Assembly (NCBI GenBank): GCA_018655275.1 | Contig: JABIJZ010000002.1 | Location: forward strand, 195,748-235,747 | Direction of reading: 5' to 3' | From: Candidatus Peregrinibacteria bacterium | GTDB lineage: Bacteria; Patescibacteriota; Gracilibacteria; UBA1369; LOWO2-01-FULL-3 | Length of the DNA: 40,000 nucleotides | In this document: piece by piece, positions 1 to 40,000 of the stretch | Numbering within the stretch: position 1 is the stretch's first letter | How the letters are laid out: every line of letters begins with the position of its first letter | Notes under the pieces: generated by a model | Seen by the model: the letters and a program-made list of their open reading frames with translations, nothing else | Database searches by the model: none | What the model was told of the DNA's origin: nothing | Translations under genes and position numbers: made by a program

Positions 1-2
1 AA

Positions 3-242
3 ATAATAGGAATAAAAGATTTTCGCCAAAACATCACTAATATCTGGAGAGAGGCTCGAGATAAAAACATCAGATACATTGTAATGTACCACACCACACC
101 CATCTTCGAGGTGAACCCAATTGACGAAGAAGAAATGATCCTCGACAACCTTGTCGGAGACATCAAAGAAGCTCGTTCTCAAGTCAAGAAAGGTGAAACA
201 TACAGCGAAACCGAAGTCTACAAAAAACTTGGCATTAAATGA
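3..242 (+). CDS. Phd/YefM-like type II antitoxin, 5' end cut by the window edge
   Basis: Frame-3 translation reads ..IKDFRQNITNIWREARDKNIRYIVMYHTTPIFEVNPIDEEE..KKLGIK. Its TGA stop overlaps the ATG of the downstream RelE-like gene (ATGA). Confidence 0.5.
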   Translation: MIGIKDFRQNITNIWREARDKNIRYIVMYHTTPIFEVNPIDEEEMILDNLVGDIKEARSQVKKGETYSETEVYKKLGIK

Positions 243-511
243 CACACAAACTCGTATACACAAAAAAAGCCTTTGCAGATTTAGCATCTCTAACAAAACA
301 AGACACTAAAAGAATCCTTGAGAAAATTTCGTACTTCAGCAAACAACAAAAGCCCTTAAACTACGCAGTAAAACTAAAAGACCCAAAATACGGAACATAC
401 CGATTCCGCATAGGAAACTACAGAGCAATCTTCGATATCGACAAAAATGGCAACATCCATGTACTCCTAATCCTCGCAATCAAACACAGAAAAAATATAT
501 ACAAGCTGTAG
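239..511 (+). CDS. RelE/ParE-family type II toxin
   Basis: 90-aa ORF. The C-terminal YRFRIGNYRAIFDIDKNGNIHVLLILAIKHRKNIY matches the RelE/ParE signature, and the gene is translationally coupled to the upstream antitoxin. Confidence 0.7.
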   Translation: MTHKLVYTKKAFADLASLTKQDTKRILEKISYFSKQQKPLNYAVKLKDPKYGTYRFRIGNYRAIFDIDKNGNIHVLLILAIKHRKNIYKL

Positions 512-575
512 CGTCCCCCACCCAAAAAAGGTATATTGAAAAAAGTTAAAACCTCACAACCTTAACCTCAAAACC

Positions 576-680
576 ATGGGAAAAGAACGAAACGCTCAAA
601 AAGCCAACAAAAAAGAATCGACAAAAACATTAAAACAAAGAAGAGCAGAGAAAAAAGCAAAAAGAGCGAACAGGGAATAA
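576..680 (+). CDS. possible 34-aa lysine-rich small protein
   Basis: Hand-found ATG..TAA ORF MGKERNAQKANKKESTKTLKQRRAEKKAKRANRE, too short for the ORF track. There is no other support. Confidence 0.2.
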   Translation: MGKERNAQKANKKESTKTLKQRRAEKKAKRANRE

Positions 681-694
681 AAAAGGAGCCAGGT

Positions 695-723
695 TTGACA
701 TTTCAATGAATGGTTGTTAAAAT
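695..723 (+). promoter_or_regulatory. sigma70-like promoter TTGACA-17-TAAAAT
   Basis: Hexamers read directly from the sequence, about 27 nt upstream of the ATG at 750. Confidence 0.4.
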
Positions 724-749
724 CCCTCCCAATCCATTTAACAAAAATC

Positions 750-1040
750 ATGAAACAAAAACCATGTCCATATTTCGACCCTGTAGAAAACGAGCTCTCC
801 CTACAAGTAGAAGTAGATGGAAAGAGTCGTGACATCATGAATGAAAGTGATCCTAGCAAAGCTTGTGCAACAATGCAAATTGCCGGACTATGCAAAGCCC
901 ATTTCAGGAAAGCAATTCCTGAAGTTCTCGCTCAAAATTCATGTAGAAGACCTCAAAAACACAAAGAGTGCCCAGTATTCACCGGAGAACAAGCAATGGA
1001 TAGTTGGAGAGACTCCCTTTTCAACAGTCAGGACCATTGA
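750..1040 (+). CDS. hypothetical protein (96 aa, 5 Cys)
   Basis: Internal ATG of ORF 714..1040, placed just downstream of the promoter. A-ending codon usage matches the rest of the genome better than the overlapping 841..1080 frame does. Confidence 0.35.
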   Translation: MKQKPCPYFDPVENELSLQVEVDGKSRDIMNESDPSKACATMQIAGLCKAHFRKAIPEVLAQNSCRRPQKHKECPVFTGEQAMDSWRDSLFNSQDH

Positions 1041-1094
1041 AGACAAATTCGTAACATCTGAATTACGCTCAACCACCTAACACCATCACTCCTC

Positions 1095-1122
1095 TTGACT
1101 TCCCTACTCCACTCCCTATAAT
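1095..1122 (+). promoter_or_regulatory. fusA promoter TTGACT-16-TATAAT
   Basis: Hexamers read directly, 63 nt upstream of the fusA ATG. Shares the box CTCTTGACTyCCCTAy with the rplC promoter. Confidence 0.5.
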
Positions 1123-1184
1123 ACTCGCGACTTTTCGCTAACGCGAAATTTTCGCAATTAAACAACAATTTAAAACTATTCAAA

Positions 1185-3272
1185 ATGGCTGAAGATTTAA
1201 ATTTCTTGCGTAACATAGGGATCATCGCCCATATCGACGCCGGAAAAACAACTGTAACAGAACGTATCCTTTACTACACAGGAACAACACACAAAATCGG
1301 AGAAACTCACGATGGTGAATCTCAGATGGACTGGATGGAACAAGAAAGAGAAAGGGGTATCACAATTACCTCAGCGGCAACAACATGTTTCTGGAAACCT
1401 TCAAACGGTGACCAAAAATACAGAATCAATATAATCGACACTCCAGGACACGTAGACTTTACAGCAGAAGTAGAACGATCACTCCGTGTGCTAGATGGAG
1501 GAGTCGTTGTTTTCGATGGAGCACAAGGTGTAGAACCACAATCAGAAACAGTATGGAGGCAAGCAGACAAATACGAAGTTCCCCGAATCGCCTTCATTAA
1601 CAAAATGGACAAGATGGGTGGAGACTTCGAAATGAGTATCAAAACTATTTGGGACAGACTTTCGCCAAACGCTATCGCTATCCAACTCCCAATCGGAGCT
1701 GAGAACGACCACAAAGGTGTCATCGATCTTATCGAAAGAAAAGCATACGAATTCGAAGGAACCCTAGGTATAGATATTAAAGAAGTTGAAATCCCAGCAG
1801 ACATGACAGACAAAGTTGAAGAATGGAGAGCAACAATGATCGAAAAAGTTTCAGAATTCGACGACACACTAATGGAAAAATTCGTAAACGGAGAAGAACC
1901 AACAACAGAAGAAATCAAAAAAGGTATCAGAGCAGCAACAATCACAAACCAAATGTATCCAGTAATGTGTGGATCAGCTTTGAAAAACGTTGGTGCACAA
2001 TTGGTACTTGATGCAGCTTGTTGGTATCTTCCATCACCAATGGATCTACCTCCAGTAAAAGGCACAAAACCAAGATCAGAAGAACCTTTAGAAAGAAAGC
2101 TAGTAGACGAAGAACCTTTCTCAGCACTAGCCTTCAAAGTAGCAACTGATCCATTCGTAGGTACACTTACCTACTTCCGAGTTTACTCAGGAACAGTTCA
2201 AGCAGGAAGTTACGCATACAATTCAAACTCAGATACAAAAGAAAGAATGGGACGAATCCTCCAAATGCACGCAAACTCTCGTGAAGAAATCAAAGAGGTA
2301 CATGCTGGAGATATCGCCGCAGTAGTCGGTCTAAAGAAAACAAGAACAGGAGACACTCTCTGCGACCAAGCAAACCAAATCGTACTTGAAAACATCACAT
2401 TCCCTGATCCAGTTATCGCAATCGCAGTTGAGCCAAAAACAAAGGCCGACCAAGAGAAAATGGGAGTCGCCCTTCAAAAACTCGCAGAAGAAGATCCAAC
2501 TTTCCAAGTCAAAACTGACGAAGAAACTGCCCAAGTTATTATCTCAGGAATGGGAGAACTTCACTTGGACATTATCGTTGATCGTATGAAACGTGAGTTC
2601 AAAGTCGAAGCAAACATTGGTAACCCTCAAGTTGCATACAGAGAAACAATCCAAAACGAAGTTGAAATCGAAGAAAAATACTCAAAACAAACTGGTGGTC
2701 GTGGTCAATACGGACATGTATTACTAAAGATCACTCCACAAGAACCAGGAGAAGGATACGAATTCAGCAACTCTATTGTCGGAGGTAAAATTCCAAAGGA
2801 ATATATCCCAGCAGTAGATAAAGGTATCCAAGAAGCAATGACAAGAGGTACCCTCGCAGGATATCCAATGGTAGACATCAAAGCCGAACTATACGACGGT
2901 TCATTCCATGATGTGGATTCATCAGAGATGGCCTTCAAAATCGCAGGTAGCATCGCATTCCAAAACGGATGTAAACAAGCTGGTCCAGTTATACTAGAAC
3001 CAATCATGAGCGTAGAAGTTGTAACACCAGAAGAATATTTCGGAGATGTCATGGGTAACTTGAACTCAAGACGTGGTCAAATCAAAGAGTCTGGAGAAAG
3101 AGGAATGGCTAAATTTATCAAAGCCATGGTGCCTCTAGCAAACATGTTCGGTTACGTCACAGACCTAAGATCTATGACTCAAGGTAGAGCAAGTTCATCA
3201 ATGGAATTTGGTCACTACGAAAAAGTACCATCAAATGTTGCAGAAGAGATAAAGACAAAAAGGAGCACTTAA
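1185..3272 (+). CDS. fusA: translation elongation factor G
   Basis: 695 aa. GTPase motifs [17 protein letters not shown] and NKMD are present, and the gene lies upstream of tuf. Confidence 0.97.
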
Positions 3273-3371
3273 GCGAGTGTAGCAAGCAAAATTGCCTTGC
3301 GCATTACCCTTAAGTTCGCTAACATATCCGTCGCATTTAAAATATATCAATAATTCTTAAAAAAGTTTATT

Positions 3372-4565
3372 ATGGCTGAAGGAGTATTTGACAGATCGAA
3401 GCCACACGTTAACGTAGGTACCATTGGACACGTTGACCACGGTAAGACTACACTTACAGCAGCAATTACAACAGTAGCTGCAAAAAAAATGGGAGGTGCT
3501 AACAAAGCTGTCGCTTTTGATCAAATCGACAATGCTCCCGAAGAGAAAGAACGTGGTATCACTATCGCGACTTCTCACCAAGAGTACGAAACAGAAAAGA
3601 GACACTACGCACACGTAGATTGTCCAGGACATGCCGATTATGTAAAGAACATGATCACAGGTGCTGCGCAAATGGACGGTGCAATCTTGGTAGTATCTGC
3701 AGCAGATGGACCTATGCCACAAACTCGTGAGCACATCCTTCTTGCAAAACAGGTTAACGTACCTTACATCATCGTATTCATGAACAAAATGGATCTTGCT
3801 GATCCAGAAATCGCTGAGCTTTCAGAAATGGAGGTTCGTGAACTTCTTACTAAATATGAATTCCCTGGAGATGATACACCAATCATCAAAGGTTCTGCGC
3901 TTAAAGCGTTGGAAAATCCAGATGATGAAGAAGCTACAAAACCTATCGTTGAACTTCTTGCAGCTCTTGACGATTATATCCCACAACCAGAACGTATTCT
4001 CGACAAACCATTCTTGATGCCAGTTGAAGACGTATTCTCAATCAAAGGACGAGGTACAGTTGCAACAGGTAGAGTAGACCAAGGTATCGTGAACTCAAAC
4101 GACGAAATCGAAATCATCGGTATCAAAGAAACTCGAAAAGTTGTTGTTACTGGTGTTGAGATGTTCCGAAAAACTCTTGACGAAGGTAGAGCTGGAGACA
4201 ACGTTGGACTTCTACTTAGAGGTATCGAACGTGAAGAAATCGAACGTGGACAAGTATGTGCAAAACCTGGATCAATTACTCCACACACTAAGTTCGAATC
4301 TGAAGTTTATATCCTAACAAAGGATGAAGGAGGTCGTCACACTCCATTCTTCAAAGGATACAAACCTCAATTCTACATTCGAACAACTGATGTTACAGGT
4401 AACGTTGAGTTACCAGCTGATGTAGAGATGGTAATGCCAGGAGACAAAGTGAACATGATCGTTACATTGGGAGCGCCTATCGCTCTTGACGAAGGTACTC
4501 GATTCGCTATCCGTGAGGGTGGTCGAACTGTTGGTGCCGGAGTTGTAGCAAAGATTATGGAATAG
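3372..4565 (+). CDS. tuf: translation elongation factor Tu
   Basis: 397 aa with [17 protein letters not shown] and NKMD motifs and full-length EF-Tu-like sequence. Confidence 0.98.
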
Positions 4566-4578
4566 TTATCTTTTATAT

Positions 4579-4798
4579 GCCCTTCAGAGACTGTTTCGGC
4601 CTTGAAGGGCCTTAAGAGAAAATCATTCTCAACAAAAAGACCGTCCCAATGATTTTATTGGCTCGGCCCCAGAAATGGGAAATCCTCGATAGTTACAGGA
4701 AGCAAAACGATCCTGTAACCAAAGTCTCCGACAAGTCGGAGACGCCAAGAACTTTATAGAAACCATATCTATAAACCGAGGATAAATCATAACTCGGT
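4579..4798 (+). promoter_or_regulatory. highly structured tuf-rpsJ spacer, a candidate S10-operon leader
   Basis: At least six stem-loops read by eye: 4579-4610 (8 bp), 4619-4656 (9 bp), 4668-4679 (CCCA-GAAA-TGGG), 4692-4719 (9 bp), 4724-4743 (7-9 bp), 4753-4775 (7 bp) and 4775-4798 (6 bp). Confidence 0.5.
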
Positions 4799-4818
4799 AA
4801 TTTAACTAAAAAACAACC

Positions 4819-5145
4819 ATGGCAGCTAAACAACAAAAAATCAGAATCAGAATCAAAGCCTTCGATCACAAAGTAATCGACGAAACAGCAAAAGTCATCA
4901 TCGACACAGCAGAAAGAACAGGCGCAGTAGTAGCAGGACCAATCCCCCTTCCAACTAAAATCGAGAAATTCACAGTAAACAAATCAACTTTCGTTCACAA
5001 AACAGCTCGTGAACAATTCGAGATTCGAACTCACAAAAGAGTGATCGACATCACAGACGTCGCTCCAAAAACAATCGAATCTCTCTCAAACATCGCTCTT
5101 CCAGCAGGTGTAGAGATCAGCATCAAAATGCTTACTGAGAAATAA
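4819..5145 (+). CDS. rpsJ: 30S ribosomal protein S10
   Basis: 108 aa, begins KIRIRIKAFDHKVIDE.. and ends ..LPAGVEISIK. Position after tuf. Confidence 0.97.
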   Translation: MAAKQQKIRIRIKAFDHKVIDETAKVIIDTAERTGAVVAGPIPLPTKIEKFTVNKSTFVHKTAREQFEIRTHKRVIDITDVAPKTIESLSNIALPAGVEISIKMLTEK

Positions 5146-5169
5146 GACCGCAACCACCACCGGCCCCCA

Positions 5170-5197
5170 TTGACAAAACACACGAAACCGATATAAT
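5170..5197 (+). promoter_or_regulatory. consensus promoter TTGACA-16-TATAAT
   Basis: Both hexamers match the consensus perfectly. Located 25 nt upstream of the ATG at 5223, immediately after the rpsJ stop. Confidence 0.55.
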
Positions 5198-5222
5198 CGT
5201 CTCCTTTTTTAAACACGCAAAA

Positions 5223-6089
5223 ATGATAGAAGGATACGACGCAAAAACCACACTCTTCACTCCAGATCGAGGCGTTAATGGAGTATACAGAATTTACGAC
5301 GTCCTTACACCAAACGCCAGAGAAGATTTTCCAACCTCAGGAATATACGAAAACGAAGAAACAGGCATTATTATTCACCCAGATCAAAAAGGATCCAAAA
5401 TAGCTCCAACCAATGCAGACACAGTCAGGCATGTATCAACCCTGCGCAACATGCCAGGAATAGAAGTCGACTGTCTTCCAATAATGGACAGATGTGAGGC
5501 TGAAGAGTCATATCCAGAAATAAGAGCGTTTTTGGACCTGCTAAGAGCAGATCCCTTGGCAGAGATGACAACCTTCGATATCAACAGAGTCAATTATCTA
5601 ATACACTTCTTAAGAAACAAAACATTAGAAACCGCCGTTGAAACATACCAAACATACGTAGCCGTAATGCTACAATTGGCTGTAAGAAATTTGGCAAAAG
5701 AAAGACAAACAACATTAAGAAACCTTATAATAGGAATAATAGAAAAAGAACTGATACATGATGGATACGAAAAAACACTTACAGCCTTAAACCAAAGAGG
5801 AGAAAGAATAATAGTATTCCCAACAGAAAACGAAAATCCAGACCTCAGAGTAAGAACAAGAACAAATACAGAAGAAACCGCAACAGATATGAACGAAACA
5901 GAGATCGCAGAAAGCGCTTGGCTCCTTAGACTTACAGCAAATATCAGACTGAAATTAAGAGGAGGCATAGCATGGGACGTATTCTTTCCAAAACACCACG
6001 GAAGCCTTAGAGTCATACCAAATTCAACCCAAGACGAACTCACCTTCACCCTGATAGACGTAAGAAAAGAAGAAGAAGACGAAGCCTAA
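5223..6089 (+). CDS. hypothetical protein (288 aa), no recognisable domain
   Basis: Long ORF with genome-typical codon usage and its own promoter. Inserted between rpsJ and rplC. Confidence 0.7.
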   Translation: MIEGYDAKTTLFTPDRGVNGVYRIYDVLTPNAREDFPTSGIYENEETGIIIHPDQKGSKIAPTNADTVRHVSTLRNMPGIEVDCLPIMDRCEAEESYPEIRAFLDLLRADPLAEMTTFDINRVNYLIHFLRNKTLETAVETYQTYVAVMLQLAVRNLAKERQTTLRNLIIGIIEKELIHDGYEKTLTALNQRGERIIVFPTENENPDLRVRTRTNTEETATDMNETEIAESAWLLRLTANIRLKLRGGIAWDVFFPKHHGSLRVIPNSTQDELTFTLIDVRKEEEDEA

Positions 6090-6098
6090 TCTAACAAC

Positions 6099-6135
6099 AA
6101 AAAAAGCCCCCAACCTCTCGGCTAGGAGCTTTTTG
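6099..6135. terminator. possible bidirectional intrinsic terminator between convergent genes
   Basis: An A-run, an imperfect GC-rich hairpin (AGCCCCCAACC / GGCTAGGAGCT, 3 mismatches) and a T-run. Confidence 0.35.
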
Positions 6136-6147
6136 TTCAATATTGTT

Positions 6148-6654
6148 TTATCTATTCAAAGTCGAAGCAATCCTTTCCCAAGCAACCTTACGAGCATCTC
6201 CAACCGAACCTATAATTCCACTACTAGCTGCCAAAGCATCAACCGCTCCATTAACCTTACGAACAGCCAAAGCTTTACCGATAAGACCTCCAACCTTGAG
6301 AGAAACAAGTCTTTCAGCTCCCTCAGGCCGTACAGGATAAGCTTCATCAACAGGTGAAGTTACTCTCTTTGCACCATATCCAGACAAAGAGCTAAGCACA
6401 CCGTGAAAAGCCTCATTAGTCACAACTTGAGCAGAATCAACATCAACACCAGTTGCTTCCACGTACCCCCTCAAAGCATTAGCAAGAGCCCTATATTCAG
6501 GAACTTCAGGTCCAGGAATAGCTTTATACTGAACATGATCTTCCCAATCAGCTCCAGTTGCATCTATAACATCATCATCACTTCCAACAACAGACAATTT
6601 AGTCACAGCACCAGCTGCATCAGCAGCCCCTTTATCTTCAATTCTATCAATCAT
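6148..6654 (-). CDS. small acidic protein, paralog 1 of the 'LRxY..FPVR' triplet
   Basis: ORF 6148..6693. I prefer the ATG at 6654 (MIDRIEDKG..) because its upstream context, TTTAACCATAGAAAT-ATG, matches that of paralog 2. Motifs ALRGYVE and AYPVRPEG. Confidence 0.65.
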   Translation of the reverse strand: MIDRIEDKGAADAAGAVTKLSVVGSDDDVIDATGADWEDHVQYKAIPGPEVPEYRALANALRGYVEATGVDVDSAQVVTNEAFHGVLSSLSGYGAKRVTSPVDEAYPVRPEGAERLVSLKVGGLIGKALAVRKVNGAVDALAASSGIIGSVGDARKVAWERIASTLNR

Positions 6655-6679
6655 ATTTCTATGGTTAAATATTTTATTA

Positions 6680-7102
6680 TTATTTAGATACAACTTCCCT
6701 CAAAATCAAACCTATCCTCCCCCTAATATCAGAAGTTTCTTCATTAGAAACACCCTTCGTCAAATTTGAAAGAGCAAGTCCAAACCGATTCAACACAGCC
6801 GATTCTTCTGACTCCATACTCGCTTCCGGATCCACAGATGATCCTTCAACCACCTCAGGACGTACCGGGAAAAGATCCGTAATAGACCCTTCAGGCCTAC
6901 CACAAATTTCTTCACCCAAAAGCCGAACAATACCTTCAAACGCCAAATTCGCACGAACCTCAGGCCCCAATTCATCAGGGGTTTCACTATCAGCAAAAGA
7001 ATGTTCCATATAGCCTCTCAAAGAATCTGCCAATTCACGAAGACACACATCCTCAAACACTCCATCTCCCTCACTACCTTGTTTTCCCTTGTCTGCACTC
7101 AT
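6680..7102 (-). CDS. small acidic protein, paralog 2 of the triplet
   Basis: ORF 6680..7150. I prefer the ATG at 7102 (MSADKGK..) because it lies downstream of two promoters. Motifs SLRGYME and LFPVRPEV. Confidence 0.65.
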   Translation of the reverse strand: MSADKGKQGSEGDGVFEDVCLRELADSLRGYMEHSFADSETPDELGPEVRANLAFEGIVRLLGEEICGRPEGSITDLFPVRPEVVEGSSVDPEASMESEESAVLNRFGLALSNLTKGVSNEETSDIRGRIGLILREVVSK

Positions 7103-7131
7103 ATTATTATGGTTAAAATTTTCCGGGCACG

Positions 7132-7160
7132 ACTCTAATGAATCGCACAAACTTTGTCAA
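7132..7160 (-). promoter_or_regulatory. promoter TTGACA-17-TAGAGT (minus strand), proximal to paralog 2
   Basis: Read from the reverse complement. Confidence 0.45.
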
Positions 7161-7190
7161 TTTAAAATCACAACAAAGCATAAGAATGTT

Positions 7191-7218
7191 ATTATATACA
7201 CTTTTTCAAAGTTGTCAA
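7191..7218 (-). promoter_or_regulatory. promoter TTGACA-16-TATAAT (minus strand), distal to paralog 2
   Basis: Perfect hexamers on the reverse complement, preceded by GGGG. Confidence 0.5.
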
Positions 7219-7240
7219 CCCCTACCCCCTCACGAACCTA

Positions 7241-7705
7241 CTACATCTCTTTCGTAATAACCTCAGCAAGGACAGCTTCCACCCCACTTCTATAAGAAAC
7301 TGTAAGCAGTTCTGGTTGAGCAGCTCCACTAAACACGGCAGCAGCAAAAAGCACTTTCTTTTTAGCTTCCACTCCCCCTGAAACTGGAGTAGGCGAAGGA
7401 TCAGCACCATCACGAACCGGAAAAGCATCCTCAATAGATACAAAACCTTCAGGCAACGCCTCTCCCATCAATTCAACAATAGAACGATAAGCAAAATCAA
7501 CTCTCCTTTCTATACCTCCGCCAACATCACCATCATTTTCCTCATTTATAACATTTTTTTGCGCCCCAATATAATCCCTCAAAGCACATACAAGCCTCTC
7601 TTGGGGAGAATACGCTCTGTCATTTTCTTCAGCTAGCACAGCTCCTTGGACCAGCGCCAAGCCATAAACTTCCGAAACATCTAGATCACCTTCATTATCA
7701 GCCAT
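7241..7705 (-). CDS. small acidic protein, paralog 3 of the triplet
   Basis: 154 aa with motifs ALRDYIG and AFPVRDGADP. Has its own promoter. Confidence 0.65.
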   Translation of the reverse strand: MADNEGDLDVSEVYGLALVQGAVLAEENDRAYSPQERLVCALRDYIGAQKNVINEENDGDVGGGIERRVDFAYRSIVELMGEALPEGFVSIEDAFPVRDGADPSPTPVSGGVEAKKKVLFAAAVFSGAAQPELLTVSYRSGVEAVLAEVITKEM

Positions 7706-7736
7706 ATTTAATTGATTAAACTATTACAAGAAAATG

Positions 7737-7765
7737 ATTCTAAAGTATTTTTGCAAATTTGTCAA
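7737..7765 (-). promoter_or_regulatory. promoter TTGACA-17-TAGAAT (minus strand) for paralog 3
   Basis: Read from the reverse complement, preceded by GGGGGG. Confidence 0.5.
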
Positions 7766-7819
7766 CCCCCCTAATGAGCCCCACCACAAACAGCCCAAAA
7801 ACTTCAAGAAAAAAAACTC

Positions 7820-7848
7820 TTGACTCCCCTATACCCCTTCTGTATAGT
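7820..7848 (+). promoter_or_regulatory. rplC promoter TTGACT-17-TATAGT
   Basis: Hexamers read directly. The same CTCTTGACTyCCCTAy box occurs at fusA. It predicts an ~80-nt leader containing a 6-bp hairpin (CTTCTG..CAGAAG). Confidence 0.5.
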
Positions 7849-7932
7849 GCAGCAGCAATTGACTCAAGTACGTTAATAGCCTTCTGTTACGGGTTGCCGA
7901 AAATCTGTCAGAAGCACTAACCACTACTCATT

Positions 7933-8514
7933 ATGTCAGGAATACTCGGCAAAAAAATAGGTATGACTAGAATCTTTAAGGAAGATGGTCGCGTGATCCC
8001 AATCACAGTTGTGCAGTGTGAACCAAATGAAATCACACAAATTAAAACAACTGAAAAAGACGGATATCCGGCGATAGTTCTGGGATTTTCCAAATTAAAG
8101 AAACCATCAAAGACAAAGAAATTCTATCATCAAAAAGAGTTCAAAATAGAAGAAGGAGCTGAACATAAGATAGGAGACCAAATTACTTTAGAATCATTCG
8201 AAGAAGTTGAGAAAGCGAGCAAAGTAGTCGCAATCTCAAAAGGTAAAGGATTCCAAGGTGTAATCAAAAGACACAATTTCTCAAGAGGTCCAGAGACACA
8301 CGGTTCTCACCATCATAGAGAACCAGGTTCAATCGGAGCCTGCGCGAAACCAGGAAGAGTAGACAAAGGAAAAAAGATGCCAGGTCATATGGGAACAGAC
8401 AGAATCACATTACAGAACGTTCCTATAGTATATCTAGACACAAAGAACAATTTAATTGGATTGGCTGGCCCAATCCCAGGTGGAACTAAAGGACTAGTAA
8501 TCATTCAAAAATAA
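7933..8514 (+). CDS. rplC: 50S ribosomal protein L3
   Basis: 193 aa, begins MSGILGKKIGMTRIF and contains KGKGFQGVIKRHNF. Confidence 0.95.
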   Translation: MSGILGKKIGMTRIFKEDGRVIPITVVQCEPNEITQIKTTEKDGYPAIVLGFSKLKKPSKTKKFYHQKEFKIEEGAEHKIGDQITLESFEEVEKASKVVAISKGKGFQGVIKRHNFSRGPETHGSHHHREPGSIGACAKPGRVDKGKKMPGHMGTDRITLQNVPIVYLDTKNNLIGLAGPIPGGTKGLVIIQK

Positions 8515-9167
8515 TGAAAGCAGATCTATACGCACAGTCAGGAGAGAAAAAAGGAGAAGTAACTCTAATAAAAGAGATTTTCGAGGTACCTTTCAATAAA
8601 GATCTCGTTCACCAAGCTTTAGTTTACCAATTAGCAAACGCGAGAATAGCTATTGCTCATACAAAGACTAGAAAGGACGTACGAGGTGGAGGCGCAAAAC
8701 CTTTCCGACAAAAAGGAACAGGTCGAGCCCGACAAGGTACTATCAGAAGTGCAAACATGAGAGGTGGAGGCGTAGTCTTCGGCCCAAACAAAGATCGAAA
8801 TTTCTCAAAAAAAATGCCTAAGAAAATGAGAAGAAAAGCTCTATTCTGCGCACTTTCAGAGAAAGCAAAAGAAGGTATGGTCATGGCTCTAGAGAAATAC
8901 GAAGGGGAAACAAAGACTAAACCATTAGTAGAACTATTGAAAAAACTACCTATAAAGAGAGATGTCCTAATAGTAGTTCCAGGAAGAGACGAAACTATCG
9001 AACGATCAAGCAAAAACATCGAAAATGCAAAAACAATTCATGTAAACTACCTAAATATCAAAGATTTACAAAAATTCGACAATGTCCTCTTCACAAAAGA
9101 AGCATTGGAAAAATTGGAGGACGTCTTTCTTACAGAAACTAAATTAGCTAAAGCAGACAATGAATAA
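8514..9167 (+). CDS. rplD: 50S ribosomal protein L4
   Basis: 217 aa with RGGGAKPFRQKGTGRARQG. Synteny supports the call. Confidence 0.95.
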   Translation: MKADLYAQSGEKKGEVTLIKEIFEVPFNKDLVHQALVYQLANARIAIAHTKTRKDVRGGGAKPFRQKGTGRARQGTIRSANMRGGGVVFGPNKDRNFSKKMPKKMRRKALFCALSEKAKEGMVMALEKYEGETKTKPLVELLKKLPIKRDVLIVVPGRDETIERSSKNIENAKTIHVNYLNIKDLQKFDNVLFTKEALEKLEDVFLTETKLAKADNE

Positions 9168-9450
9168 ATTATTCTCAATCGTTAAACCGATCATCACAGA
9201 AAAGAGCACAATCGCTCAAGAAAAAGGCAAATACGAATTTGAAGTATTAAGAGACGCAGACAAAACAACTATCAAAAGAGCTTTCGAAGAACTATATGGT
9301 GTAAAAGTTATAAGTATTACTACAAGAATTCTACCAAAAAAATCACGATTCATTAAAAGAGGTGTTCTATGGGACAAGAGAAACGCAGCAAAAAGAGCAA
9401 TCGTCAGAGTAGAAAAAGGAAAAACTATCGACCCTAACAAGATAAAGTAA
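9160..9450 (+). CDS. rplW: 50S ribosomal protein L23
   Basis: 96 aa with PIITEKS. Lies between L4 and L2. Confidence 0.93.
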   Translation: MNKLFSIVKPIITEKSTIAQEKGKYEFEVLRDADKTTIKRAFEELYGVKVISITTRILPKKSRFIKRGVLWDKRNAAKRAIVRVEKGKTIDPNKIK

Positions 9451-10283
9451 TGGCCCTAAAAAAGTTTAAAGCAACGTCACCGGGGAAAAGACATATGTCT
9501 GTAGCTTCATTCGATGAAGTAACAAAGACTAAACCTGAGAAGAACCTAACTAAAAGAATCAAACAGCATTCTGGAAGAAACAATAGAGGTAAAATTACAT
9601 GCCGACACAGAGGTGGAGGTCACAAAAGAGTATATAGAGACGTCGACTTCAACCAAACAGCGAAACTCGATATCCCAGGAAAAGTTACTGCAATAGAGTA
9701 TGATCCAATGAGAACTTCATACATAATGCTCGTAACATACAAAGACGGAGACAAGAGATACCACATTCTCCCAGAAGGAGTACAAGTTGGAGACACTATC
9801 GACACAAAAGTTAAAGGGAAAGTCAAAGCAGGAAACAGAATGACTTTGAAACACATCCCAGTAGGATACGAAGTTCACAACTTAGAAATATCACTCGGAA
9901 AAGGAGGACAAGCGATAAGATCAGCAGGAGCAAGCGCAACTGTAGTCTCACTAGAAGGAAAAAGTGCACAAATCCAAATGCCTTCTGGAGAAACAAGATT
10001 GGTAGCAAAAGAATGCTACGCAACAATAGGTAAAGTAAGTAACGAAGAACATTCAAATATAAAAGTAGGTAAAGCCGGAAGAAAAAGATGGATGGGAAGA
10101 CGTCCACAAGTAAGAGGTAAAGCGATGAATCCTTGCGATCATCCACATGGTGGTGGTGAAGGAAACCAACCAATTGGTATGAAGCATCCGAAAACACCAT
10201 GGGGAATGCCAGCTCTCGGTTACAAAACTAGAAGAAGACGTTCAACTGATAAATATATCCTAAAGTCTCGACATCATGGGTAG
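9450..10283 (+). CDS. rplB: 50S ribosomal protein L2
   Basis: 277 aa with the DHPHGGGEG motif. Confidence 0.97.
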
Positions 10284-10545
10284 AAGTTCAAAAAAAGGAC
10301 CGTACGTTAATCCAAAATTACTTAAAAAAGTAATGAAAATGGACGAAACTGGTGACAAAAAGCCAGTCAAGACATGGGCAAGAAATTCAGACATACCACC
10401 CGAGTTCGTAGGACACACATTCGCAGTACATAACGGAAAACAATTCATACCAGTATTTATCTCAGAAAGCATGGTCGGTCACAAACTTGGAGAATTCTCT
10501 CCAACTAGAAAATTCAAAGGCCATGGAGGTAAACTAGCTAAATAA
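10276..10545 (+). CDS. rpsS: 30S ribosomal protein S19
   Basis: 89 aa with SSKKGPYV and [10 protein letters not shown]. Confidence 0.95.
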
Positions 10546-10593
10546 CAGTCCAAGAAAGGCAAAGCCGATTCTTGGACCAAATAAATAAAAACT

Positions 10594-11016
10594 ATGAAAG
10601 CAATCGCGAAAAACATTAGAATCTCACCAAAAAAAGCAAACTTAGTTGCATATCTTGTTCGAAACAAGAAAGTAACTGACGCTCTGGACATTCTAAAATT
10701 CACAAACAAGAAAGCTGCTCCATTAATAGCTAAAGTTATCGAATCAGCAGCAGCAAACGCAGAGAACAACCTTAAACAAAAGAGAGACAGTCTGGTTATA
10801 AAAGAAGTTGTTATAAACGACGGCACTACATTCAAAAGACACGTGCCAGCATCAAGAGGACGAGTGCACCCAATCAGAAAACGAAATTCACATATCACAG
10901 TTGCTCTAGCAACTGCGACAGAAGAAAAACCTGCAGAGAGACCAACAAAGAAGCCTGCAGAACCTGCAAAACCTGCAGAGGAAAAGCCTAGCACTCCACC
11001 AACTAAACAAAACTAA
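10594..11016 (+). CDS. rplV: 50S ribosomal protein L22 with a Pro/Lys/Glu-rich C-terminal tail
   Basis: 140 aa, contains ISPKKANLV. The ~30-aa tail reads EEKPAERPTKKPAEPAKPAEEKP. Confidence 0.93.
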   Translation: MKAIAKNIRISPKKANLVAYLVRNKKVTDALDILKFTNKKAAPLIAKVIESAAANAENNLKQKRDSLVIKEVVINDGTTFKRHVPASRGRVHPIRKRNSHITVALATATEEKPAERPTKKPAEPAKPAEEKPSTPPTKQN

Positions 11017-11019
11017 CTC

Positions 11020-11700
11020 ATGGGACAAAAAATAAACCCAAAAGTAATTAGGATAGGAATCACCAGAGACTGGGATTCAAAGTGGTATGCTGAGAAGAAA
11101 GACTACACTCGCCTACTACACGAAGACCTAGAGATCGAAAAATTGATCAAAGAAAAACTAACAGAAGGCGGAATCTCAAGAATAGAAATTCTAAGAACAC
11201 AAGGTAAAGTAATCATAAACATACATACTTCGAAACCAGGAGTAATCATCGGAAAAGGAGGAACAGTAATCGAAAACATAAAAACTAGCCTAGAGAAGAA
11301 CTTCAAATCAACATTCGCAATCAACATCAAGGAAATAAAGAAGCCAGCACTAGACGCAACAACATTAGCAGAAGCAGTGGCACAACAAGTCGCAAAGAGA
11401 GTCTCTTACAGAAGAGCATCAAAGATGGCAATCGAAAAAGCAATGGAAGCTGGAGCAAAAGGAGCAAAGATCAAATTAGCAGGAAGACTAAACGGAGTGG
11501 AAATCGCCAGAGAAGAATTCTTCTCACTAGGTAAAATCCCACTACACACATTCAGAGCAGACATCGACTATGCAAACGCAGTATCACGAACAACTTATGG
11601 AGCAATCGGAATCAAAATGTGGATCTACAAAGGAGAAGTATTTAAAAAAGACAGAGCAGAAGCTCTAAAAAACCAAATCGAAGAAATTAAAGCCGCTTAA
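11020..11700 (+). CDS. rpsC: 30S ribosomal protein S3
   Basis: 226 aa, begins MGQKINP, with KH-domain GKGG. Confidence 0.95.
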   Translation: MGQKINPKVIRIGITRDWDSKWYAEKKDYTRLLHEDLEIEKLIKEKLTEGGISRIEILRTQGKVIINIHTSKPGVIIGKGGTVIENIKTSLEKNFKSTFAINIKEIKKPALDATTLAEAVAQQVAKRVSYRRASKMAIEKAMEAGAKGAKIKLAGRLNGVEIAREEFFSLGKIPLHTFRADIDYANAVSRTTYGAIGIKMWIYKGEVFKKDRAEALKNQIEEIKAA

Positions 11701-11714
11701 ATCAACCAATCAAA

Positions 11715-12128
11715 ATGTTACAACCACGAAAGCAAAAACATAGAAAAGAACACCGCCTAAGAGGTTCATTCGCTGGCAACAGTCACACTGGAAATGCCTT
11801 GAGCTTCGGTACCTACGGACTAAAAGCACTAGGAACAGCGGAAGTAACATCAAGACAAATCGAATCAGCAAGACGTGTAATTACAAGATATACAAAGCGT
11901 GGAGGAAAAATCTGGATCCCAGTCTTCCCCCACAAACCAATCACAAAGAAAGGAGCGGAAGTACCAATGGGATCAGGAAAAGGTGCTCCAGACAGGTTTG
12001 TAGTAATGGTTAAGCCAGGAAGAGTACTGTTTGAAATGGACGGTATAGAAGAAGACATGGCTAAAGAAGCTCTCAGACTAGCTGCCTACAAACTACCTAT
12101 CAAATGCAAAGTAATAAGCAAAAAATAA
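11715..12128 (+). CDS. rplP: 50S ribosomal protein L16
   Basis: 137 aa, begins MLQPRKQKHRK. Confidence 0.95.
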   Translation: MLQPRKQKHRKEHRLRGSFAGNSHTGNALSFGTYGLKALGTAEVTSRQIESARRVITRYTKRGGKIWIPVFPHKPITKKGAEVPMGSGKGAPDRFVVMVKPGRVLFEMDGIEEDMAKEALRLAAYKLPIKCKVISKK

Positions 12129-12310
12129 TGTACAAACTAGAAGAATTAAAAAAATTAGAAAAAAAGAAGCTTCTTGAGGAAATAAAGAAAGCTGAAAAAG
12201 AACTATTCAAAGACGGATTCGAAGTCAAGACTGGGCAAGCTAAAGCAAGCCACAAACTAAGAATCAACAAGAGATACATCGCACAGATGAAGACTCTACT
12301 CAACTCATAA
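12128..12310 (+). CDS. rpmC: 50S ribosomal protein L29
   Basis: 60 aa from the ATG at 12128, which overlaps the rplP stop (TAATG). Lys/Glu-rich helical sequence, located between L16 and S17. Confidence 0.85.
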   Translation: MYKLEELKKLEKKKLLEEIKKAEKELFKDGFEVKTGQAKASHKLRINKRYIAQMKTLLNS

Positions 12311-12321
12311 TTAAACTCACC

Positions 12322-12597
12322 ATGAGATCAAAAAAAGGAACCGTATCATCGAACAAACAAGATAAGACTATAGTGGTCATAGTTCACACATACAAACGAC
12401 ACCCAAAATACCTAAAACGATACCGAACATCTAAAAAATTCCACGTAGACAACCCAGAGAACAAGAAATATGAGATAGGAGAAGAAGTAGAATTCTACGA
12501 AACAACACCAATCAGTAAACTAAAAAGATGGACAGTAGTTGCAGAAAGCGCAAGCGGTTCTGCAACAAAGAGCGAGGCAAAGCCGAGCGATCAATAA
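12322..12597 (+). CDS. rpsQ: 30S ribosomal protein S17
   Basis: 91 aa with GTVSSNKQDKTIVV. Synteny supports the call. Confidence 0.9.
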   Translation: MRSKKGTVSSNKQDKTIVVIVHTYKRHPKYLKRYRTSKKFHVDNPENKKYEIGEEVEFYETTPISKLKRWTVVAESASGSATKSEAKPSDQ

Positions 12598-12610
12598 ATT
12601 ATAAAAAACA

Positions 12611-12979
12611 ATGATCCAACCAGAATCAAAATTAAAGGTAGCGGACAACACAGGTGCAAAAATGGTTAAATGCATCAAGGTCCTAGGAGGCTCAAAAAGA
12701 AAATACGCAAGATTAGGCGACCTTATCGTAGTATCTGTTAAAGAAGCTGCACCAAGAGGCGTTGTGAAAAAGAAAAGCGTCCAAAGAGCAGTTATTGTAA
12801 GACAAGTAAAAGAAACCAGCAGAAAAGACGGTTCATACATAAAATTCGACGAAAACGCAGTAGTAATCGTAACTCCAGAGAAATTACCTAAAGGAACTCG
12901 TGTATTCGGTCCAGTAGCAAGAGAACTTAGAGAAAAAGGATTCCAAAAAATTATTTCTTTAGCCCCTGAAGTATTATGA
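12611..12979 (+). CDS. rplN: 50S ribosomal protein L14
   Basis: 122 aa, begins [17 protein letters not shown]. Confidence 0.97.
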
Positions 12980-13326
12980 AGCTTAAACTCGGAGACGAAG
13001 TACAAATAGCAACAGGAAAAGACAAAGGTAAAACAGGTAAAGTTACTAAGATATTTCGAAACTCAAACAAGATAGTAGTAGAGAAGATAAACATGATCAC
13101 AAAACACATCAAGAAAACAGCACAAAAGGCTGGAGAAAAAATCCAACTCGAAGCACCAATCAACGCTTCAAACGCAGTGCTAGTCTGCCCAAAATGTAAA
13201 AAAACAACTAGAGTAGGCTACAAGAAATTAGACACAGGCAAAAAAGAGAGAGTATGTAAAAAATGTAATGAATCAGTGGACCAAATAGTTACATCAAGAA
13301 AAACAAGTTCTAAACAAAAAAAATAA
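12976..13326 (+). CDS. rplX: 50S ribosomal protein L24 (variant with CxxC..CxxC)
   Basis: 116 aa with KOW motif [20 protein letters not shown] overlap with rplN. Confidence 0.9.
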
Positions 13327-13329
13327 ATC

Positions 13330-13881
13330 ATGGCAAAACCACAAGATCTAAAAACTCAATTTGTAAAAGAAATAGCTCCAAAGCTAATGGCTGAGTTGAA
13401 ACTAAAAAACATCAACACAGTGCCAAAATTGAAAAAGATAACAATCAACACAGGTATAGGTTCACAAATCCAACAGAACGGAAAGGATTTTGACCACATC
13501 ACTCAGAACATCATCAAGATTACAGGACAAAAACCAGTAATCAATATGGCACGAAAAGCTATCTCTAACTTTAAACTAAGAGAAGGACAACCAGTCGGGA
13601 TTCACGTAACACTAAGAGGACAAAGAATGTACGACTTCATGAACAAGCTAATCAACGTAACTATTCCAAGATTCAAAGATTTCCGAGGCCTATCACCAAA
13701 ATCATTCGACGGTAACGGAAACTACTCAATCGGAATAAAAGAACACATCGTATTCCCAGAAATTGACCCAGATGATGTATTGCAATTGCACGGATTACAA
13801 ATCGTAATCACAACAACAGCAACAGACGACGAACACGGAAAAAAATTACTAGAAGCATTCCATTTCCCATTTAAAAAATAA
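13330..13881 (+). CDS. rplE: 50S ribosomal protein L5
   Basis: 183 aa. Synteny and L5-like sequence. Confidence 0.95.
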
Positions 13882-13883
13882 TT

Positions 13884-14108
13884 ATGGCAAGAACAGCACT
13901 CACAGTTAAGAATGATCGAAGGGCCCAAACTGCTCTAAGAAGAAAAGCAGCTGGAAACCCAGTAGTGAACTCAACAAAAATATATAACAGATGCAGATTG
14001 TGCAAAAGAGGTAAAGGTTACATGCGAAAATTCGACATGTGCCGAATCTGCTTCAGAGAACTTGCTAGCAATGGAAAGATCCCTGGACTAAAAAAATCAT
14101 CTTGGTAA
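13884..14108 (+). CDS. rpsN: 30S ribosomal protein S14, zinc-binding (type Z) form
   Basis: 74 aa with CRLC..CRIC and ending GLKKSSW. Confidence 0.9.
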
Positions 14109-14130
14109 AGAAAAATTATAACCTTAAACA

Positions 14131-14508
14131 ATGAACACAGACCCAATAGCAGACTTACTAACAAGAATACGAAATGCCTCAAATGCGAGACTAAATTCAA
14201 CAAACTGCCCACACTCAAAATTAAAAGAGAACTTACTTAAACTAATCCAAAAATTCGATTTCATCGAGAAATACGAAGTAACAAAAGATAAATTCCCAGA
14301 ATTAGTAATCACTTTGAAAGAAGATCGAAAACTAACACTAAAAAGAGTATCAAAACCAGGACAAAGAATTTACCTTGGAAAAGATAAAATGAAACCTCTA
14401 AAAAGCGGCCTAGGAATCTCAATCGTATCAACTTCAAAAGGGTTGATGACAAGTATCGACGCAGCAAAACAAGGCCTAGGAGGAGAAGTACTCTGCGAAA
14501 TAATTTAA
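14131..14508 (+). CDS. rpsH: 30S ribosomal protein S8
   Basis: 125 aa with DPIADLLTRIRNA. Confidence 0.95.
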   Translation: MNTDPIADLLTRIRNASNARLNSTNCPHSKLKENLLKLIQKFDFIEKYEVTKDKFPELVITLKEDRKLTLKRVSKPGQRIYLGKDKMKPLKSGLGISIVSTSKGLMTSIDAAKQGLGGEVLCEII

Positions 14509-14526
14509 TTAAATCTAATCTTACAA

Positions 14527-15084
14527 ATGTCACGAATAGGAAAACAACCAATAGAAGTACCATCAGGCGTTACAGTTGAAATAACTGCAAGCGACATAAA
14601 AGTAAAAGGTTCAAAAGGAGAACTATCTCGTGTAGTGCACCCTAGAATCAAAGTAGAGCAAGAAGGAACTACACTATTAGTAAAAAGACAATCAGACTCA
14701 AAAGAAGACAAGAGTCTTCACGGACTATTCAGAAGCTTGATCGCAAACATGGTAGAAGGAGTTTCAAAAGGTTATGAGAAAAAACTGCAAGTAATTGGTG
14801 TTGGATACAAATTCAAACCTAGCGGAAGCAAAATTACACTAAACCTCGGATTCTCACACCCTATCGATTTCACAGCAAAAGAAGGAGTAACATTTGAAGC
14901 AGACCCAGAAGAAAAAGATATTCTTATAGTAAAAGGAATCGACAAAGAAGCTGTAGGAGAAGCAGCAGCAAAAGTAAGATCTTTCAGACCACCAGAACCA
15001 TATAAAGGAAAAGGTATCCGATACGCAGACGAATACGTAGCACGTAAAGCAGGTAAAGCAGCAGGAGGTAGTGGTGGAGAATAA
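14527..15084 (+). CDS. rplF: 50S ribosomal protein L6
   Basis: 185 aa, begins MSRIGKQPIEVPSGV. Confidence 0.95.
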   Translation: MSRIGKQPIEVPSGVTVEITASDIKVKGSKGELSRVVHPRIKVEQEGTTLLVKRQSDSKEDKSLHGLFRSLIANMVEGVSKGYEKKLQVIGVGYKFKPSGSKITLNLGFSHPIDFTAKEGVTFEADPEEKDILIVKGIDKEAVGEAAAKVRSFRPPEPYKGKGIRYADEYVARKAGKAAGGSGGE

Positions 15085-15109
15085 TAATTCAATTAATTAA
15101 AGTTACAAA

Positions 15110-15454
15110 ATGCCAACAACAAAAGAAATAGCACGTCAAAAAAGACACAAAAGAATCCGATCTATCGTGAACGGAACTGAAGCAAGACCTAGATTAGTTG
15201 TATTCAGAAGTATAAAAGATACTTACGCTCAACTTATCGACGATGACAAAGGAGTAACTCTAGCAGAAAGCTCAAGCATGAAGACAAAAAAAGGCACAAA
15301 GCTCGAACAAGCAAAAGAAGTAGGACTAGCAATAGCCAAAAAAGCTGCTGAGAAAAAAATAACAACTGTAACATTCGACAGAAGAGGCTATGCTTACCAC
15401 GGAAGAGTAAAAGCAGTTGCAGAAGCAGCTCGTGAAGGCGGCCTAAAATTCTAA
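15110..15454 (+). CDS. rplR: 50S ribosomal protein L18
   Basis: 114 aa with RPRLVVFRS and YHGRVKA. Confidence 0.93.
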
Positions 15455-15472
15455 CATTTATAAAAACTTAAC

Positions 15473-16285
15473 ATGTCAAAAAGACCACACACAAAAACAG
15501 GAGGAGGAAAAGAAACAAAAGAATTCGAAGAAGAAGTTCTACAAATTGATCGTGTAACTCGTGTCGTAAAAGGTGGTCGAAGACTTAGATTCCGTGCAAC
15601 AGTAATTATCGGAAACCGAAAAGGTAAAGTTGGAGTAGGTGTTGGTAAATCTGAAGAAGTAGTTGGAGCAATCCAAAAAGCAGTAGCCGACGCAAAGAAA
15701 AACATGATCACAGTCATCTTGGACGGGACAACAGTCCCCCACCAGACAAACATAAAATATAAGAGTGCACACGTATTATTGATCCCAGCTTGCGCAGGTA
15801 CAGGTATCATCGCAGGAGGGCCAGTACGTAAAGTAGTTGAATTGGCAGGAATCAGAAACTTACTATCAAAATCACTTGGAACAACAAATAAAATTTCATG
15901 TGCAAGAGCAACAATAGAAGCATTAAAAGAAATGAAAAAAACACCTTTCTCAAAGAAACCAGAATTCCCAACAGAAGCAGACAGACCTAAACAACAAGAA
16001 AGACAAAGACCACCAAGAAGAAACGACAGAAGAGGACCAGCCACACCAGAAGCACATACAGGTCCAATCCCTGCGGGAAGACAACCAGTGAAAACAGAGA
16101 CTCCAAAAGCAGCACCAGCTCCAAAAGCTGAAGCTAAACCAGAACCAAAGCCTGAAGAAGCGCCAAAAACCGAAGAAGCTCCAAAGCCTGAAGTTAAACC
16201 AGAACCAACAGTGGAAGCACCAGCTCCAAAAGCTGAAGAGGCTCCAAAAGTGGAAGTACCAACAACCGAAGAATCTAACTCATAA
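15473..16285 (+). CDS. rpsE: 30S ribosomal protein S5 with a ~110-aa low-complexity C-terminal extension
   Basis: 270 aa. The S5 core (RVTRVVKGGRRLRFRA..) ends near aa 158, followed by a Pro/Glu/Ala/Lys-rich tail. Confidence 0.93.
   Translation: MSKRPHTKTGGGKETKEFEEEVLQIDRVTRVVKGGRRLRFRATVIIGNRKGKVGVGVGKSEEVVGAIQKAVADAKKNMITVILDGTTVPHQTNIKYKSAHVLLIPACAGTGIIAGGPVRKVVELAGIRNLLSKSLGTTNKISCARATIEALKEMKKTPFSKKPEFPTEADRPKQQERQRPPRRNDRRGPATPEAHTGPIPAGRQPVKTETPKAAPAPKAEAKPEPKPEEAPKTEEAPKPEVKPEPTVEAPAPKAEEAPKVEVPTTEESNS
16109..16260 (+). repeat. imperfect in-frame DNA repeats encoding the S5 PEAK-rich tail
   Basis: gcaccagctccaaaagctgaag occurs at about 16112 and 16216. aaaccagaaccaa occurs at about 16135 and 16195. 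Confidence 0.5.
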
Positions 16286-16290
16286 AAGAA

Positions 16291-16794
16291 ATGCCATTAA
16301 CAGAATTATCTAGCAAAATCAAAAGACCTGCAAAAAAAAGAGTAGGACGTGGAAACGGCTCTGGAATGGGAACATATGCAGGACGTGGACAAAAAGGTCA
16401 AACCTCAAGAAGTGGTGGTAAAAGAAGACCTGGCTTCGAAGGTGGACAAACTCCATTTGCACAAAAAATGCCTAAACTAAGAGGATTCAAAAATCCTAAC
16501 CACTTGGACTATCTAGCAATCAACGTAGGAGATCTAGAAGAAAAATTCAAAGGACAAAAAGAGATTACACTTTCAAACAAAAGAAAACCTTTCAAACTAT
16601 TAGGAAACGGAGAAATCACAACAGCTTTTAAAATCACAGTAGACAAAGCAAGTGCATCTGCAATCGAAAAAGTAACTAAAGCTGGCGGAAGTGTAGAAGT
16701 AGTCAACAAGAAAGTTGAAAAAACTTCAAAAAAAGATAAAAAAGAAGTAAAATCCAAAGCAGAAGAATCAAAAGAGGAATCGCCAAAAGAATAA
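16291..16794 (+). CDS. rplO: 50S ribosomal protein L15
   Basis: 167 aa with RVGRGNGSGMGTYAGRGQKGQ. It starts 5 nt after the rpsE stop, leaving no room for rpmD. Confidence 0.9.
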   Translation: MPLTELSSKIKRPAKKRVGRGNGSGMGTYAGRGQKGQTSRSGGKRRPGFEGGQTPFAQKMPKLRGFKNPNHLDYLAINVGDLEEKFKGQKEITLSNKRKPFKLLGNGEITTAFKITVDKASASAIEKVTKAGGSVEVVNKKVEKTSKKDKKEVKSKAEESKEESPKE

Positions 16795-16804
16795 TTCTAC
16801 AAAA

Positions 16805-18103
16805 ATGTTCAACTACCTCAAACAAATCTGGAACACAAAAGATCTAAGAAAAAAGATCCTTTTTACCATAGCAATGCTCGTTCTATATAGAATGATCTCT
16901 CAAATCTCAATTCCAGGCGCAGACTTGAACGCAATCAGAGACGTATTCCAAAACAATGACTTACTCGGAGCATTCAGCATGTTGACTGGAGGTAGCGCAG
17001 ACAACCTATCTATCCTATTAATGGGAATCTCTCCATATATCAATGCATCTATCATTATGCAGTTGATGACAGTAGTTATTCCAAAAATCGAAGACCTTCA
17101 AAAAGAAGGAGAAGCAGGTAGAAAGAAAATCAACGCATACACAAGATGGTTAACACTTCCTTTAGCTTTCCTTCAATCATACGGAATGCTTGTATTGTTG
17201 AACTCACAATCACACACACCAATCATCACAAATATGGACGATCCCCTAACGATCATAGCCATCATGATGACCATCACAGCAGGAACAGTATTCCTTGTAT
17301 GGCTTGGTGAACAAATCACGGAAAAAGGTATCGGAAACGGTATATCTTTAATAATCTTTGCCTCTATTATTTCAGGAGTGCCTCAAATGATCGGGCAAGG
17401 ACTATTCTTAGCACAAACAGACGAATCGAAGATAATTCCATTCGCAACAATCGTGCTTATCACGGTAATCCTTACAGCAGTTATAGTAGTAGTAAACGAA
17501 GCCCAAAGACGAATCCCGATCACATACGCAGGCCGAGGAGTAAAAGGGAAAAGCGAACAATCGTACCTCCCTATTCGTATCAACCAAGCAGGAATGATCC
17601 CAATCATCTTTGCTGTATCGTTGGTAAGTTTTCCATCGATCCTTGCAACTTTCTTACAAAGAGCTGAGTCAGCTTGGCTACGTGTTGTAGCAGACAAAAT
17701 CACAGTACTATTCCAAGTGAACAGTCCAGTATATATGATAACTTATTTCTTATTGGTAGTTGGATTCACATACTTCTATGTATCAATCACATTCAACCCA
17801 AAGAACGTAGCTGAAAACATCCAAAAAAGAGGAGGTTACGTCCCAGGCATCCGCCCAGGACAACAAACAGAAGAGCACATCGGCAAAATCTCAAGCAGAT
17901 TAAACTTATTCGGAGGACTATTCCTAGCACTCATCGCAGTTTCACCAATGCTTATCCAAATCTTCTTCCGAAAACTCGCGATCGGAACTGTCCCCCTACT
18001 CATCTCTGGAGCAGGTATGATCATCATCGTCGGTGTTATCCTTGAGCTAATCCGACAAATCAATTCTCAATTGATCATGCACGATTACAATAAGTTTTAT
18101 TGA
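16805..18103 (+). CDS. secY: preprotein translocase subunit SecY
   Basis: 432 aa, multi-TM, with SecY-like sequence and synteny. Confidence 0.97.
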   Translation: MFNYLKQIWNTKDLRKKILFTIAMLVLYRMISQISIPGADLNAIRDVFQNNDLLGAFSMLTGGSADNLSILLMGISPYINASIIMQLMTVVIPKIEDLQKEGEAGRKKINAYTRWLTLPLAFLQSYGMLVLLNSQSHTPIITNMDDPLTIIAIMMTITAGTVFLVWLGEQITEKGIGNGISLIIFASIISGVPQMIGQGLFLAQTDESKIIPFATIVLITVILTAVIVVVNEAQRRIPITYAGRGVKGKSEQSYLPIRINQAGMIPIIFAVSLVSFPSILATFLQRAESAWLRVVADKITVLFQVNSPVYMITYFLLVVGFTYFYVSITFNPKNVAENIQKRGGYVPGIRPGQQTEEHIGKISSRLNLFGGLFLALIAVSPMLIQIFFRKLAIGTVPLLISGAGMIIIVGVILELIRQINSQLIMHDYNKFY

Positions 18104-18169
18104 TAGTCACAGGAAGCGATAGCGATCCAGTAACAAAAAACGAGCCAAAGGCGAGCGCTAAATTCCTTC

Positions 18170-18198
18170 TTGATATAAACTTTTCTAGAAGTTAAAAT
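18170..18198 (+). promoter_or_regulatory. possible adk promoter TTGATA-17-TAAAAT
   Basis: Hexamers read directly in the 128-nt secY-adk spacer. Confidence 0.35.
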
Positions 18199-18231
18199 CT
18201 ATTCACAAGCAAATACTCTAATCCCCCACTC

Positions 18232-18882
18232 ATGGACTTAATTTTCTTTGGCATGCAAGGTGCCGGCAAAGGAACCGTTGGTAAAGTTGTAGCAGAAAAA
18301 CTCAACTTGAAAATATTTGAGACAGGCGGCGCACTACGCGTTTTGGCACAAGAAGACTCTGAACTCGGCAAAAAGATTAAAAGCATCATCGAAGCAGGAC
18401 ACCTCGTCCCAAACGAAGTAGTAATGGAAATAGTGGAAGACTTCATCAACAAACTCGAGCCAGGACAATCAGTCCTTTTCGACGGCATCCCACGCTCAAT
18501 AGAACAAGCTGAATCTCTAAACATGCTTCTCAGCAAACATGATCGCGAATACAAAGCTGTCCTTATAGACATCACCGAAGAAACAGCATTAGAAAGACTA
18601 ACAACTCGAAAACTCTGTTCAGCATGCAAAACAGTATACCCAGGCAACTACGAAAGTGAAACTTGCAACGCAACAAAAGAAGACGGATCAACTTGCGAAG
18701 CTCCTCTCACAACCAGAGCCGACGACAACCCAGAAGCAATCAAAACACGACTTGAAGCCTTCAAAAACGAAACCCTCCCCGCAATCAACCTATACGAAGC
18801 CAACATGATCAAAATCGACGGCAATCCACAGATAGAAGAAGTTCGCGATAACGCAATCAAAATCCTAGAACCATTATTCTAA
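18232..18882 (+). CDS. adk: adenylate kinase
   Basis: 216 aa with P-loop GMQGAGKGT and a Cys-containing lid. Confidence 0.93.
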   Translation: MDLIFFGMQGAGKGTVGKVVAEKLNLKIFETGGALRVLAQEDSELGKKIKSIIEAGHLVPNEVVMEIVEDFINKLEPGQSVLFDGIPRSIEQAESLNMLLSKHDREYKAVLIDITEETALERLTTRKLCSACKTVYPGNYESETCNATKEDGSTCEAPLTTRADDNPEAIKTRLEAFKNETLPAINLYEANMIKIDGNPQIEEVRDNAIKILEPLF

Positions 18883-19634
18883 TGACCCAATCCCCAAAAA
18901 CCCCAGAAGCAATCCAAGCAATGCGTGAAGGCGGAATAGTCCTCGGCCAATGCCTCAAAGAAACCGCAACACGTGCCCTTCCCGGCACATCAACCCTAGA
19001 ACTCGACCAATTTGCTGAACAATTCCTACGAGACCACGGAGGAACCCCCACATTCAAAGGATACCGTGGATTCCCAGGAACTCTTTGCACAAACATAAAC
19101 GAAGTAGTTGTTCACGGCATTCCAAAAGCGGAAGACGTCCTAAAAGAAGGAGACATCATAGCCATAGACTGCGGATTCAGCTACAAAGACCTTATAACAG
19201 ATTCAACAATCTTGGTTGGCGTCGGCCAAATATCCCCAGAAAAACAACAAATCATAAAAGCCGCAGAAGAAACCCTATCCACAGCAATAGACTTCATAAA
19301 ACCAAACATACACGTAGGAGACCTTAGCGTAGTAATAGAAGCTATCATTAGAAAGCACGGCTACAACCCAGTAGAAGAACTCACAGGTCACGGAGTAGGC
19401 CACAAACTACACGAACCACCACACATCCCAAACCAATATGAAGAACAAGGTCCCCTGCTAAAAACCGGCATGACATTGGCAATCGAGCCAATCTTCGCAG
19501 TAGGAAGCCCAAAAATCACAACACTCAAAGACAAATGGACAATAGTAACATCAGACGGATCCCTGTCCGCTCAAATCGAACATACAATACTAATAACCGA
19601 AACAGGTTGCGAAGTCCTCACAAAAAGAGATTAG
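18882..19634 (+). CDS. map: type I methionine aminopeptidase
   Basis: 250 aa with AIDCGF, GHGVGHKLHE, LAIEP and QIEHT metal-ligand contexts. Confidence 0.95.
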   Translation: MTQSPKTPEAIQAMREGGIVLGQCLKETATRALPGTSTLELDQFAEQFLRDHGGTPTFKGYRGFPGTLCTNINEVVVHGIPKAEDVLKEGDIIAIDCGFSYKDLITDSTILVGVGQISPEKQQIIKAAEETLSTAIDFIKPNIHVGDLSVVIEAIIRKHGYNPVEELTGHGVGHKLHEPPHIPNQYEEQGPLLKTGMTLAIEPIFAVGSPKITTLKDKWTIVTSDGSLSAQIEHTILITETGCEVLTKRD

Positions 19635-19708
19635 GCCACATTTTCGAGAACTTTCAACCAAAAAGGGCCCTTAAAGCCACCATTACGGCTTAAACCTGAA
19701 AAATTCCC

Positions 19709-19737
19709 TTGCCATCCCTATATCTCTGAGGTAAACT
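19709..19737 (+). promoter_or_regulatory. possible infA promoter TTGCCA-17-TAAACT
   Basis: Hexamers read directly. The spacer starts with tCCCTAt, as in the fusA and rplC promoters. Confidence 0.35.
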
Positions 19738-19784
19738 CCAGACGCTTTTTTCCAGTTTCGTAACCTATAAAGGGGCTTATTTTT

Positions 19785-20018
19785 ATGGGCAAAGAAGAAA
19801 AAATTGAAGTGGAAGGTGTGATAGTAGAACCGCTACCCGGAGCCAAGTTTAAAGTGGAGCTAAAAGGAGACTCTTGGGAAGGCAAAGAAATCACAGCACA
19901 CTTGTCAGGAAAGATGCAGATGAATTACATCCGGATCCTACCTGGAGACAAAGTTACAATAAAACTGTCAATCTACGACCCATCAAAAGGGATCATAACT
20001 TATAGACACAAAAACTAA
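19785..20018 (+). CDS. infA: translation initiation factor IF-1
   Basis: 77 aa with an S1-like fold sequence (..[20 protein letters not shown]..). Confidence 0.93.
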
Positions 20019-20131
20019 TGAAAGTAAGAGCATCAGTAAAAAAAATGTGTGACCAATGTAAAACAATACGCCGTAAAGGTGTTGTACGAGTTATATGTAA
20101 AAATAAAAAACATAAGCAAAGACAAGGTTAA
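20018..20131 (+). CDS. rpmJ: 50S ribosomal protein L36
   Basis: Hand-found 37-aa [45 protein letters not shown] overlap with infA. Too short for the ORF track. Confidence 0.85.
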
Positions 20132-20138
20132 ACCTTGA

Positions 20139-20172
20139 GCAGTCAGTGTTCACCCCCCTGAATACTGACTGC
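20139..20172 (+). promoter_or_regulatory. 9-bp stem-loop between rpmJ and rpsM
   Basis: GCAGTCAGT, a 16-nt loop, then ACTGACTGC. No T-run follows, so it is not a canonical terminator. Confidence 0.3.
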
Positions 20173-20193
20173 TTAGGACTTAATCAAAACTAA

Positions 20194-20568
20194 ATGGCAC
20201 GTATAGCAGGAGTAAATCTCCCAAAAGAAAAAAGAATAGAGATCGCACTAACATCAATCTACGGATTGGGTAGAAGCACAAGTAAAGAAATCTTGGAAAA
20301 GACCAAGATTGATTCAAACACAAAAGTAAAAGACCTAACAGAACAAGAAGTCACAACACTAAGAAGCGAAATTGAGAAATACACTACAGAAGGTGACCTT
20401 AAACGAAAATGCGCACTAGACGTAAAAAGACTACAAGAAACAAACTCATATAGAGGGCAAAGACATAAAAAAGGCCTTCCATGCAGAGGACAAAGAACAA
20501 GATACAATTCTAGAACAAAGAAAGGTAAGAAAAAGACTGTAGCTAACAAAAAAACCGTAACTAAATAA
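20194..20568 (+). CDS. rpsM: 30S ribosomal protein S13
   Basis: 124 aa, begins [10 protein letters not shown]. Confidence 0.95.
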
Positions 20569-20573
20569 AAACA

Positions 20574-20963
20574 ATGGCTGATCAAAAAACATCAAAGAAG
20601 AAATCTAAGAGAAGATCAATTACTGAAGCAAATGTTCACATTCATGCTTCATACAACAACACTATTGTTACAGTTACAGAAAAAAACGGTGATGTAGTCG
20701 CTCAAGCTAGCGCAGGAAGCTCAGGCTTCAAAGGAGCTCGAAAAGCAACTCCATACGCCGCACAAATAGCAGCAGAAAACGCAATTCAGAAAGCAAAAAC
20801 ATTCGGACTAGAAAGAGTAAACGTATACATCAAGGGTGTAGGCGCAGGACGAGAACAATCAATGAGAGGAATCTCAGCAAACCAAATTGAAATCTTATCA
20901 ATATCAGACTTCACTTCTGTCCCACACAACGGATGCAGGAGAAAAAAGACTCGAAGAATCTAA
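20574..20963 (+). CDS. rpsK: 30S ribosomal protein S11
   Basis: 129 aa, ending DFTSVPHNGCRRKKTRR. Confidence 0.95.
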   Translation: MADQKTSKKKSKRRSITEANVHIHASYNNTIVTVTEKNGDVVAQASAGSSGFKGARKATPYAAQIAAENAIQKAKTFGLERVNVYIKGVGAGREQSMRGISANQIEILSISDFTSVPHNGCRRKKTRRI

Positions 20964-20972
20964 TAAAATTAT

Positions 20973-21593
20973 ATGCGATATACAGGACCAGCATGCAGAT
21001 TATGCCGACGAGAAGGCGAAAAACTCTTCCTTAAGGGAGAGAAATGCACATCTCAAAAATGTCCCCTCTTGAAAAAGAACTATGCACCGGGGCACAAAGG
21101 CAACAAGAGCGGATTCGGAAAACAATCTGAATACGGACGACAACTTAGAAACAAACAAAAAGCTAAGAGAATGTACGGAGTAGCAGAAAAACCATTCCGA
21201 AGATACTACGGTATCGCTACAAAACAAGAAGGAATTACAGGTGAAAACCTTCTTAGAATCTTAGAACAAAGATTAGACAACGTTGTGTATAGAAGCGGAC
21301 TAGCTGATTCTCGTGCTCAAGCAAGACAATTTGTAAGTCACGGATTGATCAAATTGAATAATAAAAAAGCAAAAACACCATCTCAACTTGTAAAAATTGG
21401 AGACAAGATCGCTATCAATGCAAAAGATGGAGTACAAGCATTCGACGGTGTAGAAAAAAAGAAAGACACTTCGCCAAAATGGCTAAAGGTTGACCTAAAA
21501 AAAGGCGAATCTGAAGTAGCTTTCCTTCCAGAAAAAGATGATTTCGAAGGATCTATAGACAGTCAAATGATCGTTGAGTTCTACTCTAAATAA
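20973..21593 (+). CDS. rpsD: 30S ribosomal protein S4
   Basis: 206 aa, begins MRYTGPACRLCRREG, with an S4 domain. Confidence 0.95.
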   Translation: MRYTGPACRLCRREGEKLFLKGEKCTSQKCPLLKKNYAPGHKGNKSGFGKQSEYGRQLRNKQKAKRMYGVAEKPFRRYYGIATKQEGITGENLLRILEQRLDNVVYRSGLADSRAQARQFVSHGLIKLNNKKAKTPSQLVKIGDKIAINAKDGVQAFDGVEKKKDTSPKWLKVDLKKGESEVAFLPEKDDFEGSIDSQMIVEFYSK

Positions 21594-21619
21594 TACCCTT
21601 ATCCTCTAAACTAGCTACC

Positions 21620-22591
21620 ATGCATATTATCCAAGAAGAAATCGGGGTTCCCAAAATTAAAACCGACCAGGTTGCAGAAAACCATGTCATTTTCACAATG
21701 GGTCCTTTACCTCCTGGATATGGTGTAACCGTCGGCAATTCACTTCGCCGAACACTACTGTCTTCGTTGCCAGGTTCTGCGGTAACAGGAGTTAAATTAG
21801 TAGGGGTAAGTCATGAATATTCAACAATGAAAGGTGTTAAAGACAGTACATTAGACATAATCTTGAACTTGAAACTTTTGGATATCAAAAAATCGTCAAA
21901 AGAACCTTCAATACTTAAATTAGAGACTTCAAAGACAGGGAAGATCACAGCAAAGGACATTCAATGTCCAAACGAGGTAGAGATCGTAAACAAAGACCAA
22001 TACATCACAACTCTTGAGAAAGGAGCAAAACTTTCAATGGAAATCAGAGTAGAAAAAGGTGTTGGGTATGTCCCAGCAAGCCAAAAAGAAAAAGAAGAAA
22101 CTGATACAGCCATGATAGTGACAGACGCAACATTCACACCAGTTAAGAAAGTAAGATTTGAAATAGAAGCAACTCGTGTAGGACAAATGACAGACCTGGA
22201 CAAGCTAACACTAGAGATCGTAACAAACGGAACAATCACTCCAGAAGACGCTCTCAAATTCTCTTCAAACATCTTGAAATCATACTTCAACATGTTCAAC
22301 GAAGAAAACGTGTTAGTTGAAGAAGAATTCATGAGCGACATCAAATCAATATCTGAGAAAGAAAAAGAACAAGAAGCTAAACCTCAACAAGAATCATATA
22401 CACCAATTGAAATTTTAGGCTTCTCGCCAAGAACACTTAATGCCCTCATTAACGGAGGTATCGGATCTATTGAACAACTTTCAAAATGCACAGAAAGTAA
22501 GCTTTCAAACCTAAGAGGATTCGGTAAAAAAGCATTAACAGAAGTGGCAGACGCCCTTGAAAAAAAAGGACTTAAACTATCAGAAGAATGA
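21620..22591 (+). CDS. rpoA: DNA-directed RNA polymerase alpha subunit
   Basis: 323 aa with NTD GNSLRRTLLSSLPG and a CTD helix-hairpin-helix region. Confidence 0.95.
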   Translation: MHIIQEEIGVPKIKTDQVAENHVIFTMGPLPPGYGVTVGNSLRRTLLSSLPGSAVTGVKLVGVSHEYSTMKGVKDSTLDIILNLKLLDIKKSSKEPSILKLETSKTGKITAKDIQCPNEVEIVNKDQYITTLEKGAKLSMEIRVEKGVGYVPASQKEKEETDTAMIVTDATFTPVKKVRFEIEATRVGQMTDLDKLTLEIVTNGTITPEDALKFSSNILKSYFNMFNEENVLVEEEFMSDIKSISEKEKEQEAKPQQESYTPIEILGFSPRTLNALINGGIGSIEQLSKCTESKLSNLRGFGKKALTEVADALEKKGLKLSEE

Positions 22592-22941
22592 GACACCAAG
22601 TAAGAAAAACTAAACTAAAACCCCACAAAGGTCATCAGCTCGCACTGATCCGTAACCTTACAATGGCTTTAATAATCTACGAAAAGATTAAAACCACTGA
22701 AGCTAAAGCAAGGGCGGTAAAACCTTTTATCGAAAGACTTATAACTATAGCTAAAAGAAACGAGAAAAGAGAAGCTATCCGTCAAATAGATAGCCTACTA
22801 CAACACAAGAACAGCTCAAGAAAAATATTTGAAGTTCTAATAGAGAGATATAAAGACAAAAACAGCGGATACCTAAGATCAACAAAACTAGGATACCGAA
22901 ACGGTGACAACGCACCAGTAGTACAACTTGAACTAATTTAA
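22588..22941 (+). CDS. rplQ: 50S ribosomal protein L17
   Basis: 117 aa. ATGA overlap with rpoA. Confidence 0.93.
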   Translation: MRHQVRKTKLKPHKGHQLALIRNLTMALIIYEKIKTTEAKARAVKPFIERLITIAKRNEKREAIRQIDSLLQHKNSSRKIFEVLIERYKDKNSGYLRSTKLGYRNGDNAPVVQLELI

Positions 22942-22944
22942 ACA

Positions 22945-23379
22945 ATGCAAAAAACATACACACCGAAAAAACAGGATCTAGAACCAAAATGGTTCATTAT
23001 AGACGCAGAAGGGAAAGTCTTGGGTAAAATCGCTACATTGGTAGCAGATACTCTAAGAGGCAAGAACAAACCTATCTTTACTCCTCACATGGACTGCGGA
23101 GATTTCGTAATAATCATCAACGCAGAAAAAGTTACACTAACAGGAAACAAACTAGACCAAAAAATGTATTATAGCCATTCAGGCTACAAAGGTGGTTTAA
23201 AAACTGTTCCAGCCCGAAAAATGTTAGCTGAAAAACCAACAAAGATACTTCAAGAAGCCATCAAAAGCATGCTTCCAAAAAACAGACTACAAAAAACATT
23301 TATGAATAAGCTGAAATTATACGTAGGTGCAGAACACCCACACGAAGCTCAGCAACCAACACCACTAGAAGTCAAATAA
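22945..23379 (+). CDS. rplM: 50S ribosomal protein L13
   Basis: 144 aa with WFIIDAEGKVLGKIA. Confidence 0.95.
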   Translation: MQKTYTPKKQDLEPKWFIIDAEGKVLGKIATLVADTLRGKNKPIFTPHMDCGDFVIIINAEKVTLTGNKLDQKMYYSHSGYKGGLKTVPARKMLAEKPTKILQEAIKSMLPKNRLQKTFMNKLKLYVGAEHPHEAQQPTPLEVK

Positions 23380-23388
23380 CCCATTAAA

Positions 23389-23829
23389 ATGAGCGCAGCT
23401 CCAGCAAAAACAACTGAACCAAAAGAATACAAACTTCCATCAGGAAGATATCACTACGCAAACGGCAAAAGAAAAACAGCAGTAGCACGAGTACGGTTGT
23501 ACAAAGGAGACGGCGCAATCTGGGTAAACGAAAAAACTTTAGAGGAATACAGTAAAACAAAAGTATACTCTCAATTAATCAAACACCCTCTTAAACTAAC
23601 TGGCCACGAAGGTAAATTCACAATTACTGCAAAAGTAGTAGGTGGCGGTCAAAACGCTCAAGCAGAGGCTGTAAGACACGGAATCTCAAAAGCACTTCTA
23701 CTTGTCGATGAGACTCTAAAACACACTCTAAAGCAGGCTGGGCTTCTCACAAGAGACCCACGAAGCAAAGAACGTAAGAAGTTCGGTCTCAAACGTGCTA
23801 GACGAGCTCCACAGTTCAGTAAACGTTAA
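23389..23829 (+). CDS. rpsI: 30S ribosomal protein S9
   Basis: 146 aa with GGGQNAQAEAVRHGISKAL, ending FSKR. Confidence 0.95.
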   Translation: MSAAPAKTTEPKEYKLPSGRYHYANGKRKTAVARVRLYKGDGAIWVNEKTLEEYSKTKVYSQLIKHPLKLTGHEGKFTITAKVVGGGQNAQAEAVRHGISKALLLVDETLKHTLKQAGLLTRDPRSKERKKFGLKRARRAPQFSKR

Positions 23830-24236
23830 AACAAGACTCCAAAGTATATTTCAGTCCTGAATCCTTGAGTTAAATCCTTAGGATCATTTGGAATTTTCTT
23901 TCTCCCAGGAGAAACCATTACCCTTCCGCCAGGAATATGTGAGGTCCCAGGCTTAATAGTCGACTCTCTAACAAGAGCTATCGTTTTACAAACATCTATA
24001 GCTGTTTCAGGATCATCAACCATAAGATCTTCCCCGCCTTCGTTAACAAATCTCCAATCATCAGCTTCAACATCAAAGTTAGTCCTAAGATTTGACGCCC
24101 AAGCAGCTCCATATCCCTTGTTAGGCCCCTTCCTTTCACGAGCACCCAAAGTATGTCGAAAACATTTCATAGCAGTACCCGCTTCAGCACCAAAAGCTTC
24201 ATCTAAAGACTCCGCTAATTCATTCAATCTAGCCAT
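23826..24236 (-). CDS. hypothetical protein (136 aa)
   Basis: ORF convergent on rpsI, with overlapping stop codons. A TTGATT-16-TATAAT promoter lies on the minus strand at about 24262-24289. Confidence 0.6.
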   Translation of the reverse strand: MARLNELAESLDEAFGAEAGTAMKCFRHTLGARERKGPNKGYGAAWASNLRTNFDVEADDWRFVNEGGEDLMVDDPETAIDVCKTIALVRESTIKPGTSHIPGGRVMVSPGRKKIPNDPKDLTQGFRTEIYFGVLF

Positions 24237-24329
24237 TTAAACTAATGTTAATCAATCCAAGAAAGTATTATATAACTTTTTTCAAAGAAATCAAGCTTCA
24301 AACAAAGAGATTTGTTATATAATCCAGCC

Positions 24330-25262
24330 ATGAGTTTCATCAAAGACTTCCAAAAACTGTATTGGGCCTCTCCTGTTGTAAAAAACTGGACCAGGCAAAG
24401 CGAAAACTGCGAATACGGAGATATTTGTGTAGTCTCAAAAAACTGCTTCCTATGTTTCAACAGCTCAAACCTAGAAAACTGCTACTATTGTTATTCATCG
24501 CGCAAAAACTACGACTGCAACGGCCTAATGTTCTGCGAACACTGCACCATGTGCTACGAATGCATGGACTGTCACAGATGCAACAACTCCGACCACTGCC
24601 AAGACTGCGACAACTGCGCAAACTGCCAATATTGCTACGACTGCAAATCCTGTAACGACTGTTTTGGCTGCGCAAGCTTAATGCACAAAAAACACCACAT
24701 CTTCAACAAAAAACACTCAAAAGAAGAATATGAAGAACGCCTCAAAGAAATCCAAACCTGGCCCCAAGAAAAAATCGAAGAAGAATTTGAAAAAGTAAAA
24801 ATCTCAAAGCCACGATGCTACATGCACCAAACAAAATGCACAAACTGCATCGGAGACTACGTCGAACACAGCAAAAACTGCTACTGGATCTTTGACAGCC
24901 GCGACTGCGAAGACAGCTTCTACATCATGGAAGCCTGCCTAGAACACGGCTGCAAAGACTGCGCAGACTGCGGCCCCATCGCAAACAGCTTCGAACAATG
25001 CTACGACGTCTGCTTCGCAGGCTACCTCAACAACTGCCACCACATTTATTGGGCAGATTATATCTCAGATTGCGATTGGTGCACTAGCATTTGGGACTGC
25101 AGGAAGTGCTTTGGTTGTATTTACATGAAGAATAAAGAATACTGTATCTTAAATAAAAAATACTCAGAAAAAGAGTATGAGGAACTCACAAAAAAATACA
25201 AAAAGGAATTGTTAGACGCAGGTATTCAGGATCTCTACTCCTTAATCCATTACAAATGCTAG
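24330..25262 (+). CDS. cysteine-ladder protein, short form (about 310 aa)
   Basis: About 41 Cys by hand count, with runs of Cys every third residue and two modules each ending in the cap motif. I prefer the ATG at 24330 over the track's TTG at 24312. Confidence 0.8.
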   Translation: MSFIKDFQKLYWASPVVKNWTRQSENCEYGDICVVSKNCFLCFNSSNLENCYYCYSSRKNYDCNGLMFCEHCTMCYECMDCHRCNNSDHCQDCDNCANCQYCYDCKSCNDCFGCASLMHKKHHIFNKKHSKEEYEERLKEIQTWPQEKIEEEFEKVKISKPRCYMHQTKCTNCIGDYVEHSKNCYWIFDSRDCEDSFYIMEACLEHGCKDCADCGPIANSFEQCYDVCFAGYLNNCHHIYWADYISDCDWCTSIWDCRKCFGCIYMKNKEYCILNKKYSEKEYEELTKKYKKELLDAGIQDLYSLIHYKC

Positions 25263-25633
25263 CAAGACAAACAGCAGGAACACCAACTCACCTCAGGCCC
25301 GTTGAAGATAGTGGAGATGTTGAAAATACCGAAGCCGTTGAAAGCATTGAAGCCTTCATTACCGAATTGGTTGAAAAAGCAACAAATCACCTCGACAGAA
25401 CCCGTACAGACATAAAAGACTTAATTTCTAGAGTGATTCGTAAAGCAAGAAGTCGCTTACAAGAAAGCAGTGGAGACCGGGAAGCATTAGTGGACATGTT
25501 CCTAACTATAAAGACCGAAATTACTGCAATAGCAGGAGTGCCTAAGATCGCTGTAATGATGATTGCAGCTATCATATATACCAAAATCTTAGACATACAT
25601 AACGGGGCTGGAACAATCAAACCCACAAATTAA
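25256..25633 (+). CDS. hypothetical small protein with acidic N-terminus and a C-terminal hydrophobic helix
   Basis: 125 aa. Overlaps the upstream gene's end and ends 8 nt before the long Cys-rich gene. Hydrophobic segment AIAGVPKIAVMMIAAIIY. Confidence 0.55.
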   Translation: MLARQTAGTPTHLRPVEDSGDVENTEAVESIEAFITELVEKATNHLDRTRTDIKDLISRVIRKARSRLQESSGDREALVDMFLTIKTEITAIAGVPKIAVMMIAAIIYTKILDIHNGAGTIKPTN

Positions 25634-25641
25634 AGTAAATC

Positions 25642-27285
25642 ATGACAACCAATAATTGTAAAACCTGCTCAGCCAAATACGACATCACCCCTGAAGACGA
25701 GAAATTTTACGCAAAACTAGACCTTCCATCCCCCACTCTCTGCCCAATCTGCCGAAACAAACGCAGAATGGCTTGGCGCAACGACCGAAGCTTCTACATA
25801 CGAAAATCAGATAAATCAGATGAACAATTCATTTCAATATACCCAGAGAAAACTCCTTTCCCAGTATGGAAACCCGCAGAATGGTACGCAGAAGACTGGG
25901 ATCCCCGCGATTACGGCCAAGATTACGACTTCAACAAACCATTTTTCGAACAATGGAACGAACTCCTCCAAAAAGTCCCACGCCTAGGCATCGACATCGT
26001 TCACTGCGAGAATTCAGAATACTGCAACTACTGCGGAGACGACAAAAACTGCTACCTCGACATCGCCGGCGAAGCCAACGAAGATTGCTATTTCAATTTA
26101 TTCACAAAATACTCACGCGACTGCGCAGACAACACCTTTGTATACAAATCAGACCTCTGCTACGAATCTCTTCACTGCCACACCTGTCACAACGTCCGCT
26201 ACTCAATGCACATGGAAGGATGCGCAGACTGCGCATTCTGCTTTGACTGCAAAAGCTGCCAAAACTGCCTCTTCTCATACAACCTCCGCCACAAAAAATA
26301 CTACATTTTCAATGAAGAACACACAAAAGAAGAATACGAAAAGAAACTCAAAGAACTCAACCTCGGCTCATACAGCAACACACAAATAAGCCTCCAAATT
26401 TGGGAAGACAAAGTCATCAACAAAGCCATCCACCGCGACCAATACAACGTCCAAACCGAGGAATGCTCAGGCAACAACATCAAAAACTCAAAAAACTGCC
26501 GCGAAACATACAACGCAACAAACTGCTGGGACTCAAACTTCTTGTACGACGTCCTAGACACCAAAGATTGCTACGACCTCAACTATTCACTATACAAACC
26601 CGAAGTCGCCGCAGAGCTCATTTCTACACTCAACATGAGATACTCAGCCTGCAACATGGCCTCTCACTACTGCCACAACACATTCTACTGCGACATGGTC
26701 AACAACTCAGACTACTTATTCGGCTGCATCTCGATAAATCGCGGCCATTACTGCATCCTGAACAAACAATACACCGAAGAAGAATACAAAGAACTTTTCC
26801 CAAAAATCGTCACCCACATGCGCCAGACTGGAGAATGGGGCGAATTCTTCCCAGCCAAATACTCCCCTCCCGGATACAACGAAACCATCGCCCAAGAATA
26901 CTTCCCCTTAACCGAAGAACAAGCAAAAAAAGAAGGCTTCAATTGGAAACCAAAAGACAAAACCCCACCAAAGCCCCAGACATACAAAATTCCAAACAAC
27001 ATCAAAGACGTTCCAAAAGAAATCACAAAAGAAATCCTCGCCTGCGAAACCTGCGGCAAAAACTTCCGCCTCATCGAACAAGAACTCAAATTTTACCGCC
27101 GCCAAGAGATCCCAGTCCCCCATACTTGCCCAGACTGCCGCCACGAAGCCCGCCACCGCCTCCGCAACCCACGCATACTCAACCAACACAAATGCGGAAA
27201 ATGCTCAGCCCCAATCACAACCACCTACCACAAAGAACTCCCAAATATTTACTGTGAGAAGTGTTATTTGGAGAGTGTGTATTAG
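25642..27285 (+). CDS. cysteine-ladder protein, long form with N- and C-terminal Zn-ribbon caps (547 aa)
   Basis: N-terminus reads CKTC..FYAKLDLPSPTLCPICRNKRR. Two Cys-ladder modules follow. C-terminus reads CETC..FYRRQEIPVPHTCPDCRHEAR..CGKC..CEKC. Confidence 0.85.
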   Translation: MTTNNCKTCSAKYDITPEDEKFYAKLDLPSPTLCPICRNKRRMAWRNDRSFYIRKSDKSDEQFISIYPEKTPFPVWKPAEWYAEDWDPRDYGQDYDFNKPFFEQWNELLQKVPRLGIDIVHCENSEYCNYCGDDKNCYLDIAGEANEDCYFNLFTKYSRDCADNTFVYKSDLCYESLHCHTCHNVRYSMHMEGCADCAFCFDCKSCQNCLFSYNLRHKKYYIFNEEHTKEEYEKKLKELNLGSYSNTQISLQIWEDKVINKAIHRDQYNVQTEECSGNNIKNSKNCRETYNATNCWDSNFLYDVLDTKDCYDLNYSLYKPEVAAELISTLNMRYSACNMASHYCHNTFYCDMVNNSDYLFGCISINRGHYCILNKQYTEEEYKELFPKIVTHMRQTGEWGEFFPAKYSPPGYNETIAQEYFPLTEEQAKKEGFNWKPKDKTPPKPQTYKIPNNIKDVPKEITKEILACETCGKNFRLIEQELKFYRRQEIPVPHTCPDCRHEARHRLRNPRILNQHKCGKCSAPITTTYHKELPNIYCEKCYLESVY

Positions 27286-27911
27286 GTTCGATCAACATTC
27301 ATATTCCTGTAATCAATCTTCAGCTTGCCCCCCATATTCATAAACATCAGATAGTAAGACGTCCCGACAATCTTCATACCATAAAATGGTGACTCTCCCT
27401 TAAGAAAAGCCTCAAGACTCTCTCTACGAATAACTTTCTCATAAAAATTCTCAGGCAACATCGAATCATCATCAGTCTTAGTCAATTCACCATGCACAAC
27501 ATATTTAAAAACATTTTTTAAAACAGCTTCAGTCAACTCAACACTCTCAGCCTCTACAGCACGCCTCAAAGGTATATAATGTCGATTCAAAGCCGGATAC
27601 AGTCTCTTAAGTTTACTCCCTTCCTCAGCCACTCCCCTAACCATACCAGCAACTCTAATACTCTCAGGTGTAATTTCATCTTTTTGTTTTTGTTCACCAA
27701 TAGCCCATTCACCAAGCCCCACTCTTATATTCCTAACAACATTAACAACCCATTCAGGATCATTTGTCCTTCTACTACTGCCATCCCCAGAAACATATTT
27801 ATCATCCAAGCAACCAATAACAATCCTTGCCGCATCATCATGATATTGATCATCAGGTTTCTTCCCATCTGCCCCCACCGGAAACGCCCTTTCTTTTTGC
27901 CCTTCAGCCAT
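27282..27911 (-). CDS. hypothetical protein (209 aa)
   Basis: ORF 27282..28070, for which I prefer the ATG at 27911 (MAEGQKERAFPVGADG..). Its stop overlaps the convergent Cys-rich gene's stop. Confidence 0.6.
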   Translation of the reverse strand: MAEGQKERAFPVGADGKKPDDQYHDDAARIVIGCLDDKYVSGDGSSRRTNDPEWVVNVVRNIRVGLGEWAIGEQKQKDEITPESIRVAGMVRGVAEEGSKLKRLYPALNRHYIPLRRAVEAESVELTEAVLKNVFKYVVHGELTKTDDDSMLPENFYEKVIRRESLEAFLKGESPFYGMKIVGTSYYLMFMNMGGKLKIDYRNMNVDRT

Positions 27912-28000
27912 AATAAAGTGTTTAATTTTAGGGCTAATTAAATCACATACAAAAAGATAAAACAATGTGATTTTCAGAAGATTTGTTGTAAAATTGGCCC

Positions 28001-28936
28001 ATGAACGACCCAAAACAAATCGCCGAGAACTTCGTCCAACTCTACCGAGAATTAGTTCATCGCGAACCACACATTTCAGTCCACGTATGGCTATCCGACA
28101 ATTCCGACTATTGCGACCAAATCGACCGCTGCAAAAACTGCTATCTCGTTTTCAACAGTCTCCAATCCGAAGACTGCATGTATATGTACGACTCAAGATG
28201 GAGCAAAAACTGCAGCGACATATCTTACTGCAATCATTCAGAACTCTGCTACGACTCTCTCGATCTCGAAAAATGCTACAACTGCGACCACTGCCAAGAC
28301 TGCACAAACTCAAATGACTGCCAATACTCATACGATCTTCGAAACTGCAACAACTGCCTCGGATGCGCAGGCTTGAGACACAAAAACTACCACATTTTCA
28401 ACAAACCTTACTCAAAAAAAGAATACGAAGAGCTCACAAAAAAACTCCTTAAAAATCCAGGGAAAATCGAAAAACAGCTCGAAAAGCTTTGCCTCGAAAT
28501 CCCTCACGTCGCTCTCCACACCCAAAACACAGAAAACTGCTTCGGGAACTACGTAGTAAACTCCAAAAACTCATACTGCATCTTCAAAACACACAATCTC
28601 GAAGATTGCATGTATATGCACGACACCCAAAGAGAAAAAGATTGCATGGACTGTTTTGTAGGAAACGAATCAGAACTTGCTTACGGCTGCACCGAAAACT
28701 CCAAAATCTACAATTGTAATTTTTCATACTGGTGCGCCAACAACATCGATTGCGAATACATGATGTATAGCTTCAGCTGCAAGAACTGTTTCGGATGTTT
28801 CAACCTCAAACACAAAGAATATCGCATTCTCAACAAACAATACACGAAAGAAGAATACGAAAAACTCCTCCCAGAAATCAAAAAATCACTCCGAGAAAAA
28901 GGCCAATACATGAACTTCCTACCAGACGTAATGTAA
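28001..28936 (+). CDS. cysteine-ladder protein, short form (311 aa)
   Basis: Alignable with 24330..25262 and has the same two cap motifs (CLGCAGLRHKNYHIFNKPYSKKEYEEL and CFGCFNLKHKEYRILNKQYTKEEYEKL). Confidence 0.8.
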   Translation: MNDPKQIAENFVQLYRELVHREPHISVHVWLSDNSDYCDQIDRCKNCYLVFNSLQSEDCMYMYDSRWSKNCSDISYCNHSELCYDSLDLEKCYNCDHCQDCTNSNDCQYSYDLRNCNNCLGCAGLRHKNYHIFNKPYSKKEYEELTKKLLKNPGKIEKQLEKLCLEIPHVALHTQNTENCFGNYVVNSKNSYCIFKTHNLEDCMYMHDTQREKDCMDCFVGNESELAYGCTENSKIYNCNFSYWCANNIDCEYMMYSFSCKNCFGCFNLKHKEYRILNKQYTKEEYEKLLPEIKKSLREKGQYMNFLPDVM

Positions 28937-29647
28937 TTATTTCTCCCAATTTGGGTTTTCCGTCTCAACCCTCAACCTCCAAGCCCCCCAAGGAACATCT
29001 TCATAATCAACAAACGCCCAATCAACCCTCTCCATCCCGTCATGCCCCAAACATTCAGCCATTTTTGGCGAAAGATCCAAACCAGCCCCAAAATTCACAA
29101 GATTCTTAGGCTTTTTCGCACGTCCAAAAACGTAATCAAAATCATCTTCAACAAACGGCCCAACATCCTCTACTTGCCCATAACAAACATTCCTGTCCAA
29201 TCGAACAGCCACCCACCTGTTTTTCACAAAAGAATAATACGGGTTTGCAACAACCATCCTTTCATCATACCAAGGAATATCTGAGACATCATCCCTACCC
29301 AAATCATTGTAAGGAACTGCCACATAATAAGGATTGGAACTATCCGCATAAGGATACTCCCAAGCAGAAGGCACATTCGAAATTCCTCCGTTGTAATTCT
29401 CTTCATCAAAAGAAGCCTCTTCTCCAAACCAAAAAACAGTGCTCATAATATCTTTATGCAATTTGTAGGCAGGAGCTTTTTGCACCACACGTTTAACCAC
29501 ACTTCTCTCAACACTTTTCTCCACCCTCTCTACTCGCGAAGATCCACCCAAACGCACACGCGCCAAAGCTTCTCCTGGCACATACCCCCCAAACAAAGAG
29601 CCAGCTATCAGAACCAACACCAAATTAATTTTAAAAATCTTTTTCAT
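28937..29647 (-). CDS. secreted protein with a tentative RlpA/expansin-like double-psi beta-barrel domain
   Basis: I prefer the ATG at 29647, giving signal peptide MKKIFKINLVLVLIAGSLFGG. The C-terminal ..VAVRLDRNVCYGQVEDVGPF..GLDLSPKMAECLG.. resembles DPBB motifs. Confidence 0.55.
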   Translation of the reverse strand: MKKIFKINLVLVLIAGSLFGGYVPGEALARVRLGGSSRVERVEKSVERSVVKRVVQKAPAYKLHKDIMSTVFWFGEEASFDEENYNGGISNVPSAWEYPYADSSNPYYVAVPYNDLGRDDVSDIPWYDERMVVANPYYSFVKNRWVAVRLDRNVCYGQVEDVGPFVEDDFDYVFGRAKKPKNLVNFGAGLDLSPKMAECLGHDGMERVDWAFVDYEDVPWGAWRLRVETENPNWEK

Positions 29648-29723
29648 GCCAAGACATCCTAACCTATTGTTCGTTCTCTGGCTACAAAACCTCTCCCTCA
29701 CCTCCCCACTCCTACACAACAGG

Positions 29724-29752
29724 TTGACATTTTTCAACTTTTATACTACAAT
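29724..29752 (+). promoter_or_regulatory. promoter TTGACA-17-TACAAT
   Basis: Hexamers read directly, 21 nt upstream of the ATG at 29773. Confidence 0.5.
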
Positions 29753-29772
29753 CAGCTCTAATCTTTTTACAC

Positions 29773-32700
29773 ATGAGTAGTAAAGAAACAGGTAGATGGG
29801 AACCATCTCAAAGCCAAATGGTTACACGCGTATGGACCCCTGACGAAGTCGAGGAACAAACAGCCCCCGAGGGAGAAGCTTTGCGAACCCTGTCCACAAT
29901 TTACAGCAGGAGAATCAAAATAATGGCCGCAGAAAAAGACGCCTTGCCAGGAAAACCAAGAGCAAAAAGACTTCAACAACTCATCGGGAAAGTAAAACAT
30001 GACATAGCAACAAAAAGACGCGCAGGAGACTCTCACGAAAACAGAATCCAATACATAAAAGAATCCGCAGAGATCAAAGAAATCCAAAGACTATATCTCG
30101 AACTCGGAATAGCAGAAATGATAGTGCTCGGAGATTGGAGCGTTAGCAGGACCAGCGAAATCCCAGAAGCAATGGGGATAGATTCCGGACCACACGAAAC
30201 AGCCCCATTTGCAACACTGGAATCAGAGATTCTATACTTCTATGAAGAACATGGGGTAGTAGATGCATCAAAACTAGGAGACAAGCTAATTCACATGGAC
30301 ATAGGGTGCGGAAATGCAGTAGTAGGACAATCTCTAAGAACCGACAACCTCACAAGTCCATTTGGAAACAACCGAACTTTACCAGACTACTGGGGAGAAG
30401 TAGGGTTCGCAGATAGAATGTACTTCTCAATCAATGACCTCATCGCATCATTCATAAAAGAAGAGCACAGAGAAAACCCAGCCCTTCACGAATTCATCAA
30501 CACAGTAGCAACTCTCCTCACAAGAAGACTTTACTTCGGGAAAGACAAACTTGACCCAACATTAGCAAAACTCCCATCAGACCCAAATCAAATCGTAAAA
30601 ATCTTCAAAAAACTACATTTTTTCATAAAAAACTTCAGCACTCTATTGAACCCAGATAAAAAAACAATGGTAGACGTAGAATTTTTATCTGACGAAGCAA
30701 GCCAATTGACACCAGAATGCAGAGAGTTAGTAGAAGAATATTTCTACGGCCCAGAAATTAGAGAGAAAATTGAGAACAGCACTTCAGCAGTATGGATAGG
30801 AGACCACCAAAATCGAACAATCTTTGTAAATCGCAAATTTTGCGAGATGACAGGTAAAACCAAAGAAGAGCTGAAAGGCAAAACTAAAGAAGAACTAAAT
30901 CTATGGCGAGCCACAAAAGGAAACCTTGGTGACCCAAAAAGAGAAGGAACACTAAAACTCGCAACTGGCTTCAATGCAAATGTAAACTTGCACTCACCAA
31001 GACTAGGACCTAAGGCAGTAATTATAACCATGCCAGGCGAAACAGAAGAACAACACCTTTCGCAGACCCTAATAACAAGTCGCGAAAGATGGCAAACCAA
31101 AGTCGAAGAGTACGAGAAAACAGCCTCACAAGAATTCCTCGACAAATACTTCAAACCTGAATTCCACGGATCAACAAAAAAACTAGATGAACAAATCGCA
31201 AAATTAGATGAAAAACTTGCAGAAGCCGAAAGAATCCGAATAGAAATCCACGAAGCTGCAAAAGCCGCATACGCAACATTCACACAGCCTATAACCCCTG
31301 ATGCACAAAAGACGATAGAATCAGAGAGAACAGCAGTCAACCAAAGAAGAACAGCTTGGGAAGACACCAGACAACAACTAACAGACGAAAGACGTCACCT
31401 AATTGACCAAAGAGACCTCCTCAACCTAGCAAGCCACGTGACAATTCACCCCCACAACGTAATACTAGGAGACTTCGACGAATTTGGGGAAATAATACCA
31501 GATCAACCCCTTATAAACTTAGCCACATTATTCAGGTCTAGCTCCCACGCAACAGACACTCAATACACAAAACTGACAGAAACAACAGCCAAAAGACTCG
31601 CACCCGGAGGAATCATAGTATGCGACGGCAAAAAAGAGTCATACACAAGATTCGAACGACTGGAAGAACTCGAAGCACTACAAAAAAAACTCGGCACAAA
31701 CTACAAAATAAGCGCAATTGTAGATACACAAGGAGCAATAAGATCTATCTTGATAGAACGCATATTAGTAACTAAAGAAAATAAAAAAGCATTCTTTTCA
31801 GACGATCATAAAGAAGAAGCATTAATCCCAGACTGCTCACTCATACCAATATCAGACGTTCAAACCCATCTACCTAGACTAGCATTCAAAAACCGCATAA
31901 TAAAAGCTCTCAAAGAACTAATCATAGATCCAAGAGTCAAAGCAGCACCAGAAGACAAAAAAGGAGATACCCTATTCCAAAGCAGACTACTTTTCAAAGG
32001 TATACACGAAATAATAGACGCAGTTGTAGAAAAAACTGAAAACCTCGACGAAGCAATCCTCCAAATAGCCCAACAATCAGACCTAGTTCGCCAACAACTA
32101 GACGCATCAAAACAAGGAACATCACTAATGCATCCGGACTTTAGAATCACAACATACCCTAGAAAAACCAAAACACTTTCGGAACCAACCAACGAAACAC
32201 GATCCTTCAGAGCCCAATCACTTCCAAGAAATCTAGACATACCAAACTTAAACCACCCAGCCATCGAATACCATAAGAGAATAGCAATAAATTGCTTACT
32301 AAAACTGAGACTATTCACAGGCAAATCACCAATAAAAGTAATTGAATTCGAAGGGTGCTTCACAAACACTCCAATGATAACAACATTACGAAACCTACTC
32401 GGACAAAACTTCGAAGACCTTGTAGAAATAGAAACCGTATCTCCTAACAACCCTGCTCCAAACATTGACGACAACACCATATATATCATCGGAGGCAGTA
32501 TAAAATCAGTCAACGACCCAGAAGGCAAACAATTCACACAAAATTTTTCACAAAAGCTACTAGAAAGAATCCAGGAAGGTGCCAACATACGAGCATACGC
32601 AACATGCTATGGATCAGAAAGTATATTAGAAGCCTTTGGAAACATGAGAGATAACCTAACAGTAGAAACAACACCGGGAGCCCTACAATTTGGAGCATTT

Positions 32701-33231
32701 CCAATAGAATTCACTCAAGACACCACCCCCTCAACAGAGCATCTAGCCGGCAAACAAGCAACAGTCACATTCACAAGAGGAGAATACTCAGAAGTAGAAG
32801 GCTATGAAGATGTCGACGACATGCAACCACTCGCATTCGAATGCAAAGAAGATGAACAAGGAGAACTAGTCACAGACCCATCCCGACCAATAAGCTTTTC
32901 ATTGCTAGACGGAGCAGTAATCACAGCCCAACCTCACTTCGAAGTTAACCTAAAAAGAGAACAAGACCTCGAAACCCTCCGCAGACACCTACAAAGATCG
33001 GCAAGAGAAACAACATCAGAATTTAGTCCAACACAAACAACCACAAACGAAAAAGAACGACACAAGTTCACAACAAACCCATCACACATCTACACTCACC
33101 AAGTAGATATCCCAGCTGTAAACGCCCAAGGTACAAAAACTCAATGGCTTGAAAACGACGTAGGAGCAGCATTATTTGCGCCAATACTAGCAACACACGC
33201 AAAAAAAACCTTAAACCAGCTAGCAACCTAA
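29773..33231 (+). CDS. 1152-aa multidomain protein: interrupted SAM-methyltransferase-like region, PAS-like region, coiled coil, and C-terminal class I glutamine-amidotransferase-like region
   Basis: Motifs: HMDIGCGNAVVG (aa ~174), AVWIGDHQNRTIFVNRKFCEMTG (aa ~339), a heptad-like Glu/Lys/Ala-rich stretch (aa ~430-550), LGDFDEF..AKRLAPGGIIVCDG (aa ~565-619), and IYIIGGS..AYATCYGSESILEAFG..AQPHFEV (aa ~903-1057). Confidence 0.8.
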   Translation: MSSKETGRWEPSQSQMVTRVWTPDEVEEQTAPEGEALRTLSTIYSRRIKIMAAEKDALPGKPRAKRLQQLIGKVKHDIATKRRAGDSHENRIQYIKESAEIKEIQRLYLELGIAEMIVLGDWSVSRTSEIPEAMGIDSGPHETAPFATLESEILYFYEEHGVVDASKLGDKLIHMDIGCGNAVVGQSLRTDNLTSPFGNNRTLPDYWGEVGFADRMYFSINDLIASFIKEEHRENPALHEFINTVATLLTRRLYFGKDKLDPTLAKLPSDPNQIVKIFKKLHFFIKNFSTLLNPDKKTMVDVEFLSDEASQLTPECRELVEEYFYGPEIREKIENSTSAVWIGDHQNRTIFVNRKFCEMTGKTKEELKGKTKEELNLWRATKGNLGDPKREGTLKLATGFNANVNLHSPRLGPKAVIITMPGETEEQHLSQTLITSRERWQTKVEEYEKTASQEFLDKYFKPEFHGSTKKLDEQIAKLDEKLAEAERIRIEIHEAAKAAYATFTQPITPDAQKTIESERTAVNQRRTAWEDTRQQLTDERRHLIDQRDLLNLASHVTIHPHNVILGDFDEFGEIIPDQPLINLATLFRSSSHATDTQYTKLTETTAKRLAPGGIIVCDGKKESYTRFERLEELEALQKKLGTNYKISAIVDTQGAIRSILIERILVTKENKKAFFSDDHKEEALIPDCSLIPISDVQTHLPRLAFKNRIIKALKELIIDPRVKAAPEDKKGDTLFQSRLLFKGIHEIIDAVVEKTENLDEAILQIAQQSDLVRQQLDASKQGTSLMHPDFRITTYPRKTKTLSEPTNETRSFRAQSLPRNLDIPNLNHPAIEYHKRIAINCLLKLRLFTGKSPIKVIEFEGCFTNTPMITTLRNLLGQNFEDLVEIETVSPNNPAPNIDDNTIYIIGGSIKSVNDPEGKQFTQNFSQKLLERIQEGANIRAYATCYGSESILEAFGNMRDNLTVETTPGALQFGAFPIEFTQDTTPSTEHLAGKQATVTFTRGEYSEVEGYEDVDDMQPLAFECKEDEQGELVTDPSRPISFSLLDGAVITAQPHFEVNLKREQDLETLRRHLQRSARETTSEFSPTQTTTNEKERHKFTTNPSHIYTHQVDIPAVNAQGTKTQWLENDVGAALFAPILATHAKKTLNQLAT

Positions 33232-34484
33232 ACCATCGCCGCAAGCGACAACTCTATAAGCTTCGCATATTTTTCAATAAATTCATTCTCAAAAATCTCC
33301 AACTTCTTTTCAGGACTAGTATATAGAGACAAAGTTCCAACCAATTTAGACTTGAAAACCAAAGGAATCAAAAGCAAAGAACAGAGATTGTTTTTATTAG
33401 CCAAAAACTTCGACTGATACTTTGGATCCTTCATAACATCAATGATTTTCACAGACCCCTTCTGAACAAAAGCCTTCTCAGCCAAGCCCCCTTTGTATTT
33501 AATACTAGCTTTGCCTTCCCAATCATTTGCCAAACCAAAAGAAGAAAGAAGATCCAACGAATCTCGTTTTTGATTATATAAGCGCAAAACGCACGCATCC
33601 ACTCTCGTCAGCATAATTATAGAACTAACAACGAAATCAGCCATACTCTTCAAATCTCCAGAGCTCCTACAAACATCCAAAAGCTCAAACACATAATCCA
33701 TCTGCCTACGGATCACACCAAATTTATTATAAGCCTCTTTCATTTTCCTATACTTCAACTCCACATCCTCTTCAAACTTAACCTGATTCGTAATATCCCT
33801 AGCAATAATCAGATAAAACGAAACCTTCTTCTTACCTTCAATAAAGATAGGCGTCAATGTCGCAGCAACCAAAATCTTTTTCTTATTTTTGTGCTTCCCC
33901 TCAAGTTCAATATTGTAAATAACTTTAGAACTACTAATAATTTCCCCAACATCCCCTCGAGAGAAAATCCTGCTTATTTTCGCACCAACCATTTCCACCC
34001 CCTTGTATCCAAAAATTATTTTAGCCCCTTTATTCCAAGACTTCACCTTCCCATCCGGATCAAAAGTAATAACTGCATTCGTTGAATATTGAATAGCTTG
34101 ACTGAGAACTTTTTCTTCCTCCTCCTTTTTTTTCAAGTCAGTGAGGTCAGTCATTATACCAATAGTCCCACCATCCGGAAGAGGCGCCCCACTCAAAAGA
34201 ACAGGCACAATCTTCCCATTCTTCGTCAACAAATCCCCTTCATAACTAGAACTAACCCCTTTTTTACGCTCAGAAGTATTCACATTTCTCACTCTCTTAA
34301 CACTTTCCTCAGTCCAAAAATCATAAGACTCCCTCCCTATCATATCCGGCAACTTATAACCAACCATCTTACAAAACTTCGGATTAGCATAAACAGTCCT
34401 TTCATTTTTATCACCAACCCAAACACCTTCATTCATCGTATCAATCAAAGTTTTATAAATCTTACTGTCTGCCAATTTTTTCAT
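33228..34484 (-). CDS. PAS-PAS-GAF sensor protein without a recognisable output domain
   Basis: 418 aa from the ATG at 34484 (the track ORF extends to 34517). Contains two PAS-like blocks (..GVWVGDKNERTVYANPKFCKMVG.. and ..NAVITFDPDGKVKSWNKGAKIIFGY..) and a C-terminal GAF-like region. Confidence 0.8.
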   Translation of the reverse strand: MKKLADSKIYKTLIDTMNEGVWVGDKNERTVYANPKFCKMVGYKLPDMIGRESYDFWTEESVKRVRNVNTSERKKGVSSSYEGDLLTKNGKIVPVLLSGAPLPDGGTIGIMTDLTDLKKKEEEEKVLSQAIQYSTNAVITFDPDGKVKSWNKGAKIIFGYKGVEMVGAKISRIFSRGDVGEIISSSKVIYNIELEGKHKNKKKILVAATLTPIFIEGKKKVSFYLIIARDITNQVKFEEDVELKYRKMKEAYNKFGVIRRQMDYVFELLDVCRSSGDLKSMADFVVSSIIMLTRVDACVLRLYNQKRDSLDLLSSFGLANDWEGKASIKYKGGLAEKAFVQKGSVKIIDVMKDPKYQSKFLANKNNLCSLLLIPLVFKSKLVGTLSLYTSPEKKLEIFENEFIEKYAKLIELSLAAMV

Positions 34485-35610
34485 ATATTTTTTTACGAGT
34501 ATGTTTACTATGAACATGATCCAACCACTCTCTCTTCACACAATCTTTCTCAGATTTTTTGATCTCAACACAATCTCCACTCATCAACCTATAATATATA
34601 TCCTGCTTCCCCCCATTTACAATAGCTGATCGAGCTTTGTGCCCCAAATCAGAATGCAAATGATAAGCAAAATCAACAATAGTAGAACCATTTTCCAATT
34701 TGAACAAATCTCCTTTTGGAGTAAAAACATACACATCCTTCAACTCTTCATCCCCTTGCGAAAGATCCGAGAAATGTTCAACCAATTTCTTTTCCTTTTC
34801 CGTAACCATCTTCGACTTTTTCCCCTTTGCATACAACCAATGAGCAGCAAATCCCTTTTCCGCAAAATCATCCATCGCCCTCGTCCGAATCTGTACCTCA
34901 ATAGGAATATCCAACTTTTCAACAACTTCAATCAATCCAGTATGCAAACTCTGATACCCATTGATCTTCGGAATAGTCACATAATCCTTGAAATAATCCA
35001 CAACCGGATAAAACCGATCATGAAACAAATTCAAAACCTCAAAACACTCATCCACCGAATTCGACTCTAGAACAATCCTGAACGCAAAAATATCATTCAA
35101 TTTAATAGCACTTTTCTTCATTTTTTTTCGAAGTTTTTTGTTGATACTATAAAGATTCTTGTATCGTCCCTTCACCTCACACTCATACCCCTCCTCCTTC
35201 AAAAACACCCGAAAAACTCTCAAAACTTTATTCACAAGACTTTTAGAATTATTTTTATAAACCTTCATCATCTCATCAACATCCTTATACCTTTCATCAT
35301 CAGTAATTTTGAAACAAAGATCATCTAGCAAACTTTTTTCATTAAAAAACCCAAATCTCTCGCATAACTGCGAAAGAACCAACAAATATCTATTCGCCAT
35401 TTTTTTCTCCAATTTCTGATCTTCACACAAACCCAACTGAGTCCTGAAAACTTTGACGAATTCATAAAACACCTCTGGAGATTTAGAAAAACTAGAGAAA
35501 AAATACTGAGAAATCGACTCCAGATTTTTCGCAGACTCATTAACATTCACCAACAACCCGAGCCATCGCTCAAATTCTTCTTTACCTAAATGGATTTTCT
35601 TTAAAACCAT
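34462..35610 (-). CDS. RelA/SpoT-homolog (p)ppGpp synthetase with TGS domain, lacking the catalytic half of the HD hydrolase domain
   Basis: 382 aa. Synthetase motifs GRYKNLYSINKKL, DIFAFRIVL, PKINGYQSLHT, EVQIRTRAMDDFAEKGFAAHWLY. TGS motif VYVFTPKGDLFKLENGSTIVDFAYHLHSDLGHK. The N-terminal ~140 aa has no HD dyad. Confidence 0.85.
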   Translation of the reverse strand: MVLKKIHLGKEEFERWLGLLVNVNESAKNLESISQYFFSSFSKSPEVFYEFVKVFRTQLGLCEDQKLEKKMANRYLLVLSQLCERFGFFNEKSLLDDLCFKITDDERYKDVDEMMKVYKNNSKSLVNKVLRVFRVFLKEEGYECEVKGRYKNLYSINKKLRKKMKKSAIKLNDIFAFRIVLESNSVDECFEVLNLFHDRFYPVVDYFKDYVTIPKINGYQSLHTGLIEVVEKLDIPIEVQIRTRAMDDFAEKGFAAHWLYAKGKKSKMVTEKEKKLVEHFSDLSQGDEELKDVYVFTPKGDLFKLENGSTIVDFAYHLHSDLGHKARSAIVNGGKQDIYYRLMSGDCVEIKKSEKDCVKREWLDHVHSKHTRKKIYEKIGRQ

Positions 35611-35656
35611 CGCAAAACAATTCTAACACATGCCAGCCCATACACAAAAAACCACT

Positions 35657-37270
35657 CTACCACACCTCCCCCAAATAACATTCCTGACAATAGACCTTCC
35701 TGTCAAAATCTTCAGCAAACGTCGTCTGCACAACCTCCCCACACTTCGAACATTTCCGATCAAACAACTTACGCGGCCCCATTTTCTCCCACAACTTATC
35801 AATCCGCACAGCCGGCGCAAGCACCGGCAACGGCAAACCATATTTCTTATAAAACTTCACCTCCGCATCAAGATATTTGAACTTTTTCCCACTCTCAGGA
35901 CAAACAAAAATCTCCTCGTCCACCTCTTCAGCCAAACCACCCTTCTCCCCCGAAACCACCTCTTTCTCATCCATCCATTTCCAACCCTTTTTCAAAACCT
36001 CAGCCTTCTCCAAAGGATAAAACCGCTGAGCCATAGTGAAATTATAAGGATGCGGTGAATATTCAACCGGGAAAAACTCGCCATATTCACCAGTCCCCCG
36101 CATATGCTCAACAATCCGCTCCTTCAACGCAAAATACTCCTCCTCCGAATACTGTTTATTCAAAATACAAAACTGCTTGTGCTTCAACCCAGCACACCCA
36201 AACAAATTCCGACAACTCCTCAATTCAATACAATAATAAATATCCGTAGAAAACCACGGCAACTGCGAAAACTGCTGATTGTAAGCCTTCGGCCCCGCAT
36301 GCAAACACTCATACATCAGCTCCCCCTCATAGATATTCGTATCATAGCAATCCTTGGAATGATGAATGTCCGTGCAATATCGACAATCTTTGCAATTATC
36401 CACCCAATAACAATCCTTCACATTTTTGCAATTCGACAAATAATCCCCCGAGCTCTCCTCAACATTTATCAAAACTCCCGAAGGATAAACTTGGTCCTTC
36501 ATAAACTCATCAAATCGCTCCCGAGCTCCCTCCAAATCTTCCCGACGACCAGTAAAAATCTCTGCCCAAGCTTTTTCAAACTCCTCCTTCCCCACCGATT
36601 TATTAAAAATACAATATTCCTTATTTCTCAAATTCGCACAAAACAAACACTTCCGGCACCCCTTACAATTCATCAAAAACGCCGAATCATTACAATGAAA
36701 AACATTCTGCGAACAAAAAACCGAATAGCACTTCTCCGCCTTCCGCAAATCATACCCAATCTCCGAATCCCGCACAAAAATACACTCAACCATGTTCTTG
36801 CAATACTGAATATTATACCCGTAATAACAATCCCACGAGCCATCCATCTCATCCGTAAAATAACAATTTTTGTTGCGATGCGCACAGATAATATATTCAC
36901 TATTCGTATTCAAAACCGAATTCGAAATATGCCTCGGCACCTCCCTCGCCATCTCAAAAAACTGCTCAAAAAACGGCCGGTCAAAATCAAAATCCCGCCC
37001 ATACTCCATCGCATCAAACTCCTCAGACTCAAAACAATCATTGCAGTAAGCCTTGAGCCCCTCAATGTCCGGCGAAAACCACGACATCGTCGTCCGCTCG
37101 CATTTATCACACGCCCTCATAAAAAAATCCTTCCCCCGCCAAGCCCATCTCCGTCTCTCACGCTCCGCAGGACACAAAGTCGGCAACGGCGCCTCAATCT
37201 TGCGATAAAACTCCTGATCCCCATCAGTAATCTCAAATTTCTCTCCCGAAACTGCACAAATCTTTTCCAT
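35657..37270 (-). CDS. cysteine-ladder protein, long form (537 aa) with eroded Zn-ribbon ligands
   Basis: Collinear with 25642..27285, including the FFEQ linker, both cap motifs and GEYGEFFPVEYSP. The first ribbon at each end has lost Cys residues (CAVSG, CPAER, CPESG, LAPAVR). Confidence 0.85.
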   Translation of the reverse strand: MEKICAVSGEKFEITDGDQEFYRKIEAPLPTLCPAERERRRWAWRGKDFFMRACDKCERTTMSWFSPDIEGLKAYCNDCFESEEFDAMEYGRDFDFDRPFFEQFFEMAREVPRHISNSVLNTNSEYIICAHRNKNCYFTDEMDGSWDCYYGYNIQYCKNMVECIFVRDSEIGYDLRKAEKCYSVFCSQNVFHCNDSAFLMNCKGCRKCLFCANLRNKEYCIFNKSVGKEEFEKAWAEIFTGRREDLEGARERFDEFMKDQVYPSGVLINVEESSGDYLSNCKNVKDCYWVDNCKDCRYCTDIHHSKDCYDTNIYEGELMYECLHAGPKAYNQQFSQLPWFSTDIYYCIELRSCRNLFGCAGLKHKQFCILNKQYSEEEYFALKERIVEHMRGTGEYGEFFPVEYSPHPYNFTMAQRFYPLEKAEVLKKGWKWMDEKEVVSGEKGGLAEEVDEEIFVCPESGKKFKYLDAEVKFYKKYGLPLPVLAPAVRIDKLWEKMGPRKLFDRKCSKCGEVVQTTFAEDFDRKVYCQECYLGEVW

Positions 37271-37302
37271 ATTTAAAAAGATACTATAAAAACATCAAAT
37301 AA

Positions 37303-37554
37303 TCACCTCAGCTTCTTATACACCTGATTACGAAAACCAACCGCAACTAAATCATTAACATTTTTACCCAACCTACTTTTTCTAAACACAACCCTGTATT
37401 TTTTCCTTCGTATCCGGTACAAATCTCTAAACCCCTTCAACTTTTTCACTTCCTCATCACTCAAATCACCAGCCAAGACCTTTTTCATCGCAGCCAGAAG
37501 CATCAAATAATCTCTCTTCGAGATTTTCCGAATTAATCTTTCATATCTATCCAT
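37303..37554 (-). CDS. RelE/ParE-like type II toxin
   Basis: 83 aa with LKGFRDLYRIRRKKYRVVFRK..LVAVGFRNQVY. Overlaps the upstream antitoxin gene by 8 nt. Confidence 0.55.
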   Translation of the reverse strand: MDRYERLIRKISKRDYLMLLAAMKKVLAGDLSDEEVKKLKGFRDLYRIRRKKYRVVFRKSRLGKNVNDLVAVGFRNQVYKKLR

Positions 37555-37789
37555 GTATTTTTTTTGCCGCAGCTTTAAATTTTTCTATATCCAAACCCTT
37601 ATCACAATAAATCCCAAACCCATTATCATCCTCATAATAAACCACCCCATCTCCTTCATCCGAGATAGGTTTTATCAACAAGCCCATATCAGTCTCCTCC
37701 GCAACAAACTTCGAAGTATCAAACTTCTCCCTCCATTTCTTTGGTAATGTGACTTGCCCAGTATTAAACATATTCAATGTGTAGATCAT
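37547..37789 (-). CDS. AbrB/MazE (SpoVT-AbrB)-type antitoxin
   Basis: 80 aa. The N-terminal NTGQVTLPKKWREKF is typical of the swapped-hairpin AbrB fold. Confidence 0.55.
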   Translation of the reverse strand: MIYTLNMFNTGQVTLPKKWREKFDTSKFVAEETDMGLLIKPISDEGDGVVYYEDDNGFGIYCDKGLDIEKFKAAAKKIHG

Positions 37790-37973
37790 AGCAAAAATTA
37801 GTTAATTTAATTAATTTCACCAATATTGTACACAAGTTAGATTAAAAAAACAACCCCACCCTACCACCCCATCCTTAAATAAATCTTTCAAAAATCTTAA
37901 ATTTTTCTTAATTTTTCTTTAATTTTCCCGTAGAATACAAAACCAGAAACAAAACACCCCCTAACTCCACATA

Positions 37974-39293
37974 ATGACCCCAGCCCAAGACTTTTTCGCC
38001 CCATACAAACCAGTAGCACCAAACGCAATCCAGGTTGCTCAAAACAATTTTGTAGCAGACCCACGCCCAACAGACCCAGCCCTTCCATCAGGACAGAGAA
38101 AACATTCTTTAGCCCAAGGCTTCCTTCTCAATAATAAACAACGGGACAACCAAGACCCAGGCCAATTATTCGAAATGCAATCTGTCACAGAAGCAAAAAG
38201 ACTTTTCTTCGAAGAAGACTTACAAAACCCAGATCTCGACCGATACCTGAGTCCAAAAGACCCCACCCTTCTCAAACTCGAGCCACTCGTGCAAAAGACA
38301 CTCTTCGGAAAACAAAACCCAAGAATCATGACCGCACCCCTACCAGGAATGGCCCCTTCATTCACAACAATATTCACACTCCTTCAACAAGAACACCCTG
38401 AACTCGACACAATAGTCCTAGGCACAAACGGATACGGAGGATACTTAAGCGTACTTCAAAGCTCATTCAAAAACGTAGTCAAATACACCCACTCAACCGA
38501 AGACAACAAATTCAACCTTGAAGAATTCACCAAAACAATCGAAGCCCTACCCAATCCAAGTCAAACAGTCCTACTCCTGCAAGCCGACGCATACAACTAC
38601 ACAGGGGTAAACCCAACATCAGAACAAAAGAAACAAATCATAGAAATCCTCAAAAAACACAAAGTCCTCACCCTAATAGACAACGCATACCAAGGCCTCA
38701 CAAAAGGACTTGGCGAAGACGTAGAGATAGTAAGACTACTAGCAGAAACCGATCTACCCTTCATCGTATACGATTCATATTCAAAAAAATCCCAACTATA
38801 CGGATGGAGAGTCGCTTTCGCACACTTTGTCACAGGAAGTCCAGACCAAGCAAAAACACTTAGAAATAACCTTTACTCTCTCATCAGAAACCGCTTCCTC
38901 GCAATTCCACCAATGTTCAAAGTCATCTATCACTTGCTAAGCAACCCCGAACTTCACAAACAATGGACAGAACAAGACGTCCCAGCTGCACGCGAAATTC
39001 TCACAAACAGCAAAAAACTAATGGCCCAAGAACTCGGTGAAGGATTTGAATATATCCACCCAGACAACACCCAAGGAATGTTCAACAAATTCAACATTTC
39101 CCATAAAGGAGGACAAGAACTCGCCGAAAAATTCCACATCTACGCAGTAAACGCAAAAGACGAAGGCCGCCTCGACGCCCAAGGACAACCCAAAGAATCC
39201 CTCCGCGTCAACATGGGCTCAATCCCCGAACAAGACATCCCATACATTGCAGCCGCATTGAAGGAAATTTATTCTCAACACCAAACCTCATGA
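37974..39293 (+). CDS. class I (AspC-like) PLP-dependent aminotransferase, divergent
   Basis: 439 aa. YNYTGVNPTSEQ, IDNAYQGL, SYSKKSQLYGWRVA and SLRVNMGS align with E. coli AspC HNPTG, FDFAYQGF, SYSKNFGLYNERVG and SGRVNVAG. Confidence 0.78.
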   Translation: MTPAQDFFAPYKPVAPNAIQVAQNNFVADPRPTDPALPSGQRKHSLAQGFLLNNKQRDNQDPGQLFEMQSVTEAKRLFFEEDLQNPDLDRYLSPKDPTLLKLEPLVQKTLFGKQNPRIMTAPLPGMAPSFTTIFTLLQQEHPELDTIVLGTNGYGGYLSVLQSSFKNVVKYTHSTEDNKFNLEEFTKTIEALPNPSQTVLLLQADAYNYTGVNPTSEQKKQIIEILKKHKVLTLIDNAYQGLTKGLGEDVEIVRLLAETDLPFIVYDSYSKKSQLYGWRVAFAHFVTGSPDQAKTLRNNLYSLIRNRFLAIPPMFKVIYHLLSNPELHKQWTEQDVPAAREILTNSKKLMAQELGEGFEYIHPDNTQGMFNKFNISHKGGQELAEKFHIYAVNAKDEGRLDAQGQPKESLRVNMGSIPEQDIPYIAAALKEIYSQHQTS

Positions 39294-39562
39294 CAACCTC
39301 TCAACAACTCGAAAAAGAAATCAAAAGAATCAAAGCCCGAAACAAACGAGTTGAACTCGACAAAGCCTGGGAAACAAGCTGGACCAGAAGAATCCTAACT
39401 CTAACCCTCACGTACTTAATCATATTAGTATTCTTCCTAGTAGCAAAACTCGAAGACCCATACGTAAACGCAACAATCCCAGCTCTCGCATTCGTCACAG
39501 GAACATCATCAATCCCACACTTCAAAAAATTCTGGACCAGATACATCAACAAAAAACGATGA
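39290..39562 (+). CDS. small membrane protein (90 aa, 1-2 TM helices)
   Basis: Hydrophobic ILTLTLTYLIILVFFLVA. ATGA overlaps with both neighbouring genes. Confidence 0.55.
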   Translation: MTTSQQLEKEIKRIKARNKRVELDKAWETSWTRRILTLTLTYLIILVFFLVAKLEDPYVNATIPALAFVTGTSSIPHFKKFWTRYINKKR

Positions 39563-40000
39563 CAACAAAAACCTGCAAATCTTGCAACAAACCCTTCGAA
39601 ATCACCCCAGAGGACGAAAGATTTTACAAACTTTTTGATGTGCCATCCTCAAACTCATGCCCCGACTGCCGACTCCAACGCCGATTAATGGAACGAAACA
39701 CCAAAAACTTATACTGGCGCAAATGCGACCTAACCGGAGAAAAAATCCTTTCACAATTTCACCCCGACCATCCATTCCCAGTCTACAAAACAGAAGACTG
39801 GTGGTCCGACAAATGGAACGCCCTCGACTACGGCGTAGACTTCAACTTCAACCGTCCATTCTTTGAACAATTCAAAGAGCTCCGCGACCGCATCCCCCAC
39901 TTCGCAATGTACGTAATCCACGGCACCCAAGAAAATTCCGAATACACCAACTGCACCGGCTATCTCAAAAACTGCTACATGATTTTCGAAAGCGACTACG
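39559..40000 (+). CDS. cysteine-ladder protein, long form, 3' end cut by the window edge
   Basis: Hand-translated and absent from the ORF track because no stop falls in the window: MTTKTCKSCNKPFEITPEDERFYKLFDVPSSNSCPDCRLQRR..YGVDFNFNRPFFEQFKEL..NSEYTNCTGYLKNCY. Collinear with the N-termini of 25642 and 37270. Confidence 0.8.
   Translation, partial: MTTKTCKSCNKPFEITPEDERFYKLFDVPSSNSCPDCRLQRRLMERNTKNLYWRKCDLTGEKILSQFHPDHPFPVYKTEDWWSDKWNALDYGVDFNFNRPFFEQFKELRDRIPHFAMYVIHGTQENSEYTNCTGYLKNCYMIFESDY

Follow-up and report, generated by a model that had tools for sequence, protein, structure and literature searches.

Lineage-specific orphan genes between rpsJ and rplC in a Peregrinibacteria genome: probable cargo at an operon boundary

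Introduction

To our knowledge, no other part of bacterial genomes keeps its gene order as well as the ribosomal protein (r-protein) supercluster. Canonically, rpsJ is followed by rplC within tens of nucleotides, and both genes belong to one transcription unit. This is not the case in a 40,000-nt stretch of DNA from a Candidatus Peregrinibacteria bacterium (GCA_018655275.1, JABIJZ010000002.1:195748-235747; hereafter, the window), whose source is a metagenome-assembled genome (MAG). An earlier note on this DNA claimed that the junction was split by 2.8 kb holding a 288-aa orphan on the plus strand and three orphans on the minus strand, and it interpreted this DNA as an insert behind which rplC had gained a new promoter. 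The gap is indeed 2,787 bp long, and the ORF calls and homologue searches bore out both the single plus-strand orphan and the three minus-strand orphans. Five sigma-70-type promoters in fitting positions and a single hairpin terminator also lie in the interval (Table 1). The question raised by this locus is how such DNA came to lie between rpsJ and rplC, and what it implies for the transcription of the genes on either side.

Table 1. Features of the rpsJ-rplC interval and its flanks, in window coordinates; promoters are given with their matches to the 12 consensus positions
Feature	Position	Strand	Description
tuf-rpsJ spacer	4566-4818	+	strongly structured 253-nt leader; no plus-strand promoter-like site
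rpsJ (ribosomal protein S10)	4819-5145	+	108 aa; full-length PF00338, E 3.4e-33
ORF1 promoter	5170-5197	+	TTGACA-16-TATAAT, 12/12; 25 nt 5' of the ORF1 start
ORF1	5223-6089	+	288 aa, acidic (pI 4.9), orphan; co-directional with rpsJ
Terminator hairpin	6101-6134	-	intrinsic; predicted to close the minus-strand unit; weak on the plus strand
ORF2	6148-6654	-	168 aa, acidic orphan; ORF3 paralogue
ORF3	6680-7102	-	140 aa, acidic orphan; middle member of the paralogue trio
ORF3 proximal promoter	7132-7160	-	TTGACA-17-TAGAGT, 10/12; alignable with the ORF4 promoter
ORF3 distal promoter	7191-7218	-	TTGACA-16-TATAAT, 12/12
ORF4	7241-7705	-	154 aa, acidic (pI 4.2) orphan; low-confidence all-helical prediction
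ORF4 promoter	7737-7765	-	TTGACA-17-TAGAAT, 11/12; back to back with the rplC promoter
rplC promoter	7820-7848	+	TTGACT-17-TATAGT, 10/12; kept across related Peribacteria
rplC 5' leader	7849-7932	+	about 85 nt, structured; conserved hairpin at 7882-7913
rplC (ribosomal protein L3)	7933-8514	+	heads the downstream r-protein unit

Results

The same arrangement was found in GCA_018650345.1 and in the ENA assemblies ERZ4200993, ERZ4200989 and ERZ27237593. These four assemblies, one from NCBI and three from ENA, derive from at least three different samples and matched the window at 99.95-99.99% identity, with no gaps and 1-6 mismatches over 3-14 kb. Both junctions are spanned only by the NCBI contig (L001); L002 covers the rpsJ side through ORF4, and L083 and L084 run from the rplC side into ORF1. 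A chimeric contig, which the earlier note had named as a possible flaw, is thus excluded, since four independent, concordant assemblies reproduce the junctions at >99.9% identity. Two substitutions were present within the interval among these assemblies, both of them nonsynonymous and both in low-coverage contigs.

We then asked how the genes around and within the interval may be transcribed. The transcript boundaries and expression levels described here are predicted, the boundaries from consensus promoter scans and folding only. All five promoters cited in the earlier note were found where it had placed them, matching the consensus at 10/12 to 12/12 positions, and such sites are dense: the interval contains seven sites with at least 10/12 matches and three with at least 11/12, compared to 0.67 and 0.06, respectively, expected from dinucleotide shuffles. 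The whole 40 kb contains two 12/12 sites, and both lie between rpsJ and rplC. In its -35 region, the distal ORF3 promoter copies the ORF4 promoter at 90% identity (repeat at 7202-7222 versus 7749-7769). Among the relatives, L003 has a similar promoter at 7479-7507, matching the offset of the ORF1 promoter after rpsJ, and L085 shares the divergent promoter layout seen at ORF4 and rplC.

Upstream of the interval, the tuf-rpsJ spacer has a minimum free energy of -76.6 kcal/mol, compared to -45.3 +/- 4.8 kcal/mol for its shuffles (z -6.5), and both of its ends are kept in L003. An L4-responsive S10 leader was not found upstream of rpsJ using Rfam, and the structured spacer that lies there instead is unrelated. 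In this species, rpsL and rpsG are gone from the str part in front of fusA, and rpsJ is probably co-transcribed with fusA and tuf. ORF1 is not insulated from rpsJ, as a folding scan found no terminator in the spacer between the two genes. The earlier note's description of the hairpin behind ORF1 as a candidate bidirectional terminator was only half right because the hairpin folds asymmetrically: it is present and strong in the minus-strand RNA (-24.7 kcal/mol, z -5.3), but weak in the plus-strand RNA (-9.8 kcal/mol, z -1.3). The minus-strand genes converge on the flow from fusA, tuf, rpsJ and ORF1 behind ORF1 and this hairpin. The claim that they face one of the most heavily transcribed operons therefore holds for that flow only, and not for the rplC operon, from which they diverge, 55 nt from its promoter. 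With the limits of ORF2-4 set at the ATG starts given by two public annotations, the stop of ORF3 lies 25 nt from the start of ORF2, and these two genes are probably co-transcribed. The further claim that rplC is transcribed separately from rpsJ agrees with the predicted promoter of rplC, from which it would almost certainly begin its own transcript.

Comparison with the relatives at the DNA level showed similarity only in the last ~110 nt of the interval, where its promoter and leader precede rplC. L085, L003, L004, L005 and L088 share the promoter consensus TTGACTnCCC...TCTGTATAkT as well as the hairpin of the leader (the promoter of L088 is not clear). The hairpin was predicted independently in six loci by per-sequence folding; its outer stem covaries, and its loop region retains the motif GGGUUGCCGAAAAUCU. 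A covariance model of two hairpins placed its best plus-strand match at the site upstream of rplC in all six loci. The resulting alignment is fitted to the model and consists of seven rows, one of them the reverse strand of a palindromic match. In it, 93.8% of the cells were paired, whereas shuffles reached 76% and slid controls 38-58%, and 7 of the 12 pairs had compensatory changes on both sides. When the leaders were simply aligned with MAFFT, RNAalifold gave no structure because that alignment was out of register, and it was replaced by the per-sequence folds and the covariance-model alignment. Rfam returned no family at E<=1 in 4500-8000 except for chance miRNA-type matches, and Rfam and ARAGORN found no family, tRNA or tmRNA in the window or in the L003 gap. 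These findings do not bear out the view that the rplC promoter is new, since promoter and leader are kept in related Peribacteria whatever adjoins them upstream; as they are conserved in relatives without this cargo, they would predate it.

An investigation into the coding status of ORF1-4 revealed a GC content of 0.40-0.45, the same as that of their neighbours, with GC1>GC2>GC3. Every gene, whatever its orientation, has A3>T3 and C3>G3 on the plus strand, and ORF1-4 conform to this. Scored against the codon preferences of the other minus-strand genes, ORF2-4 reached 0.18-0.32 in their own frame, compared to 0.15-0.27 for the resident minus-strand genes, and the other frames were negative. This frame-specific and strand-matched codon usage indicates that ORF1-4 are coding, and argues that they are native rather than foreign. 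At the protein level, ORF2 matched ORF3 (E 8e-9) and ORF3 matched ORF4 (E 1e-6), with an identity of only 22-34% among the three, and the promoter and start-codon context was duplicated along with these genes. ORF2-4 are evidently diverged tandem duplicates that carried their own promoter.

Searches for homologues of the four proteins returned self matches only. This held for ORF1 and a profile of the paralogues when 5.8 billion clusters were searched by word index, and likewise when HMMER profiles were run in full against 1.84 billion representatives. ORF1-4 had no significant match in Pfam, NCBIfam, PHROGs or PADLOC, the best being a chance-level match to DUF4778 (Pfam, E 0.14); this was also the only match at E<=1 in PADLOC, Pfam and NCBIfam, in which no defence or TA family was found. 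PDB sequence searches gave nothing meaningful (two chains at E 0.14 and 0.6), and two scans of viral contigs found no relatives of ORF1-4. AlphaFold2 predictions were too poor to use, with a pLDDT of 37 for ORF1 and of 48 for ORF4, whose all-helical model came from a 3-sequence alignment; comparing this ORF4 model with PDB structures in Foldseek produced only helical-bundle noise at E>1 and was disregarded. All four products are small, acidic, and predicted to be helical and cytoplasmic. Judged by these searches, ORF1-4 are true orphans, specific to this species.

The rpsJ-rplC junction was also compared across the 11 relatives that have both genes on one contig. Their gaps range from 102 to 4,379 bp, are longer than 180 bp in 8 of the 11, and differ in content. 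The 543-bp gap of L003 contains a structured non-coding stretch (343 nt, 7508-7850 in L003) and no credible gene, the gaps of L004 and L005 (1,234 and 1,167 bp) encode a Na_Ca_ex protein (PF01699), that of L006 (4,379 bp) holds an ABC exporter, a TrmB regulator and a 503-aa Cys-rich ORF, that of L089 (2,204 bp) holds an ABC exporter, and that of L008 (748 bp) holds small ORFs. The gaps of L086, L088 and L007 measure about 185, 111 and 102 bp, and in L013 and L019 rpsJ was not found upstream of rplC. In other phyla (about 66 loci), the two genes are separated by 4-250 bp. The closest sampled relatives are distant, with an L3 identity of at most 76% and a DNA identity of about 73-83%. The gaps of the relatives contained no remnants of ORF1-4, and no paralogues turned up in the rest of the window; matches were confined to the promoter and leader of rplC. 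Other small or unrelated orphan ORFs lie at the junction in L085 and L008; the divergent ORF of L085 was tested as a relative of ORF2-4 and is unrelated. The synteny comparison proposed in the earlier note, which asked whether the insert is common and annotated in relatives, thus gave a divided answer: a split junction is common in the clade, but this cargo is unique and unannotated. The boundary between rpsJ and rplC would predate the cargo, but the short gaps of L007, L088 and L086 and the unclear promoter of L088 suggest that it may be leaky or not ancestral in the strict sense.

The earlier note had seen no marks of a mobile element, and the domain and repeat searches agreed: no integrase, transposase or recombinase domain was detected in ORF1-4 by Pfam, NCBIfam or PHROGs, the search for flanking direct or terminal inverted repeats gave only short chance matches and internal paralogous repeats, and the window contains no tRNA.

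Discussion

We consider that the interval is probably cargo that is specific to this lineage and lies at an old boundary between operons. In the Peribacteria, a class of Peregrinibacteria, the textbook S10 operon would be split into two transcription units, with rpsJ forming the tail of a fusA-tuf-rpsJ unit, and rplC and the genes that follow it starting from a conserved promoter and a structured leader of their own. The site between them may tolerate extra DNA because nothing would have to be transcribed across it, and the lineages appear to have filled it differently. In this species, the cargo would consist of four native, species-specific protein genes. ORF1 would be expressed from its perfect promoter and probably also through read-through from rpsJ, and ORF4, ORF3 and ORF2 would be a promoter-plus-gene module that was tandemly duplicated and later diverged, and whose transcription would lead away from the promoter of rplC and end at the strong hairpin at 6101-6134. 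The arrangement is real, and only moderately unusual.

The genes could instead be young, either arising de novo or having diverged beyond recognition, born in an active non-coding spacer and then expanded in tandem. Such an origin would fit the lack of homologues among about 15 billion proteins, the duplication of promoter and gene together, and the low AlphaFold confidence; it would also fit the state of the same place in relatives, where non-coding sequence lies behind a promoter in the sister lineage L003, and L008 and L085 bear other small or unrelated orphan ORFs. However, paralogues that are only 22-34% identical imply long or very fast divergence, and ORFs of 140-288 aa with well-adapted codon usage are atypical of very young genes. 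The ORFs also have no similarity to the L003 spacer, and close relatives are too thinly sampled to separate de novo birth from loss elsewhere. We regard this origin as rather unlikely. It is equally unlikely, in our estimation, that the Peribacteria boundary is a nursery for new elements, at which ORF1-4 originated de novo or evolved extremely fast on site instead of being imported. The products attributable to such a permanently open, promoter-rich spacer beside the most transcribed genes would be the ~340-nt structured RNA of L003, the small orphan ORFs of L008 and L085, and ORF1-4, three of them through duplication of the module of promoter and gene.

The position of the genes within the r-protein supercluster suggests a function-based explanation, namely that the orphans are lineage-specific accessory factors of the ribosome or of translation, which adjoin r-protein genes for comparable expression. 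Their promoters are as strong as those before fusA, read-through from rpsJ into ORF1 is possible, and acidic proteins might be partners of basic r-proteins or of rRNA-binding surfaces. Nonetheless, no relative has a homologue despite sharing the ribosome, three of the four genes lie on the opposite strand with independent promoters, and there is no domain or fold evidence for such a role. Furthermore, the relatives hold transporters and regulators at this site, so the site does not select for translation functions, and we regard this explanation as improbable.

A recent horizontal insertion, in which a foreign cassette or mobile remnant entered an intact S10 operon and rplC then acquired a new promoter, corresponds to the earlier note's view of an insert with a new rplC promoter. 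It would account for the lack of ORF1-4 relatives in the closest sampled genomes and for the unusual density of strong promoters, which imported self-sufficient modules can show. It is nevertheless largely refuted and very doubtful: integrase, transposase, tRNA, target-site duplication and terminal inverted repeats were all absent from the searches, as were phage, defence-system and viral-contig matches. The third-position skews and synonymous codon usage of ORF1-4 are indistinguishable from those of resident genes on the same strand, which does not bear out a recent insert, and the rplC promoter and leader, being conserved in relatives without this cargo, would be older than it. Finally, an assembly or binning artefact, in which the contig would be chimeric at one junction, had to be considered for a MAG, but nothing was found in its favour; it can be set aside as already refuted and next to impossible, because one NCBI and three ENA assemblies reproduce the junctions.

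The Peribacteria are a class of CPR bacteria in which most sampled members have a widened first junction of the S10 operon, with contents that vary, and in which a conserved promoter and leader are dedicated to rplC; this suggests that even this operon can be re-partitioned. The variable spacer also cautions against judging the assembly quality of a MAG by whether rpsJ and rplC are contiguous. The conserved hairpin in the rplC leader may be a new regulatory RNA of r-protein genes. The four orphans themselves are of limited interest for now, as CPR genomes are rich in hypothetical proteins, a function having been predicted for 48% of the genes in one of them (PMC7143001).

Like genomic islands and mobile-element insertions, this locus contains a lineage-specific block of genes with its own promoters that interrupts conserved synteny, but it lacks the integrase, transposase, tRNA, repeats and compositional signature of such elements. 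A parallel in layout is found in cyanobacteria and plastids, in which rpsJ is attached to the str operon (rpsL-rpsG-fusA-tufA-rpsJ) and rplC heads a separate cluster. Here, too, rpsJ follows tuf without an intervening promoter-like site and rplC is predicted to start its own unit; in contrast to that arrangement, the two units are just 2.8 kb apart and rpsL-rpsG have been lost before fusA. In the E. coli S10 operon, rpsJ is the first gene and is preceded by the L4-responsive leader (PMC3616713). The gene order from rplC to rpsQ and the presence of a structured 5' leader before a multi-gene r-protein unit are shared with E. coli, whereas in this genome rpsJ stands apart and it is rplC that has a leader before it, one that is shorter and different. 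This leader has the conserved structure with covariation that is expected of an r-protein autoregulatory leader, as seen in a small, model-fitted alignment.

The locus can also be compared with the model of Brandis for the r-protein supercluster, according to which a boundary between operons is first invaded by a small number of genes, selection is then relaxed, and full separation follows (PMC8046335). The locus shares with this model a few unrelated genes at the boundary of r-protein units, cargo that varies between lineages, and complete separation in some of them: the cargo lies between r-protein units that are predicted to be separately promoted, and in the relatives it differs or the units are disconnected. 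The invaded boundaries in Gammaproteobacteria and Bacilli lie between named operons, such as str and S10, whereas the boundary here lies within the stretch that forms the S10 operon in E. coli, between the first and second genes of that operon, and its cargo consists of orphans, three of which are antisense. The Peribacteria junctions offer a natural series for the study of invasion followed by separation in the decay of operon clusters.

Structure and authenticity of the rpsJ-rplC interval

In this Candidatus Peregrinibacteria (CPR) metagenome-assembled genome, rpsJ and rplC are 2,787 bp apart, and four orphan genes (ORF1-4) lie between them; the proteins appear in public databases under the locus tags HOE67_00985 to HOE67_01000. 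A chimeric contig, a possibility raised by the earlier note, was excluded. Exact-protein look-up retrieved the same locus from GCA_018650345.1 (NCBI) and from the ENA assemblies ERZ4200993, ERZ4200989 and ERZ27237593, all four of which give gap-free alignments with the window at 99.95-99.99% identity and together reproduce both junctions (both in L001, that at rpsJ in L002, and that at rplC in L083 and L084). The split of rpsJ from rplC by orphan genes is a correct and statistically solid observation.

Features of the window and leader hairpins of related loci
Feature	Coordinates	Strand	Remarks
fusA	1185-3272
tuf	3372-4565
tuf-rpsJ spacer	4566-4818		253 nt
rpsJ	4819-5145
ORF1	5223-6089	+	288 aa
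Putative terminator hairpin	6101-6134
ORF2	6148-6654	-	168 aa; ATG start per public gene calls
ORF3	6680-7102	-	140 aa; ATG start per public gene calls
ORF4	7241-7705	-	154 aa; ATG start per public gene calls
Repeat D2	6648-6674, 7096-7122		81% identical
Repeat D4	7202-7222, 7749-7769		90% identical
Putative fusA-tuf-rpsJ promoters	695-723, 1095-1122		both 11/12
Putative ORF3-ORF2 promoters	7218-7191, 7160-7132	-	tandem
Putative ORF4 promoter	7765-7737	-
rplC promoter	7820-7848	+
rplC leader	7849-7932		hairpin 7882-7913
rplC	7933-8514		then usual S10/spc/alpha genes
Cys-rich ORFs	24312-25262, 25642-27285, 28001-28936, 35657-37270 (-)
Leader hairpins, relatives	L085 327-357; L003 7936-7968; L004 5173-5205; L005 7933-7965; L088 5941-5970

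ORF1-4 are resident genes without detectable relatives

Read on the + strand, A3 exceeds T3 and C3 exceeds G3 in every gene of the window, whichever its orientation; the asymmetry is extreme, and at third positions the - strand genes are mirror images of the + strand genes. ORF1 follows the + strand pattern and ORF2-4 the - strand pattern. Under the synonymous-codon preferences of the remaining - strand genes, ORF2-4 reached 0.18-0.32 in the annotated frame and were negative in all five other frames, compared with 0.15-0.27 for the resident - strand genes (leave-one-out); ORF1, scored with + strand preferences, reached 0.19, within the resident range. All four ORFs show GC1>GC2>GC3. In addition, ORF2-4 are paralogous (ORF2 vs ORF3, E 8e-9; ORF3 vs ORF4, E 1e-6), have the motifs LRGY and FPVRP in common, and are preceded by mutually alignable upstream regions that include repeats D2 and D4, so that promoter and start-codon context were duplicated along with the genes. 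Since codon usage is native and the paralogues carry duplicated promoters, ORF1-4 are genuine genes of this genome and not a recent import. The locus showed no tRNA, no integrase or transposase domain, and neither a target duplication nor terminal inverted repeats, and it failed every test for a mobile element and for a defence cassette.

Elsewhere in the window, - strand genes (e.g. 27282-28070, 28937-29737 and 33228-37270) have T3 of ~0.45 and C3 of ~0.05. Leading strands are usually G/T-rich, a rule that would place the ribosomal protein genes on the lagging strand. Other CPR genomes are reported to show a comparable disparity in G/C between strands (PMC7143001). Clustered downstream of the ribosomal protein genes are Cys-rich ORFs (28-41 Cys each) with an unusually high GC3 of 0.52-0.58.

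Searches of a 5.8-billion-cluster collection with ORF1 and with an ORF2-4 profile returned self matches only, and a full HMMER pass of that profile over 1.84 billion representatives recovered the same three proteins only. Nothing significant was found in Pfam, NCBIfam, PHROGs, PADLOC, PDB sequences or viral contigs; a match to DUF4778 (Pfam, E 0.14) and two to PDB chains (E 0.14 and 0.6) fell far below threshold. AlphaFold2 confidence was low (pLDDT 37 and 48), and the Foldseek matches of the all-helical ORF4 model were noise. The four proteins are acidic (pI 4.2-4.9), and on reading by eye neither signal peptides nor hydrophobic segments stood out.

Promoters and probable transcripts

The five promoters named by the earlier note are all present where it had placed them. 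Counting matches to the twelve bases of TTGACA and TATAAT, the interval contains seven sites of at least 10/12 and three of at least 11/12, against 0.67 and 0.06 expected from dinucleotide shuffles, and the only two perfect matches in the whole 40 kb both lie inside it. The remaining window sites of at least 11/12 precede fusA and a 1,152-aa gene. Strongly expressed genes of this organism thus appear to be driven by canonical sigma-70 promoters.

We infer the following transcript boundaries. The tuf-rpsJ spacer, in which no + strand promoter-like site was found, is a strongly structured multi-hairpin sequence (MFE -76.6 kcal/mol, z -6.5) with both ends conserved in L003, the closest genome relative; it has no Rfam match and may be an rpsJ leader or processing element. 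Since this spacer is structured, conserved and without a promoter, rpsJ is probably the last gene on a fusA-tuf-rpsJ transcript, which would start at the strong promoters upstream of fusA. No hairpin was found after rpsJ, and ORF1 could be expressed both by read-through and from its own perfect promoter (5170-5197); in L003, too, a TTGACA promoter follows rpsJ at the same offset. ORF4 would be transcribed from its own promoter, and ORF3 and ORF2 (25 nt apart) from the tandem pair, with the antisense unit probably terminating at the hairpin downstream of ORF2, which is strong in - strand RNA (-24.7 kcal/mol, z -5.3) and weak in + strand RNA (-9.8 kcal/mol, z -1.3). ORF2-4 diverge from rplC and converge on the rpsJ-ORF1 flow, with ORF1 as a possible buffer.

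Upstream of fusA, the window lacks rpsL-rpsG (L003 has the order rpoC-rpsL-rpsG-fusA). It instead holds a small gene pair (84-242 and 239-511) that by eye has a RelE/ParE-type toxin-antitoxin look, followed by a 670-nt stretch without a convincing gene that contains the two putative fusA promoters. Window 1-1184 is a second break of the ribosomal protein supercluster in this species.

The junction is usually widened in related genomes

We measured the rpsJ-rplC distance in loci surrounding L3 homologues, 80 from genomes and 80 from metagenomes. It was 4-250 bp in about 66 loci from other phyla and about 86 bp in a Gracilibacteria locus; in relatives labelled Peribacteria or Peregrinibacteria the junction was usually widened, with differing contents.

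The rpsJ-rplC junction in related loci
Locus	L3 identity	Gap	Content
L003	73%	543 bp	no credible gene
L004, L005	69%, 67%	1,234 and 1,167 bp	Na/Ca-exchanger family membrane protein
L006	63%	4,379 bp	ABC exporter, TrmB-family regulator (opposite strand), 503-aa Cys-rich ORF
L089	63%	2,204 bp	ABC exporter
L008	57%	748 bp	two small ORFs
L086, L088, L007	68%, 62%, 60%	about 185, 111, 102 bp	short gaps
L013, L019	50%	not applicable	rpsJ not found upstream

In L013 and L019, a 1,537-aa protein (within 8 kb) or lysS (within 2.7 kb) takes the place of rpsJ upstream of rplC. In the closest relative by L3 (L085, 76%, on a short contig), the rplC promoter (264-292) stands back to back with a promoter on the - strand (240-211, 10/12), and the region 1-240 also contains at least 57 aa of a - strand ORF cut off by the contig end. 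By hhalign, this ORF and ORF2-4 are unrelated (E 0.59); the divergent layout beside rplC is common to L085 and the window, and the gene is not shared. The earlier note had read the interval as a novel insert splitting an intact operon, which is not correct. The survey points instead to a pre-existing boundary, wider and with varying contents in most of the relatives sampled, at which ORF1-4 are lineage-specific, native, orphan cargo. We consider it improbable that the boundary itself gives rise to new genes and RNAs, whether de novo or through very rapid evolution.

In L003 (7479-7850), rpsJ is followed after 21 nt by a TTGACA-17-GAAAAT promoter and then by 343 nt without a credible ORF that fold at -115.8 kcal/mol (shuffles -80.0 +/- 4.8 kcal/mol, z -7.4), match no Rfam family, tRNA or tmRNA, and resemble neither the window nor any fetched locus: a candidate novel structured RNA. 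The Cys-rich ORF of L006 (3322-4833) has no Pfam match. In the Gracilibacteria locus L017 (5020-7560), rpsJ adjoins rplC, and about 2.5 kb separate tuf from rpsJ, with three - strand ORFs under table 11, possibly the wrong code for a group that recodes UGA; this resembles an invasion of the same kind, at the adjacent boundary.

A conserved promoter and candidate leader precede rplC

Only the last ~110 nt of the interval detectably resemble any relative. In the window, L085, L003, L004 and L005, rplC is preceded by a shared promoter (TTGACTnCCC...TCTGTATAkT), a leader of ~85-110 nt and, directly before the start codon, the motif (U)UAACCUCUAC; the more distant L006, L007, L013, L019, L086 and L089-L091 also have a TTGAC-type promoter there. 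The earlier note had taken the rplC promoter as new. Since promoter and leader are conserved in relatives, it is not a repair after insertion, and separate transcription of rplC appears, from these sequences, to be a feature of this clade.

Every leader folds into a hairpin. Its inner stem and loop (GGGUUnnCCGAAAAUCU) are conserved; the outer stem varies in sequence and keeps its complementarity (CUUCUG/CAGAAG in the window; AAGCA/UGCUU, UCCUU/AAGGA, CUUUGAAA/UUUCAAAG and CUUGAG/CUCAAG in relatives). When the hairpins of L004 and L005 were used to build a covariance model, the rplC-upstream site was its best + strand match in six of six loci, and in the window the best site of the whole 40 kb. 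In an alignment of only seven rows, fitted to the model, 93.8% of cells paired, compared with 76% for shuffles and 38-58% for slid controls, and both sides had changed in 7 of 12 pairs. No Rfam match was found, and we propose the leader as a candidate new Peribacteria-specific ribosomal-protein regulatory leader.

Comparison with known operon architectures

The locus is no new kind of system; its value lies in the comparative genomics of CPR operon architecture and in the lead to a candidate rplC leader RNA. The S10 genes of E. coli form a single L4-regulated operon (PMC3616713), and in published cases a few genes invade an inter-operon region, after which the operons may drift apart (PMC8046335; PMC6735719). 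Unlike in those cases, the boundary here falls between the first and second genes of the single E. coli operon. In cyanobacteria and plastids, rpsJ is kept with the str operon and a separate cluster begins at rplC; here, likewise, rpsJ probably stays with the str genes and rplC would be the first gene of its own cluster.

What the first reader, a model, noticed from the sequence alone, without database searches (positions are those of the whole stretch)
6148..7705. Tandem triplet of paralogous small acidic proteins sharing 'LRxY' and '[FY]PVR' motifs
Three consecutive minus-strand ORFs of about 168, 140 and 154 aa align over a core. The core reads ..A-L-R-[GD]-Y-[VMI]-[EG] (ALRGYVE, SLRGYME, ALRDYIG), then about 30-45 aa, then [AF]-x-[GS]-[IV]-[VL]..L-x-G, then [ED]-[AL]-[FY]-P-V-R-[PD] (EAYPVRPEG, DLFPVRPEV, DAFPVRDGA). 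The N- and C-termini are divergent. The start contexts of two copies are also alike (TTTAACCATA[GA]-A[A/T]AT-ATG). I recognise no known domain. Local triplication of an orphan inside a core operon is unusual.
Basis: seen in the sequence. Interest (0 to 1): 0.7.

Follow-up and report, generated by a model that had tools for sequence, protein, structure and literature searches.

The report
Species-only triplicated orphan gene cluster
Three tandem, diverged copies of a small acidic protein gene found in only one uncultured Peregrinibacteria species sit, with their own strong promoters, in a gap between two ribosomal protein genes that collects unrelated genes in related species, so they are real genes of unknown function and their ribosomal neighbourhood is probably incidental.

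Summary
Three minus-strand genes, A 6148-6654 (168 aa), B 6680-7102 (140 aa) and C 7241-7705 (154 aa), are acidic (pI 4.9, 4.4, 4.2) and paralogous. A-B and B-C score z = 10.2 and 9.1 against shuffles. A-C is linked only through B. They look like genuine coding genes: the annotated frame has the best codon usage, all indels are in frame, and neutral drift would rarely leave the ORFs open. They carry near-consensus sigma-70 promoters and end at a strong bidirectional terminator.

No homolog appeared in 1.84 billion protein representatives, Pfam, NCBIfam, PHROGs, PADLOC, PDB sequences or viral contigs. The locus recurs unchanged in at least 8 assemblies of the same species.

"Inside a core operon" is misleading. 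The genes are antisense to the ribosomal genes and separately transcribed. In this clade rplC has its own conserved promoter. The rpsJ-rplC gap is 105-4469 bp in the closest relatives and holds unrelated cargo or none. In 137 other lineages its median is 44 bp and its maximum 247 bp.

Function is unknown. A low-confidence model suggests a helical bundle with the FPVR motif in a loop. My best guess is abundant soluble protein-binding factors. Interest is modest.

The parts
5131..7816 (.). Species-specific segment between rpsJ and the conserved rplC promoter and leader. It contains orf288 and the A-B-C triplet.
   Evidence: blastn against the closest genome locus L003: homology stops at window 5130 and resumes at 7817. 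L003 has 425 bp of unrelated sequence without an ORF there.
5170..5197 (+). Promoter-like site of orf288 (TTGACA-16-TATAAT, 12/12)
   Evidence: It is one of only two 12/12 matches in the 40-kb window.
5223..6089 (+). orf288, a 288-aa acidic orphan (pI 4.94) convergent with the triplet
   Evidence: Best codon-usage score in the annotated frame. No family hit. Only itself found in the protein database. AF2 model uninformative, pLDDT 37.
6101..6134 (.). Bidirectional intrinsic terminator shared by orf288 (+) and the triplet (-)
   Evidence: 15-bp stem with T-runs on both strands. Folding energy -24.4 kcal/mol, z = -5.5 against shuffles.
6148..6654 (-). Paralog A, 168 aa, pI 4.93. It starts 25 nt after the B stop codon and has no strong promoter of its own, so it is probably co-transcribed with B.
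   Evidence: Its start region shares repeat D2 with B.
6680..7102 (-). Paralog B, 140 aa, pI 4.37. It is the central member that links A and C.
   Evidence: BLASTP A-B 8e-9 and B-C 1e-6. Shuffle z = 10.2 and 9.1. The AF2 model is all-helical, pLDDT 68 for the best model only.
7132..7218 (-). Two tandem promoter-like sites upstream of B: 7218-7191 (TTGACA-16-TATAAT, 12/12) and 7160-7132 (TTGACA-17-TAGAGT, 10/12)
   Evidence: The -35 region is 90% identical to that of the C promoter (D4).
7241..7705 (-). Paralog C, 154 aa, pI 4.24
7737..7765 (-). Promoter-like site of C (TTGACA-17-TAGAAT, 11/12). It diverges from the rplC promoter, whose -35 hexamer begins 55 bp away.
7820..7848 (+). The rplC promoter (TTGACT-17-TATAGT), followed by a conserved leader running to the rplC start at 7933. 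This is context, not part of the insert.
   Evidence: TTGACT is conserved in 7 of 9 related loci whatever the gap length.

Best explanation
A, B and C are genuine protein-coding genes. They form a taxonomically restricted (ORFan) family that arose by two rounds of local tandem duplication, each of which copied upstream regulatory sequence along with the gene. Together with a fourth orphan (orf288) they occupy a 2.7-kb species-specific insert in the rpsJ-rplC spacer. In this Peregrinibacteria clade that spacer is an open, variable site, because rplC has its own promoter.

The triplet is transcribed antisense to the ribosomal genes, from near-consensus sigma-70 promoters: P_C would give a C-B-A transcript and P_B1/P_B2 a B-A transcript. 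Transcription ends at a bidirectional hairpin shared with orf288. This transcript layout is inferred from sequence only.

The products have no signal peptide or transmembrane segment that I could see by reading the sequences (no predictor was run). They are predicted, at low confidence, to be four-helix proteins with a variable acidic N-terminus. A conserved loop motif [ST]-[IV]-x-[DE]-x-[FY]-P-V-R sits between helix 2 and a variable acidic or Pro-rich linker.

The most likely mode of action is inference only: abundant cytoplasmic protein-binding factors (adaptor, inhibitor or immunity-like) whose paralogs have diversified towards different partners. They are not ribosomal components.
For: Coding and paralogy:
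- Pairwise and shuffle statistics support A-B and B-C, and leave-one-out HMMs recover the omitted copy.
- The annotated frame scores best of six for codon usage, with G1 about 0.5 and GC3 0.2-0.3.
- All length differences between copies keep the LRxY motif, the FPVR motif and the C-terminal helices in one frame.
- In a neutral-drift simulation an ORF stays open in only 2-3% of trials per copy at 25% divergence.

Expression signals:
- The only two 12/12 promoter matches in 40 kb sit directly upstream of orf288 and B. An 11/12 match sits upstream of C. The other three 11/12 matches in the window lie at 695-723, at 1095-1122 (about 60 bp before the fusA start) and at 29724-29752 (about 20 bp before the 1152-aa ORF).
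- The terminator folds at -24.4 kcal/mol, z = -5.5.

Duplication unit: repeats D2 and D4 cover the upstream regions.

Orphan status:
- The exhaustive HMMER search of 1.84e9 representatives returned only the three proteins themselves, as did the word-indexed search.
- Pfam, NCBIfam, PHROGs, PADLOC and PDB sequences gave no hit, nor did viral or metagenome contigs.

Not an assembly artefact: the same three-gene arrangement, at 99.1% identity or more (99.9% or more in all but one contig of about 1x coverage), occurs in at least 8 independent assemblies.

Incidental location: gap statistics and unrelated cargo in relatives, a conserved rplC promoter, and homology with the closest genome-collection locus, L003, breaking at 5130/7817.

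Host-like features: A/T-rich, Shine-Dalgarno-free start regions like every other gene in the window, and similar G+C.

Fold: helices at residues 13-35, 46-62, 99-114 and 120-139 of B.
Against: - There are no expression data of any kind.
- dN/dS between paralogs is near saturation and not clearly below 1 (core A-B about 0.8, B-C about 0.5). Selection on the sequence, beyond keeping the ORFs open, is therefore not shown.
- Population variation is too small to help (99.1% identity or more, a handful of SNPs, some from contigs at about 1x coverage).
- A-C homology is only transitive.
- The structure rests on a 3-sequence alignment, and only one of five models reaches pLDDT 68 (the others 42-48). 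The four-helix description and the loop placement of FPVR are tentative.
- Fold searches gave nothing specific.
- The proposed protein-binding role has no direct support.
Confidence: 0.7

Rival explanations
1. The triplet encodes lineage-specific ribosome-associated proteins, for example acidic stalk-like components, assembly chaperones or regulators of r-protein synthesis. On this view the position between rpsJ and rplC reflects function.
For: The genes lie between rpsJ and rplC. The C promoter diverges from the rplC promoter, with the two -35 hexamers 55 bp apart, which could couple their regulation. The proteins are small, acidic and apparently made from strong promoters.
Against: - The genes are on the opposite strand and form their own transcription units.
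- They are absent from the closest relatives, L003 and L083.
- In relatives the same gap holds a Na/Ca exchanger, an ABC transporter, a TrmB regulator, a Cys-rich protein or nothing.
- No homolog exists in any other genome, whereas ribosome components are usually conserved at least within a family.
- There is no similarity to any ribosomal protein family.
Confidence: 0.07
2. The insert is cargo from a mobile element or phage. On this view the small acidic paralogs are anti-defence, DNA-mimic or immunity proteins, with orf288 as their partner (toxin or effector).
For: - The segment is species-specific and sits at a variable site.
- Tandem arrays of small, acidic, fast-diverging proteins are typical of immunity and anti-defence loci. 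This rests on general knowledge, not on a test made here.
- All four genes are orphans.
Against: - No integrase or transposase is present, and there are no flanking direct or inverted repeats.
- There are no PHROG or PADLOC hits, no relatives in viral contigs and no BFVD fold match.
- Codon usage, G+C, promoter type and Shine-Dalgarno-free starts are all host-like.
- orf288 is convergent rather than co-directional and has no recognisable toxin domain.
Confidence: 0.13
3. The ORFs are not functional genes. On this view they are decaying or accidental open frames, and their similarity is the residue of a recent DNA duplication.
For: dN/dS between copies is close to 1 within the limits of saturation. 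There are no homologs and no expression data. Reduced genomes of uncultured bacteria contain many hypothetical ORFs.
Against: - Three ORFs of 140-168 codons stay open despite about 50% nucleotide divergence. The simulated chance is 2-3% per copy at 25% per-site change and below 1% at 35%.
- All indels are in frame.
- Conservation is concentrated in discrete peptide motifs, and only about half of the identical residues use identical codons.
- The annotated frame has the best codon usage.
- Consensus promoters and a strong terminator are placed exactly around the genes.
- A 1.2-Mb genome is unlikely to keep 2.7 kb of junk fixed across at least 8 samples.
Confidence: 0.08

Closest known systems
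Taxonomically restricted (ORFan) gene families expanded by tandem duplication in bacterial genomes, as is common in Candidate Phyla Radiation / Patescibacteria genomes
   Same: There are no detectable homologs outside one species. The proteins are short and fast-diverging, lie in a local tandem array, and sit at a site that varies between related genomes.
   Different: This is a new sequence family. Each unit carries a near-perfect sigma-70 promoter. The site is the rpsJ-rplC junction of the otherwise highly conserved S10 ribosomal protein cluster.
Canonical S10 (rpsJ-rplC-rplD-rplW-rplB...) ribosomal protein operon, as in E. coli and B. subtilis
   Same: Gene order from rplC onwards, and tuf-rpsJ upstream, is canonical.
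   Different: In 137 loci from other lineages rpsJ and rplC are 44 bp apart at the median and 247 bp at most. Here they are 2787 bp apart. rplC has its own promoter and leader, conserved in the clade, and four orphan genes, three of them antisense, fill the gap.
Generic four-helix-bundle proteins (Dps/ferritin-like, DUF305, Rv2844), which were the top Foldseek hits
   Same: An all-alpha protein of about 140 residues with four long helices.
   Different: The matches are not significant: E above 2, TM-score 0.38 or lower, rmsd 8-9 A. There are no metal-binding motifs and no sequence similarity. This is not a membership claim.
Tandem arrays of immunity genes in polymorphic-toxin loci, and small acidic anti-restriction / DNA-mimic proteins (Ocr, ArdA)
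   Same: Small, acidic, rapidly diverging paralogs in tandem next to a larger uncharacterised protein.
   Different: There is no toxin domain, the partner gene is convergent, and PADLOC, PHROGs, viral-contig and fold searches gave no match. The resemblance comes from general knowledge only.

Membership tests
One paralogous family (A, B, C homologous) | Pairwise similarity significantly above shuffled controls | tested here: met
   A-B z = 10.2 and B-C z = 9.1, with 0 of 2000 shuffles reaching the observed score; BLASTP 8e-9 and 1e-6.
One paralogous family (A, B, C homologous) | Direct A-C similarity | tested here: inconclusive
   BLASTP E = 0.45 and z = 0.4. The best local alignment is in register on PVR. 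The HMM of A+C finds B at 5e-5 and the HMM of A+B finds C at 0.013. Homology is therefore transitive through B.
Genuine protein-coding genes | Coding signature in the annotated frame, and ORFs kept open despite divergence | tested here: met
   The annotated frame has the best codon log-likelihood of six frames for A, B, C and orf288. In simulated neutral drift an ORF stays open in 2-3% of trials. Indels are in frame.
Genuine protein-coding genes | Purifying selection (dN/dS well below 1), or evidence of expression | tested here: inconclusive
   Paralog dN/dS is 0.5-0.8 and saturated. Strain variation is too low to use. No transcript or peptide data are available.
S10 ribosomal protein operon member / ribosomal protein | Same strand as the r-protein genes and co-transcribed with them | tested here: not met
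   The genes are on the minus strand with their own promoters and terminator.
S10 ribosomal protein operon member / ribosomal protein | Conserved at this position in related genomes | tested here: not met
   Absent from all 9 closest relatives for which both rpsJ and rplC were found, and from L083. Their gaps hold other genes or none.
S10 ribosomal protein operon member / ribosomal protein | Similarity to a known ribosomal protein family | tested here: not met
   No hit in Pfam, NCBIfam or PDB sequences up to E = 1-10.
Any curated protein family (Pfam, NCBIfam, PHROGs, PADLOC) | Profile match | tested here: not met
   No family at E up to 1 for A, B or C.
Taxonomically restricted (ORFan) gene family | No homolog outside one species in comprehensive databases | tested here: met
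   A profile search of 1.84e9 representatives returned only the three proteins themselves. The same result came from the 5.8e9-cluster search and from viral and metagenome contigs.
Mobile-element or phage cargo | Integrase or transposase, flanking repeats, atypical composition, or homologs in phages | tested here: not met
   None of these was found.
Polymorphic-toxin immunity array | Co-directional position downstream of a gene with a recognisable toxin domain | tested here: not met
   orf288 is convergent and has no domain hit.
DNA-mimic / anti-restriction proteins | Structure whose surface charge mimics DNA; anti-restriction activity | not testable with these tools
   Only the acidity (pI 4.2-4.9) is consistent with this. 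The model is too uncertain to judge, and no fold match was found.

The most novel reading that the evidence does not exclude
The triplet may be a recently born gene family, either de novo or diverged beyond recognition. On this reading it has been fixed, given top-strength promoters and twice duplicated in a 1.2-Mb reduced genome because it performs a species-specific, highly expressed function. That function could be interaction with the host cell of this presumed episymbiont, or with the translation apparatus next to which it is divergently transcribed. This would make it a tractable example of gene birth and rapid paralog diversification in the Candidate Phyla Radiation.
Probability: 0.12. 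Interest if true: 0.6.

Novelty: new member of a known kind. Interest (0 to 1): 0.27.

Why it matters
If the genes are expressed, a streamlined 1.2-Mb genome maintains and has amplified a protein family that exists nowhere else. That would be a small case study in how orphan genes arise and diversify in uncultured episymbiotic bacteria. The more general, testable point is about genome architecture. In this Peregrinibacteria clade the normally inviolate rpsJ-rplC junction of the S10 cluster has been opened: rplC acquired its own promoter, and the junction now serves as a landing site for unrelated genes. Gene neighbourhood at this junction should therefore not be used for guilt-by-association annotation. 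Without a function or expression data, the finding remains of modest interest.

Tried and rejected
- Remote homology. These searches found nothing beyond the three proteins themselves: the profile search of 5.8e9 clusters, the exhaustive HMMER search of 1.84e9 representatives, Pfam, NCBIfam, PHROGs and PADLOC at E up to 1, the PDB sequence profile search at E up to 10, viral contigs and metagenome contigs queried with B.
- RNA alternative. No Rfam family matched in 4500-8100 on either strand.
- Homology between orf288 and the triplet: none.
- Other copies. None were found in the 40-kb window or in 16 related loci by a six-frame HMM search.
- Remnants of the triplet in the L003, L004, L005, L006 and L008 gaps: none by blastn with word size 7.
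- dN/dS from paralogs was saturated. dN/dS from strain variants was impossible because the population is nearly clonal.
- Literature searches for the source assemblies and for Peregrinibacteria ribosomal operon insertions gave nothing relevant.
- Mobile-element signatures such as flanking repeats: none.
Full report
**What is at the coordinates**

The window carries fusA (1185-3272), tuf (3372-4565) and rpsJ (4819-5145). From 7933 onward it carries rplC, rplD, rplW, rplB and the rest of the S10/spc/alpha cluster, all on the plus strand. Four ORFs without annotation lie between rpsJ and rplC.
- orf288: 5223-6089, plus strand.
- A: 6148-6654, minus strand, 168 aa.
- B: 6680-7102, minus strand, 140 aa.
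- C: 7241-7705, minus strand, 154 aa.

The pI values are 4.93, 4.37 and 4.24. The organism is an uncultured Candidatus Peregrinibacteria bacterium. The proteins are identical to the HOE67_00985-01000 products of GCA_018650345.1.

**Is the similarity more than chance?**

Yes for A-B and B-C. BLASTP gives 8e-9 and 1e-6. Smith-Waterman scores are 10.2 and 9.1 standard deviations above 2000 shuffles, and no shuffle reaches the observed score.

A-C is not significant directly (E = 0.45, z = 0.4), but its best local alignment is in register on the PVR motif. In leave-one-out HMMs the omitted copy is always the best non-self hit among 2847 six-frame segments: 5e-5 for B, 0.013 for C and 0.67 for A. 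The three are therefore one family, linked through B.

The upstream DNA was duplicated too. The start regions of A and B share 27 nt at 81% identity. The -35 regions of the B and C promoters share 21 nt at 90% identity.

**Are they genes?**

- For A, B, C and orf288 the annotated frame has the best codon-usage log-likelihood of the six frames. G at first codon positions is about 0.5 and GC3 is 0.2-0.3.
- The copies differ at roughly half of their nucleotides, yet all stay open. All length differences are in frame.
- In a simple neutral-mutation simulation only 2-3% of copies stay open at 25% per-site change.
- dN/dS between paralogs is near saturation (0.5-0.8 in the core). It does not show purifying selection on its own.
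- The locus was recovered with the same three genes, at 99.1% identity or more (99.9% or more in all but one contig of about 1x coverage), from at least eight independent assemblies. It is therefore not an assembly artefact. This population is too clonal to give a polymorphism-based test.

**Transcription signals**

- The only two perfect (12/12) sigma-70 matches in the 40 kb lie directly upstream of orf288 (5170-5197) and of B (7218-7191).
- An 11/12 match lies upstream of C (7765-7737), and a second 10/12 site lies upstream of B (7160-7132).
- The other three 11/12 matches in the window lie at 695-723, at 1095-1122 (about 60 bp before the fusA start) and at 29724-29752 (about 20 bp before the 1152-aa ORF). 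The consensus therefore seems to be used in this organism.
- A starts 25 nt after B and has no strong promoter. No terminator lies between C, B and A.
- A 15-bp hairpin with T-runs on both strands (6101-6134; -24.4 kcal/mol, z = -5.5) closes both the triplet and the convergent orf288.
- The inferred transcripts are C-B-A and B-A, antisense to the ribosomal genes.
- None of 24 genes examined has a Shine-Dalgarno sequence. All have A/T-rich leaders, often containing TAAC.

**Homologs**

None were found. A profile of the three proteins, run against 5.8 billion clusters and exhaustively against 1.84 billion representatives, returned only the three proteins themselves. orf288 is equally alone. Pfam, NCBIfam, PHROGs and PADLOC (E up to 1), PDB sequences (E up to 10), viral contigs and metagenome contigs gave nothing. 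No Rfam family matches the region. No further copy exists in the window or in 16 related loci.

**Structure**

AF2 on the 3-sequence alignment, with B first, gave one model at pLDDT 68 and pTM 0.61. The other four models scored 42-48. The best model has four helices (13-35, 46-62, 99-114, 120-139), a disordered acidic N-terminus and a disordered linker at 83-96. LRxY lies at the end of helix 1 and FPVR lies in the loop after helix 2. Foldseek against the PDB and BFVD returned only non-significant generic helical bundles. The model of orf288 was unusable.

**The neighbourhood is the informative part**

Loci around L3 homologs were fetched from the genome and metagenome collections.

| Set of loci | rpsJ-rplC spacer |
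|---|---|
| 137 loci from other lineages | median 44 bp, maximum 247 bp |
| 9 closest relatives (L3 identity 57-73%) | 105, 108, 178, 546, 742, 1170, 1243, 2234 and 4469 bp |
| This window | 2787 bp |

The long gaps hold unrelated genes:
- a Na+/Ca2+ exchanger (L004, L005);
- an ABC transporter (L006, L087);
- a TrmB-type regulator and a 503-aa Cys-rich protein (L006);
- no ORF at all (L003).

Homology between the window and L003, the closest locus in the genome collection, stops at 5130 and resumes at 7817. That is exactly at a TTGACT-17-TATAnT promoter with a leader upstream of rplC, and this promoter is conserved in 7 of 9 related loci whatever the gap length. In this clade the S10 cluster is therefore split between rpsJ and rplC, and the junction has become a variable site. 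The 2.7-kb orphan cassette is one species' cargo there.

No integrase, flanking repeats, compositional anomaly or phage relatives point to a mobile element.

**Interpretation**

The following points are shown:
- the genes are real, paralogous and species-restricted;
- they are transcriptionally independent of the ribosomal genes;
- they lie in a clade-specific variable spacer.

The following points are inferred:
- expression is high, judged from promoter quality;
- the products are soluble (I saw no signal peptide or transmembrane segment by eye; no predictor was run) and helical;
- the conserved loop motif with variable termini suggests protein-binding modules that have diversified after duplication.

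A ribosomal role is unlikely because of the opposite strand, the absence from relatives and the unrelated cargo in the same gap. A mobile or immunity origin is possible but has no positive evidence. The non-functional reading is disfavoured by the preserved ORFs and the regulatory signals.

**Verdict**

The 'orphan inside a core operon' framing overstates the case. This is a new ORFan family at a known kind of genomic feature, a variable islet. Its function is unknown and no tool available here could reveal it. Interest is modest (about 0.27). The clade-specific opening of the rpsJ-rplC junction is the most reusable result.

Noticed in passing
window 1-18100 (start regions of 24 genes): No gene has a Shine-Dalgarno sequence. 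The leaders are A/T-rich and often contain TAAC(C) 8-15 nt before the ATG, including upstream of rplC, rpsH, rpsE and orphans A and B. This suggests SD-independent translation initiation in this lineage.
   Followed up: partly
window 7820-7932; L003 5868-6000; L083 about 262-414; also L005, L084, L087, L006: rplC has its own promoter (TTGACT-17-TATAnT) and a leader of about 85 nt with conserved blocks (..CCGAAAATC.. and TAACCTCTAC just before the ATG) across related Peregrinibacteria. This may be an r-protein autoregulatory leader. It has no Rfam match, and its structure and covariation were not analysed.
   Followed up: partly
L003-L008, L084, L086, L087 (rpsJ-rplC spacers): In this clade the rpsJ-rplC spacer ranges from 105 to 4469 bp and carries unrelated cargo: a Na/Ca exchanger, an ABC transporter, a TrmB regulator and a Cys-rich protein. 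In 137 other lineages the median is 44 bp and the maximum 247 bp.
   Followed up: yes
window 25642-27285 (+) and 35657-37270 (-); L006 3322-4833: Two paralogous Cys-rich proteins of about 540 aa with treble-clef zinc-finger domains at both ends (Pfam zf_Tbcl and zf_Tbcl_2). Both are 34% identical to the 503-aa protein in the rpsJ-rplC gap of relative L006. The family is uncharacterised.
   Followed up: partly
window 36104-37276 (+): A 390-aa ORF lies antisense to, and fully inside, the 537-aa gene at 35657-37270. It has no Pfam hit and is probably a shadow ORF. The codon-usage score of the 537-aa gene is itself poor in every frame.
   Followed up: no
window 27282-29737: Three further ORFs without any Pfam match: 27282-28070 (-), 28001-28936 (+, which overlaps the first ORF at 28001-28070) and 28937-29737 (-). 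They lie in a region of strongly negative GC skew. More orphan genes probably exist in this genome.
   Followed up: no
window 33000-38000: Plus-strand GC skew is very strong here (-0.41 to -0.56), over minus-strand genes that encode a PAS/GAF protein, a RelA/SpoT-TGS protein and the Cys-rich protein. G-rich coding strands appear to be a general feature of non-ribosomal genes in this window.
   Followed up: no
L083 1-176 (minus strand): In the relative with the most similar L3 (76% identity), an ORF diverges from the rplC promoter region and runs off the end of the contig (58 aa visible). It occupies the same position and orientation as C but shows no detectable similarity to it.
   Followed up: partly
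window 6087, 6416, 6603, 6834, 6916, 7662 and others: The few strain variants seen in the cassette across assemblies are mostly non-synonymous: B G63S, C G15V, A T18A and N80I, and one change in the orf288 stop codon. Several come from contigs at about 1x coverage and may be sequencing errors.
   Followed up: yes

Follow-up and report, generated by a model that had tools for sequence, protein, structure and literature searches.

A very large, unnamed family of cysteine-ladder proteins in CPR bacteria, with a predicted 12-residue beta-solenoid core and a possible link to VirD4-like ATPases

The described proteins closest to the cysteine-ladder family reported here are the antifreeze beta-helices of the insects Tenebrio molitor and Dendroides (PDB 1EZG, PF02420, TCTxSxxCxxAx). 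Both share a 12-residue coil, a very narrow solenoid and small inward residues at positions 2, 5, 8 and 11, which are Cys-rich in our family, and the insect entries were the sole database entries touched by the family core. However, these matches are weak and far below threshold (12.6 versus 36.5 bits; E 0.19 for PF02420 and E 5.1 for PDB 1EZG), the TxT ice-binding face is absent and, since Cys residues show no co-variation at i/i+6, we see no sign of cross-coil disulfides. The family also differs in being bacterial, in having no signal peptide, and in its two modules, its CFGC...ILNKQYSKEEY cap and its Zn-finger fusion. Other beta-solenoids, namely pentapeptide-repeat proteins (Qnr, MfpA), hexapeptide left-handed beta-helices (LpxA, GlmU) and pectate-lyase-like right-handed beta-helices, were weak Foldseek matches with parallel stacked short repeats, internal ladders of like residues and a rod shape in common, but their repeat is 5, 6, 18 or 22–25 residues long instead of 12 (4 × 3), their ladders consist of Leu/Phe, Ile/Val or Asn instead of Cys or Ser, and their TM-scores to the family are merely ~0.1.

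For the fingers of the long family members the described relatives are the treble-clef families zf_Tbcl (PF13451), zf_Tbcl_2 (PF23477) and TIGR04272 (CxxC-x17-CxxC), themselves families of unknown function, which account for <20% of a long form and have no counterpart in the short ones. A parallel for the gene arrangement in related genomes is found in Bartonella (virB/virD4/bep), where the bep genes adjoin virD4. In such effector arrays, as in the arrays of our family, tandem paralogues lie beside a VirD4/TrwB-family ATPase, but the family arrays have neither BID domain nor relaxase and their ATPase has no predicted TM anchor. This ATPase also resembles the orphan VirD4-like T4CPs of Patescibacteria, which are mostly located far from virB4 (148 of 5,713 VirD4-like genes lie near it) and may be exapted (PMC12102498).

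The window, that is the whole stretch of 40,000 nt analyzed here, contains five family genes (A–E). The initial annotation had placed five mutually alignable ORFs directly after the ribosomal operon; the ORF calls agree with all five coordinates, and the cluster follows rplM–rpsI. The genes and their parts are as follows:

24330..25262, + strand: member A, short form (two solenoid modules, nothing else), ORF of 310 aa with 41 Cys
24390..24719, + strand: A module 1 (aa 21–130), ~7.5 coils of 12 residues (HHalign, Cys columns, DSSP)
24825..25163, + strand: A module 2 (aa 166–278; HHalign, Cys columns, DSSP)
25642..27285, + strand: member B, long form, ORF of 547 aa with 36 Cys
25642..25791, + strand: B N-terminal treble-clef-like zinc finger (aa 1–50; C6, C9, C34, C37)
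25999..26325, + strand: B solenoid module 1 (aa 120–228), 12-residue register readable in the sequence
26428..26775, + strand: B solenoid module 2 (aa 263–378), Cys-poor with 9 Cys (sequence register)
26776..27021, + strand: B conserved helical region (aa 379–460; pLDDT, invariant residues)
27022..27285, + strand: B two C-terminal treble-clef zinc fingers (aa 461–547) and stop codon (Pfam)
28001..28936, + strand: member C, short form, ORF of 311 aa with 28 Cys
35657..37270, − strand: member D, long form, ORF of 537 aa with 35 Cys; first and middle fingers degenerate
39559..40000, + strand (continues beyond 40000): member E, 5' part of the ORF, 147 of 441 aa

We set the start of A at ATG 24330 and not at the upstream TTG 24312, because a 100% identical database protein (HOE67_02290, Candidatus Peregrinibacteria) has 310 aa. 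B is the best-conserved paralogue: a database search returned >6,350 homologues, the top 120 of which are 51–88% identical and mostly ~550 aa long (range 486–614). C has a syntenic orthologue in the sibling genome L165 (75% identity). The full length of E, 441 aa, was taken from the NCBI copy of the contig; it includes the N-terminal finger, the core and a GEYGEYFP region, C-terminal fingers are absent, and its orthologues in other genomes are ~550 aa long.

Every pair of the five aligns significantly, for example A–C (40% identity, E 9e-70), B–D (33%, E 7e-102), A–B (27%, E 1e-32) and B–E (45%, E 4e-42); they form a true paralogous family. Rather than being peculiar to the window, it is a very large, unnamed family of 4,203 clusters at 50% identity, nearly all of them from CPR bacteria (Patescibacteria). 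Searches of Pfam, NCBIfam, PADLOC and PDB sequences gave no match for the family core, in agreement with the earlier statement that it cannot be assigned to a characterized family. The best identity within a locus averages 44% compared to 55% between genomes, and the between-genome match beats the within-locus match in 90% of cases. Since identity between genomes thus mostly exceeds that within a locus, the paralogues are ancient.

Next, we analyzed the cysteine pattern. The count of about 41 Cys (~13%) first given for the 310-aa member was exact (41 Cys, 13.2%), and the quoted string with Cys at every third residue (CQDCDNCANCQYCYDCKSCNDCFGC) is present in A, where the local density reaches 12 Cys within 34 residues. 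Cys–Cys pairs at distance 3 occur 21 times in A against 5.2 ± 2.0 expected (2000 shuffles), while there are none at distances 1 and 2 and one each at distances 4 and 5, against 5.2–5.3 expected for each; B, C, D and E show the same spacing pattern. The [ND]-C-[YF] rungs noted initially do recur, although not at 6–15 aa but in a strict 12-residue repeat. A ~140-aa module, duplicated in tandem, makes up the common core, with ~7.5 repeats of 12 residues per module (A half 1 versus half 2 in HHalign: probability 100%, E 7.6e-52), and the coil consensus is [DN]-C-[YF]-x-C-x-[DNG]-[CL]-x-[NG]-[CS]-[EK]. Across 1,057 instances of the module, Cys-rich columns recur at each third position between columns 24 and 114. 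The residues of this ladder, which would face inward, are small or hydrophobic in the order C > S > L, V, A, I, T, G. Ladder positions are occupied by C (41%), S (19%) and L+V+G+A+I+T (~33%), with <3% charged or aromatic residues; off the ladder Cys makes up merely 0.5%, and the intervening residues are Y, F, D, N, E and K. With position-based weights as the sole correction for phylogeny, the co-variation of Cys presence peaks at a separation of 12 (mean phi 0.155) and is about zero or negative at a separation of 6. Coils with all four Cys are roughly as frequent as expected under independence in most coils; for the coil at columns 75–84 the value is 0.16 versus 0.054, three times the expectation.

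From the periodicity, the co-variation and two AlphaFold models we infer that the Cys-rich modules are beta-solenoids. The AF2 model of A (pLDDT 74.8) is nearly all-beta, and its DSSP autocorrelation peaks at lag 12 (0.46 in module 1, 0.41 in module 2). For B (pLDDT 82.7, pTM 0.85), module 1 shows isolated beta bridges at residues 150, 162, 174, 186, 197, 209 and 221, the solenoid modules having a pLDDT of merely 63–77. Foldseek found no convincing structural relative, as TM-scores were ~0.1–0.25 and nothing solved or predicted superimposes, and the weak matches are nearly all beta-helix proteins; the predicted fold is a variant within a known class. Each module would be a narrow parallel beta-solenoid whose 12-residue coils have four sides of 3 residues, turning at Asx or Gly in the corners, with four Cys/Ser ladders running inside. 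At the end of a module, a CFGC-x-G-L-x-x-K-x-Y-C-I-L-N-K-Q-Y-S-K-E-E-Y cap would lead into a helix (in A module 1 the end reads CFGC-x-x-L-x-x-K-x-H-x-IFNK), and the short forms A and C would consist of the solenoid rod alone.

The initial annotation had left the choice between metal binding by the Cys-dense core and a Cys-laddered beta-solenoid. The period of 3 + 12, the Cys/Ser/aliphatic ladder and the i/i+12 co-variation favor the solenoid. Because this stacking co-variation has no counterpart at i/i+6 or in sets of four, we assign the Cys to core packing; they would be reduced and buried, serving neither as metal ligands nor in disulfides. Stacked Cys4 Zn/Fe sites, Fe-S clusters or a metallothionein-like thiolate store or sensor would fit the very high local Cys density in A and the CxxCxxC strings, which resemble CXXC-type Zn fingers (the match to the MLL CXXC domain, E 0.17, is not significant), and a coil with four inward Cys might in theory hold an ion. 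We nevertheless regard such a metal device as quite improbable, because the ladder Cys are all variable (78–86% conservation at best, with L or S instead), they are substituted by S, L, V, A, I and T and not by H or D, Cys numbers per module range from 3 to 24 with modules of just 3–7 among them, and ferredoxin or metallothionein profiles gave no match. Given the 9 Cys of B module 2, the fold needs no high Cys density. The excess of four-Cys coils at columns 75–84 may mark a metal or disulfide site confined to that coil. Disulfide-stabilized extracellular rods like TmAFP, ice-binding or adhesive and leaving the cell by an unrecognized route, would share the coil and the period-3 inward residues described above, and extracellular proteins rich in Cys have been described from Peribacteria (PMC4736985). 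However, those are large (~1,655 aa), carry signal peptides and represent a different set, while our proteins, as first annotated, lack both a signal peptide and a TM helix (maximum Kyte–Doolittle 19-residue mean 0.68 or less), as expected of soluble proteins, and the Zn fingers are typical of the cytoplasm, which makes such rods highly improbable.

Zinc is probably bound in the long forms only, by their terminal treble-clef fingers. B, D and partly E would add to the solenoid an N-terminal treble-clef finger and a conserved helical domain as well as two Arg-rich C-terminal treble-clef fingers (E in part only), most likely as a zinc-stabilized binding head for nucleic acid or a partner protein. 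In the N-terminal finger of B (pLDDT ~90, with a RRMAWRNDR basic patch) the four ligands are Cys in 44–50 of 59 aligned homologues, and the matching region of E gave a weak zf_Tbcl match (E 0.019). The helical region of B (pLDDT 86–96) has no Pfam match; it carries the motif GEWGEFFP...SP(P/F)GYNET.AQEYFPLT.E.A, and its invariant residues include M393, G400, N413 and W435. Two fingers pass the Pfam gathering cut-offs with conserved ligand Cys, aa 466–506 of B for zf_Tbcl (25.6 versus 24 bits) and aa 500–532 of D for zf_Tbcl_2 (29.6 versus 27 bits), whereas D stays below the cut-off of TIGR04272 (29 versus 36 bits). The last finger of B (C518, C521, C538, C541) has Cys in 54–59 of the 59 sequences; the other two fingers of D have lost 2 and 3 of their 4 ligands.

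The genes around the five members were then compared with those in related genomes. The small orphan or membrane ORFs first described as a different partner for each copy have no homologues, even in sibling genomes with B 85–88% identical. An operon with Rel and PAS/GAF genes does exist locally, D lying 46 bp upstream of a co-directional RelA/SpoT-TGS gene, and A, B and C follow rplM–rpsI in two sibling genomes as well; together with the basic patches of the treble-clef fingers, this could suggest nucleic-acid-binding factors for translation or the stringent response, unrelated to any ATPase. But the D–Rel–PAS/GAF block is missing from the syntenic site in a sibling, Rel or PAS/GAF genes were found in none of 79 related loci and rpsI near just one, and the short forms lack any finger, so this reading seems hardly probable to us.

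In place of local ORFs, the conserved neighbors in other genomes are a TrmB-like regulator and a VirD4/TrwB-like ATPase, in the recurrent layout TrmB-like regulator, family array, ATPase, which is seen whether the search starts from the family or from the ATPase. Family members make up 233 of 731 ORFs in the 79 GTDB loci, 34 of which have, in this fixed layout, at least one of the TrmB-like and VirD4-like genes. In the reverse search 51 of 80 ATPase loci contain family genes (29 have none within 8 kb), and for 31 of 61 loci the nearest large ORF upstream of the ATPase belongs to the family. On a 1.37-Mb contig with independent gene calls, TrmB (−) is followed by four co-directional ORFs of 550–606 aa, one being the queried B homologue and none having a Pfam hit; B orthologues at 54–58% identity lie inside such arrays. 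Neither the ATPase nor the TrmB-like gene is present in our window, so for the five proteins studied here the functional link comes through family membership alone. Judged by the gene neighborhoods of other genomes, the partner of the family would be a soluble VirD4/TrwB-like P-loop ATPase, with control by a TrmB-like regulator transcribed divergently, and our best guess is that the proteins are rigid adaptors or clients, most likely diversified in specificity, that the ATPase binds or translocates. We give the whole reading, ancient CPR solenoid paralogues with Zn-finger heads acting as adaptors or clients of a VirD4-like ATPase, a probability of about 0.5. We found no description of this association in the literature searched; an orphan secretion-type motor next to the family makes its function testable.

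It is also conceivable that the proteins are exported effectors, passed by the ATPase to the Patescibacteria T4SS and injected into or displayed to a host cell. Tandem arrays directly upstream and downstream of the ATPase, a T4SS pilin gene ~8 kb from one array, and Arg-rich C-termini of the long forms, which might resemble positively charged T4S signals, are consistent with this, and a cultured relative cannot grow epibiotically without its T4SS (PMC12102498). We consider it unlikely, however: the ATPase has no predicted TM anchor and is rarely found near virB4, t4cp is not essential in Ca. Southlakia (PMC12102498), the ancient paralogues with ~55% identity across species are unlike typical fast-evolving effectors, the C-terminal region is missing from E and the short forms, and a tightly folded solenoid with Zn fingers would be hard to unfold.

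The same [DN]-C-x period-3 string and a CDDCFGC end also occur in mini-proteins of the Campylobacter phage CP220 gp032 type (phrog_15341), matched by A with E 1.4e-8 (E 1e-4 for the phage ORF). These are likewise uncharacterized, with merely 10 relatives found, and differ in having a single module of 100–160 aa without the ILNKQYSKEEY cap and Zn fingers. In BFVD, proteins of the phrog_15341 type are labeled 'Caib/baif family protein'.

Five open reading frames of the window encode paralogues, here named A to E, of an unnamed family of cysteine-ladder proteins. They had been described from the sequence as mutually alignable, and this holds: each frame is present at its claimed position and every pair is significant by BLASTP, with identities of 40% for A and C, 33% for B and D, 27% for A and B and 45% for B and E.

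Family members in the window (from the ORF list)
24330-25262, plus strand: A, 310 aa, short form
25642-27285, plus strand: B, 547 aa, long form
28001-28936, plus strand: C, 311 aa, short form
35657-37270, minus strand: D, 537 aa, long form
39559 to window end, plus strand: E, intermediate form

E reaches its full length of 441 aa in the NCBI record of this contig (GCA_018650345.1, Candidatus Peregrinibacteria). Long alternative-frame or antisense reading frames also occur inside B (26400-27257, plus strand, 285 aa) and D (36104-37276, plus strand, 390 aa); their low-complexity translations, rich in R, P, L and I, suggest that they are artefacts of composition and not genes.

The short architecture (A and C) is the core alone. 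When the two halves of the core were compared with HHalign, they matched with a probability of 100% (E 7.6e-52), from which it follows that the core is a tandem duplication of a module of ~140 aa. Each module ends with CFGCxGLxxKxYCILNKQYSKEEY, followed by a helix. The long architecture (B and D) consists, from the N to the C terminus, of a treble-clef finger, a linker, the core, a conserved helical region with the motif GEWGEFFP...GYNET.AQEYFPLT, and two further fingers. E follows the long-form plan without the C-terminal fingers, and its orthologues in other genomes are ~550 aa long. Treble-clef fingers, predicted to bind zinc and built on two CxxC pairs, are found in long forms only; A and C have none. 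B matches zf_Tbcl (PF13451) with 25.6 bits (gathering cut-off 24) and D matches zf_Tbcl_2 (PF23477) with 29.6 bits (gathering cut-off 27). In a set of 59 long-form sequences, 54-59 retain the ligand cysteines of the last finger (C518, C521, C538 and C541 of B) and 44-50 those of the N-terminal finger; in the middle finger three ligand positions are cysteine in only ~33-37 of 59, and C468 in 58 of 59. D has lost two of four ligands in the N-terminal and three of four in the middle finger, its last finger being intact. Taken together with the missing C-terminal fingers of E, this shows that the finger head has decayed step by step in a single genome.

The core is characterized by its cysteines. 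The 310-aa member had been credited with about 41 of them (~13%) by hand count, and A indeed holds exactly 41 (13.2%). The periodicity greatly exceeds chance: A has 21 Cys-Cys pairs at distance 3 versus 5.2±2.0 in shuffled sequences, while distances 4 and 5 contribute a single pair each and distances 1 and 2 no pair, a spacing pattern common to all five proteins. For a wider view we used a module alignment of 1,057 instances out of 619 family proteins. Here the cysteine-rich columns all fall on a strict grid of three residues (columns 24-114), the strongest recurring every 12, and the 12-residue coil has the consensus [DN]-C-[YF]-x-C-x-[DNG]-[C/L]-x-[NG]-[C/S]-[EK]. Every third residue of the core is thus a small or a hydrophobic one, with Cys and Ser in the majority: ladder positions consist of 41% C, 19% S and ~33% L, V, G, A, I and T together, with charged and aromatic residues below 3%. 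Cysteine accounts for only 0.5% of the off-grid positions, which are mainly Y, D, N, E, F and K. The co-variation of Cys presence peaks at a separation of 12 (mean phi 0.155), for example along ladder columns 72-84-96-108. Period, composition and co-variation together fit ladder positions that are buried in a parallel solenoid whose coils stack upon each other. With moderate confidence we therefore describe the core as a narrow four-sided parallel beta-solenoid with an interior packed by ladders of reduced Cys and Ser.

Two other explanations of the high cysteine content had to be considered. According to the first, which the initial annotation had put forward beside the solenoid, the core binds metal (Zn or Fe-S); the cysteine density would speak for it. 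However, none of the ladder cysteines is invariant, and S, L, V, A, I and T take their place, which is unlike a set of metal ligands. Cysteine sets of a metal-thiolate or Fe-S site, as in metallothionein, ferredoxin (CxxCxxCxxxCP) or a CXXC-type Zn finger, should be kept or lost as a whole, but modules carry anywhere from 3 to 24 cysteines, and coils with all four cysteines occur at about the frequency expected from independence (with one exception, a coil at 0.16 versus 0.054). A PDB profile search gave an insignificant match of the core to the MLL CXXC finger (E 0.17). A metal-binding core is not supported, while the Cys-laddered beta-solenoid named as its alternative fits the periods of 3 and 12, the ladder composition and the i/i+12 co-variation. 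According to the second explanation, the proteins are disulfide-bonded extracellular rods, as the insect antifreeze helices with their disulfides might suggest. Disulfides between residues i and i+6 of that kind appear improbable from the alignment, since the Cys co-variation at separation 6 is about zero or negative (mean phi -0.035, with mostly negative a-c and b-d correlations within coils). Furthermore, all five proteins lack hydrophobic stretches that could serve as a signal peptide or transmembrane helix, as had been noted initially. The large and secreted cysteine-rich proteins described in PMC4736985 are a different set.

Structure prediction is consistent with a solenoid. The model of A, built from a 60-sequence alignment, is nearly all beta (pLDDT 74.8), and its DSSP strand autocorrelation shows a lag-12 peak in both modules (0.46 and 0.41). 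The model of B has a pLDDT of 82.7 and a pTM of 0.85, with confidences of ~90 in the finger and helical parts and of 63-77 in the solenoid modules, where isolated beta bridges appear at 12-residue intervals. A Foldseek search of the PDB with both models gave no convincing match (E ≥0.014, TM ~0.1), the weak matches at TM ~0.1 being nearly all beta-helix proteins, and a search of BFVD with the model of A returned only low-TM beta-helix noise. PDB sequence and profile searches with the core gave nothing significant, and Pfam, NCBIfam and PADLOC gave no match to it; the single match in PHROGs is phrog_15341, of unknown function. The statement that the proteins belong to no characterized family has thus stood up.

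The closest likeness is to the antifreeze protein of Tenebrio (TmAFP), a helix of 12 residues per coil with inward residues 2, 5, 8 and 11, disulfides and a TxT face. The cysteine-ladder family shares with it the 12-residue coil and the small inward residues at every third position, but the cross-coil disulfides (positions 2/8) and the Thr-x-Thr ice-binding face of TmAFP are, judged by sequence, not seen in the family; the TxT face is absent from the coil consensus. Similarity in the searches was insignificant as well: the family consensus reaches 12.6 bits (E 0.19) with the insect antifreeze profile PF02420, below its gathering cut-off of 36.5, no window protein matches this profile, and the Tenebrio beta-helix structure (PDB 1ezg) aligns to the core with an E of 5.1. 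The right-handed pectate-lyase-like, left-handed hexapeptide and pentapeptide helices differ in their repeats (22-25, 6x3 and 5x4 residues, respectively, versus 12 here), and the Hexapep and Pentapeptide Pfam profiles are unmatched by the window proteins. If confirmed, the fold would mean that the very tight 12-residue beta-helix, so far known from insect antifreeze proteins, has been put to use a second time and independently, with the coil held by reduced Cys/Ser ladders in the family of the CPR (Patescibacteria) and by disulfides in insects.

Next, we investigated the distribution of the family. An exhaustive profile search yielded 4,203 clusters at 50% identity (E ≤ 1e-3), among them 1,548 with E ≤ 1e-30, and both short and long architectures occur. 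B has more than 6,350 homologues, of which the best 120 are 51-88% identical and mostly ~550 aa long; database names are ‘hypothetical’, ‘zinc-ribbon domain containing’ or ‘CxxC-x17-CxxC’. Among GTDB species representatives we confirmed at least 586 family loci, labelled nearly all as Peribacteria/Peregrinibacteria, Gracilibacteria, Abawacabacteria, Paceibacterota and other CPR groups. The family is hence very large and almost restricted to the CPR, with a duplicated core of 12-residue repeats and terminal fingers in its long forms. In our literature searches on the Pfam identifiers and on cysteine-rich proteins of Peregrinibacteria and Patescibacteria we found no description of it. A viral origin was considered and rejected: the family is all but missing from viral contigs and phages, IMG/VR giving a single marginal match and B matching no phage genome. 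A 123-aa protein of Campylobacter phage CP220 (gp032, L081:2399-2770, phrog_15341), made up of near-pure [DN]-C-x triplets and ending in CDDCFGC, is a relative of the ladder reduced to one minimal module; its gene lies between those for portal and DNA ligase, and a homology search with it gave 10 unnamed matches.

In 79 related GTDB loci, each seeded with a family gene, two or more copies lie within ±6 kb in 38, with up to ~6 in tandem in some, and family members make up 233 of 731 ORFs (32%) in this range. Identity is 44% within a locus compared to 55% for the best match in another genome, the between-genome match being the better one in 90% of cases. From these identities we infer that the arrays are ancient, differentiated paralogues under purifying selection and not recent variable duplicates. 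Only one domain fusion, to a GNAT domain, was observed. CPR genomes are ~1 Mb in size, and some related loci spend up to six tandem 1.6-kb genes on the family. Its abundance, conservation and restriction to episymbiotic bacteria indicate that it probably matters for CPR biology.

We then looked at the genes beside the family. The neighbours in the window (RelA/SpoT-TGS, PAS/GAF, a ParE/MazE-like pair and an aminotransferase) are as initially annotated, and in the 79 loci none of them is a conserved companion of the family. Two sibling genomes, whose B proteins are 88% and 85% identical to that of the window, preserve the order rplM-rpsI-A-B-C. The block 29773-37270, which comprises a 1152-aa protein, PAS/GAF, Rel and D, is absent at the syntenic place in the sibling L165 and looks like a variable insertion. 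Within it, the 1152-aa protein has a weak PAS match only, and the PAS/GAF frame (33228-34517) and the Rel frame (34462-35610) share 56 nt in the ORF list. The proposed operon of a family copy with Rel and PAS/GAF is accordingly not a family trait, its linkage being unconserved in the 79 loci and the block missing from the sibling. The same data speak against a reading of the proteins as translation or stringent-response factors, for which the ribosomal protein genes and Rel would argue. It had also been proposed that each copy has its own small partner, for which the following frames come into question.

Small ORFs flanking the family genes
23826-24236: 136 aa
25256-25633: 125 aa
27282-28070: 262 aa
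28937-29737: 266 aa
39290-39562: 90 aa

None has a Pfam match, and neither the 79 related loci nor the two sibling genomes contain a homologue, so the idea of conserved small partners was dropped; they are either orphan genes or no genes at all. Of the initial interpretation, the solenoid and the uncharacterized family were retained; a core that binds metal, small partner proteins and an operon with Rel were not. The 40-kb window contains no tRNA genes or Rfam matches and shows no excess of promoters or terminators. Its strands differ strongly in composition: the AT skew is +0.2 to +0.4 for plus-strand genes and drops to ~0.04-0.1 between 34 and 38 kb, where a block of genes lies on the minus strand.

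A conserved context was observed in other genomes and not in the window. In its recurrent layout a divergent TrmB-like HTH gene is followed by one to five family genes and a VirD4/TrwB-like P-loop ATPase of ~747 aa, often with a short-form family gene directly after the ATPase (for example in loci L028, L040, L089, L105 and L139). The association is seen in 34 of 79 loci when the search is seeded with the family; seeded with the ATPase in metagenomes, family genes occur in 51 of 80 loci, and in 31 of 61 the nearest upstream large ORF is a family gene. The highly conserved ATPase (65% mean column identity) scores 40.8 against PF10412 (TrwB_AAD_bind, cut-off 20.5) and 34.7 against PF02534 (T4SS-DNA_transf, cut-off 20.1), matches phrog_5156 across its full length and, in PADLOC, matches the mad8 and HerA models; A, B and D match no anti-phage defence profile of PADLOC. 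A transmembrane anchor was not detected in 15 full-length copies, as no 19-residue hydropathy window exceeds 1.6. Secretion of the family proteins as T4SS effectors is a less likely reading, for which the position of the arrays beside the ATPase would speak. No other T4SS components were recognized among the clustered neighbours of family genes. A survey counted 5,713 VirD4-like genes in 2,918 Patescibacteria genomes, only 148 of them near virB4, and raised their possible exaptation (PMC12102498). We found no paper on the linkage of the ATPase and the cysteine-ladder family. While beta-solenoid repeat proteins with zinc fingers are a known kind, the conserved gene-cluster context is undescribed.

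From the gene neighbourhood we propose, with low confidence and by guilt by association, that the family proteins may serve the orphan VirD4-like ATPase as rigid adaptors, or be its clients, with a TrmB-like regulator in control. The reciprocal linkage is a concrete lead on the role of orphan T4CP homologues, a question raised in the literature. In its widest form, to which as a whole we give roughly one chance in five, the cysteine-ladder rods would be the partners so far missing for the thousands of VirD4-like ATPases that Patescibacteria encode as anchor-less orphans, and would form with the TrmB-like regulator a CPR-specific, ATP-driven system. The rods would then be ancient, specificity-diversified, rigid zinc-finger adaptors (or cargo) onto which nucleic acid is loaded or which are handed over to the host. 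Their fold would be new, a 12-residue Cys-ladder beta-solenoid that is cytoplasmic and free of disulfides. If true, this system would be a previously unrecognized core element of the episymbiotic lifestyle.

As a side observation, the arrays of the related loci are also peppered with toxin-antitoxin, ORF6N/Rha and nucleotidyltransferase genes. In the window, a ParE-like toxin and a MazE(AbrB)-like antitoxin form a pair on the minus strand (37303-37789) between D and the aminotransferase, and this pair is conserved in the sibling L165.

What the first reader, a model, noticed from the sequence alone, without database searches (positions are those of the whole stretch)
24330..28936. Every family member is an internal duplication of two Cys-ladder modules, each closed by the same ~25-aa cap motif
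There are eight copies of the motif C-[FL]-G-C-x2-L-[KR]-[HN]-K-x-[YF]-x-I-[FL]-N-K-x-Y-[ST]-x-E-E-Y-x2-L, two per complete protein. Examples are CFGCASLMHKKHHIFNKKHSKEEYEERL and CFGCIYMKNKEYCILNKKYSEKEYEEL (24330 gene); CLFSYNLRHKKYYIFNEEHTKEEYEKKL and LFGCISINRGHYCILNKQYTEEEYKEL (25642 gene); and LFCANLRNKEYCIFNKSVGKEEFEKA and LFGCAGLKHKQFCILNKQYSEEEYFAL (37270 gene). The Cys rungs diverge freely, whereas the cap is strongly conserved. This suggests the cap is a folding or terminating element, or an interaction surface.
Basis: seen in the sequence. Interest (0 to 1): 0.6.

Follow-up and report, generated by a model that had tools for sequence, protein, structure and literature searches.

The report
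Doubled cysteine-lined beta-solenoid with conserved cap
These genes belong to a large, unstudied protein family of ultra-small (CPR) bacteria. Each protein holds two copies of a very narrow cysteine-lined beta-helix, and the conserved "cap" motif is its last turn plus a following helix; the family's cellular role is still unknown.

Summary
**Observation confirmed.** A relaxed form of the motif occurs exactly 8 times in the six-frame translation of the window. There are two copies in each of the four complete genes, 144-150 residues apart.

**The duplication is real.**
- The two halves match at hhalign E 1.6e-50.
- Against shuffled controls the halves score z 5-28.
- 287 of 290 family proteins have exactly two modules, and the other three are truncated.

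**Anatomy of one ~142-residue module.**
- It has a lead helix, about nine rungs of 12 residues each, and a cap.
- The 12-residue period shows in the Cys autocorrelation (0.88 and 0.71 at lag 12).
- 20 of the top 50 coevolution couplings lie at separation exactly 12, against 1.8% expected.
- Cys sits at every third, probably inward-facing, position.
- The cap is the last rung (CFGC stacked by I-[FL]-N, with an invariant Asn) plus a helix that starts at S/T-x-E-E-Y.
- The cap is more conserved than the rungs (about 2.9 against 1.9 bits per column), but the rungs do not "diverge freely".

**Models and known families.** The AlphaFold2 models are confident (pLDDT 79 and 90). Foldseek finds no significant match, only other beta-helices. 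No Pfam or NCBIfam model covers the core, and I found no paper on it.

**Distribution.** The 1.2-Mb Peregrinibacteria-type genome carries about 22 old paralogs (34-42% identical to each other). They often lie next to TrmB-like regulators.

**Open and prior work.** Function is unknown. The scan has noted this family before on other DNA.

The parts
24330..25262 (+). Gene A, short form (310 aa, 41 Cys). Module 1 is 24336-24761 and module 2 is 24783-25208.
   Evidence: ORF; family HMM 357 bits; module alignment
24660..24731 (+). Cap 1 of A, from CFGC to EEY
25107..25178 (+). Cap 2 of A
25642..27285 (+). Gene B, long form (547 aa). It has a double zinc-finger cassette at the N end, module 1 (25942-26367), module 2 (26392-26817), a conserved GEWGEFFP/YNET segment, and a double zinc-finger cassette at the C end.
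   Evidence: PF13451 25.6 bits; AF2 pLDDT 90.4, pTM 0.89; orthologues at 53-88% identity
26266..26337 (+). Cap 1 of B. Here CFGC is replaced by CLFS.
26716..26787 (+). Cap 2 of B
28001..28936 (+). Gene C, short form (311 aa). Module 1 is 28031-28456 and module 2 is 28463-28888.
28355..28426 (+). Cap 1 of C
28787..28858 (+).
35657..37270 (-). Gene D, long form (537 aa). Module 1 is 36548-36973 and module 2 is 36104-36529. The first zinc finger of each terminal cassette has lost Cys ligands.
   Evidence: PF23477 29.6 bits; alignments
36578..36649 (-). Cap 1 of D
36134..36205 (-). Cap 2 of D
39559..39999 (+). Gene E, the N-terminal zinc-finger cassette and the start of module 1 of a fifth, long-form member. 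It is cut by the window end; the whole gene in the genome has both caps.

Best explanation
**What it is.** The core of each protein is an ancient tandem duplication of one module of about 142 residues. A module has three parts:
- a short lead helix (F..L....P);
- a very narrow parallel beta-solenoid of about nine rungs with exactly 12 residues per rung;
- a cap.

In the solenoid every third residue (rung positions 1, 4, 7 and 10) probably points into the core and is preferentially Cys. Ser, Leu or Val can replace it. Rung position 4 is the best kept.

**How the cap works.** The motif C-F-G-C-x-G-L-[RK]-x-K-x-Y-[CH]-I-[FL]-N-K-x-Y-[ST]-K-E-E-Y spans the last full rung, a final partial rung and the start of a helix. 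An invariant Asn takes the place of the ladder Cys. S/T-x-E-E is a helix N-cap box, and the helix packs back on the last rungs. I read this as a structural terminator. It ends the hydrogen-bond ladder, buries the open end of the core, and keeps the exposed beta-edge from pairing with other molecules. It is better conserved than the rungs because it is unique, whereas the rungs are mutually redundant.

**Shown.** The duplication, the 12-residue parallel stacking, the register of the cap strand, and the conservation gradient.

**Inferred.** Which positions face inward, the role of Asn, and the anti-aggregation role.

**Family role (inferred, weak).**
- The proteins are cytoplasmic and acidic.
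- Each of about 20 old paralogues has its own conserved surface.
- The long forms carry LIM-like double zinc fingers with basic helices at both ends.
- Many genes are paired with TrmB-like regulators.
- From these features I guess they are rigid binding scaffolds.
For: **Duplication.** hhalign E 1.6e-50; shuffle z 5-28; two modules in 287 of 290 proteins. N halves resemble N halves (35%) more than C halves (27%), so there was one old duplication.

**12-residue solenoid.**
- Cys frequency autocorrelation peaks at lag 12 (0.88 and 0.71), with a sub-period of 3.
- In mean-field DCA on 569 modules, 20 of the top 50 couplings in the ladder lie at separation exactly 12 (1.8% expected) and 6 more at 11. 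There is no antiparallel pattern.
- AF2 gives pLDDT 79, pTM 0.74 for C and 90.4, 0.89 for B.
- All Foldseek hits, none significant, are beta-helices. They include TmAFP 1ezg, which has 12 residues per coil.

**Cap.**
- Couplings 110G-122L and 106K-118E at separation 12.
- In the model of B, strands at 207-210 and 219-222 are followed by helix 229-239, and strands at 357-360 and 369-372 by helix 379-396.
- Asn is present in 99-100% of 576 modules; the cap carries 2.8-3.0 bits per column against 1.8-2.1 for the ladder.
- Helix-to-rung couplings 97-139, 103-139 and 109-135.

**Cys as core filler, not obligate ligand.**
- There are 5-25 Cys per module.
- Cys co-occurrence is highest at separation 12 and about zero at 6.
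- The four candidate ligands of the cap read CCC[CH] in only 44% of modules.

**Family role.**
- All cores are acidic and none has a signal peptide.
- Paralogues are 34-42% identical to each other, while B has orthologues at 53-88%.
- TrmB-like genes are adjacent in 4 of 6 cases in this genome and in other genomes and contigs.
Against: - I could not inspect model coordinates. Inward-facing positions, helix packing and handedness are therefore inferred from periodicity, coevolution and DSSP strings only.
- In the model of C, the region after cap 1 is not helical and has pLDDT 67-71.
- The helix-to-rung couplings are weak, near the 99th percentile of the background.
- Coevolution at separation 12 could be inflated by register slips between near-identical rungs, although the alignments are almost gapless.
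- The very high conservation of the cap (invariant Asn, Tyr at 95%) would also fit a shared functional site.
Confidence: 0.65

Rival explanations
1. The cap is a shared docking surface. A common partner would recognise the two identical conserved motifs of every paralogue, while the variable rungs give each paralogue its own specificity. Candidate partners are the neighbouring TrmB-like regulator or a VirD4/HerA-like ATPase.
For: - The cap is the best conserved part across paralogues that are otherwise 30-40% identical.
- TrmB-like genes are adjacent in 4 of 6 cases in this genome and recur elsewhere.
- A coupling-type ATPase lies next to one family gene.
Against: - The conserved residues (Gly, Cys, Leu, Ile, Asn, Tyr, and an S-x-E-E box) are typical of packing and capping rather than an exposed patch.
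- The cap strand coevolves in register with the preceding rung.
- The window cluster itself has no TrmB or ATPase neighbour, and its intervening ORFs are orphans.
Confidence: 0.2
2. The cap is a zinc knuckle. C-x2-C-x2-C plus the Cys/His eight residues later would bind one Zn that locks the end of each module.
For: - C-F-G-C-x-G resembles rubredoxin-type knuckles; I rely on my own knowledge for this.
- The three Cys are 92-97% conserved in homologues of C.
- The fourth position is Cys or His in most modules.
- The four positions read CCCC or CCCH in 251 of 569 modules.
Against: - 56% of modules lack a full ligand set. CCCY occurs 66 times and SLCC 55 times.
- The widely conserved orthologue group of B has CLFS in cap 1.
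- By the 12-residue register, these Cys are ordinary ladder positions 1, 4 and 7 of rung 8 and position 4 of rung 9.
Confidence: 0.15
3. The Cys ladder is the functional part. It would be a metal-storing, iron-sulfur or redox-active column along the solenoid core, like a metallothionein, a polyferredoxin or a disulfide-stapled TmAFP.
For: - Cys content is 8-13%, with up to four Cys per 12-residue rung in the last rungs.
- Cys stacks along the axis, with co-occurrence highest at separation 12.
Against: - Cys number varies from 5 to 25 per module, and Ser, Leu or Val replace Cys freely at most positions.
- There is no co-occurrence at separation 6, which TmAFP-type cross-coil disulfides would require.
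- There is no ferredoxin-type CxxCxxCxxxCP motif and no Pfam hit.
- The proteins have no signal peptide.
- No radical-SAM gene lies next to any member.
Confidence: 0.12
4. It is not a solenoid. The core would be a string of small CxxC zinc knuckles or beta-hairpins, and the apparent duplication would reflect only low-complexity Cys-rich composition.
For: In the AF2 model of C, DSSP gives 10-residue strands separated by 2-residue breaks, which could be read as hairpins. Cys-rich composition can also inflate alignment scores.
Against: - Composition-preserving shuffles never reach the real scores.
- Coevolution is at i, i+12, with no i+j = constant pattern.
- The halves align over non-Cys positions too (lead helix, Pro, N/D, Tyr).
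- Foldseek returns only beta-helices.
Confidence: 0.04

Closest known systems
Tenebrio molitor antifreeze protein TmAFP (PDB 1EZG, 1L1I)
   Same: - Both are 12-residue-per-coil beta-helices.
- In TmAFP every third residue faces a very narrow core that contains Cys; I rely on my own knowledge of TmAFP for this.
- Among the non-significant Foldseek hits to the C model, TmAFP has the highest target-normalised TM-scores (0.33-0.36).
   Different: - There is no significant structural or sequence match (E 1.5-1.8).
- The T-C-T ice-binding face is absent.
- There is no Cys co-occurrence at i/i+6, so there is no sign of cross-coil disulfides.
- The proteins here have no signal peptide and are acidic and bacterial.
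- They carry two capped modules, and zinc fingers in the long forms.
Other capped beta-solenoids: pentapeptide-repeat proteins (Qnr, MfpA), the CARP/TBCC beta-helix, hexapeptide LbH enzymes (LpxD, GlmU, gamma-carbonic anhydrase)
   Same: They are parallel beta-helices whose ends are closed by non-repeat elements. They make up nearly all of the Foldseek hit lists for the solenoid part. Qnr and MfpA also have an acidic surface; I rely on my own knowledge for this.
   Different: - The period is 12, not 5x4 or 6x3.
- There are no Pfam hits to Pentapeptide or Hexapep.
- All Foldseek E-values are at least 0.09, with TM at most 0.25.
PF13451 zf_Tbcl and PF23477 zf_Tbcl_2 / TIGR04272 (probable treble-clef zinc fingers)
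   Same: The terminal cassettes of long forms B and D pass the Pfam gathering scores. BFVD hits labelled zinc-ribbon proteins probably fall on these cassettes.
   Different: These models cover only the termini of the long forms. They do not cover the duplicated core or the cap that the finding is about.
phrog_15341 / Campylobacter phage CP220 gp032 (123-aa hypothetical protein)
   Same: It is a single CxxC ladder with Cys at every third residue, ending in D-C-F-G-C-x-G-[IL]. hhalign gives probability 96.8%, E 2.9e-10, over 40 columns.
   Different: - It has one module only.
- It lacks the I-x-N-K ... S-K-E-E-Y part of the cap and the lead helix.
- The match may be partly compositional.
- Its function is also unknown.

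Membership tests
TmAFP-type 12-residue beta-helix | 12-residue repeat stacked in parallel | tested here: met
   Cys autocorrelation at lag 12 is 0.88 and 0.71. 40% of the top couplings lie at separation 12.
TmAFP-type 12-residue beta-helix | Cys pair at i and i+6 forming a disulfide across each coil | tested here: not met
   Cys co-occurrence at separation 6 is -0.03, against 0.15 at separation 12. There is no signal peptide.
TmAFP-type 12-residue beta-helix | T-C-T ice-binding face and significant structural similarity | tested here: not met
   The rung consensus is [KE]-[ND]-C-Y, not T-C-T. Foldseek E 1.5-1.8, TM 0.33-0.36.
Hexapeptide (LbH) and pentapeptide repeat proteins | Match to the Pfam repeat models; period of 18 or 20 residues per coil | tested here: not met
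   No Pfam hit at E <= 1 on the cores. The period is 12.
PF13451 / PF23477 treble-clef zinc fingers (termini of long forms only) | Score above the Pfam gathering threshold | tested here: met
   B scores 25.6 bits against a cut-off of 24. D scores 29.6 against 27. E scores 15.3, below the cut-off.
Metallothionein-like, polyferredoxin or other metal-binding Cys proteins | Conserved complete ligand sets | tested here: not met
   There are 5-25 Cys per module. A full set in the cap is present in 44% of modules only. There are no Fe-S Pfam hits.
Metallothionein-like, polyferredoxin or other metal-binding Cys proteins | Bound metal | not testable with these tools
   This needs ICP-MS or spectroscopy on purified protein.
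Cys-rich substrates of radical-SAM maturases (CrpA-like, PMC13692751) | Adjacent radical-SAM/SPASM gene | tested here: not met
   The five PF04055 genes of the genome are all far from family members.
Large extracellular Cys-rich proteins of Peribacteria (PMC4736985) | Signal peptide and a length of about 1,650 aa | tested here: not met
   The members here are 310-550 aa, with no hydrophobic N-termini.

The most novel reading that the evidence does not exclude
**First reading.** The every-third-residue Cys column inside a 12-residue solenoid is not mere packing. In the cell it would hold a stacked line of metal ions or act as a redox-active thiol column. About 20 individually conserved paralogues would then be specific sensors or adaptors working with their neighbouring TrmB-like regulators.

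**Second reading.** Alternatively, the family is a CPR-specific set of rigid adaptors feeding clients to soluble VirD4/HerA-like ATPases.

Either reading would define a new kind of bacterial system built on a new fold variant.
Probability: 0.1. Interest if true: 0.85.

Novelty: new variant of a known kind. Interest (0 to 1): 0.55.

Why it matters
- **Size.** The family is big. It has 3779 clusters at 50% identity and more than 6000 at 90% identity. It accounts for about 22 genes, roughly 2.5% of the DNA, in a 1.2-Mb genome.
- **Conservation.** Each paralogue is kept under purifying selection across a whole branch of CPR bacteria.
- **No prior description.** The core has no Pfam or NCBIfam model, no solved relative, and no paper that I could find.
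- **What this report adds.** A clear domain definition (lead helix, nine 12-residue rungs, cap, present twice) gives a basis for a family model. It also supports construct design for structure work and tests of what these organisms spend so much of a tiny genome on.
- **Protein design.** A 12-residue Cys-lined solenoid with a well-defined natural cap is also of interest for protein design.

Tried and rejected
- **Family libraries.** Pfam, NCBIfam and PADLOC give nothing on the cores.
- **PDB sequence search.** Nothing for the cores. The terminal cassette profile gave only a weak LIM-domain hit (CRIP, E 0.023).
- **Foldseek.** Both models were searched against PDB, and model B also against BFVD. 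There were no significant matches.
- **Single-module relatives.** A search with a half-length query found only two proteins of 240-261 aa that look truncated.
- **Radical-SAM maturation.** Rejected on genomic context.
- **Conserved small partner genes in the window cluster.** Rejected. ORFs 25256-25633 and 27282-28070 have no match in 20 relatives and no paralogues near other family members.
- **Inter-module contacts.** DCA on the whole core was underpowered. There were only weak hints of side-by-side packing, which I did not use.
- **Literature.** Four searches found no description of the family.
Full report
**Where and what.** The window is part of a 1.2-Mb, 98.9%-complete genome of a Peregrinibacteria-type CPR bacterium (window = contig C6:195748-235747). 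Named homologues come from Peregrinibacteria, Gracilibacteria and "Patescibacteria group" bins. Downstream of a ribosomal-protein block the window holds five members of one family:

| Gene | Coordinates | Strand | Length | Form |
|---|---|---|---|---|
| A | 24330-25262 | + | 310 aa | short |
| B | 25642-27285 | + | 547 aa | long |
| C | 28001-28936 | + | 311 aa | short |
| D | 35657-37270 | - | 537 aa | long |
| E | 39559-39999 | + | cut by the window end | long |

 D and E lie outside the coordinates given in the finding.

**Check of the observation.**
The relaxed core I-[FL]-N-[KE]-x2-[STG]-x-[EK]-E-[YF] matches exactly eight sites in the six-frame translation of the window. There are two per complete gene, 144-150 residues apart, and none elsewhere.
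- The eight half-proteins align almost without gaps over 142 residues.
- Within each protein the N half against the C half scores far above 200 composition-preserving shuffles: z is 28, 12.8, 5.2 and 14.0 for C, A, B and D. The signal survives removal of the last 40 residues (z 17, 4.7, 2.8, 4.9).
- For 66 short-form homologues, the N-half profile against the C-half profile gives hhalign probability 100%, E 1.6e-50, over 139 columns.
- N halves are closer to N halves (35%) and C halves to C halves (31%) than N to C (27%). There was thus one duplication, older than the paralogues.

**"Every member".** Of 290 family proteins in hand, 287 have exactly two modules. The other three are truncated: one at a contig end and two of 240-261 aa. 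A profile of the eight window modules finds 3779 clusters at 50% identity (1235 at E <= 1e-30). All 150 best have two matched stretches, or three in a few cases. A search restricted to half-length proteins found no convincing single-module relative. Weaker matches below the top 150 could not be inspected.

**Anatomy of a module.**
- In 120 homologues of C, Cys frequency has an autocorrelation of 0.88 (module 1) and 0.71 (module 2) at lag 12, with a sub-period of 3.
- Written in rows of 12, Cys falls at rung positions 1, 4, 7 and 10. Position 4 is kept in 83-97% of sequences in module 1. It is flanked by [KE]-[ND] before and Tyr after.
- Mean-field DCA on 569 modules (effective number 536) puts 20 of the 50 strongest couplings inside the ladder at separation exactly 12, against 1.8% expected. 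Six more are at 11, next to a one-residue deletion. There is no antiparallel pattern.
- This points to parallel, in-register stacking of 12-residue coils, a beta-solenoid, on grounds largely separate from AlphaFold (though both draw on coevolution among homologues).
- Counting position-4 residues gives about nine rungs per module. They are preceded by a helix that ends in a nearly invariant Pro.

**Structure models.**
- AlphaFold2 gives pLDDT 79, pTM 0.74 for C with 120 homologues.
- It gives pLDDT 90.4, pTM 0.89 for B with 150.
- Foldseek against the PDB finds nothing significant for either model; the best E-values are 0.69 and 0.09.
- The hit lists are almost entirely beta-helices. They include TBCC/CARP, Qnr, the 12-residue TmAFP (TM 0.33-0.36 on the target), tailspikes, LpxD, GlmU and gamma-carbonic anhydrase.
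- BFVD gives only non-significant hits, the best of them zinc-ribbon proteins that probably match the terminal fingers.

**What the cap is.**
- The couplings 110G-122L and 106K-118E (separation 12) show that the I-[FL]-N strand stacks on the C-F-G-C rung.
- The Cys/His just before Ile is simply position 4 of a last rung. The invariant Asn (99-100% of 576 modules) sits where the ladder would have its position-7 Cys.
- In the confident model of B each cap reads strand, strand, short strand, then helix. These are 207-210, 219-222, 225-226 and helix 229-239 for cap 1. For cap 2 they are 357-360, 369-372, 375-376 and helix 379-396. The helix starts at the [ST]-x-E-E-Y box.
- Weak couplings 97-139, 103-139 and 109-135 suggest that the helix lies back along rungs 7-8.
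- The cap carries 2.8-3.0 bits per column against 1.8-2.1 for the ladder. Among the eight window copies, identity is 50% in the cap against 24% in the body.
- I read the cap as the structural terminator of the solenoid: last rung, Asn plug and helix. It is conserved because it is unique, while the rungs are redundant.

**Are the cysteines ligands?** Probably not obligate ones.
- Modules carry 5-25 Cys, with a median of 14.
- Cys presence correlates at separation 12 (0.15) and at 3 and 9 (0.11). It does not correlate at 6 (-0.03), which TmAFP-type cross-coil disulfides would need.
- The four candidate ligands of a cap zinc site are CCCC or CCCH in only 44% of modules. CCCY and SLCC are common variants.
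- The widely conserved orthologue group of B has C-L-F-S in cap 1.
- There is no signal peptide, no adjacent radical-SAM gene, and no Fe-S or other Pfam hit.
- Cys therefore looks like the preferred small filler of a very narrow core. Metal binding is not excluded and cannot be tested here.

**The family.**
- No Pfam, NCBIfam or PADLOC model covers the core. No solved structure is related by sequence. Four literature searches found no description.
- The Cys-rich proteins reported for Peribacteria are large and extracellular, and therefore different.
- The long forms add a double zinc-finger cassette at each end. It matches PF13451 and PF23477/TIGR04272 and has weak LIM-like similarity. The Arg residues of its helix are nearly invariant. 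In D the first finger of each cassette has lost Cys.
- The genome carries about 22 members, 10 short and 12 long. All have acidic cores, with net charge -5 to -29.
- The nearest paralogues are only 34-42% identical. B has orthologues at 53-88% identity and C at up to 82%. The paralogues are therefore old and individually conserved, not a fast-evolving array.
- In a sample of 301 genomes of the phylum, 17 hold the family. It is patchy by lineage, usually present in many copies, and often in tandem.
- One phage family gives a partial match. This is phrog_15341, for example Campylobacter phage CP220 gp032, a single CxxC ladder ending in D-C-F-G-C-x-G. hhalign gives 96.8% over 40 columns.

**Context.**
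- Inside the window the genes between family members are orphans, with no match in 20 relatives. Other neighbours are unrelated: a Rel/PAS-GAF pair, a toxin-antitoxin pair and an aminotransferase.
- Elsewhere a pattern recurs. Four of the six TrmB-like regulators of this genome lie directly beside a family gene, either divergent or just upstream.
- I estimate, as an inference, that the chance of this is about 3e-5.
- The same arrangement appears in three other genomes and in two unrelated metagenome contigs. Two further contexts lack it.
- One family gene sits directly upstream of a 761-aa VirD4/HerA-like ATPase.
- These links were first suggested by earlier notes of this scan on other genomes, and I verified them here.
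- They suggest dedicated regulation but do not reveal the function.

**Verdict.**
- The object is a new variant of a known kind. It is a capped beta-solenoid with an unusual 12-residue Cys-lined coil, duplicated in tandem, in a large undescribed CPR family.
- The scan had already met this family on other DNA and reached a similar structural reading. I arrived at the 12-residue reading before reading those notes.
- The cellular role remains unknown. My best guess is a set of rigid, paralogue-specific binding scaffolds under TrmB-like control.

Noticed in passing
own genome C5:100686-101465, C6:77496-78413, C6:81938-82684, C6:~145800-146630 (loci L004-L006); also L008:4277-5026 and L009:6086-6835: TrmB-like wHTH regulators of about 250 aa lie immediately beside Cys-ladder family genes, either divergent or just upstream. 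This holds for 4 of the 6 TrmB paralogues in this genome and recurs in other genomes and metagenome contigs. None lies inside the window.
   Followed up: partly
L004:1794-4079 (-) = own genome C6:73793-76078: A 761-aa soluble VirD4/TraD/HerA-like ATPase lies directly downstream of a short family gene. The surrounding cluster has three family genes and two TrmB-like genes.
   Followed up: partly
L004:6414-6980 and 6977-7456 (-): Two paralogous small Cys-rich ORFs (188 and 159 aa, 30% identical) carry a C-x-G-C-C motif. They lie between family genes and have no Pfam hit.
   Followed up: no
window 35657-37270 (-), gene D: The first zinc finger of both terminal cassettes has lost Cys ligands (C-x2-S and A-P-A-x instead of C-x2-C and C-P-x-C). 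The second finger and the F-Y/P-x-P spacing are kept.
   Followed up: partly
window 25256-25633 (+) and 27282-28070 (-): Two ORFs wedged between family genes have no match in 20 related genomes and no family hits. The first overlaps the stop of A by 7 nt and ends 9 nt before B. They are either orphan genes or not genes.
   Followed up: partly
window 29773-33231 (+): A 1152-aa protein has only a short PAS hit (residues 331-378) and is otherwise unassigned.
   Followed up: no
B residues 396-425 (window about 26827-26916) and the C-terminal ends of the short forms: A strongly conserved segment, G-E-W-G-E-F-F-P ... S-P-x-G-Y-N-E-T-x-A-x-E-Y-x-P, follows the second cap helix. Many of its positions are nearly invariant among homologues of B. 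Its role is unknown.
   Followed up: no
L003:2399-2770 (Campylobacter phage CP220 gp032): A 123-aa phage protein consists of one CxxC ladder ending in D-C-F-G-C-x-G. It lies between the portal and DNA ligase genes and may be a single-module relative.
   Followed up: partly

Follow-up and report, generated by a model that had tools for sequence, protein, structure and literature searches.

Class I methyltransferases, class I glutamine amidotransferases (GATase1) and PAS sensors are well known folds. The first consists of a seven-stranded sheet of strand order 3-2-1-4-5-7-6 with an antiparallel β7, and the members relevant here include the Pfam families Methyltransf_11/12/23/25, the RNMT-type mRNA cap guanine-N7 enzymes (5e9j/3bgv) and METTL6 (8owx). 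The GATase domains of GuaA type (1wl8/2d7j, T. thermophilus 2ywb and Thermotoga TM1158, 1o1y) are characterized by a Cys-His-Glu triad, a GG(S) oxyanion motif, a C-x-G-x-Q elbow and a Q-x-H-x-E motif, while the homoserine O-acyltransferases MetA/HTS (2vdj, 2ghr, 7cbe) place a Cys-His-Glu acyl-enzyme triad on a GATase1-like fold. PAS domains (PF00989, TIGR00229) have an antiparallel sheet of five strands with helices at its flanks and follow an order of two strands, helices and three strands. Analysis of a 40-kb stretch of DNA from an uncultured, Peregrinibacteria-type CPR bacterium, referred to here as the window, indicates that all three occur within one 1152-aa protein, in an arrangement that is undescribed. 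With moderate confidence, we favor the view that this protein is a genuine multi-domain, signal-regulated enzyme composed of a split class I SAM methyltransferase, a lid carrying sensor modules, and a GATase1 domain. The coordinates of its parts, and of the genes beside it, are given in Table 1.

Table 1. Features of the large gene and its surroundings, in window coordinates.
Feature	Position (nt)	Strand	Residues or product	Details
Sigma-70-type promoter-like site	29724..29752	+		TTGACA-17-TACAAT, in ~71-nt divergent intergenic region
Large gene ORF	29773..33231	+	1152 aa	ATG start; TAA stop at 33229-33231
N-terminal helical region	29872..30207	+	aa 34-145	Family motif LGIAEM..GDWSVxR
Methyltransferase N-half	30208..30414	+	aa 146-214	β1 LIHMDI, GxGxG-type motif I GCGNA, αA, β2 ending Asp214
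Conserved helical lid of insertion	30415..30762	+	aa 215-330	Conserved DPN, DxEF
Short PAS-like module	30763..31035	+	aa 331-421	Nested in insertion; in few family members
Three long helices	31045..31437	+	aa 425-459, 469-504, 509-550	Variable-length, coiled-coil-like part of insertion; conserved FLDKYF
Methyltransferase C-half	31438..31776	+	aa 556-668	β3 VIL-GDF, β4 then SSH, αD, β5, αE, β6-β7 hairpin
Mixed helical linker region	31777..32322	+	aa 669-850	Conserved LPRN motif
Class I glutamine amidotransferase fold	32323..32958	+	aa 851-1062	GGS oxyanion motif 907-909
C-terminal helical tail	32959..33228	+	aa 1063-1152	Kept in close homologues
PAS-PAS-GAF sensor gene	33228..34517	-	429 aa	Convergent; stop overlaps large-gene stop (CTAA)
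RelA_SpoT synthetase + TGS gene	34462..35610	-	382 aa	Upstream of PAS-GAF gene, overlapping

The reading frame is a genuine coding gene and not a chance ORF. The original prediction, made from the DNA alone, gave its extent exactly, and every motif that it quoted is present: LIHMDIGCGNAVVG (aa 172-185, nt 30286-30327), VILGDFDEF (aa 563-571, nt 31459-31485), AKRLAPGGIIVCDG (aa 606-619, nt 31588-31629), IYIIGGS (aa 903-909), AYATCYGSE (aa 941-949; Cys945 is encoded by TGC at nt 32605-32607) and AQPHFEV (aa 1052-1058). Doubt could be raised by one public assembly in which, over identical DNA, antisense ORFs of 242 and 207 aa are annotated instead of the large gene, a point for reading the frame as non-coding or as a chimera of separate genes. 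However, the DNA is 100% identical in that assembly, which is independent, and near-identical over part of its length in two others, a 1.2 Mb contig carries the annotated 1152-aa gene, its codon-position composition is like that of other plus-strand genes, and more than 40 full-length homologues with a common architecture are found in many genomes; homology and conservation thus rule out an annotation or assembly artefact.

Word-indexed searches using the full protein, an 80-sequence alignment or a spliced alignment returned no homologues, and the family was recovered only by exhaustive search, which yielded some 110-140 clusters, typically of 1000-1300 aa; 174 matches had E<=1e-3 and 80 had E<=1e-10, and the family shows three co-linear modules. 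Similarly, a scan of GTDB genomes with the single protein found no match, and a 14-sequence family alignment used as the query located three loci. As far as sampled, the family is confined to Peregrinibacteria/Peribacteria and related CPR lineages in which UGA encodes Gly. Its members carry no public name other than 'hypothetical protein' or 'GMP synthase-like glutamine amidotransferase', the split methyltransferase-GATase arrangement is absent from Pfam, NCBIfam and PADLOC, and none of the literature searched describes the family. GATase matches in NCBIfam all stayed below threshold, PADLOC matched no defence system, and phmmer against the PDB found nothing but a de novo helical protein, a spurious match. 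The expectation that no described protein shares this combination therefore holds against curated libraries and public names, but the protein is no singleton: it belongs to a sizeable uncharacterised family.

Single-sequence AlphaFold prediction reached a pLDDT of only 37.8 and was of no use; the AlphaFold model on which the descriptions below rely has a pLDDT of 87.7 and a pTM of 0.81. In the N-terminal helical region, G120, D121 and R126 of the family motif are invariant among close homologues. Following this region, the model runs β1-αA-β2, an insertion, and β3-αC-β4-αD-β5-αE-β6-β7, which is the class I order along the chain. Features common to class I methyltransferases and the family include the GxGxG motif I, the acidic residue ending β2, 'hh..SH' after β4, L-x-P-G-G in β5 and, in the model, the order of seven strands along the chain. 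Specifically, motif I of the window protein, MDIGCGNA (aa 175-182), follows the (D/E)xGxGxG pattern with Ala at position 182; across the family, G178 is kept in 67/73 members, G180 in 70/73 and G182 in 63/73, while the acidic residue is His in about half. Asp214, conserved in 63/73 members, directly follows the modelled strand 207-213 and closes β2 with an acidic residue which, judging by position, would bind the ribose hydroxyls. In the C-half, β5 (LAPGGIIVCDG) is succeeded by the loop ESYTRFER, and His592 of the SSH motif is nearly invariant; G178, G180, D214, F568, S591, H592, D618, S623 and R629 are the conserved sites of the domain. Unlike generic class I methyltransferases, the family domain is broken between β2 and β3, and its motifs R-x-S-S-H and D-G-x-R-E-S-Y-T-R-x-x-R have no matchable counterpart in them.

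Profile comparisons are consistent with a single interrupted fold. In intact homologues, the N-terminal piece aligns with the first ~25 positions and the middle piece with the last ~50 positions of Pfam methyltransferase profiles; when the insertion was removed in silico, some homologues gave single alignments over profile positions 2-97 of 97 that reached gathering thresholds (P0009: Methyltransf_25 28.0 bits, cutoff 27; Methyltransf_23 27.6, cutoff 27; Methyltransf_11 21.8, cutoff 21.2; P0006: Methyltransf_25 27.8, cutoff 27). The profile support sought for the methyltransferase assignment is thus found in spliced homologues and not in the window's own protein, which had no Pfam methyltransferase match, intact or spliced, and none in NCBIfam. 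The two halves occur in the same order in 73/73 proteins, separated by 117-632 aa (328 aa in the window protein). Against the PDB, the top 14 matches of the spliced family profile are all SAM methyltransferases, at E-values of only 0.013-0.04, with the RNMT alignment spanning both halves. Foldseek matches to methyltransferases are weak and cover ~100-150 columns, apparently of the C-half alone, and the methyltransferase matches that Foldseek contributed from viral structures were weak as well. The halves are also shared by an uncharacterised sister group (P0084, P0096, P0113, P0140) in which the split module is joined to an N-terminal REC domain. These proteins have DW-V-x-R, motif I, GxA(D/N), FLxxYF, S-x-S-H, L-x-P-G-G and ESYTR in common with the family, and therefore the split module behaves as one evolutionary unit; unlike the window protein, they have no GATase domain, and their genes lie in histidine-kinase operons, where a PAS histidine kinase, a single-domain REC and a partner-switching set of RsbW/STAS/SpoIIE type are encoded in the same direction. 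Taken together, spliced profiles, the constant order of the halves and the strand order of the model largely support the originally proposed split methyltransferase as a probable class I fold with its insertion between β2 and β3.

Within the insertion, the predicted PAS-like block passes the cutoffs of PF00989 (24.7 bits, cutoff 22.6) and TIGR00229 (30.2 bits, cutoff 22.9) over aa 331-378, a match limited to the N-terminal ~45 profile positions (5-52). Modelled strands at 339-343, 349-353, 391-395, 401-405 and 417-419, with helices between them, give the usual PAS order, at a pLDDT of only 40-60, which is explained by the small number of homologues that carry the module. Unlike usual PAS domains, the block is short (~90 aa) and lies inside the insertion of another domain; it is a rare, nested, lineage-specific addition. 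A recent copying of PAS1 from the neighbouring sensor gene is an unlikely origin, given that the block is only 35% identical to PAS1 while unrelated PAS proteins score higher (P0074, 49%). The Glu/Lys/Ala-rich probable coiled coil that had been noted beside it is likewise real in composition, with an E+K+R+Q+A fraction of 0.44-0.54 across aa 451-550, and corresponds to three long modelled helices, of which 469-504 has a strong heptad pattern (hydrophobic fraction 0.90 at a/d versus 0.31 elsewhere). Pfam recognised no domain in the largest insertions of distant family members.

The C-terminal domain, originally described as GATase1-like, is supported as such by homologue profiles, PDB searches, structural matches and alignment of the triad. 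The window protein alone has no GATase match in Pfam or NCBIfam, and PF00117 is detected in 19/43 full-length homologues at E<=1e-3 (best 41.5 bits, cutoff 22.8). The family profile matches 1o1y (TM1158) at 5e-9 and GMP synthase subunits at ~1e-8, and all 38 of 38 Foldseek PDB matches at E<=1e-3 have the GATase1 fold (MetA, TM1158, GMP synthase and γ-glutamyl hydrolase, 4e-7 to 1e-4). In comparison with GuaA-type GATases, the family domain has the same fold, triad, oxyanion motif, elbow and Q-x-H-x-E motif (profile E 5e-9 to 1e-7; Foldseek 2e-6 to 4e-5), at an identity of only 11-18%. The window residues Cys945, His1055 (codon nt 32935-32937) and Glu1057 (nt 32941-32943) align with a triad kept in 67/74 (Cys), 60/65 (His) and 63/65 (Glu) members, the latter two lying in an H-P-E-type motif, Q-P-H1055-F-E1057. 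Relative to G-x-C-x-G-x-Q, the window elbow A-T-C945-Y-G-S-E has Ala for Gly943 and Glu for Gln949. Scores against the NCBIfam equivalogs fall far short of their cutoffs. Unlike GuaA-type enzymes, the family has no ATP-pyrophosphatase or known synthase partner and is fused instead to a methyltransferase fold; no ammonia-accepting synthase domain is recognisable in the protein or its conserved neighbours, and one may speculate that the methyltransferase-fold domain takes the place of the synthase as ammonia acceptor.

Several readings compete with that of a multi-domain enzyme. The two methyltransferase-like pieces might resemble that fold by chance, the N-terminal piece belonging to another fold and the middle one being an incomplete Rossmann-like domain, as the missing match for the window protein, the marginal PDB E-values and the short Foldseek coverage would allow. 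We give this reading very little weight, since one piece aligns with the beginning and the other with the end of the same profiles and, once joined, they align over the full length at threshold; moreover, they co-occur invariably in the same order at variable spacing, persist in the sister receiver-domain proteins, and form exactly seven strands in class I order in a confident model. A more serious contender, which we regard as possible but doubtful, concerns the C-terminal domain, which could be a stand-alone Cys-His-Glu hydrolase or acyltransferase of GATase1 fold rather than an ammonia-channelling glutaminase; a γ-glutamyl peptidase/hydrolase or MetA-like acyl-enzyme transferase of this kind would act independently of the methyltransferase or in sequence with it, for example by deamidation or deacylation followed by methylation. 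Such a role would fit the lack of a detectable synthase or acceptor domain as well as the structural matches, of which the best are to homoserine O-acyltransferases (2vdj, 4e-7, TM 0.62 relative to target; 2ghr) and another is to γ-glutamyl hydrolase (1l9x); the family profile also matches γ-glutamyl peptidase 1 (9k7i) in the PDB. MetA/HTS enzymes are without sequence-profile support, however, and the GuaA-like profile matches, the GGS oxyanion motif and the C-x-G-x-Q elbow typical of true amidotransferases favor a glutaminase; the pTM of the model also suggests a fixed inter-domain arrangement, compatible with channelling.

It is also conceivable, if unlikely, that one or both catalytic folds are pseudoenzymes and that the protein serves chiefly for sensing or as a scaffold, with no turnover; it might, for example, bind glutamine and/or SAM and thereby regulate the adjacent Rel/PAS-GAF system. 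Both Cys and His of the GATase are lost in P0014 and P0015, and catalysis is therefore not universal in the family; the elbow substitutions of the window protein, the His that replaces the motif I acidic residue, and the constant association with signalling genes point the same way. Against this, most members, including the window protein, retain the full triad, GxGxG and Asp214, and H592, S623, R626, R629 and F568 are nearly invariant, which is the pattern of a working active site.

If the protein is the multi-domain enzyme that we favor, the chain would leave the Rossmann sheet after β2 and re-enter it before β3, the excursion forming a conserved helical lid that hosts variable modules depending on the lineage (in the window protein, a short PAS-like sensor and three long coiled-coil-like helices). 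GxGxG, Asp214, the SSH that follows β4 and the Arg-rich loop ESYTRxxR that follows β5 would form the pocket, which may accept an anionic substrate and would be gated by the lid and PAS module. A helical linker would join this fold to a GATase with an intact Cys-His-Glu triad, whose hydrolysis of glutamine, or of a different γ-glutamyl amide, may provide a second catalytic step or else serve to sense glutamine/nitrogen. The PAS-GAF sensor and the Rel-type alarmone synthetase encoded alongside may further be coupled to the activity of the protein.

The PAS/GAF sensor gene is convergent with, and overlaps, the large gene in 10/10 contexts examined, and the RelA_SpoT-TGS gene lies beyond it in each of the six contexts that extend far enough (the window, L002-L005 and L011, the last being a code-25 genome); the remaining four contigs stop within the sensor gene or shortly past it. 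Overlap of the 3' ends could by itself keep the genes adjacent, with no functional link between them. It is a long shot that the three genes compose a so far unrecognised nutrient-signalling unit of the CPR in which the large enzyme uses glutamine and SAM to modify a guanine nucleotide, an alarmone or the Rel enzyme, and in which the lid would serve for the docking of sensor modules in general, as exemplified by PAS in the window protein and by the REC domain joined to the split module in the sister group. If true, this would be a new kind of enzyme that modifies second messengers or controls the stringent response. The recurrence of the family, tail-to-tail with the PAS-GAF gene, in Peregrinibacteria-type lineages of both genetic codes offers a lead for CPR signalling, and a concrete candidate for the means by which stress signalling might be tied to nitrogen or methyl-donor status in uncultured bacteria of reduced genome. 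Neither catalytic domain is picked up by standard domain annotation of a single sequence, and in one public assembly even the gene went unannotated.

The neighbours of the large gene are convergent with it and not co-transcribed. No Shine-Dalgarno sequence is evident upstream of its ATG. The promoter of its own that had been proposed is present as a promoter-like site with 20 nt between its -10 element and the ATG; TTGACA-17-TACAAT is the sole site of its kind in the window and occurred in 0/100 shuffles.

The open reading frame encoding the 1152-aa window protein is a single ORF in the ORF listing of the window, and all motifs quoted in the original prediction are found within it at their given coordinates. 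Its codon positions are G-rich and T-poor at position 1 and comprise A 0.54, C 0.27 and G 0.07 at position 3, a composition that is the same as in other plus-strand genes and so identifies it as coding sequence. The gene has, as had been claimed, its own promoter-like TTGACA-17-TACAAT site, which matches 11/12 positions, carries the top promoter-like score in the region and is located in a divergent intergenic region of ~71 nt; it is the sole match to TTGACA-N17-TAYAAT in 40 kb, with 0 in 100 shuffles. No obvious Shine-Dalgarno sequence is found in the sequence upstream of the ATG. Further evidence that the gene is real can be found in other assemblies: a 1152-aa gene is called at the matching position on a 1.2 Mb JGI contig bearing the neighbouring PAS-GAF protein, and a second assembly (ENA, locus L009) contains DNA that is 100% identical over the region (L009:7170-9515, identical to window ~30744-32588, minus strand). 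The L009 annotation lacks the 1152-aa gene and has in its stead shadow ORFs on the antisense strand, two of 242 and 207 aa and two small ones; such shadow-ORF calling probably explains the absence of the full-length protein from some protein collections. An ORF artefact is disfavoured by the coding composition, the identical DNA elsewhere, and the existence of a conserved family.

Membership of that family emerged only from exhaustive searching. When the window protein alone was compared with Pfam and NCBIfam, neither a methyltransferase nor an amidotransferase was detected even at E<=10; phmmer against the PDB returned one spurious helical match only, and a word-indexed homologue search gave no matches, although the family exists. 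Exhaustive phmmer against 1.84 billion cluster representatives identified 174 proteins at E<=1e-3 (80 at <=1e-10, 29 at <=1e-30), about 35 of the weakest being PAS-only. Typical relatives are 1000-1300 aa in length and match in three co-linear modules: N and M, which contain the two methyltransferase-like pieces, and C, which contains the GATase1 domain. Where a source is named, it is a Candidatus Peregrinibacteria or Peribacteria MAG; public records label the proteins either 'hypothetical protein' or 'GMP synthase-like glutamine amidotransferase', and neither NCBIfam nor PADLOC holds a family model. The initial statement that no described protein has this combination therefore holds for the curated libraries and literature searched, in which neither this architecture nor its constant genomic pairing is described, although the protein is one member of a conserved family. 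None of the folds is unusual; what is new is their combination and the constancy of the genomic partners. The gene is one among many unknown CPR proteins, yet it stands out for an unusually clear, testable architecture and a likely link to alarmone signalling.

Coordinates of the large gene, its domains and conserved positions, neighbouring genes, and related loci
Feature	Position	Strand	Remark
Large gene	29773..33231	+	ATG start, 1152 aa
TTGACA-17-TACAAT site	29724-29752	+	promoter-like
Divergent upstream gene	28937-29737	-	~254 aa
PAS-PAS-GAF gene	33228-34517	-	429 aa
RelA_SpoT + TGS gene	34462-35610	-	382 aa
Cys-rich protein gene	25642-27285	+	
Cys-rich protein gene	28001-28936	+	
Cys-rich protein gene	35657-37270	-	
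LIHMDIGCGNAVVG	nt 30286-30327	+	motif I-like segment
VILGDFDEF	nt 31459-31485	+	window protein
AKRLAPGGIIVCDG	nt 31588-31629	+	segment resembling later methyltransferase motifs
IYIIGGS	aa 903-909	+	window protein
AYATCYGSE	aa 941-949	+	Cys945 codon TGC 32605-32607
AQPHFEV	aa 1052-1058	+	window protein
Module N	aa ~100-330	+	phmmer matches
Module M	aa ~550-720	+	phmmer matches
Module C	aa ~840-1070, plus C-terminal tail	+	phmmer matches
β1, αA, β2	aa 172-177, 183-189, 207-213		before excursion, AlphaFold model
β3, αC, β4, αD	aa 563-565, 568-574, 581-586, 595-607		after excursion, AlphaFold model
β5, αE, β6 + β7 hairpin	aa 609-617, 630-640, 644-651 + 656-663		after excursion, AlphaFold model
GxGxG	G178, G180, G182		family conservation
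End of β2	Asp214		family conservation
After β3	F568		family conservation
After β4	S591, H592		family conservation
In β5	L609, P611, G612, G613		family conservation
Loop after β5	D618, G619, S623, T/S625, R626, R629		family conservation
Sister gene (P0096)	L012:664-3321		
Sister gene (P0084)	L013:789-3668		
Context L002			GCA_900089805.1; convergent overlapping PAS/GAF gene
Context L003			Peribacteria; convergent overlapping PAS/GAF gene
Contexts L004/L005			Peregrinibacteria; convergent overlapping PAS/GAF gene
Contexts L001, L006, L007			seen up to contig ends; convergent overlapping PAS/GAF gene
Context P0002 contig			only convergent overlapping gene, type not visible
Context L011 (P0050)	128-3679		GCA_040777565.1; convergent overlapping PAS/GAF gene

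The predicted GATase1-like C-terminus is borne out, and its assignment is sound on sequence and model grounds because Pfam matches in homologues, PDB profiles, Foldseek and a conserved triad agree. Specifically, the Pfam GATase threshold is passed by homologue P0007 (41.5 bits) as well as by P0005, P0003, P0010 and P0002, and the profile is matched at E<=1e-3 in 19/43 full-length members. A profile of 80 family members compared with the PDB matches class I amidotransferases of solved structure, namely TM1158 (1o1y, 5e-9), GMP synthases (2ywb, 8e-9; 1wl8, 2e-8) and γ-glutamyl peptidase (9k7i, 1e-4). In a Foldseek comparison of the alignment-based AlphaFold model with the PDB, all 38 matches at E<=1e-3 have the GATase1 fold, among them MetA/HTS, TM1158, GMP synthase, ADC synthase, γ-glutamyl hydrolase, FGAM synthase and CTP synthase. 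Cys945, His1055 and Glu1057 of the window protein align with the family G-x-C-F-G-x-Q and Q-F-H-P-E positions, at which Cys is present in 67/74, His in 60/65 and Glu in 63/65 members; the GGS oxyanion motif is found in about 68-70/74.

Five independent observations, drawn from sequence profiles and modelling, agree on a predicted methyltransferase-type domain broken between β2 and β3. In intact homologues, the N piece matches, below threshold, the first ~17-25 positions of Methyltransf_11/12/23 and MTS, and the M piece matches the last ~40-50 positions of Methyltransf_25/11/12. Upon removal of the insertion in silico (window-equivalent aa 150-226 joined to 553-700), homologues give single alignments that begin at profile position 1-2 and span the rest of the profile, some reaching gathering scores: spliced P0009 scores 28.0 with Methyltransf_25 (cutoff 27), 27.6 with Methyltransf_23 (27) and 21.8 with Methyltransf_11 (21.2), and spliced P0006 scores 27.8 with Methyltransf_25. 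HMMs of the two halves co-occur in 73 proteins, with N before M in all and a gap of 117-632 residues (328 in the window protein). The top 14 PDB matches of a profile of 34 spliced sequences are SAM-dependent methyltransferases of several unrelated families, at E of only 0.013-0.04, and the alignment with cap guanine-N7 methyltransferase covers both halves. Finally, an AlphaFold model built from 80 sequences (mean pLDDT 87.7, pTM 0.81) places the elements in class I order, with the break standing in for αB. Paired profile matches, the constant N-M order and the modelled order disfavour chance likeness of the two halves. The original proposal of a split methyltransferase is thus backed as to the interruption, but the window's own sequence stays below detection by Pfam methyltransferase profiles, even spliced.

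The insertion itself is partly conserved family-wide, at aa 215-330 (DPN and D-x-EF motifs) and at FLDKYF 453-460 in the family alignment, and this conservation, together with the ~117-130 aa of the shortest inserts, marks a helical lid subdomain as integral to the split module. Nested in this lid are two variable segments, the originally described PAS-like block and Glu/Lys/Ala-rich stretch. Pfam and NCBIfam see only the first ~45 residues of the PAS in the window protein (aa 331-378; PF00989 24.7 bits, TIGR00229 30.2 bits, both over threshold), which alone among the homologues examined reaches the Pfam PAS threshold. Among these homologues the full-length block (aa 331-421) occurs only in the window protein and P0004, at one insertion point, and partially in P0119. 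It is modelled with low confidence (pLDDT 40-60) in a PAS-like strand and helix order, and is 35% identical to the neighbouring PAS1; P0074 is closer, at 49%, as are other PAS proteins. The second segment, proposed as a coiled coil, is modelled as three long helices (pLDDT ~76-95), with a clear heptad pattern in helix 469-504.

The same split module is found in a sister group, the distant matches P0084, P0096, P0113 and P0140, each with an N-terminal receiver domain. As in the large-gene family, these proteins carry DW-V-x-R, motif I (or a degenerate form), GxA(D/N), FLxxYF, S-x-S-H, L-x-P-G-G and ESYTR; unlike that family, they are without a GATase domain. On two contigs, downstream of the sister gene and in its orientation, come a PAS histidine kinase, a single-domain receiver and a partner-switching set of RsbW/STAS/SpoIIE type. 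The split module thus behaves as an evolutionary unit, wired again and again to signal-input domains.

The downstream neighbourhood of the large gene is conserved. In the window, the convergent PAS-PAS-GAF gene overlaps it at the stop codons in CTAA (33228-33231), leaving no space for a terminator between the two, and the RelA_SpoT + TGS gene precedes the sensor gene on the same strand, overlapping it by 56 nt (34462-34517). The Rel-type protein is short, comprising a RelA_SpoT synthetase and TGS, and no HD hydrolase domain is detectable by Pfam in its first ~147 residues. A convergent PAS/GAF gene overlaps the large gene's 3' end by 4-44 nt in all contexts examined (its type not being visible on the P0002 contig), and RelA_SpoT-TGS comes after the sensor gene in the window, in L002-L005 and in L011, the remaining contigs stopping short of that point. 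Upstream genes vary among contexts; that of the window has an N-terminal signal-peptide-like segment (MKKIFKINLVLVLIAGSLFGG), has no Pfam match and, unlike the downstream neighbours, is not kept beside large-gene homologues. The L011 gene contains 37 in-frame TGA codons at family-invariant Gly positions, indicating that UGA encodes Gly (genetic code 25) and that the gene association spans lineages of differing genetic codes. Its database product is mistranslated with code 4, GDWSVNR appearing as WDWSVNR and LAPGG as LAPWW, and public proteins of P0050 and other distant members similarly show Trp at family-invariant Gly columns, so that these genomes too read UGA as Gly and their public protein sets were made with code 4. 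Being convergent, the large gene and the PAS-GAF gene do not form one operon, and overlapping 3' ends alone could hinder separation of neighbours; the functional link to the PAS-GAF/Rel pair is therefore rated likely but putative.

With respect to function, we propose that the lid and its sensor modules would regulate access to the methyltransferase pocket, that this Arg-rich pocket might accept an anionic substrate, that the GATase could either carry out a second step with a γ-glutamyl amide as substrate or sense glutamine, and that the large protein would act jointly with the PAS-GAF/Rel pair. Alternatively, the C-domain may act on its own as a γ-glutamyl hydrolase or acyltransferase; the family protein has no recognisable acceptor or synthase domain. 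It may also be that one or both folds are pseudoenzymes serving as sensors: Cys and His are both lost in P0014 and P0015 in the family alignment, and the window elbow deviates twice (Ala943 for Gly, Glu949 for Gln). The Cys-His-Glu triad of the window domain is intact, and the conserved methyltransferase positions fit a working pocket.

Across the window (1-40000) a very strong strand asymmetry is observed, independent of gene orientation, the plus strand being rich in A and C at codon position 3 (plus-strand genes: about A 0.5, C 0.25, G 0.08; minus-strand genes: about T 0.43, G 0.33, C 0.06). AT skew climbs to +0.46, GC skew goes as low as -0.56, cumulative GC skew drops almost monotonically, and it is the C>G strand that carries the rpoA/ribosomal cluster. 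Similar G/C disparity is reported in some Microgenomates genomes, and Peregrinibacteria skew curves as typical (PMC7143001). The locus is flanked by large Cys-rich proteins whose ends are treble-clef zinc fingers; two of them, of 547 aa and 537 aa, are paralogous over their full length (33% identity, E 2e-102), and a 311-aa protein shares their Cys-rich repeat character. High cysteine content has been reported for Peribacteria proteomes (PMC4736985).

Follow-up and report, generated by a model that had tools for sequence, protein, structure and literature searches.

Within the window, i.e. the whole 40,000-nucleotide stretch of Candidatus Peregrinibacteria DNA that we analysed, five minus-strand genes follow one another: a toxin-antitoxin (TA) candidate pair, a Cys-rich protein, a short Rel-type (p)ppGpp synthetase and a PAS-PAS-GAF (hereafter PAS/GAF) protein (Table 1). 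A preliminary description took all five for one operon, in which a sensor without an output domain would serve a Rel without a hydrolase and the Cys-rich protein would be a further component. Which of these genes belong together, and what might control the synthetase?

The five ORFs were all found in the ORF listing with the coordinates and spacing described for them. The antitoxin and toxin frames overlap by 8 nt, intergenic gaps of 32 nt and 46 nt follow the toxin gene and the Cys-rich gene respectively, and PAS/GAF, when started at ATG 34484 (the start also used by NCBI's identical 418-aa protein, P0121), overlaps the 3' end of Rel by 23 nt. The Rel ORF has no possible upstream extension, as it is preceded by a stop codon and, 46 nt away, by the Cys-rich gene.

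Table 1. Positions of genes, Rel segments and the promoter-like element in the window.
Feature	Position	Strand	Length or remark
AbrB/MazE-type antitoxin candidate	37547-37789	-	80 aa
ParE/RelE-like toxin candidate	37303-37554	-	83 aa
Cys-rich protein	35657-37270	-	537 aa
Extended -10-like element TGTTAGAAT	35620-35628	-	9 nt upstream of Rel ATG, read directly
Short Rel-type (p)ppGpp synthetase	34462-35610	-	382 aa
Rel N-terminal module, residues 1-64	35419-35610	-	all-helical, family-specific, no detectable HD similarity
Rel helical linker, residues 65-147	35170-35418	-	matches long-RSH positions 153-235
Rel SYNTH domain, residues 148-264	34819-35169	-	catalytic and guanine-binding motifs intact
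Rel TGS domain, residues 293-352	34555-34734	-	Pfam TGS
PAS-PAS-GAF ORF, longest form	33228-34517	-	429 aa
PAS-PAS-GAF, ATG 34484 start	33228-34484	-	418 aa
Convergent methyltransferase-like/amidotransferase-like protein	29773-33231	+	1152 aa

Domain architecture of Rel

Rel consists of an N-terminal module, a helical linker, a synthetase (SYNTH) domain and a TGS domain, with Pfam assigning RelA_SpoT (E=1.5e-31) and TGS (E=2.3e-18) to the last two. Both are alike in sequence and fold to those of the long RSHs, e.g. B. subtilis Rel (6yxa), E. coli RelA (5iqr) and A. baumannii SpoT (7qpr). The best PDB sequence match was 6yxa (E=1.6e-46, query residues 65-376 against 157-478), hhalign against long RSHs gave a probability of 100, and the top Foldseek matches of the AlphaFold2 model (pLDDT 86) were Rel, RelA and SpoT (E=1e-23, TM up to 0.69). 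The motifs picked out in the preliminary description (DIFAFRIVL, NGYQSLHT, EVQIRT and AAHWLY) are each present in the translation, and GRYK..S...K, DIFAFRI, PKINGYQSLHT and EVQIRT align to the Rel/RelA motifs. The catalytic residues of the long-RSH synthetase are all conserved: R149, K151, S155, K159, D173, R178, N217, G218, Y219, Q220, S221, H223, E238, Q240 and R242 do not vary among the 30 family members compared, and the guanine-binding motif PKxNGYQSxH is kept. In the TGS domain AYHLH(319)SDLGH aligns to AYHIH(432)SDVGH of E. coli RelA, i.e. H319, also invariant in 30/30, is the counterpart of H432.

Unlike the long RSHs, this Rel lacks an HD or pseudo-HD domain, and the helical, zinc-finger and ACT/RRM domains are absent too. 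The proposed absence of a hydrolase was borne out by three independent tests: Pfam found HD or HD_4 in none of the 30 family members (E≤10), the profile-profile alignment to long RSHs begins at position 153, past every HD motif, and a custom HD HMM (control loci, 1e-80) matched nothing in the window and nothing in the related loci that it also covered (354 kb). Nor did this HMM find a (p)ppGpp hydrolase near any examined locus. The C-terminal region beyond TGS is likewise missing, as had been proposed; Rel ends ~30 residues past TGS, without the ribosome-anchoring C-terminal domains. The SYNTH and TGS-only architecture without HD is common to all 30 Rel relatives and is therefore a family trait.

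Where the long RSHs have their HD domain, this Rel has its 64-residue N-terminal module, modelled by AlphaFold2 as three helices (pLDDT ~90). It lies outside the hhalign alignment to long RSHs and has a pattern, W..FL...N.ELL..YFF..F...P..FY.F, kept across 30 homologues. A query with residues 1-110, which includes part of the linker, returned 46 matches from 1.84 billion representative proteins, every Rel-type match being ≤431 aa long; the one longer match (2315 aa, E=2.5e-4) is probably a false hit. The linker itself is, by its alignment, the counterpart of the post-HD segment in long RSHs.

RshC (truncated in the helical domain that follows TGS), plant Rsh2/Rsh3 and RickRel/RickSpo are secondarily truncated long RSHs (PMC3153485; PMC7229694). 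RshC resembles this Rel in ending just past TGS, but RshC and Rsh2/3 retain HD. Among the described truncated long RSHs we found neither a SYNTH+TGS-only layout nor a PAS/GAF partner gene.

Gene linkage in related genomes

The PAS/GAF protein has two PAS domains and a GAF domain (PAS_9 E=1.6e-25, GAF_2 E=1e-6) and no other Pfam domain. The earlier view of it as a protein without an output domain is correct both here and in its relatives, as 120 of 120 among the homologues listed have PAS/GAF-type Pfam domains only, with no output domain or fusion. Orthologues are 48-69% identical, and those directly 3' of Rel score E=1e-104 to 1e-209. The first PAS domain contains a cluster, basic and rich in Ser, that is strongly conserved (R73..G76.S78-S79-S80-Y81-E82).

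Clustering at 90% identity reduced the PAS/GAF orthologues of 46 loci to 35 clusters. Rel was directly upstream in 31 of the 33 evaluable non-redundant clusters, the two genes abutting or overlapping (gaps between aligned regions, -11 to +67 nt). The same order was seen in 10/11 evaluable loci on one-genome-per-species contigs (12 Patescibacteria loci), in 3/3 further long contigs queried from Rel and 2/3 queried from PAS/GAF, and in 24 of 27 evaluable metagenome loci found via PAS/GAF. A divergent short Rel (L017) had no adjoining PAS/GAF. As a measure of background synteny we compared 22 representative loci (377 kb): PAS/GAF was present in 22, Rel in 20 and the convergent gene in 16, and the only ORF clusters in more than four loci were these three and their internal antisense shadow ORFs. 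The pairing of Rel with PAS/GAF is conserved in this group, and the genomic result is firm. Such an attached sensor gene further distinguishes this Rel from the long RSHs.

The convergent gene is a conserved neighbour that was absent from the preliminary description. Its stop codon overlaps that of PAS/GAF, and of the 32 clusters evaluable for it, 25 have a homologue directly after PAS/GAF in convergent orientation. The protein has class-I methyltransferase-like regions (~aa 111-325 and 540-717) separated by a PAS fragment and a coiled coil, and a C-terminal class-I glutamine-amidotransferase-like domain. The family profile matches the GATase domain of GMP synthase (E=1.8e-5), Pfam finds GATase in 7/9 members (best 4.9e-9) and Methyltransf_25 in 2/9, and DxGxGxG, PGG..DG..ESYTR, the Cys nucleophile and an H-x-E motif are aligned. 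Homologues are only 22-35% identical, i.e. fast-evolving.

The conserved linkage expected of the whole gene set held for the Rel-PAS/GAF pair and failed for the TA pair and the Cys-rich gene, neither of which was beside Rel in any of 29 orthologous metagenome loci or in other genome loci. The antitoxin candidate matches MazE_antitoxin above the gathering score (E=7.3e-6) and TIGR01439 AbrB (E=2e-4); the toxin candidate matches ParE_toxin below it (E=1e-3) and RelE3 (3bpq) weakly (E=0.48). Two small overlapping ORFs, antitoxin first, is the layout of type II systems with an AbrB/MazE-fold antitoxin and a ParE/RelE-fold toxin, although the toxin match here is sub-threshold, and AbrB/ParE is best described as an ordinary type II TA candidate. 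AbrB or ParE adjoined Rel in two contigs of the same strain (L001 and L002) only, every other locus being devoid of AbrB and ParE hits, and we found nothing that ties the window's pair functionally to Rel.

The Cys-rich protein has N- and C-terminal CxxC...CxxC treble-clef zinc ribbons flanking a Cys-containing repeat core; zf_Tbcl_2 and TIGR04272 match C-terminal residues 500-532 only. Its AlphaFold2 model (pLDDT 81, pTM 0.85) had no Foldseek match in the PDB (best E=4.3). The gene is one of several paralogues, as described, with five copies in the window, and the family, an expanded one, has 2513 homologues, all from Patescibacteria and all unnamed or labelled zinc-ribbon proteins. Its proposed role in the alarmone module did not survive the comparison: only one other locus has a family member near Rel (L088, beyond the convergent gene), and the orthologues in L092 and L093 (67-68% identity) lie in a prs-rpiB-rpe ... 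uvrB context with no Rel nearby. The TA pair and the Cys-rich gene are therefore best regarded as incidental neighbours, and this strain is the only one in which they precede Rel.

In a sequence scan, promoter-like and terminator-like sites were no more frequent or rare than expected by chance, and a two-hexamer promoter scan did not flag the -10-like element TGTTAGAAT upstream of Rel. Several related loci, in which the gene upstream of Rel is different or divergent, have a similar TGn-TAnnAT a short way before Rel, which weakly hints that TGTTAGAAT might be a promoter belonging to Rel-PAS/GAF itself.

Possible control of Rel by the PAS/GAF protein

With modest confidence, we favour a two-gene Rel-PAS/GAF cassette, i.e. 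a sensor-gated synthetase, over a five-gene operon; across the family the sensor has a PAS-(PAS)-PAS-GAF layout. The absence of a (p)ppGpp hydrolase near any examined locus and the L017 Rel without an adjoining PAS/GAF count against this reading. As to physical mechanism, we infer that PAS/GAF would bind Rel, with TGS or the N-terminal helices peculiar to this family as the probable contact site, and would set synthetase activity according to a small molecule or a redox signal. The TGS domain may still sense tRNA, which would give the enzyme a second input. Separate proteins are known to act on RSHs in trans: EIIA-Ntr, ACP, YtfK and Rsd with SpoT, and NirD with RelA. The Rel-DarB complex (8acu) is among the structural neighbours of the Rel model and provides a precedent for control of Rel by a trans-acting protein. 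In DarB-Rel and similar systems a separate protein gates RSH catalytic output, as it would here, although the folds of those regulators are unrelated to PAS/GAF and their targets are full-length bifunctional enzymes; to our knowledge, they are generally not encoded by overlapping downstream genes. Functionally, such control would also be akin to that of an antitoxin that checks a hydrolase-less synthetase. Our literature searches found no PAS/GAF regulator of any RSH.

PAS/GAF could instead mainly regulate the convergent protein, with Rel adjoining through a common regulon or stress context and under no direct control. The large gene follows PAS/GAF in most clusters (25/32), two clusters have PAS/GAF and the large gene without an upstream Rel (L089; L117-119), and the PAS fragment of the window's large protein shares 35% identity with the beginning of the first PAS domain of PAS/GAF. 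In addition, a methyltransferase-like part lies directly upstream, on the same strand, of more distant PAS proteins (L123, L124 and L126). The large protein may therefore depend on PAS/GAF no less than Rel does. However, the link to Rel is tighter (31/33 clusters, same strand), and the overlapping frames imply that translation is coupled. Moreover, seven clusters lack the large gene, all of them clusters that have Rel-PAS/GAF (L008, L009, L010, L012, L015, the L090 group and L121), and its 22-35% identity compares with 48-69% for PAS/GAF. We consider this rather unlikely.

It is less probable still that the cassette is a domesticated TA-like module analogous to toxSAS, in which Rel alone would arrest growth and PAS/GAF would be a neutraliser released by a phage or stress signal. 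Hydrolase-less synthetases in conserved bicistrons are a hallmark of toxSAS, which form a tight bicistron with a neutralising partner (PMC7229694). The Rel-PAS/GAF overlap is similarly tight, and the PADLOC candidate-defence model PDC-S33 matches the SYNTH domain (E=3e-15), but this match is confined to the domain level. SASs (RelQ/RelP/RelV) and toxSAS share the lack of a hydrolase with this Rel, but SASs have no TGS and are distant in sequence (E=4e-7 or weaker, against 1e-46 for the housekeeping long RSHs). The guanine-binding residues of Rel are intact, its partner is a 400-700-aa sensor whereas toxSAS are paired with small antitoxins or SAH hydrolases, and no extra copies or mobile-element signs were seen, whereas toxSAS modules are patchy and mobile.

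It seems very unlikely that PAS/GAF acts after Rel, as a receptor or effector of (p)ppGpp, and not before it as a sensor: nucleotide binding is common among GAF domains and the R73..E82 cluster could hold phosphates, but the protein has no output domain for effector action and our searches found no precedent for a (p)ppGpp-binding PAS or GAF. A single operon and alarmone module of all five genes is barely credible, since the shared strand, the short gaps (32 and 46 nt), the absence of convincing intergenic terminators and the Cys-family gene at L088 are set against AbrB and ParE adjoining Rel in the same strain only, a five-copy Cys family with orthologues located elsewhere, and none of 29 metagenome loci with this arrangement.

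The two-gene Rel-PAS/GAF cassette that we favour is vertically inherited in Peregrinibacteria, Gracilibacteria and Altimarinota (Patescibacteria), and the pairing is apparently undescribed so far. In these bacteria Rel would make (p)ppGpp and be incapable of degrading it, and the on/off control of the enzyme would have shifted to the co-translated PAS/GAF protein.

Gene layout and the Rel-type synthetase

The preliminary description had joined five minus-strand genes into one operon, encoding an AbrB-type antitoxin, a RelE-like toxin, a Cys-rich protein, a hydrolase-less Rel and an output-less PAS-PAS-GAF sensor. We found these five ORFs with the spacing it gave, i.e. gaps of 32 nt and 46 nt before the Cys-rich gene and Rel respectively, and a 23-nt overlap between Rel and PAS/GAF that is present if the ATG at 34484 is used. 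The antitoxin gene, which comes first, overlaps the toxin gene by 8 nt. Domains in the five ORFs were identified with Pfam and NCBIfam. The region belongs to the chromosomal core, with fusA, tuf, a ribosomal-protein cluster, secY, adk, map and rpoA upstream, and is also found on a 1.2-Mb JGI contig; an NCBI protein labelled Candidatus Peregrinibacteria (P0121) is identical to the window's PAS/GAF protein. Between tuf and rplC lie three small acidic ORFs that have common motifs (..LR.Y....; AFPVRP) and look like tandem paralogs.

Codon usage across the window is strongly strand-dependent. Third codon positions are A+C rich in plus-strand genes (A.54, C.27, G.07 and T.12 in the large convergent gene) and, read on their own coding strand, G+T rich in minus-strand genes (G.46, T.41, C.06 and A.07 in the Cys-rich gene). 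Along its whole length the plus DNA strand is rich in A+C, with the cumulative GC skew dropping monotonically to -6.9, and the ribosomal-protein/tuf/secY/rpoA cluster is on this A+C-rich strand. Strand-dependent codon usage is probably the reason why the gene calls of the ENA contig L001, which is from the same strain, show antisense ORFs in place of the large convergent gene.

Features of the window and of related loci (L numbers)
Feature	Locus	Positions	Strand	Remarks
Small acidic ORFs	window	6148-7705	-	three ORFs; 181, 156 and 154 aa
Cys-rich paralog	window	24312-25262	+	
Cys-rich paralog	window	25642-27285	+	
Cys-rich paralog	window	28001-28936	+	
Large convergent gene	window	29773-33231	+	1152 aa
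Inserted PAS fragment	window	30766-30888	+	aa 333-378 of the convergent protein
PAS/GAF	window	33228-34484	-	from ATG 34484
Rel	window	34462-35610	-	382 aa
Cys-rich gene	window	35657-37270	-	
Toxin candidate	window	37303-37554	-	
Antitoxin candidate	window	37547-37789	-	
Cys-rich paralog	window	39565-40000	+	cut by the window end
Second PAS/GAF paralog	L103	11986-13197		
Split convergent gene	L007	12641-17218		
Methyltransferase/GATase-like sets	L105	8631-15441		three successive sets
TA-like pair	L092	9747-10437		87-aa ORF and PIN-domain protein

Rel contains a SYNTH domain (Pfam RelA_SpoT, E=1.5e-31) and a TGS domain (Pfam TGS, E=2.3e-18), the latter found in 30/30 members of its family. Among PDB sequences it is closest to B. 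subtilis Rel (E=1.6e-46; query 65-376 against Rel 157-478), and its AlphaFold2 model (pLDDT 86, pTM 0.80) has Rel, RelA and SpoT as the nearest solved folds. The motifs align with those of long-RSH Rel and RelA (catalytic Asp/Glu, G-loop, guanine-binding), and the synthetase residues GRYK..S...K, D173, R178, PKINGYQSLHT and E238-x-Q-x-R are invariant in all 30 members, so that the synthetase motifs and TGS domain of the original reading were borne out. H319 in the TGS domain is equally invariant and aligns with H432 of E. coli RelA in AYHIHSDVGH, a residue needed for activation of RelA by deacylated tRNA.

The claim that this Rel has no hydrolase was examined by profile alignment and held. None of the 30 family members matched HD or HD_4 (Pfam, E<=10), and a custom HD HMM, for which control loci score 1e-80, gave no match in the window. 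When the 30-member profile was aligned with nine full-length long RSHs (hhalign, probability 100), only long-RSH positions 153-483 aligned; this stretch starts past every HD motif (H48, H72-D73, E76-D77, D139...N143) and ends at position 483 of the 702 in the long-RSH reference, ahead of the zinc-finger CCxPxPGD motif and the ACT domain. The C-terminal ZFD/ACT region is therefore missing as first described: Rel has no helical, zinc-finger (CC) or ACT/RRM domain, and ends 30 residues after the TGS domain. Upstream extension of the ORF is impossible. The first 64 residues of Rel make up a conserved module of helices, and a search with residues 1-110, which include it, gave just 46 matches among 1.84 billion representative proteins. 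The Rel-type matches were all <=431 aa, and the single longer one (2315 aa, E=2.5e-4) is likely to be spurious. Family members are 289-429 aa long and come from sources labelled Peregrinibacteria, Gracilibacteria and Altimarinota. Taken together, the absence of HD, the invariant residues, the N-terminal module and the model show that an N-module, linker, SYNTH and TGS architecture is a genuine trait of the family and no assembly artefact.

Linkage of Rel to a stand-alone PAS/GAF gene

The protein encoded directly 3' of Rel contains PAS and GAF folds (Pfam PAS_9, E=1.6e-25, in two stretches; GAF_2, E=1e-6), and its family profile matches PAS and GAF structures. As had been proposed, it is output-less: no attached output domain (kinase, cyclase, HTH etc.) was found in the window protein or in the 120 homologs listed.

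We used four sources of evidence to determine how often the two genes occur together: a genome collection, long contigs reached from the Rel side, long contigs reached from the PAS/GAF side, and a metagenome scan. In a one-genome-per-species collection, which yielded 12 Patescibacteria loci, a PAS/GAF ortholog (phmmer E=1e-104 to 1e-209) directly follows Rel in 10 of the 11 that could be evaluated. The pair was present in 3/3 long contigs found via Rel homologs and in 2/3 found via PAS/GAF homologs, and a PAS/GAF-seeded metagenome scan gave 29 orthologous loci with Rel upstream in 24 of 27 evaluable. Clustering PAS/GAF at 90% identity reduced 46 loci to 35 non-redundant clusters, and Rel lies directly upstream of PAS/GAF in 31 of the 33 evaluable, with gaps between the aligned regions of -11 to +67 nt. 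An independent check gave a similar picture, in that about 47 of the best 120 Rel and best 120 PAS/GAF matches have identical longest-contig sizes; some of the contigs common to both are merely 1.5-3.5 kb. Across 22 representative loci (377 kb), the ORF clusters found in more than four loci were PAS/GAF (22), Rel (20), the large convergent gene (16) and otherwise only antisense shadow ORFs within these three genes, which means that the block is conserved against a background without synteny. The genomic pattern of the Rel-PAS/GAF pair is strong.

The gene upstream of Rel differs among related loci and is often divergent, so there Rel and PAS/GAF must have a promoter of their own. The window has an TGTTAGAAT element, a motif match only, 9 nt upstream of the start codon of Rel; a generic promoter scan of the window was uninformative.

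Two individual loci show variations. On one metagenome contig (L103) the pair is followed, 5.5 kb further downstream, by another PAS/GAF paralog, which is more divergent. At L016 (CAYUVP010000078.1) Rel and PAS/GAF are intact only with genetic code 25, in which UGA is a sense codon; code 11 gives correct reading frames at all other loci.

Neighbours of the pair

The other three genes of the proposed operon did not share this conservation. The antitoxin candidate has an AbrB/SpoVT/MazE fold (PF04014, 26.3 bits against a gathering score of 24.7), and the toxin candidate is ParE/RelE-like, scoring below the gathering threshold (PF05016, 20.0 bits against 23; E=1e-3) and matching RelE3 (3bpq) weakly (E=0.48). 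No AbrB or ParE homologs were found beside Rel in the other loci compared. The Cys-rich protein has a terminal treble-clef zinc ribbon as its sole Pfam/NCBIfam domain and an AlphaFold2 model (pLDDT 81, pTM 0.85) with no match among solved folds; its 2513 database relatives are from Patescibacteria and are all unnamed or called zinc-ribbon proteins. It is one of five paralogs within 16 kb of the window. Orthologs of it (67-68% identity) are flanked by prs-rpiB-rpe on one side and uvrB on the other, and Rel is absent there; another gene of this family occurs near the pair at a single related locus (L088), on the far side of the convergent gene. We regard the TA pair and the Cys-rich gene as incidental neighbours, and of the original proposal the Rel-sensor pair stands and the five-gene module does not. 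At L092 a different small TA-like pair adjoins a close Cys-rich ortholog, which suggests repeated insertion of TA cassettes next to genes of this family.

The five-gene set also missed a conserved neighbour on the opposite strand. The stop codon of the large convergent gene overlaps that of PAS/GAF, and of 32 evaluable clusters, 25 have a convergent homolog of this gene (22-35% identity) directly downstream of PAS/GAF. A profile built from the family hits the GATase domain of GMP synthase (E=1.8e-5), with Pfam GATase in 7/9 members and Methyltransf_25 in 2/9. In the family alignment DxGxGxG, PGG..DG..ESYTR, a Cys nucleophile and an H-x-E motif are aligned, the Cys in 7/8 sequences and H-x-E/D in 8/8; the window copy has ATCYG and PHFE, and alone is below Pfam significance for GATase. 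Judged by its sequence, the C-terminal domain carries the GATase fold, Cys nucleophile and His-x-Glu of a class-I glutamine amidotransferase and is a putative member of that class. In the window copy, a PAS fragment of 46 residues is inserted into the methyltransferase-like domain and shares 35% identity with the beginning of the first PAS domain in the adjacent PAS/GAF protein; Pfam detected no PAS in any of the other aligned family members. The convergent gene is split into separate GATase-like and methyltransferase-like genes at L007, and at L105 there are three successive methyltransferase/GATase-like sets.

A substantial alternative is that PAS/GAF serves the large convergent protein rather than Rel. 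It is retained mainly because the clusters of L089 and of L117-119 keep PAS/GAF and the convergent gene with no Rel upstream, and because more distant PAS proteins have a methyltransferase-like part upstream on the same strand; on the other side stands the linkage of PAS/GAF to Rel.

A possible rewiring of the stringent response

Under the reading in which PAS/GAF serves Rel, Rel would make (p)ppGpp, and PAS/GAF would bind Rel and set its activity on a ligand cue, standing in for the regulatory domains that were lost; the TGS domain may still sense tRNA. We offer tentatively, at somewhat below even confidence, a rewired stringent response in Peregrinibacteria and Gracilibacteria, in which a dedicated, co-translated PAS/GAF sensor would act in trans on a Rel that lacks its hydrolase and ribosome-anchoring domains, with possible methyltransferase/amidotransferase coupling, and alarmone synthesis would respond to a metabolite or redox cue instead of or beside the starved ribosome.

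Compared with known systems, Rel has SYNTH and TGS in common with the long RSHs (Rel/RelA/SpoT) and lacks their HD or pseudo-HD and C-terminal domains. Identity as a small alarmone synthetase (SAS; RelQ/RelP/RelV) was rejected, as these have no TGS domain and their PDB matches (E=4e-7 to 1e-4) are far poorer than that of Rel (1e-46). Secondary domain loss is known among long RSHs, i.e. in RshC, which ends after TGS and keeps HD, in plant Rsh2/3 and in RickRel (PMC3153485; PMC7229694), and toxSAS modules are hydrolase-less synthetases in bicistrons (PMC7229694). The window pair is likewise a conserved bicistron, but its partner is a large PAS/GAF sensor and its SYNTH domain is Rel-like. DarB (8acu), a trans-acting protein regulator of Rel, is a precedent for gating by a partner, whereas here the link is genomic. 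Neither an RSH family made up of SYNTH and TGS only nor a PAS/GAF partner of an RSH turned up in the literature searched, and as far as that search shows the Rel-PAS/GAF pattern is unreported.

These results indicate that operon modules are over-called when tight spacing on one strand is the only criterion, since two of the five genes form the conserved pair and a further conserved neighbour lies on the opposite strand. How RSHs are switched is a central question of stringent-response biology. To our knowledge, all well-studied RSHs are switched through the ribosome and through C-terminal domains that act in cis, helped by a few proteins that act in trans. This lineage seems to have discarded the hydrolase together with most of the region that regulates in cis, and across deep divergence it seems to have kept a sensor gene that stands alone and is coupled in translation to the synthetase gene. 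No HD domain was detected with the custom HMM in 354 kb around the Rel-PAS/GAF loci, which raises the question of how alarmones are cleared in episymbiotic, genome-reduced Patescibacteria with no RSH hydrolase nearby. If the proposed control is true, the pair would be the first case of a long RSH that is split, with a separate subunit dedicated to sensing. If the sensor does gate Rel, the way in which signals control (p)ppGpp synthesis could be studied in a simple system of two proteins.
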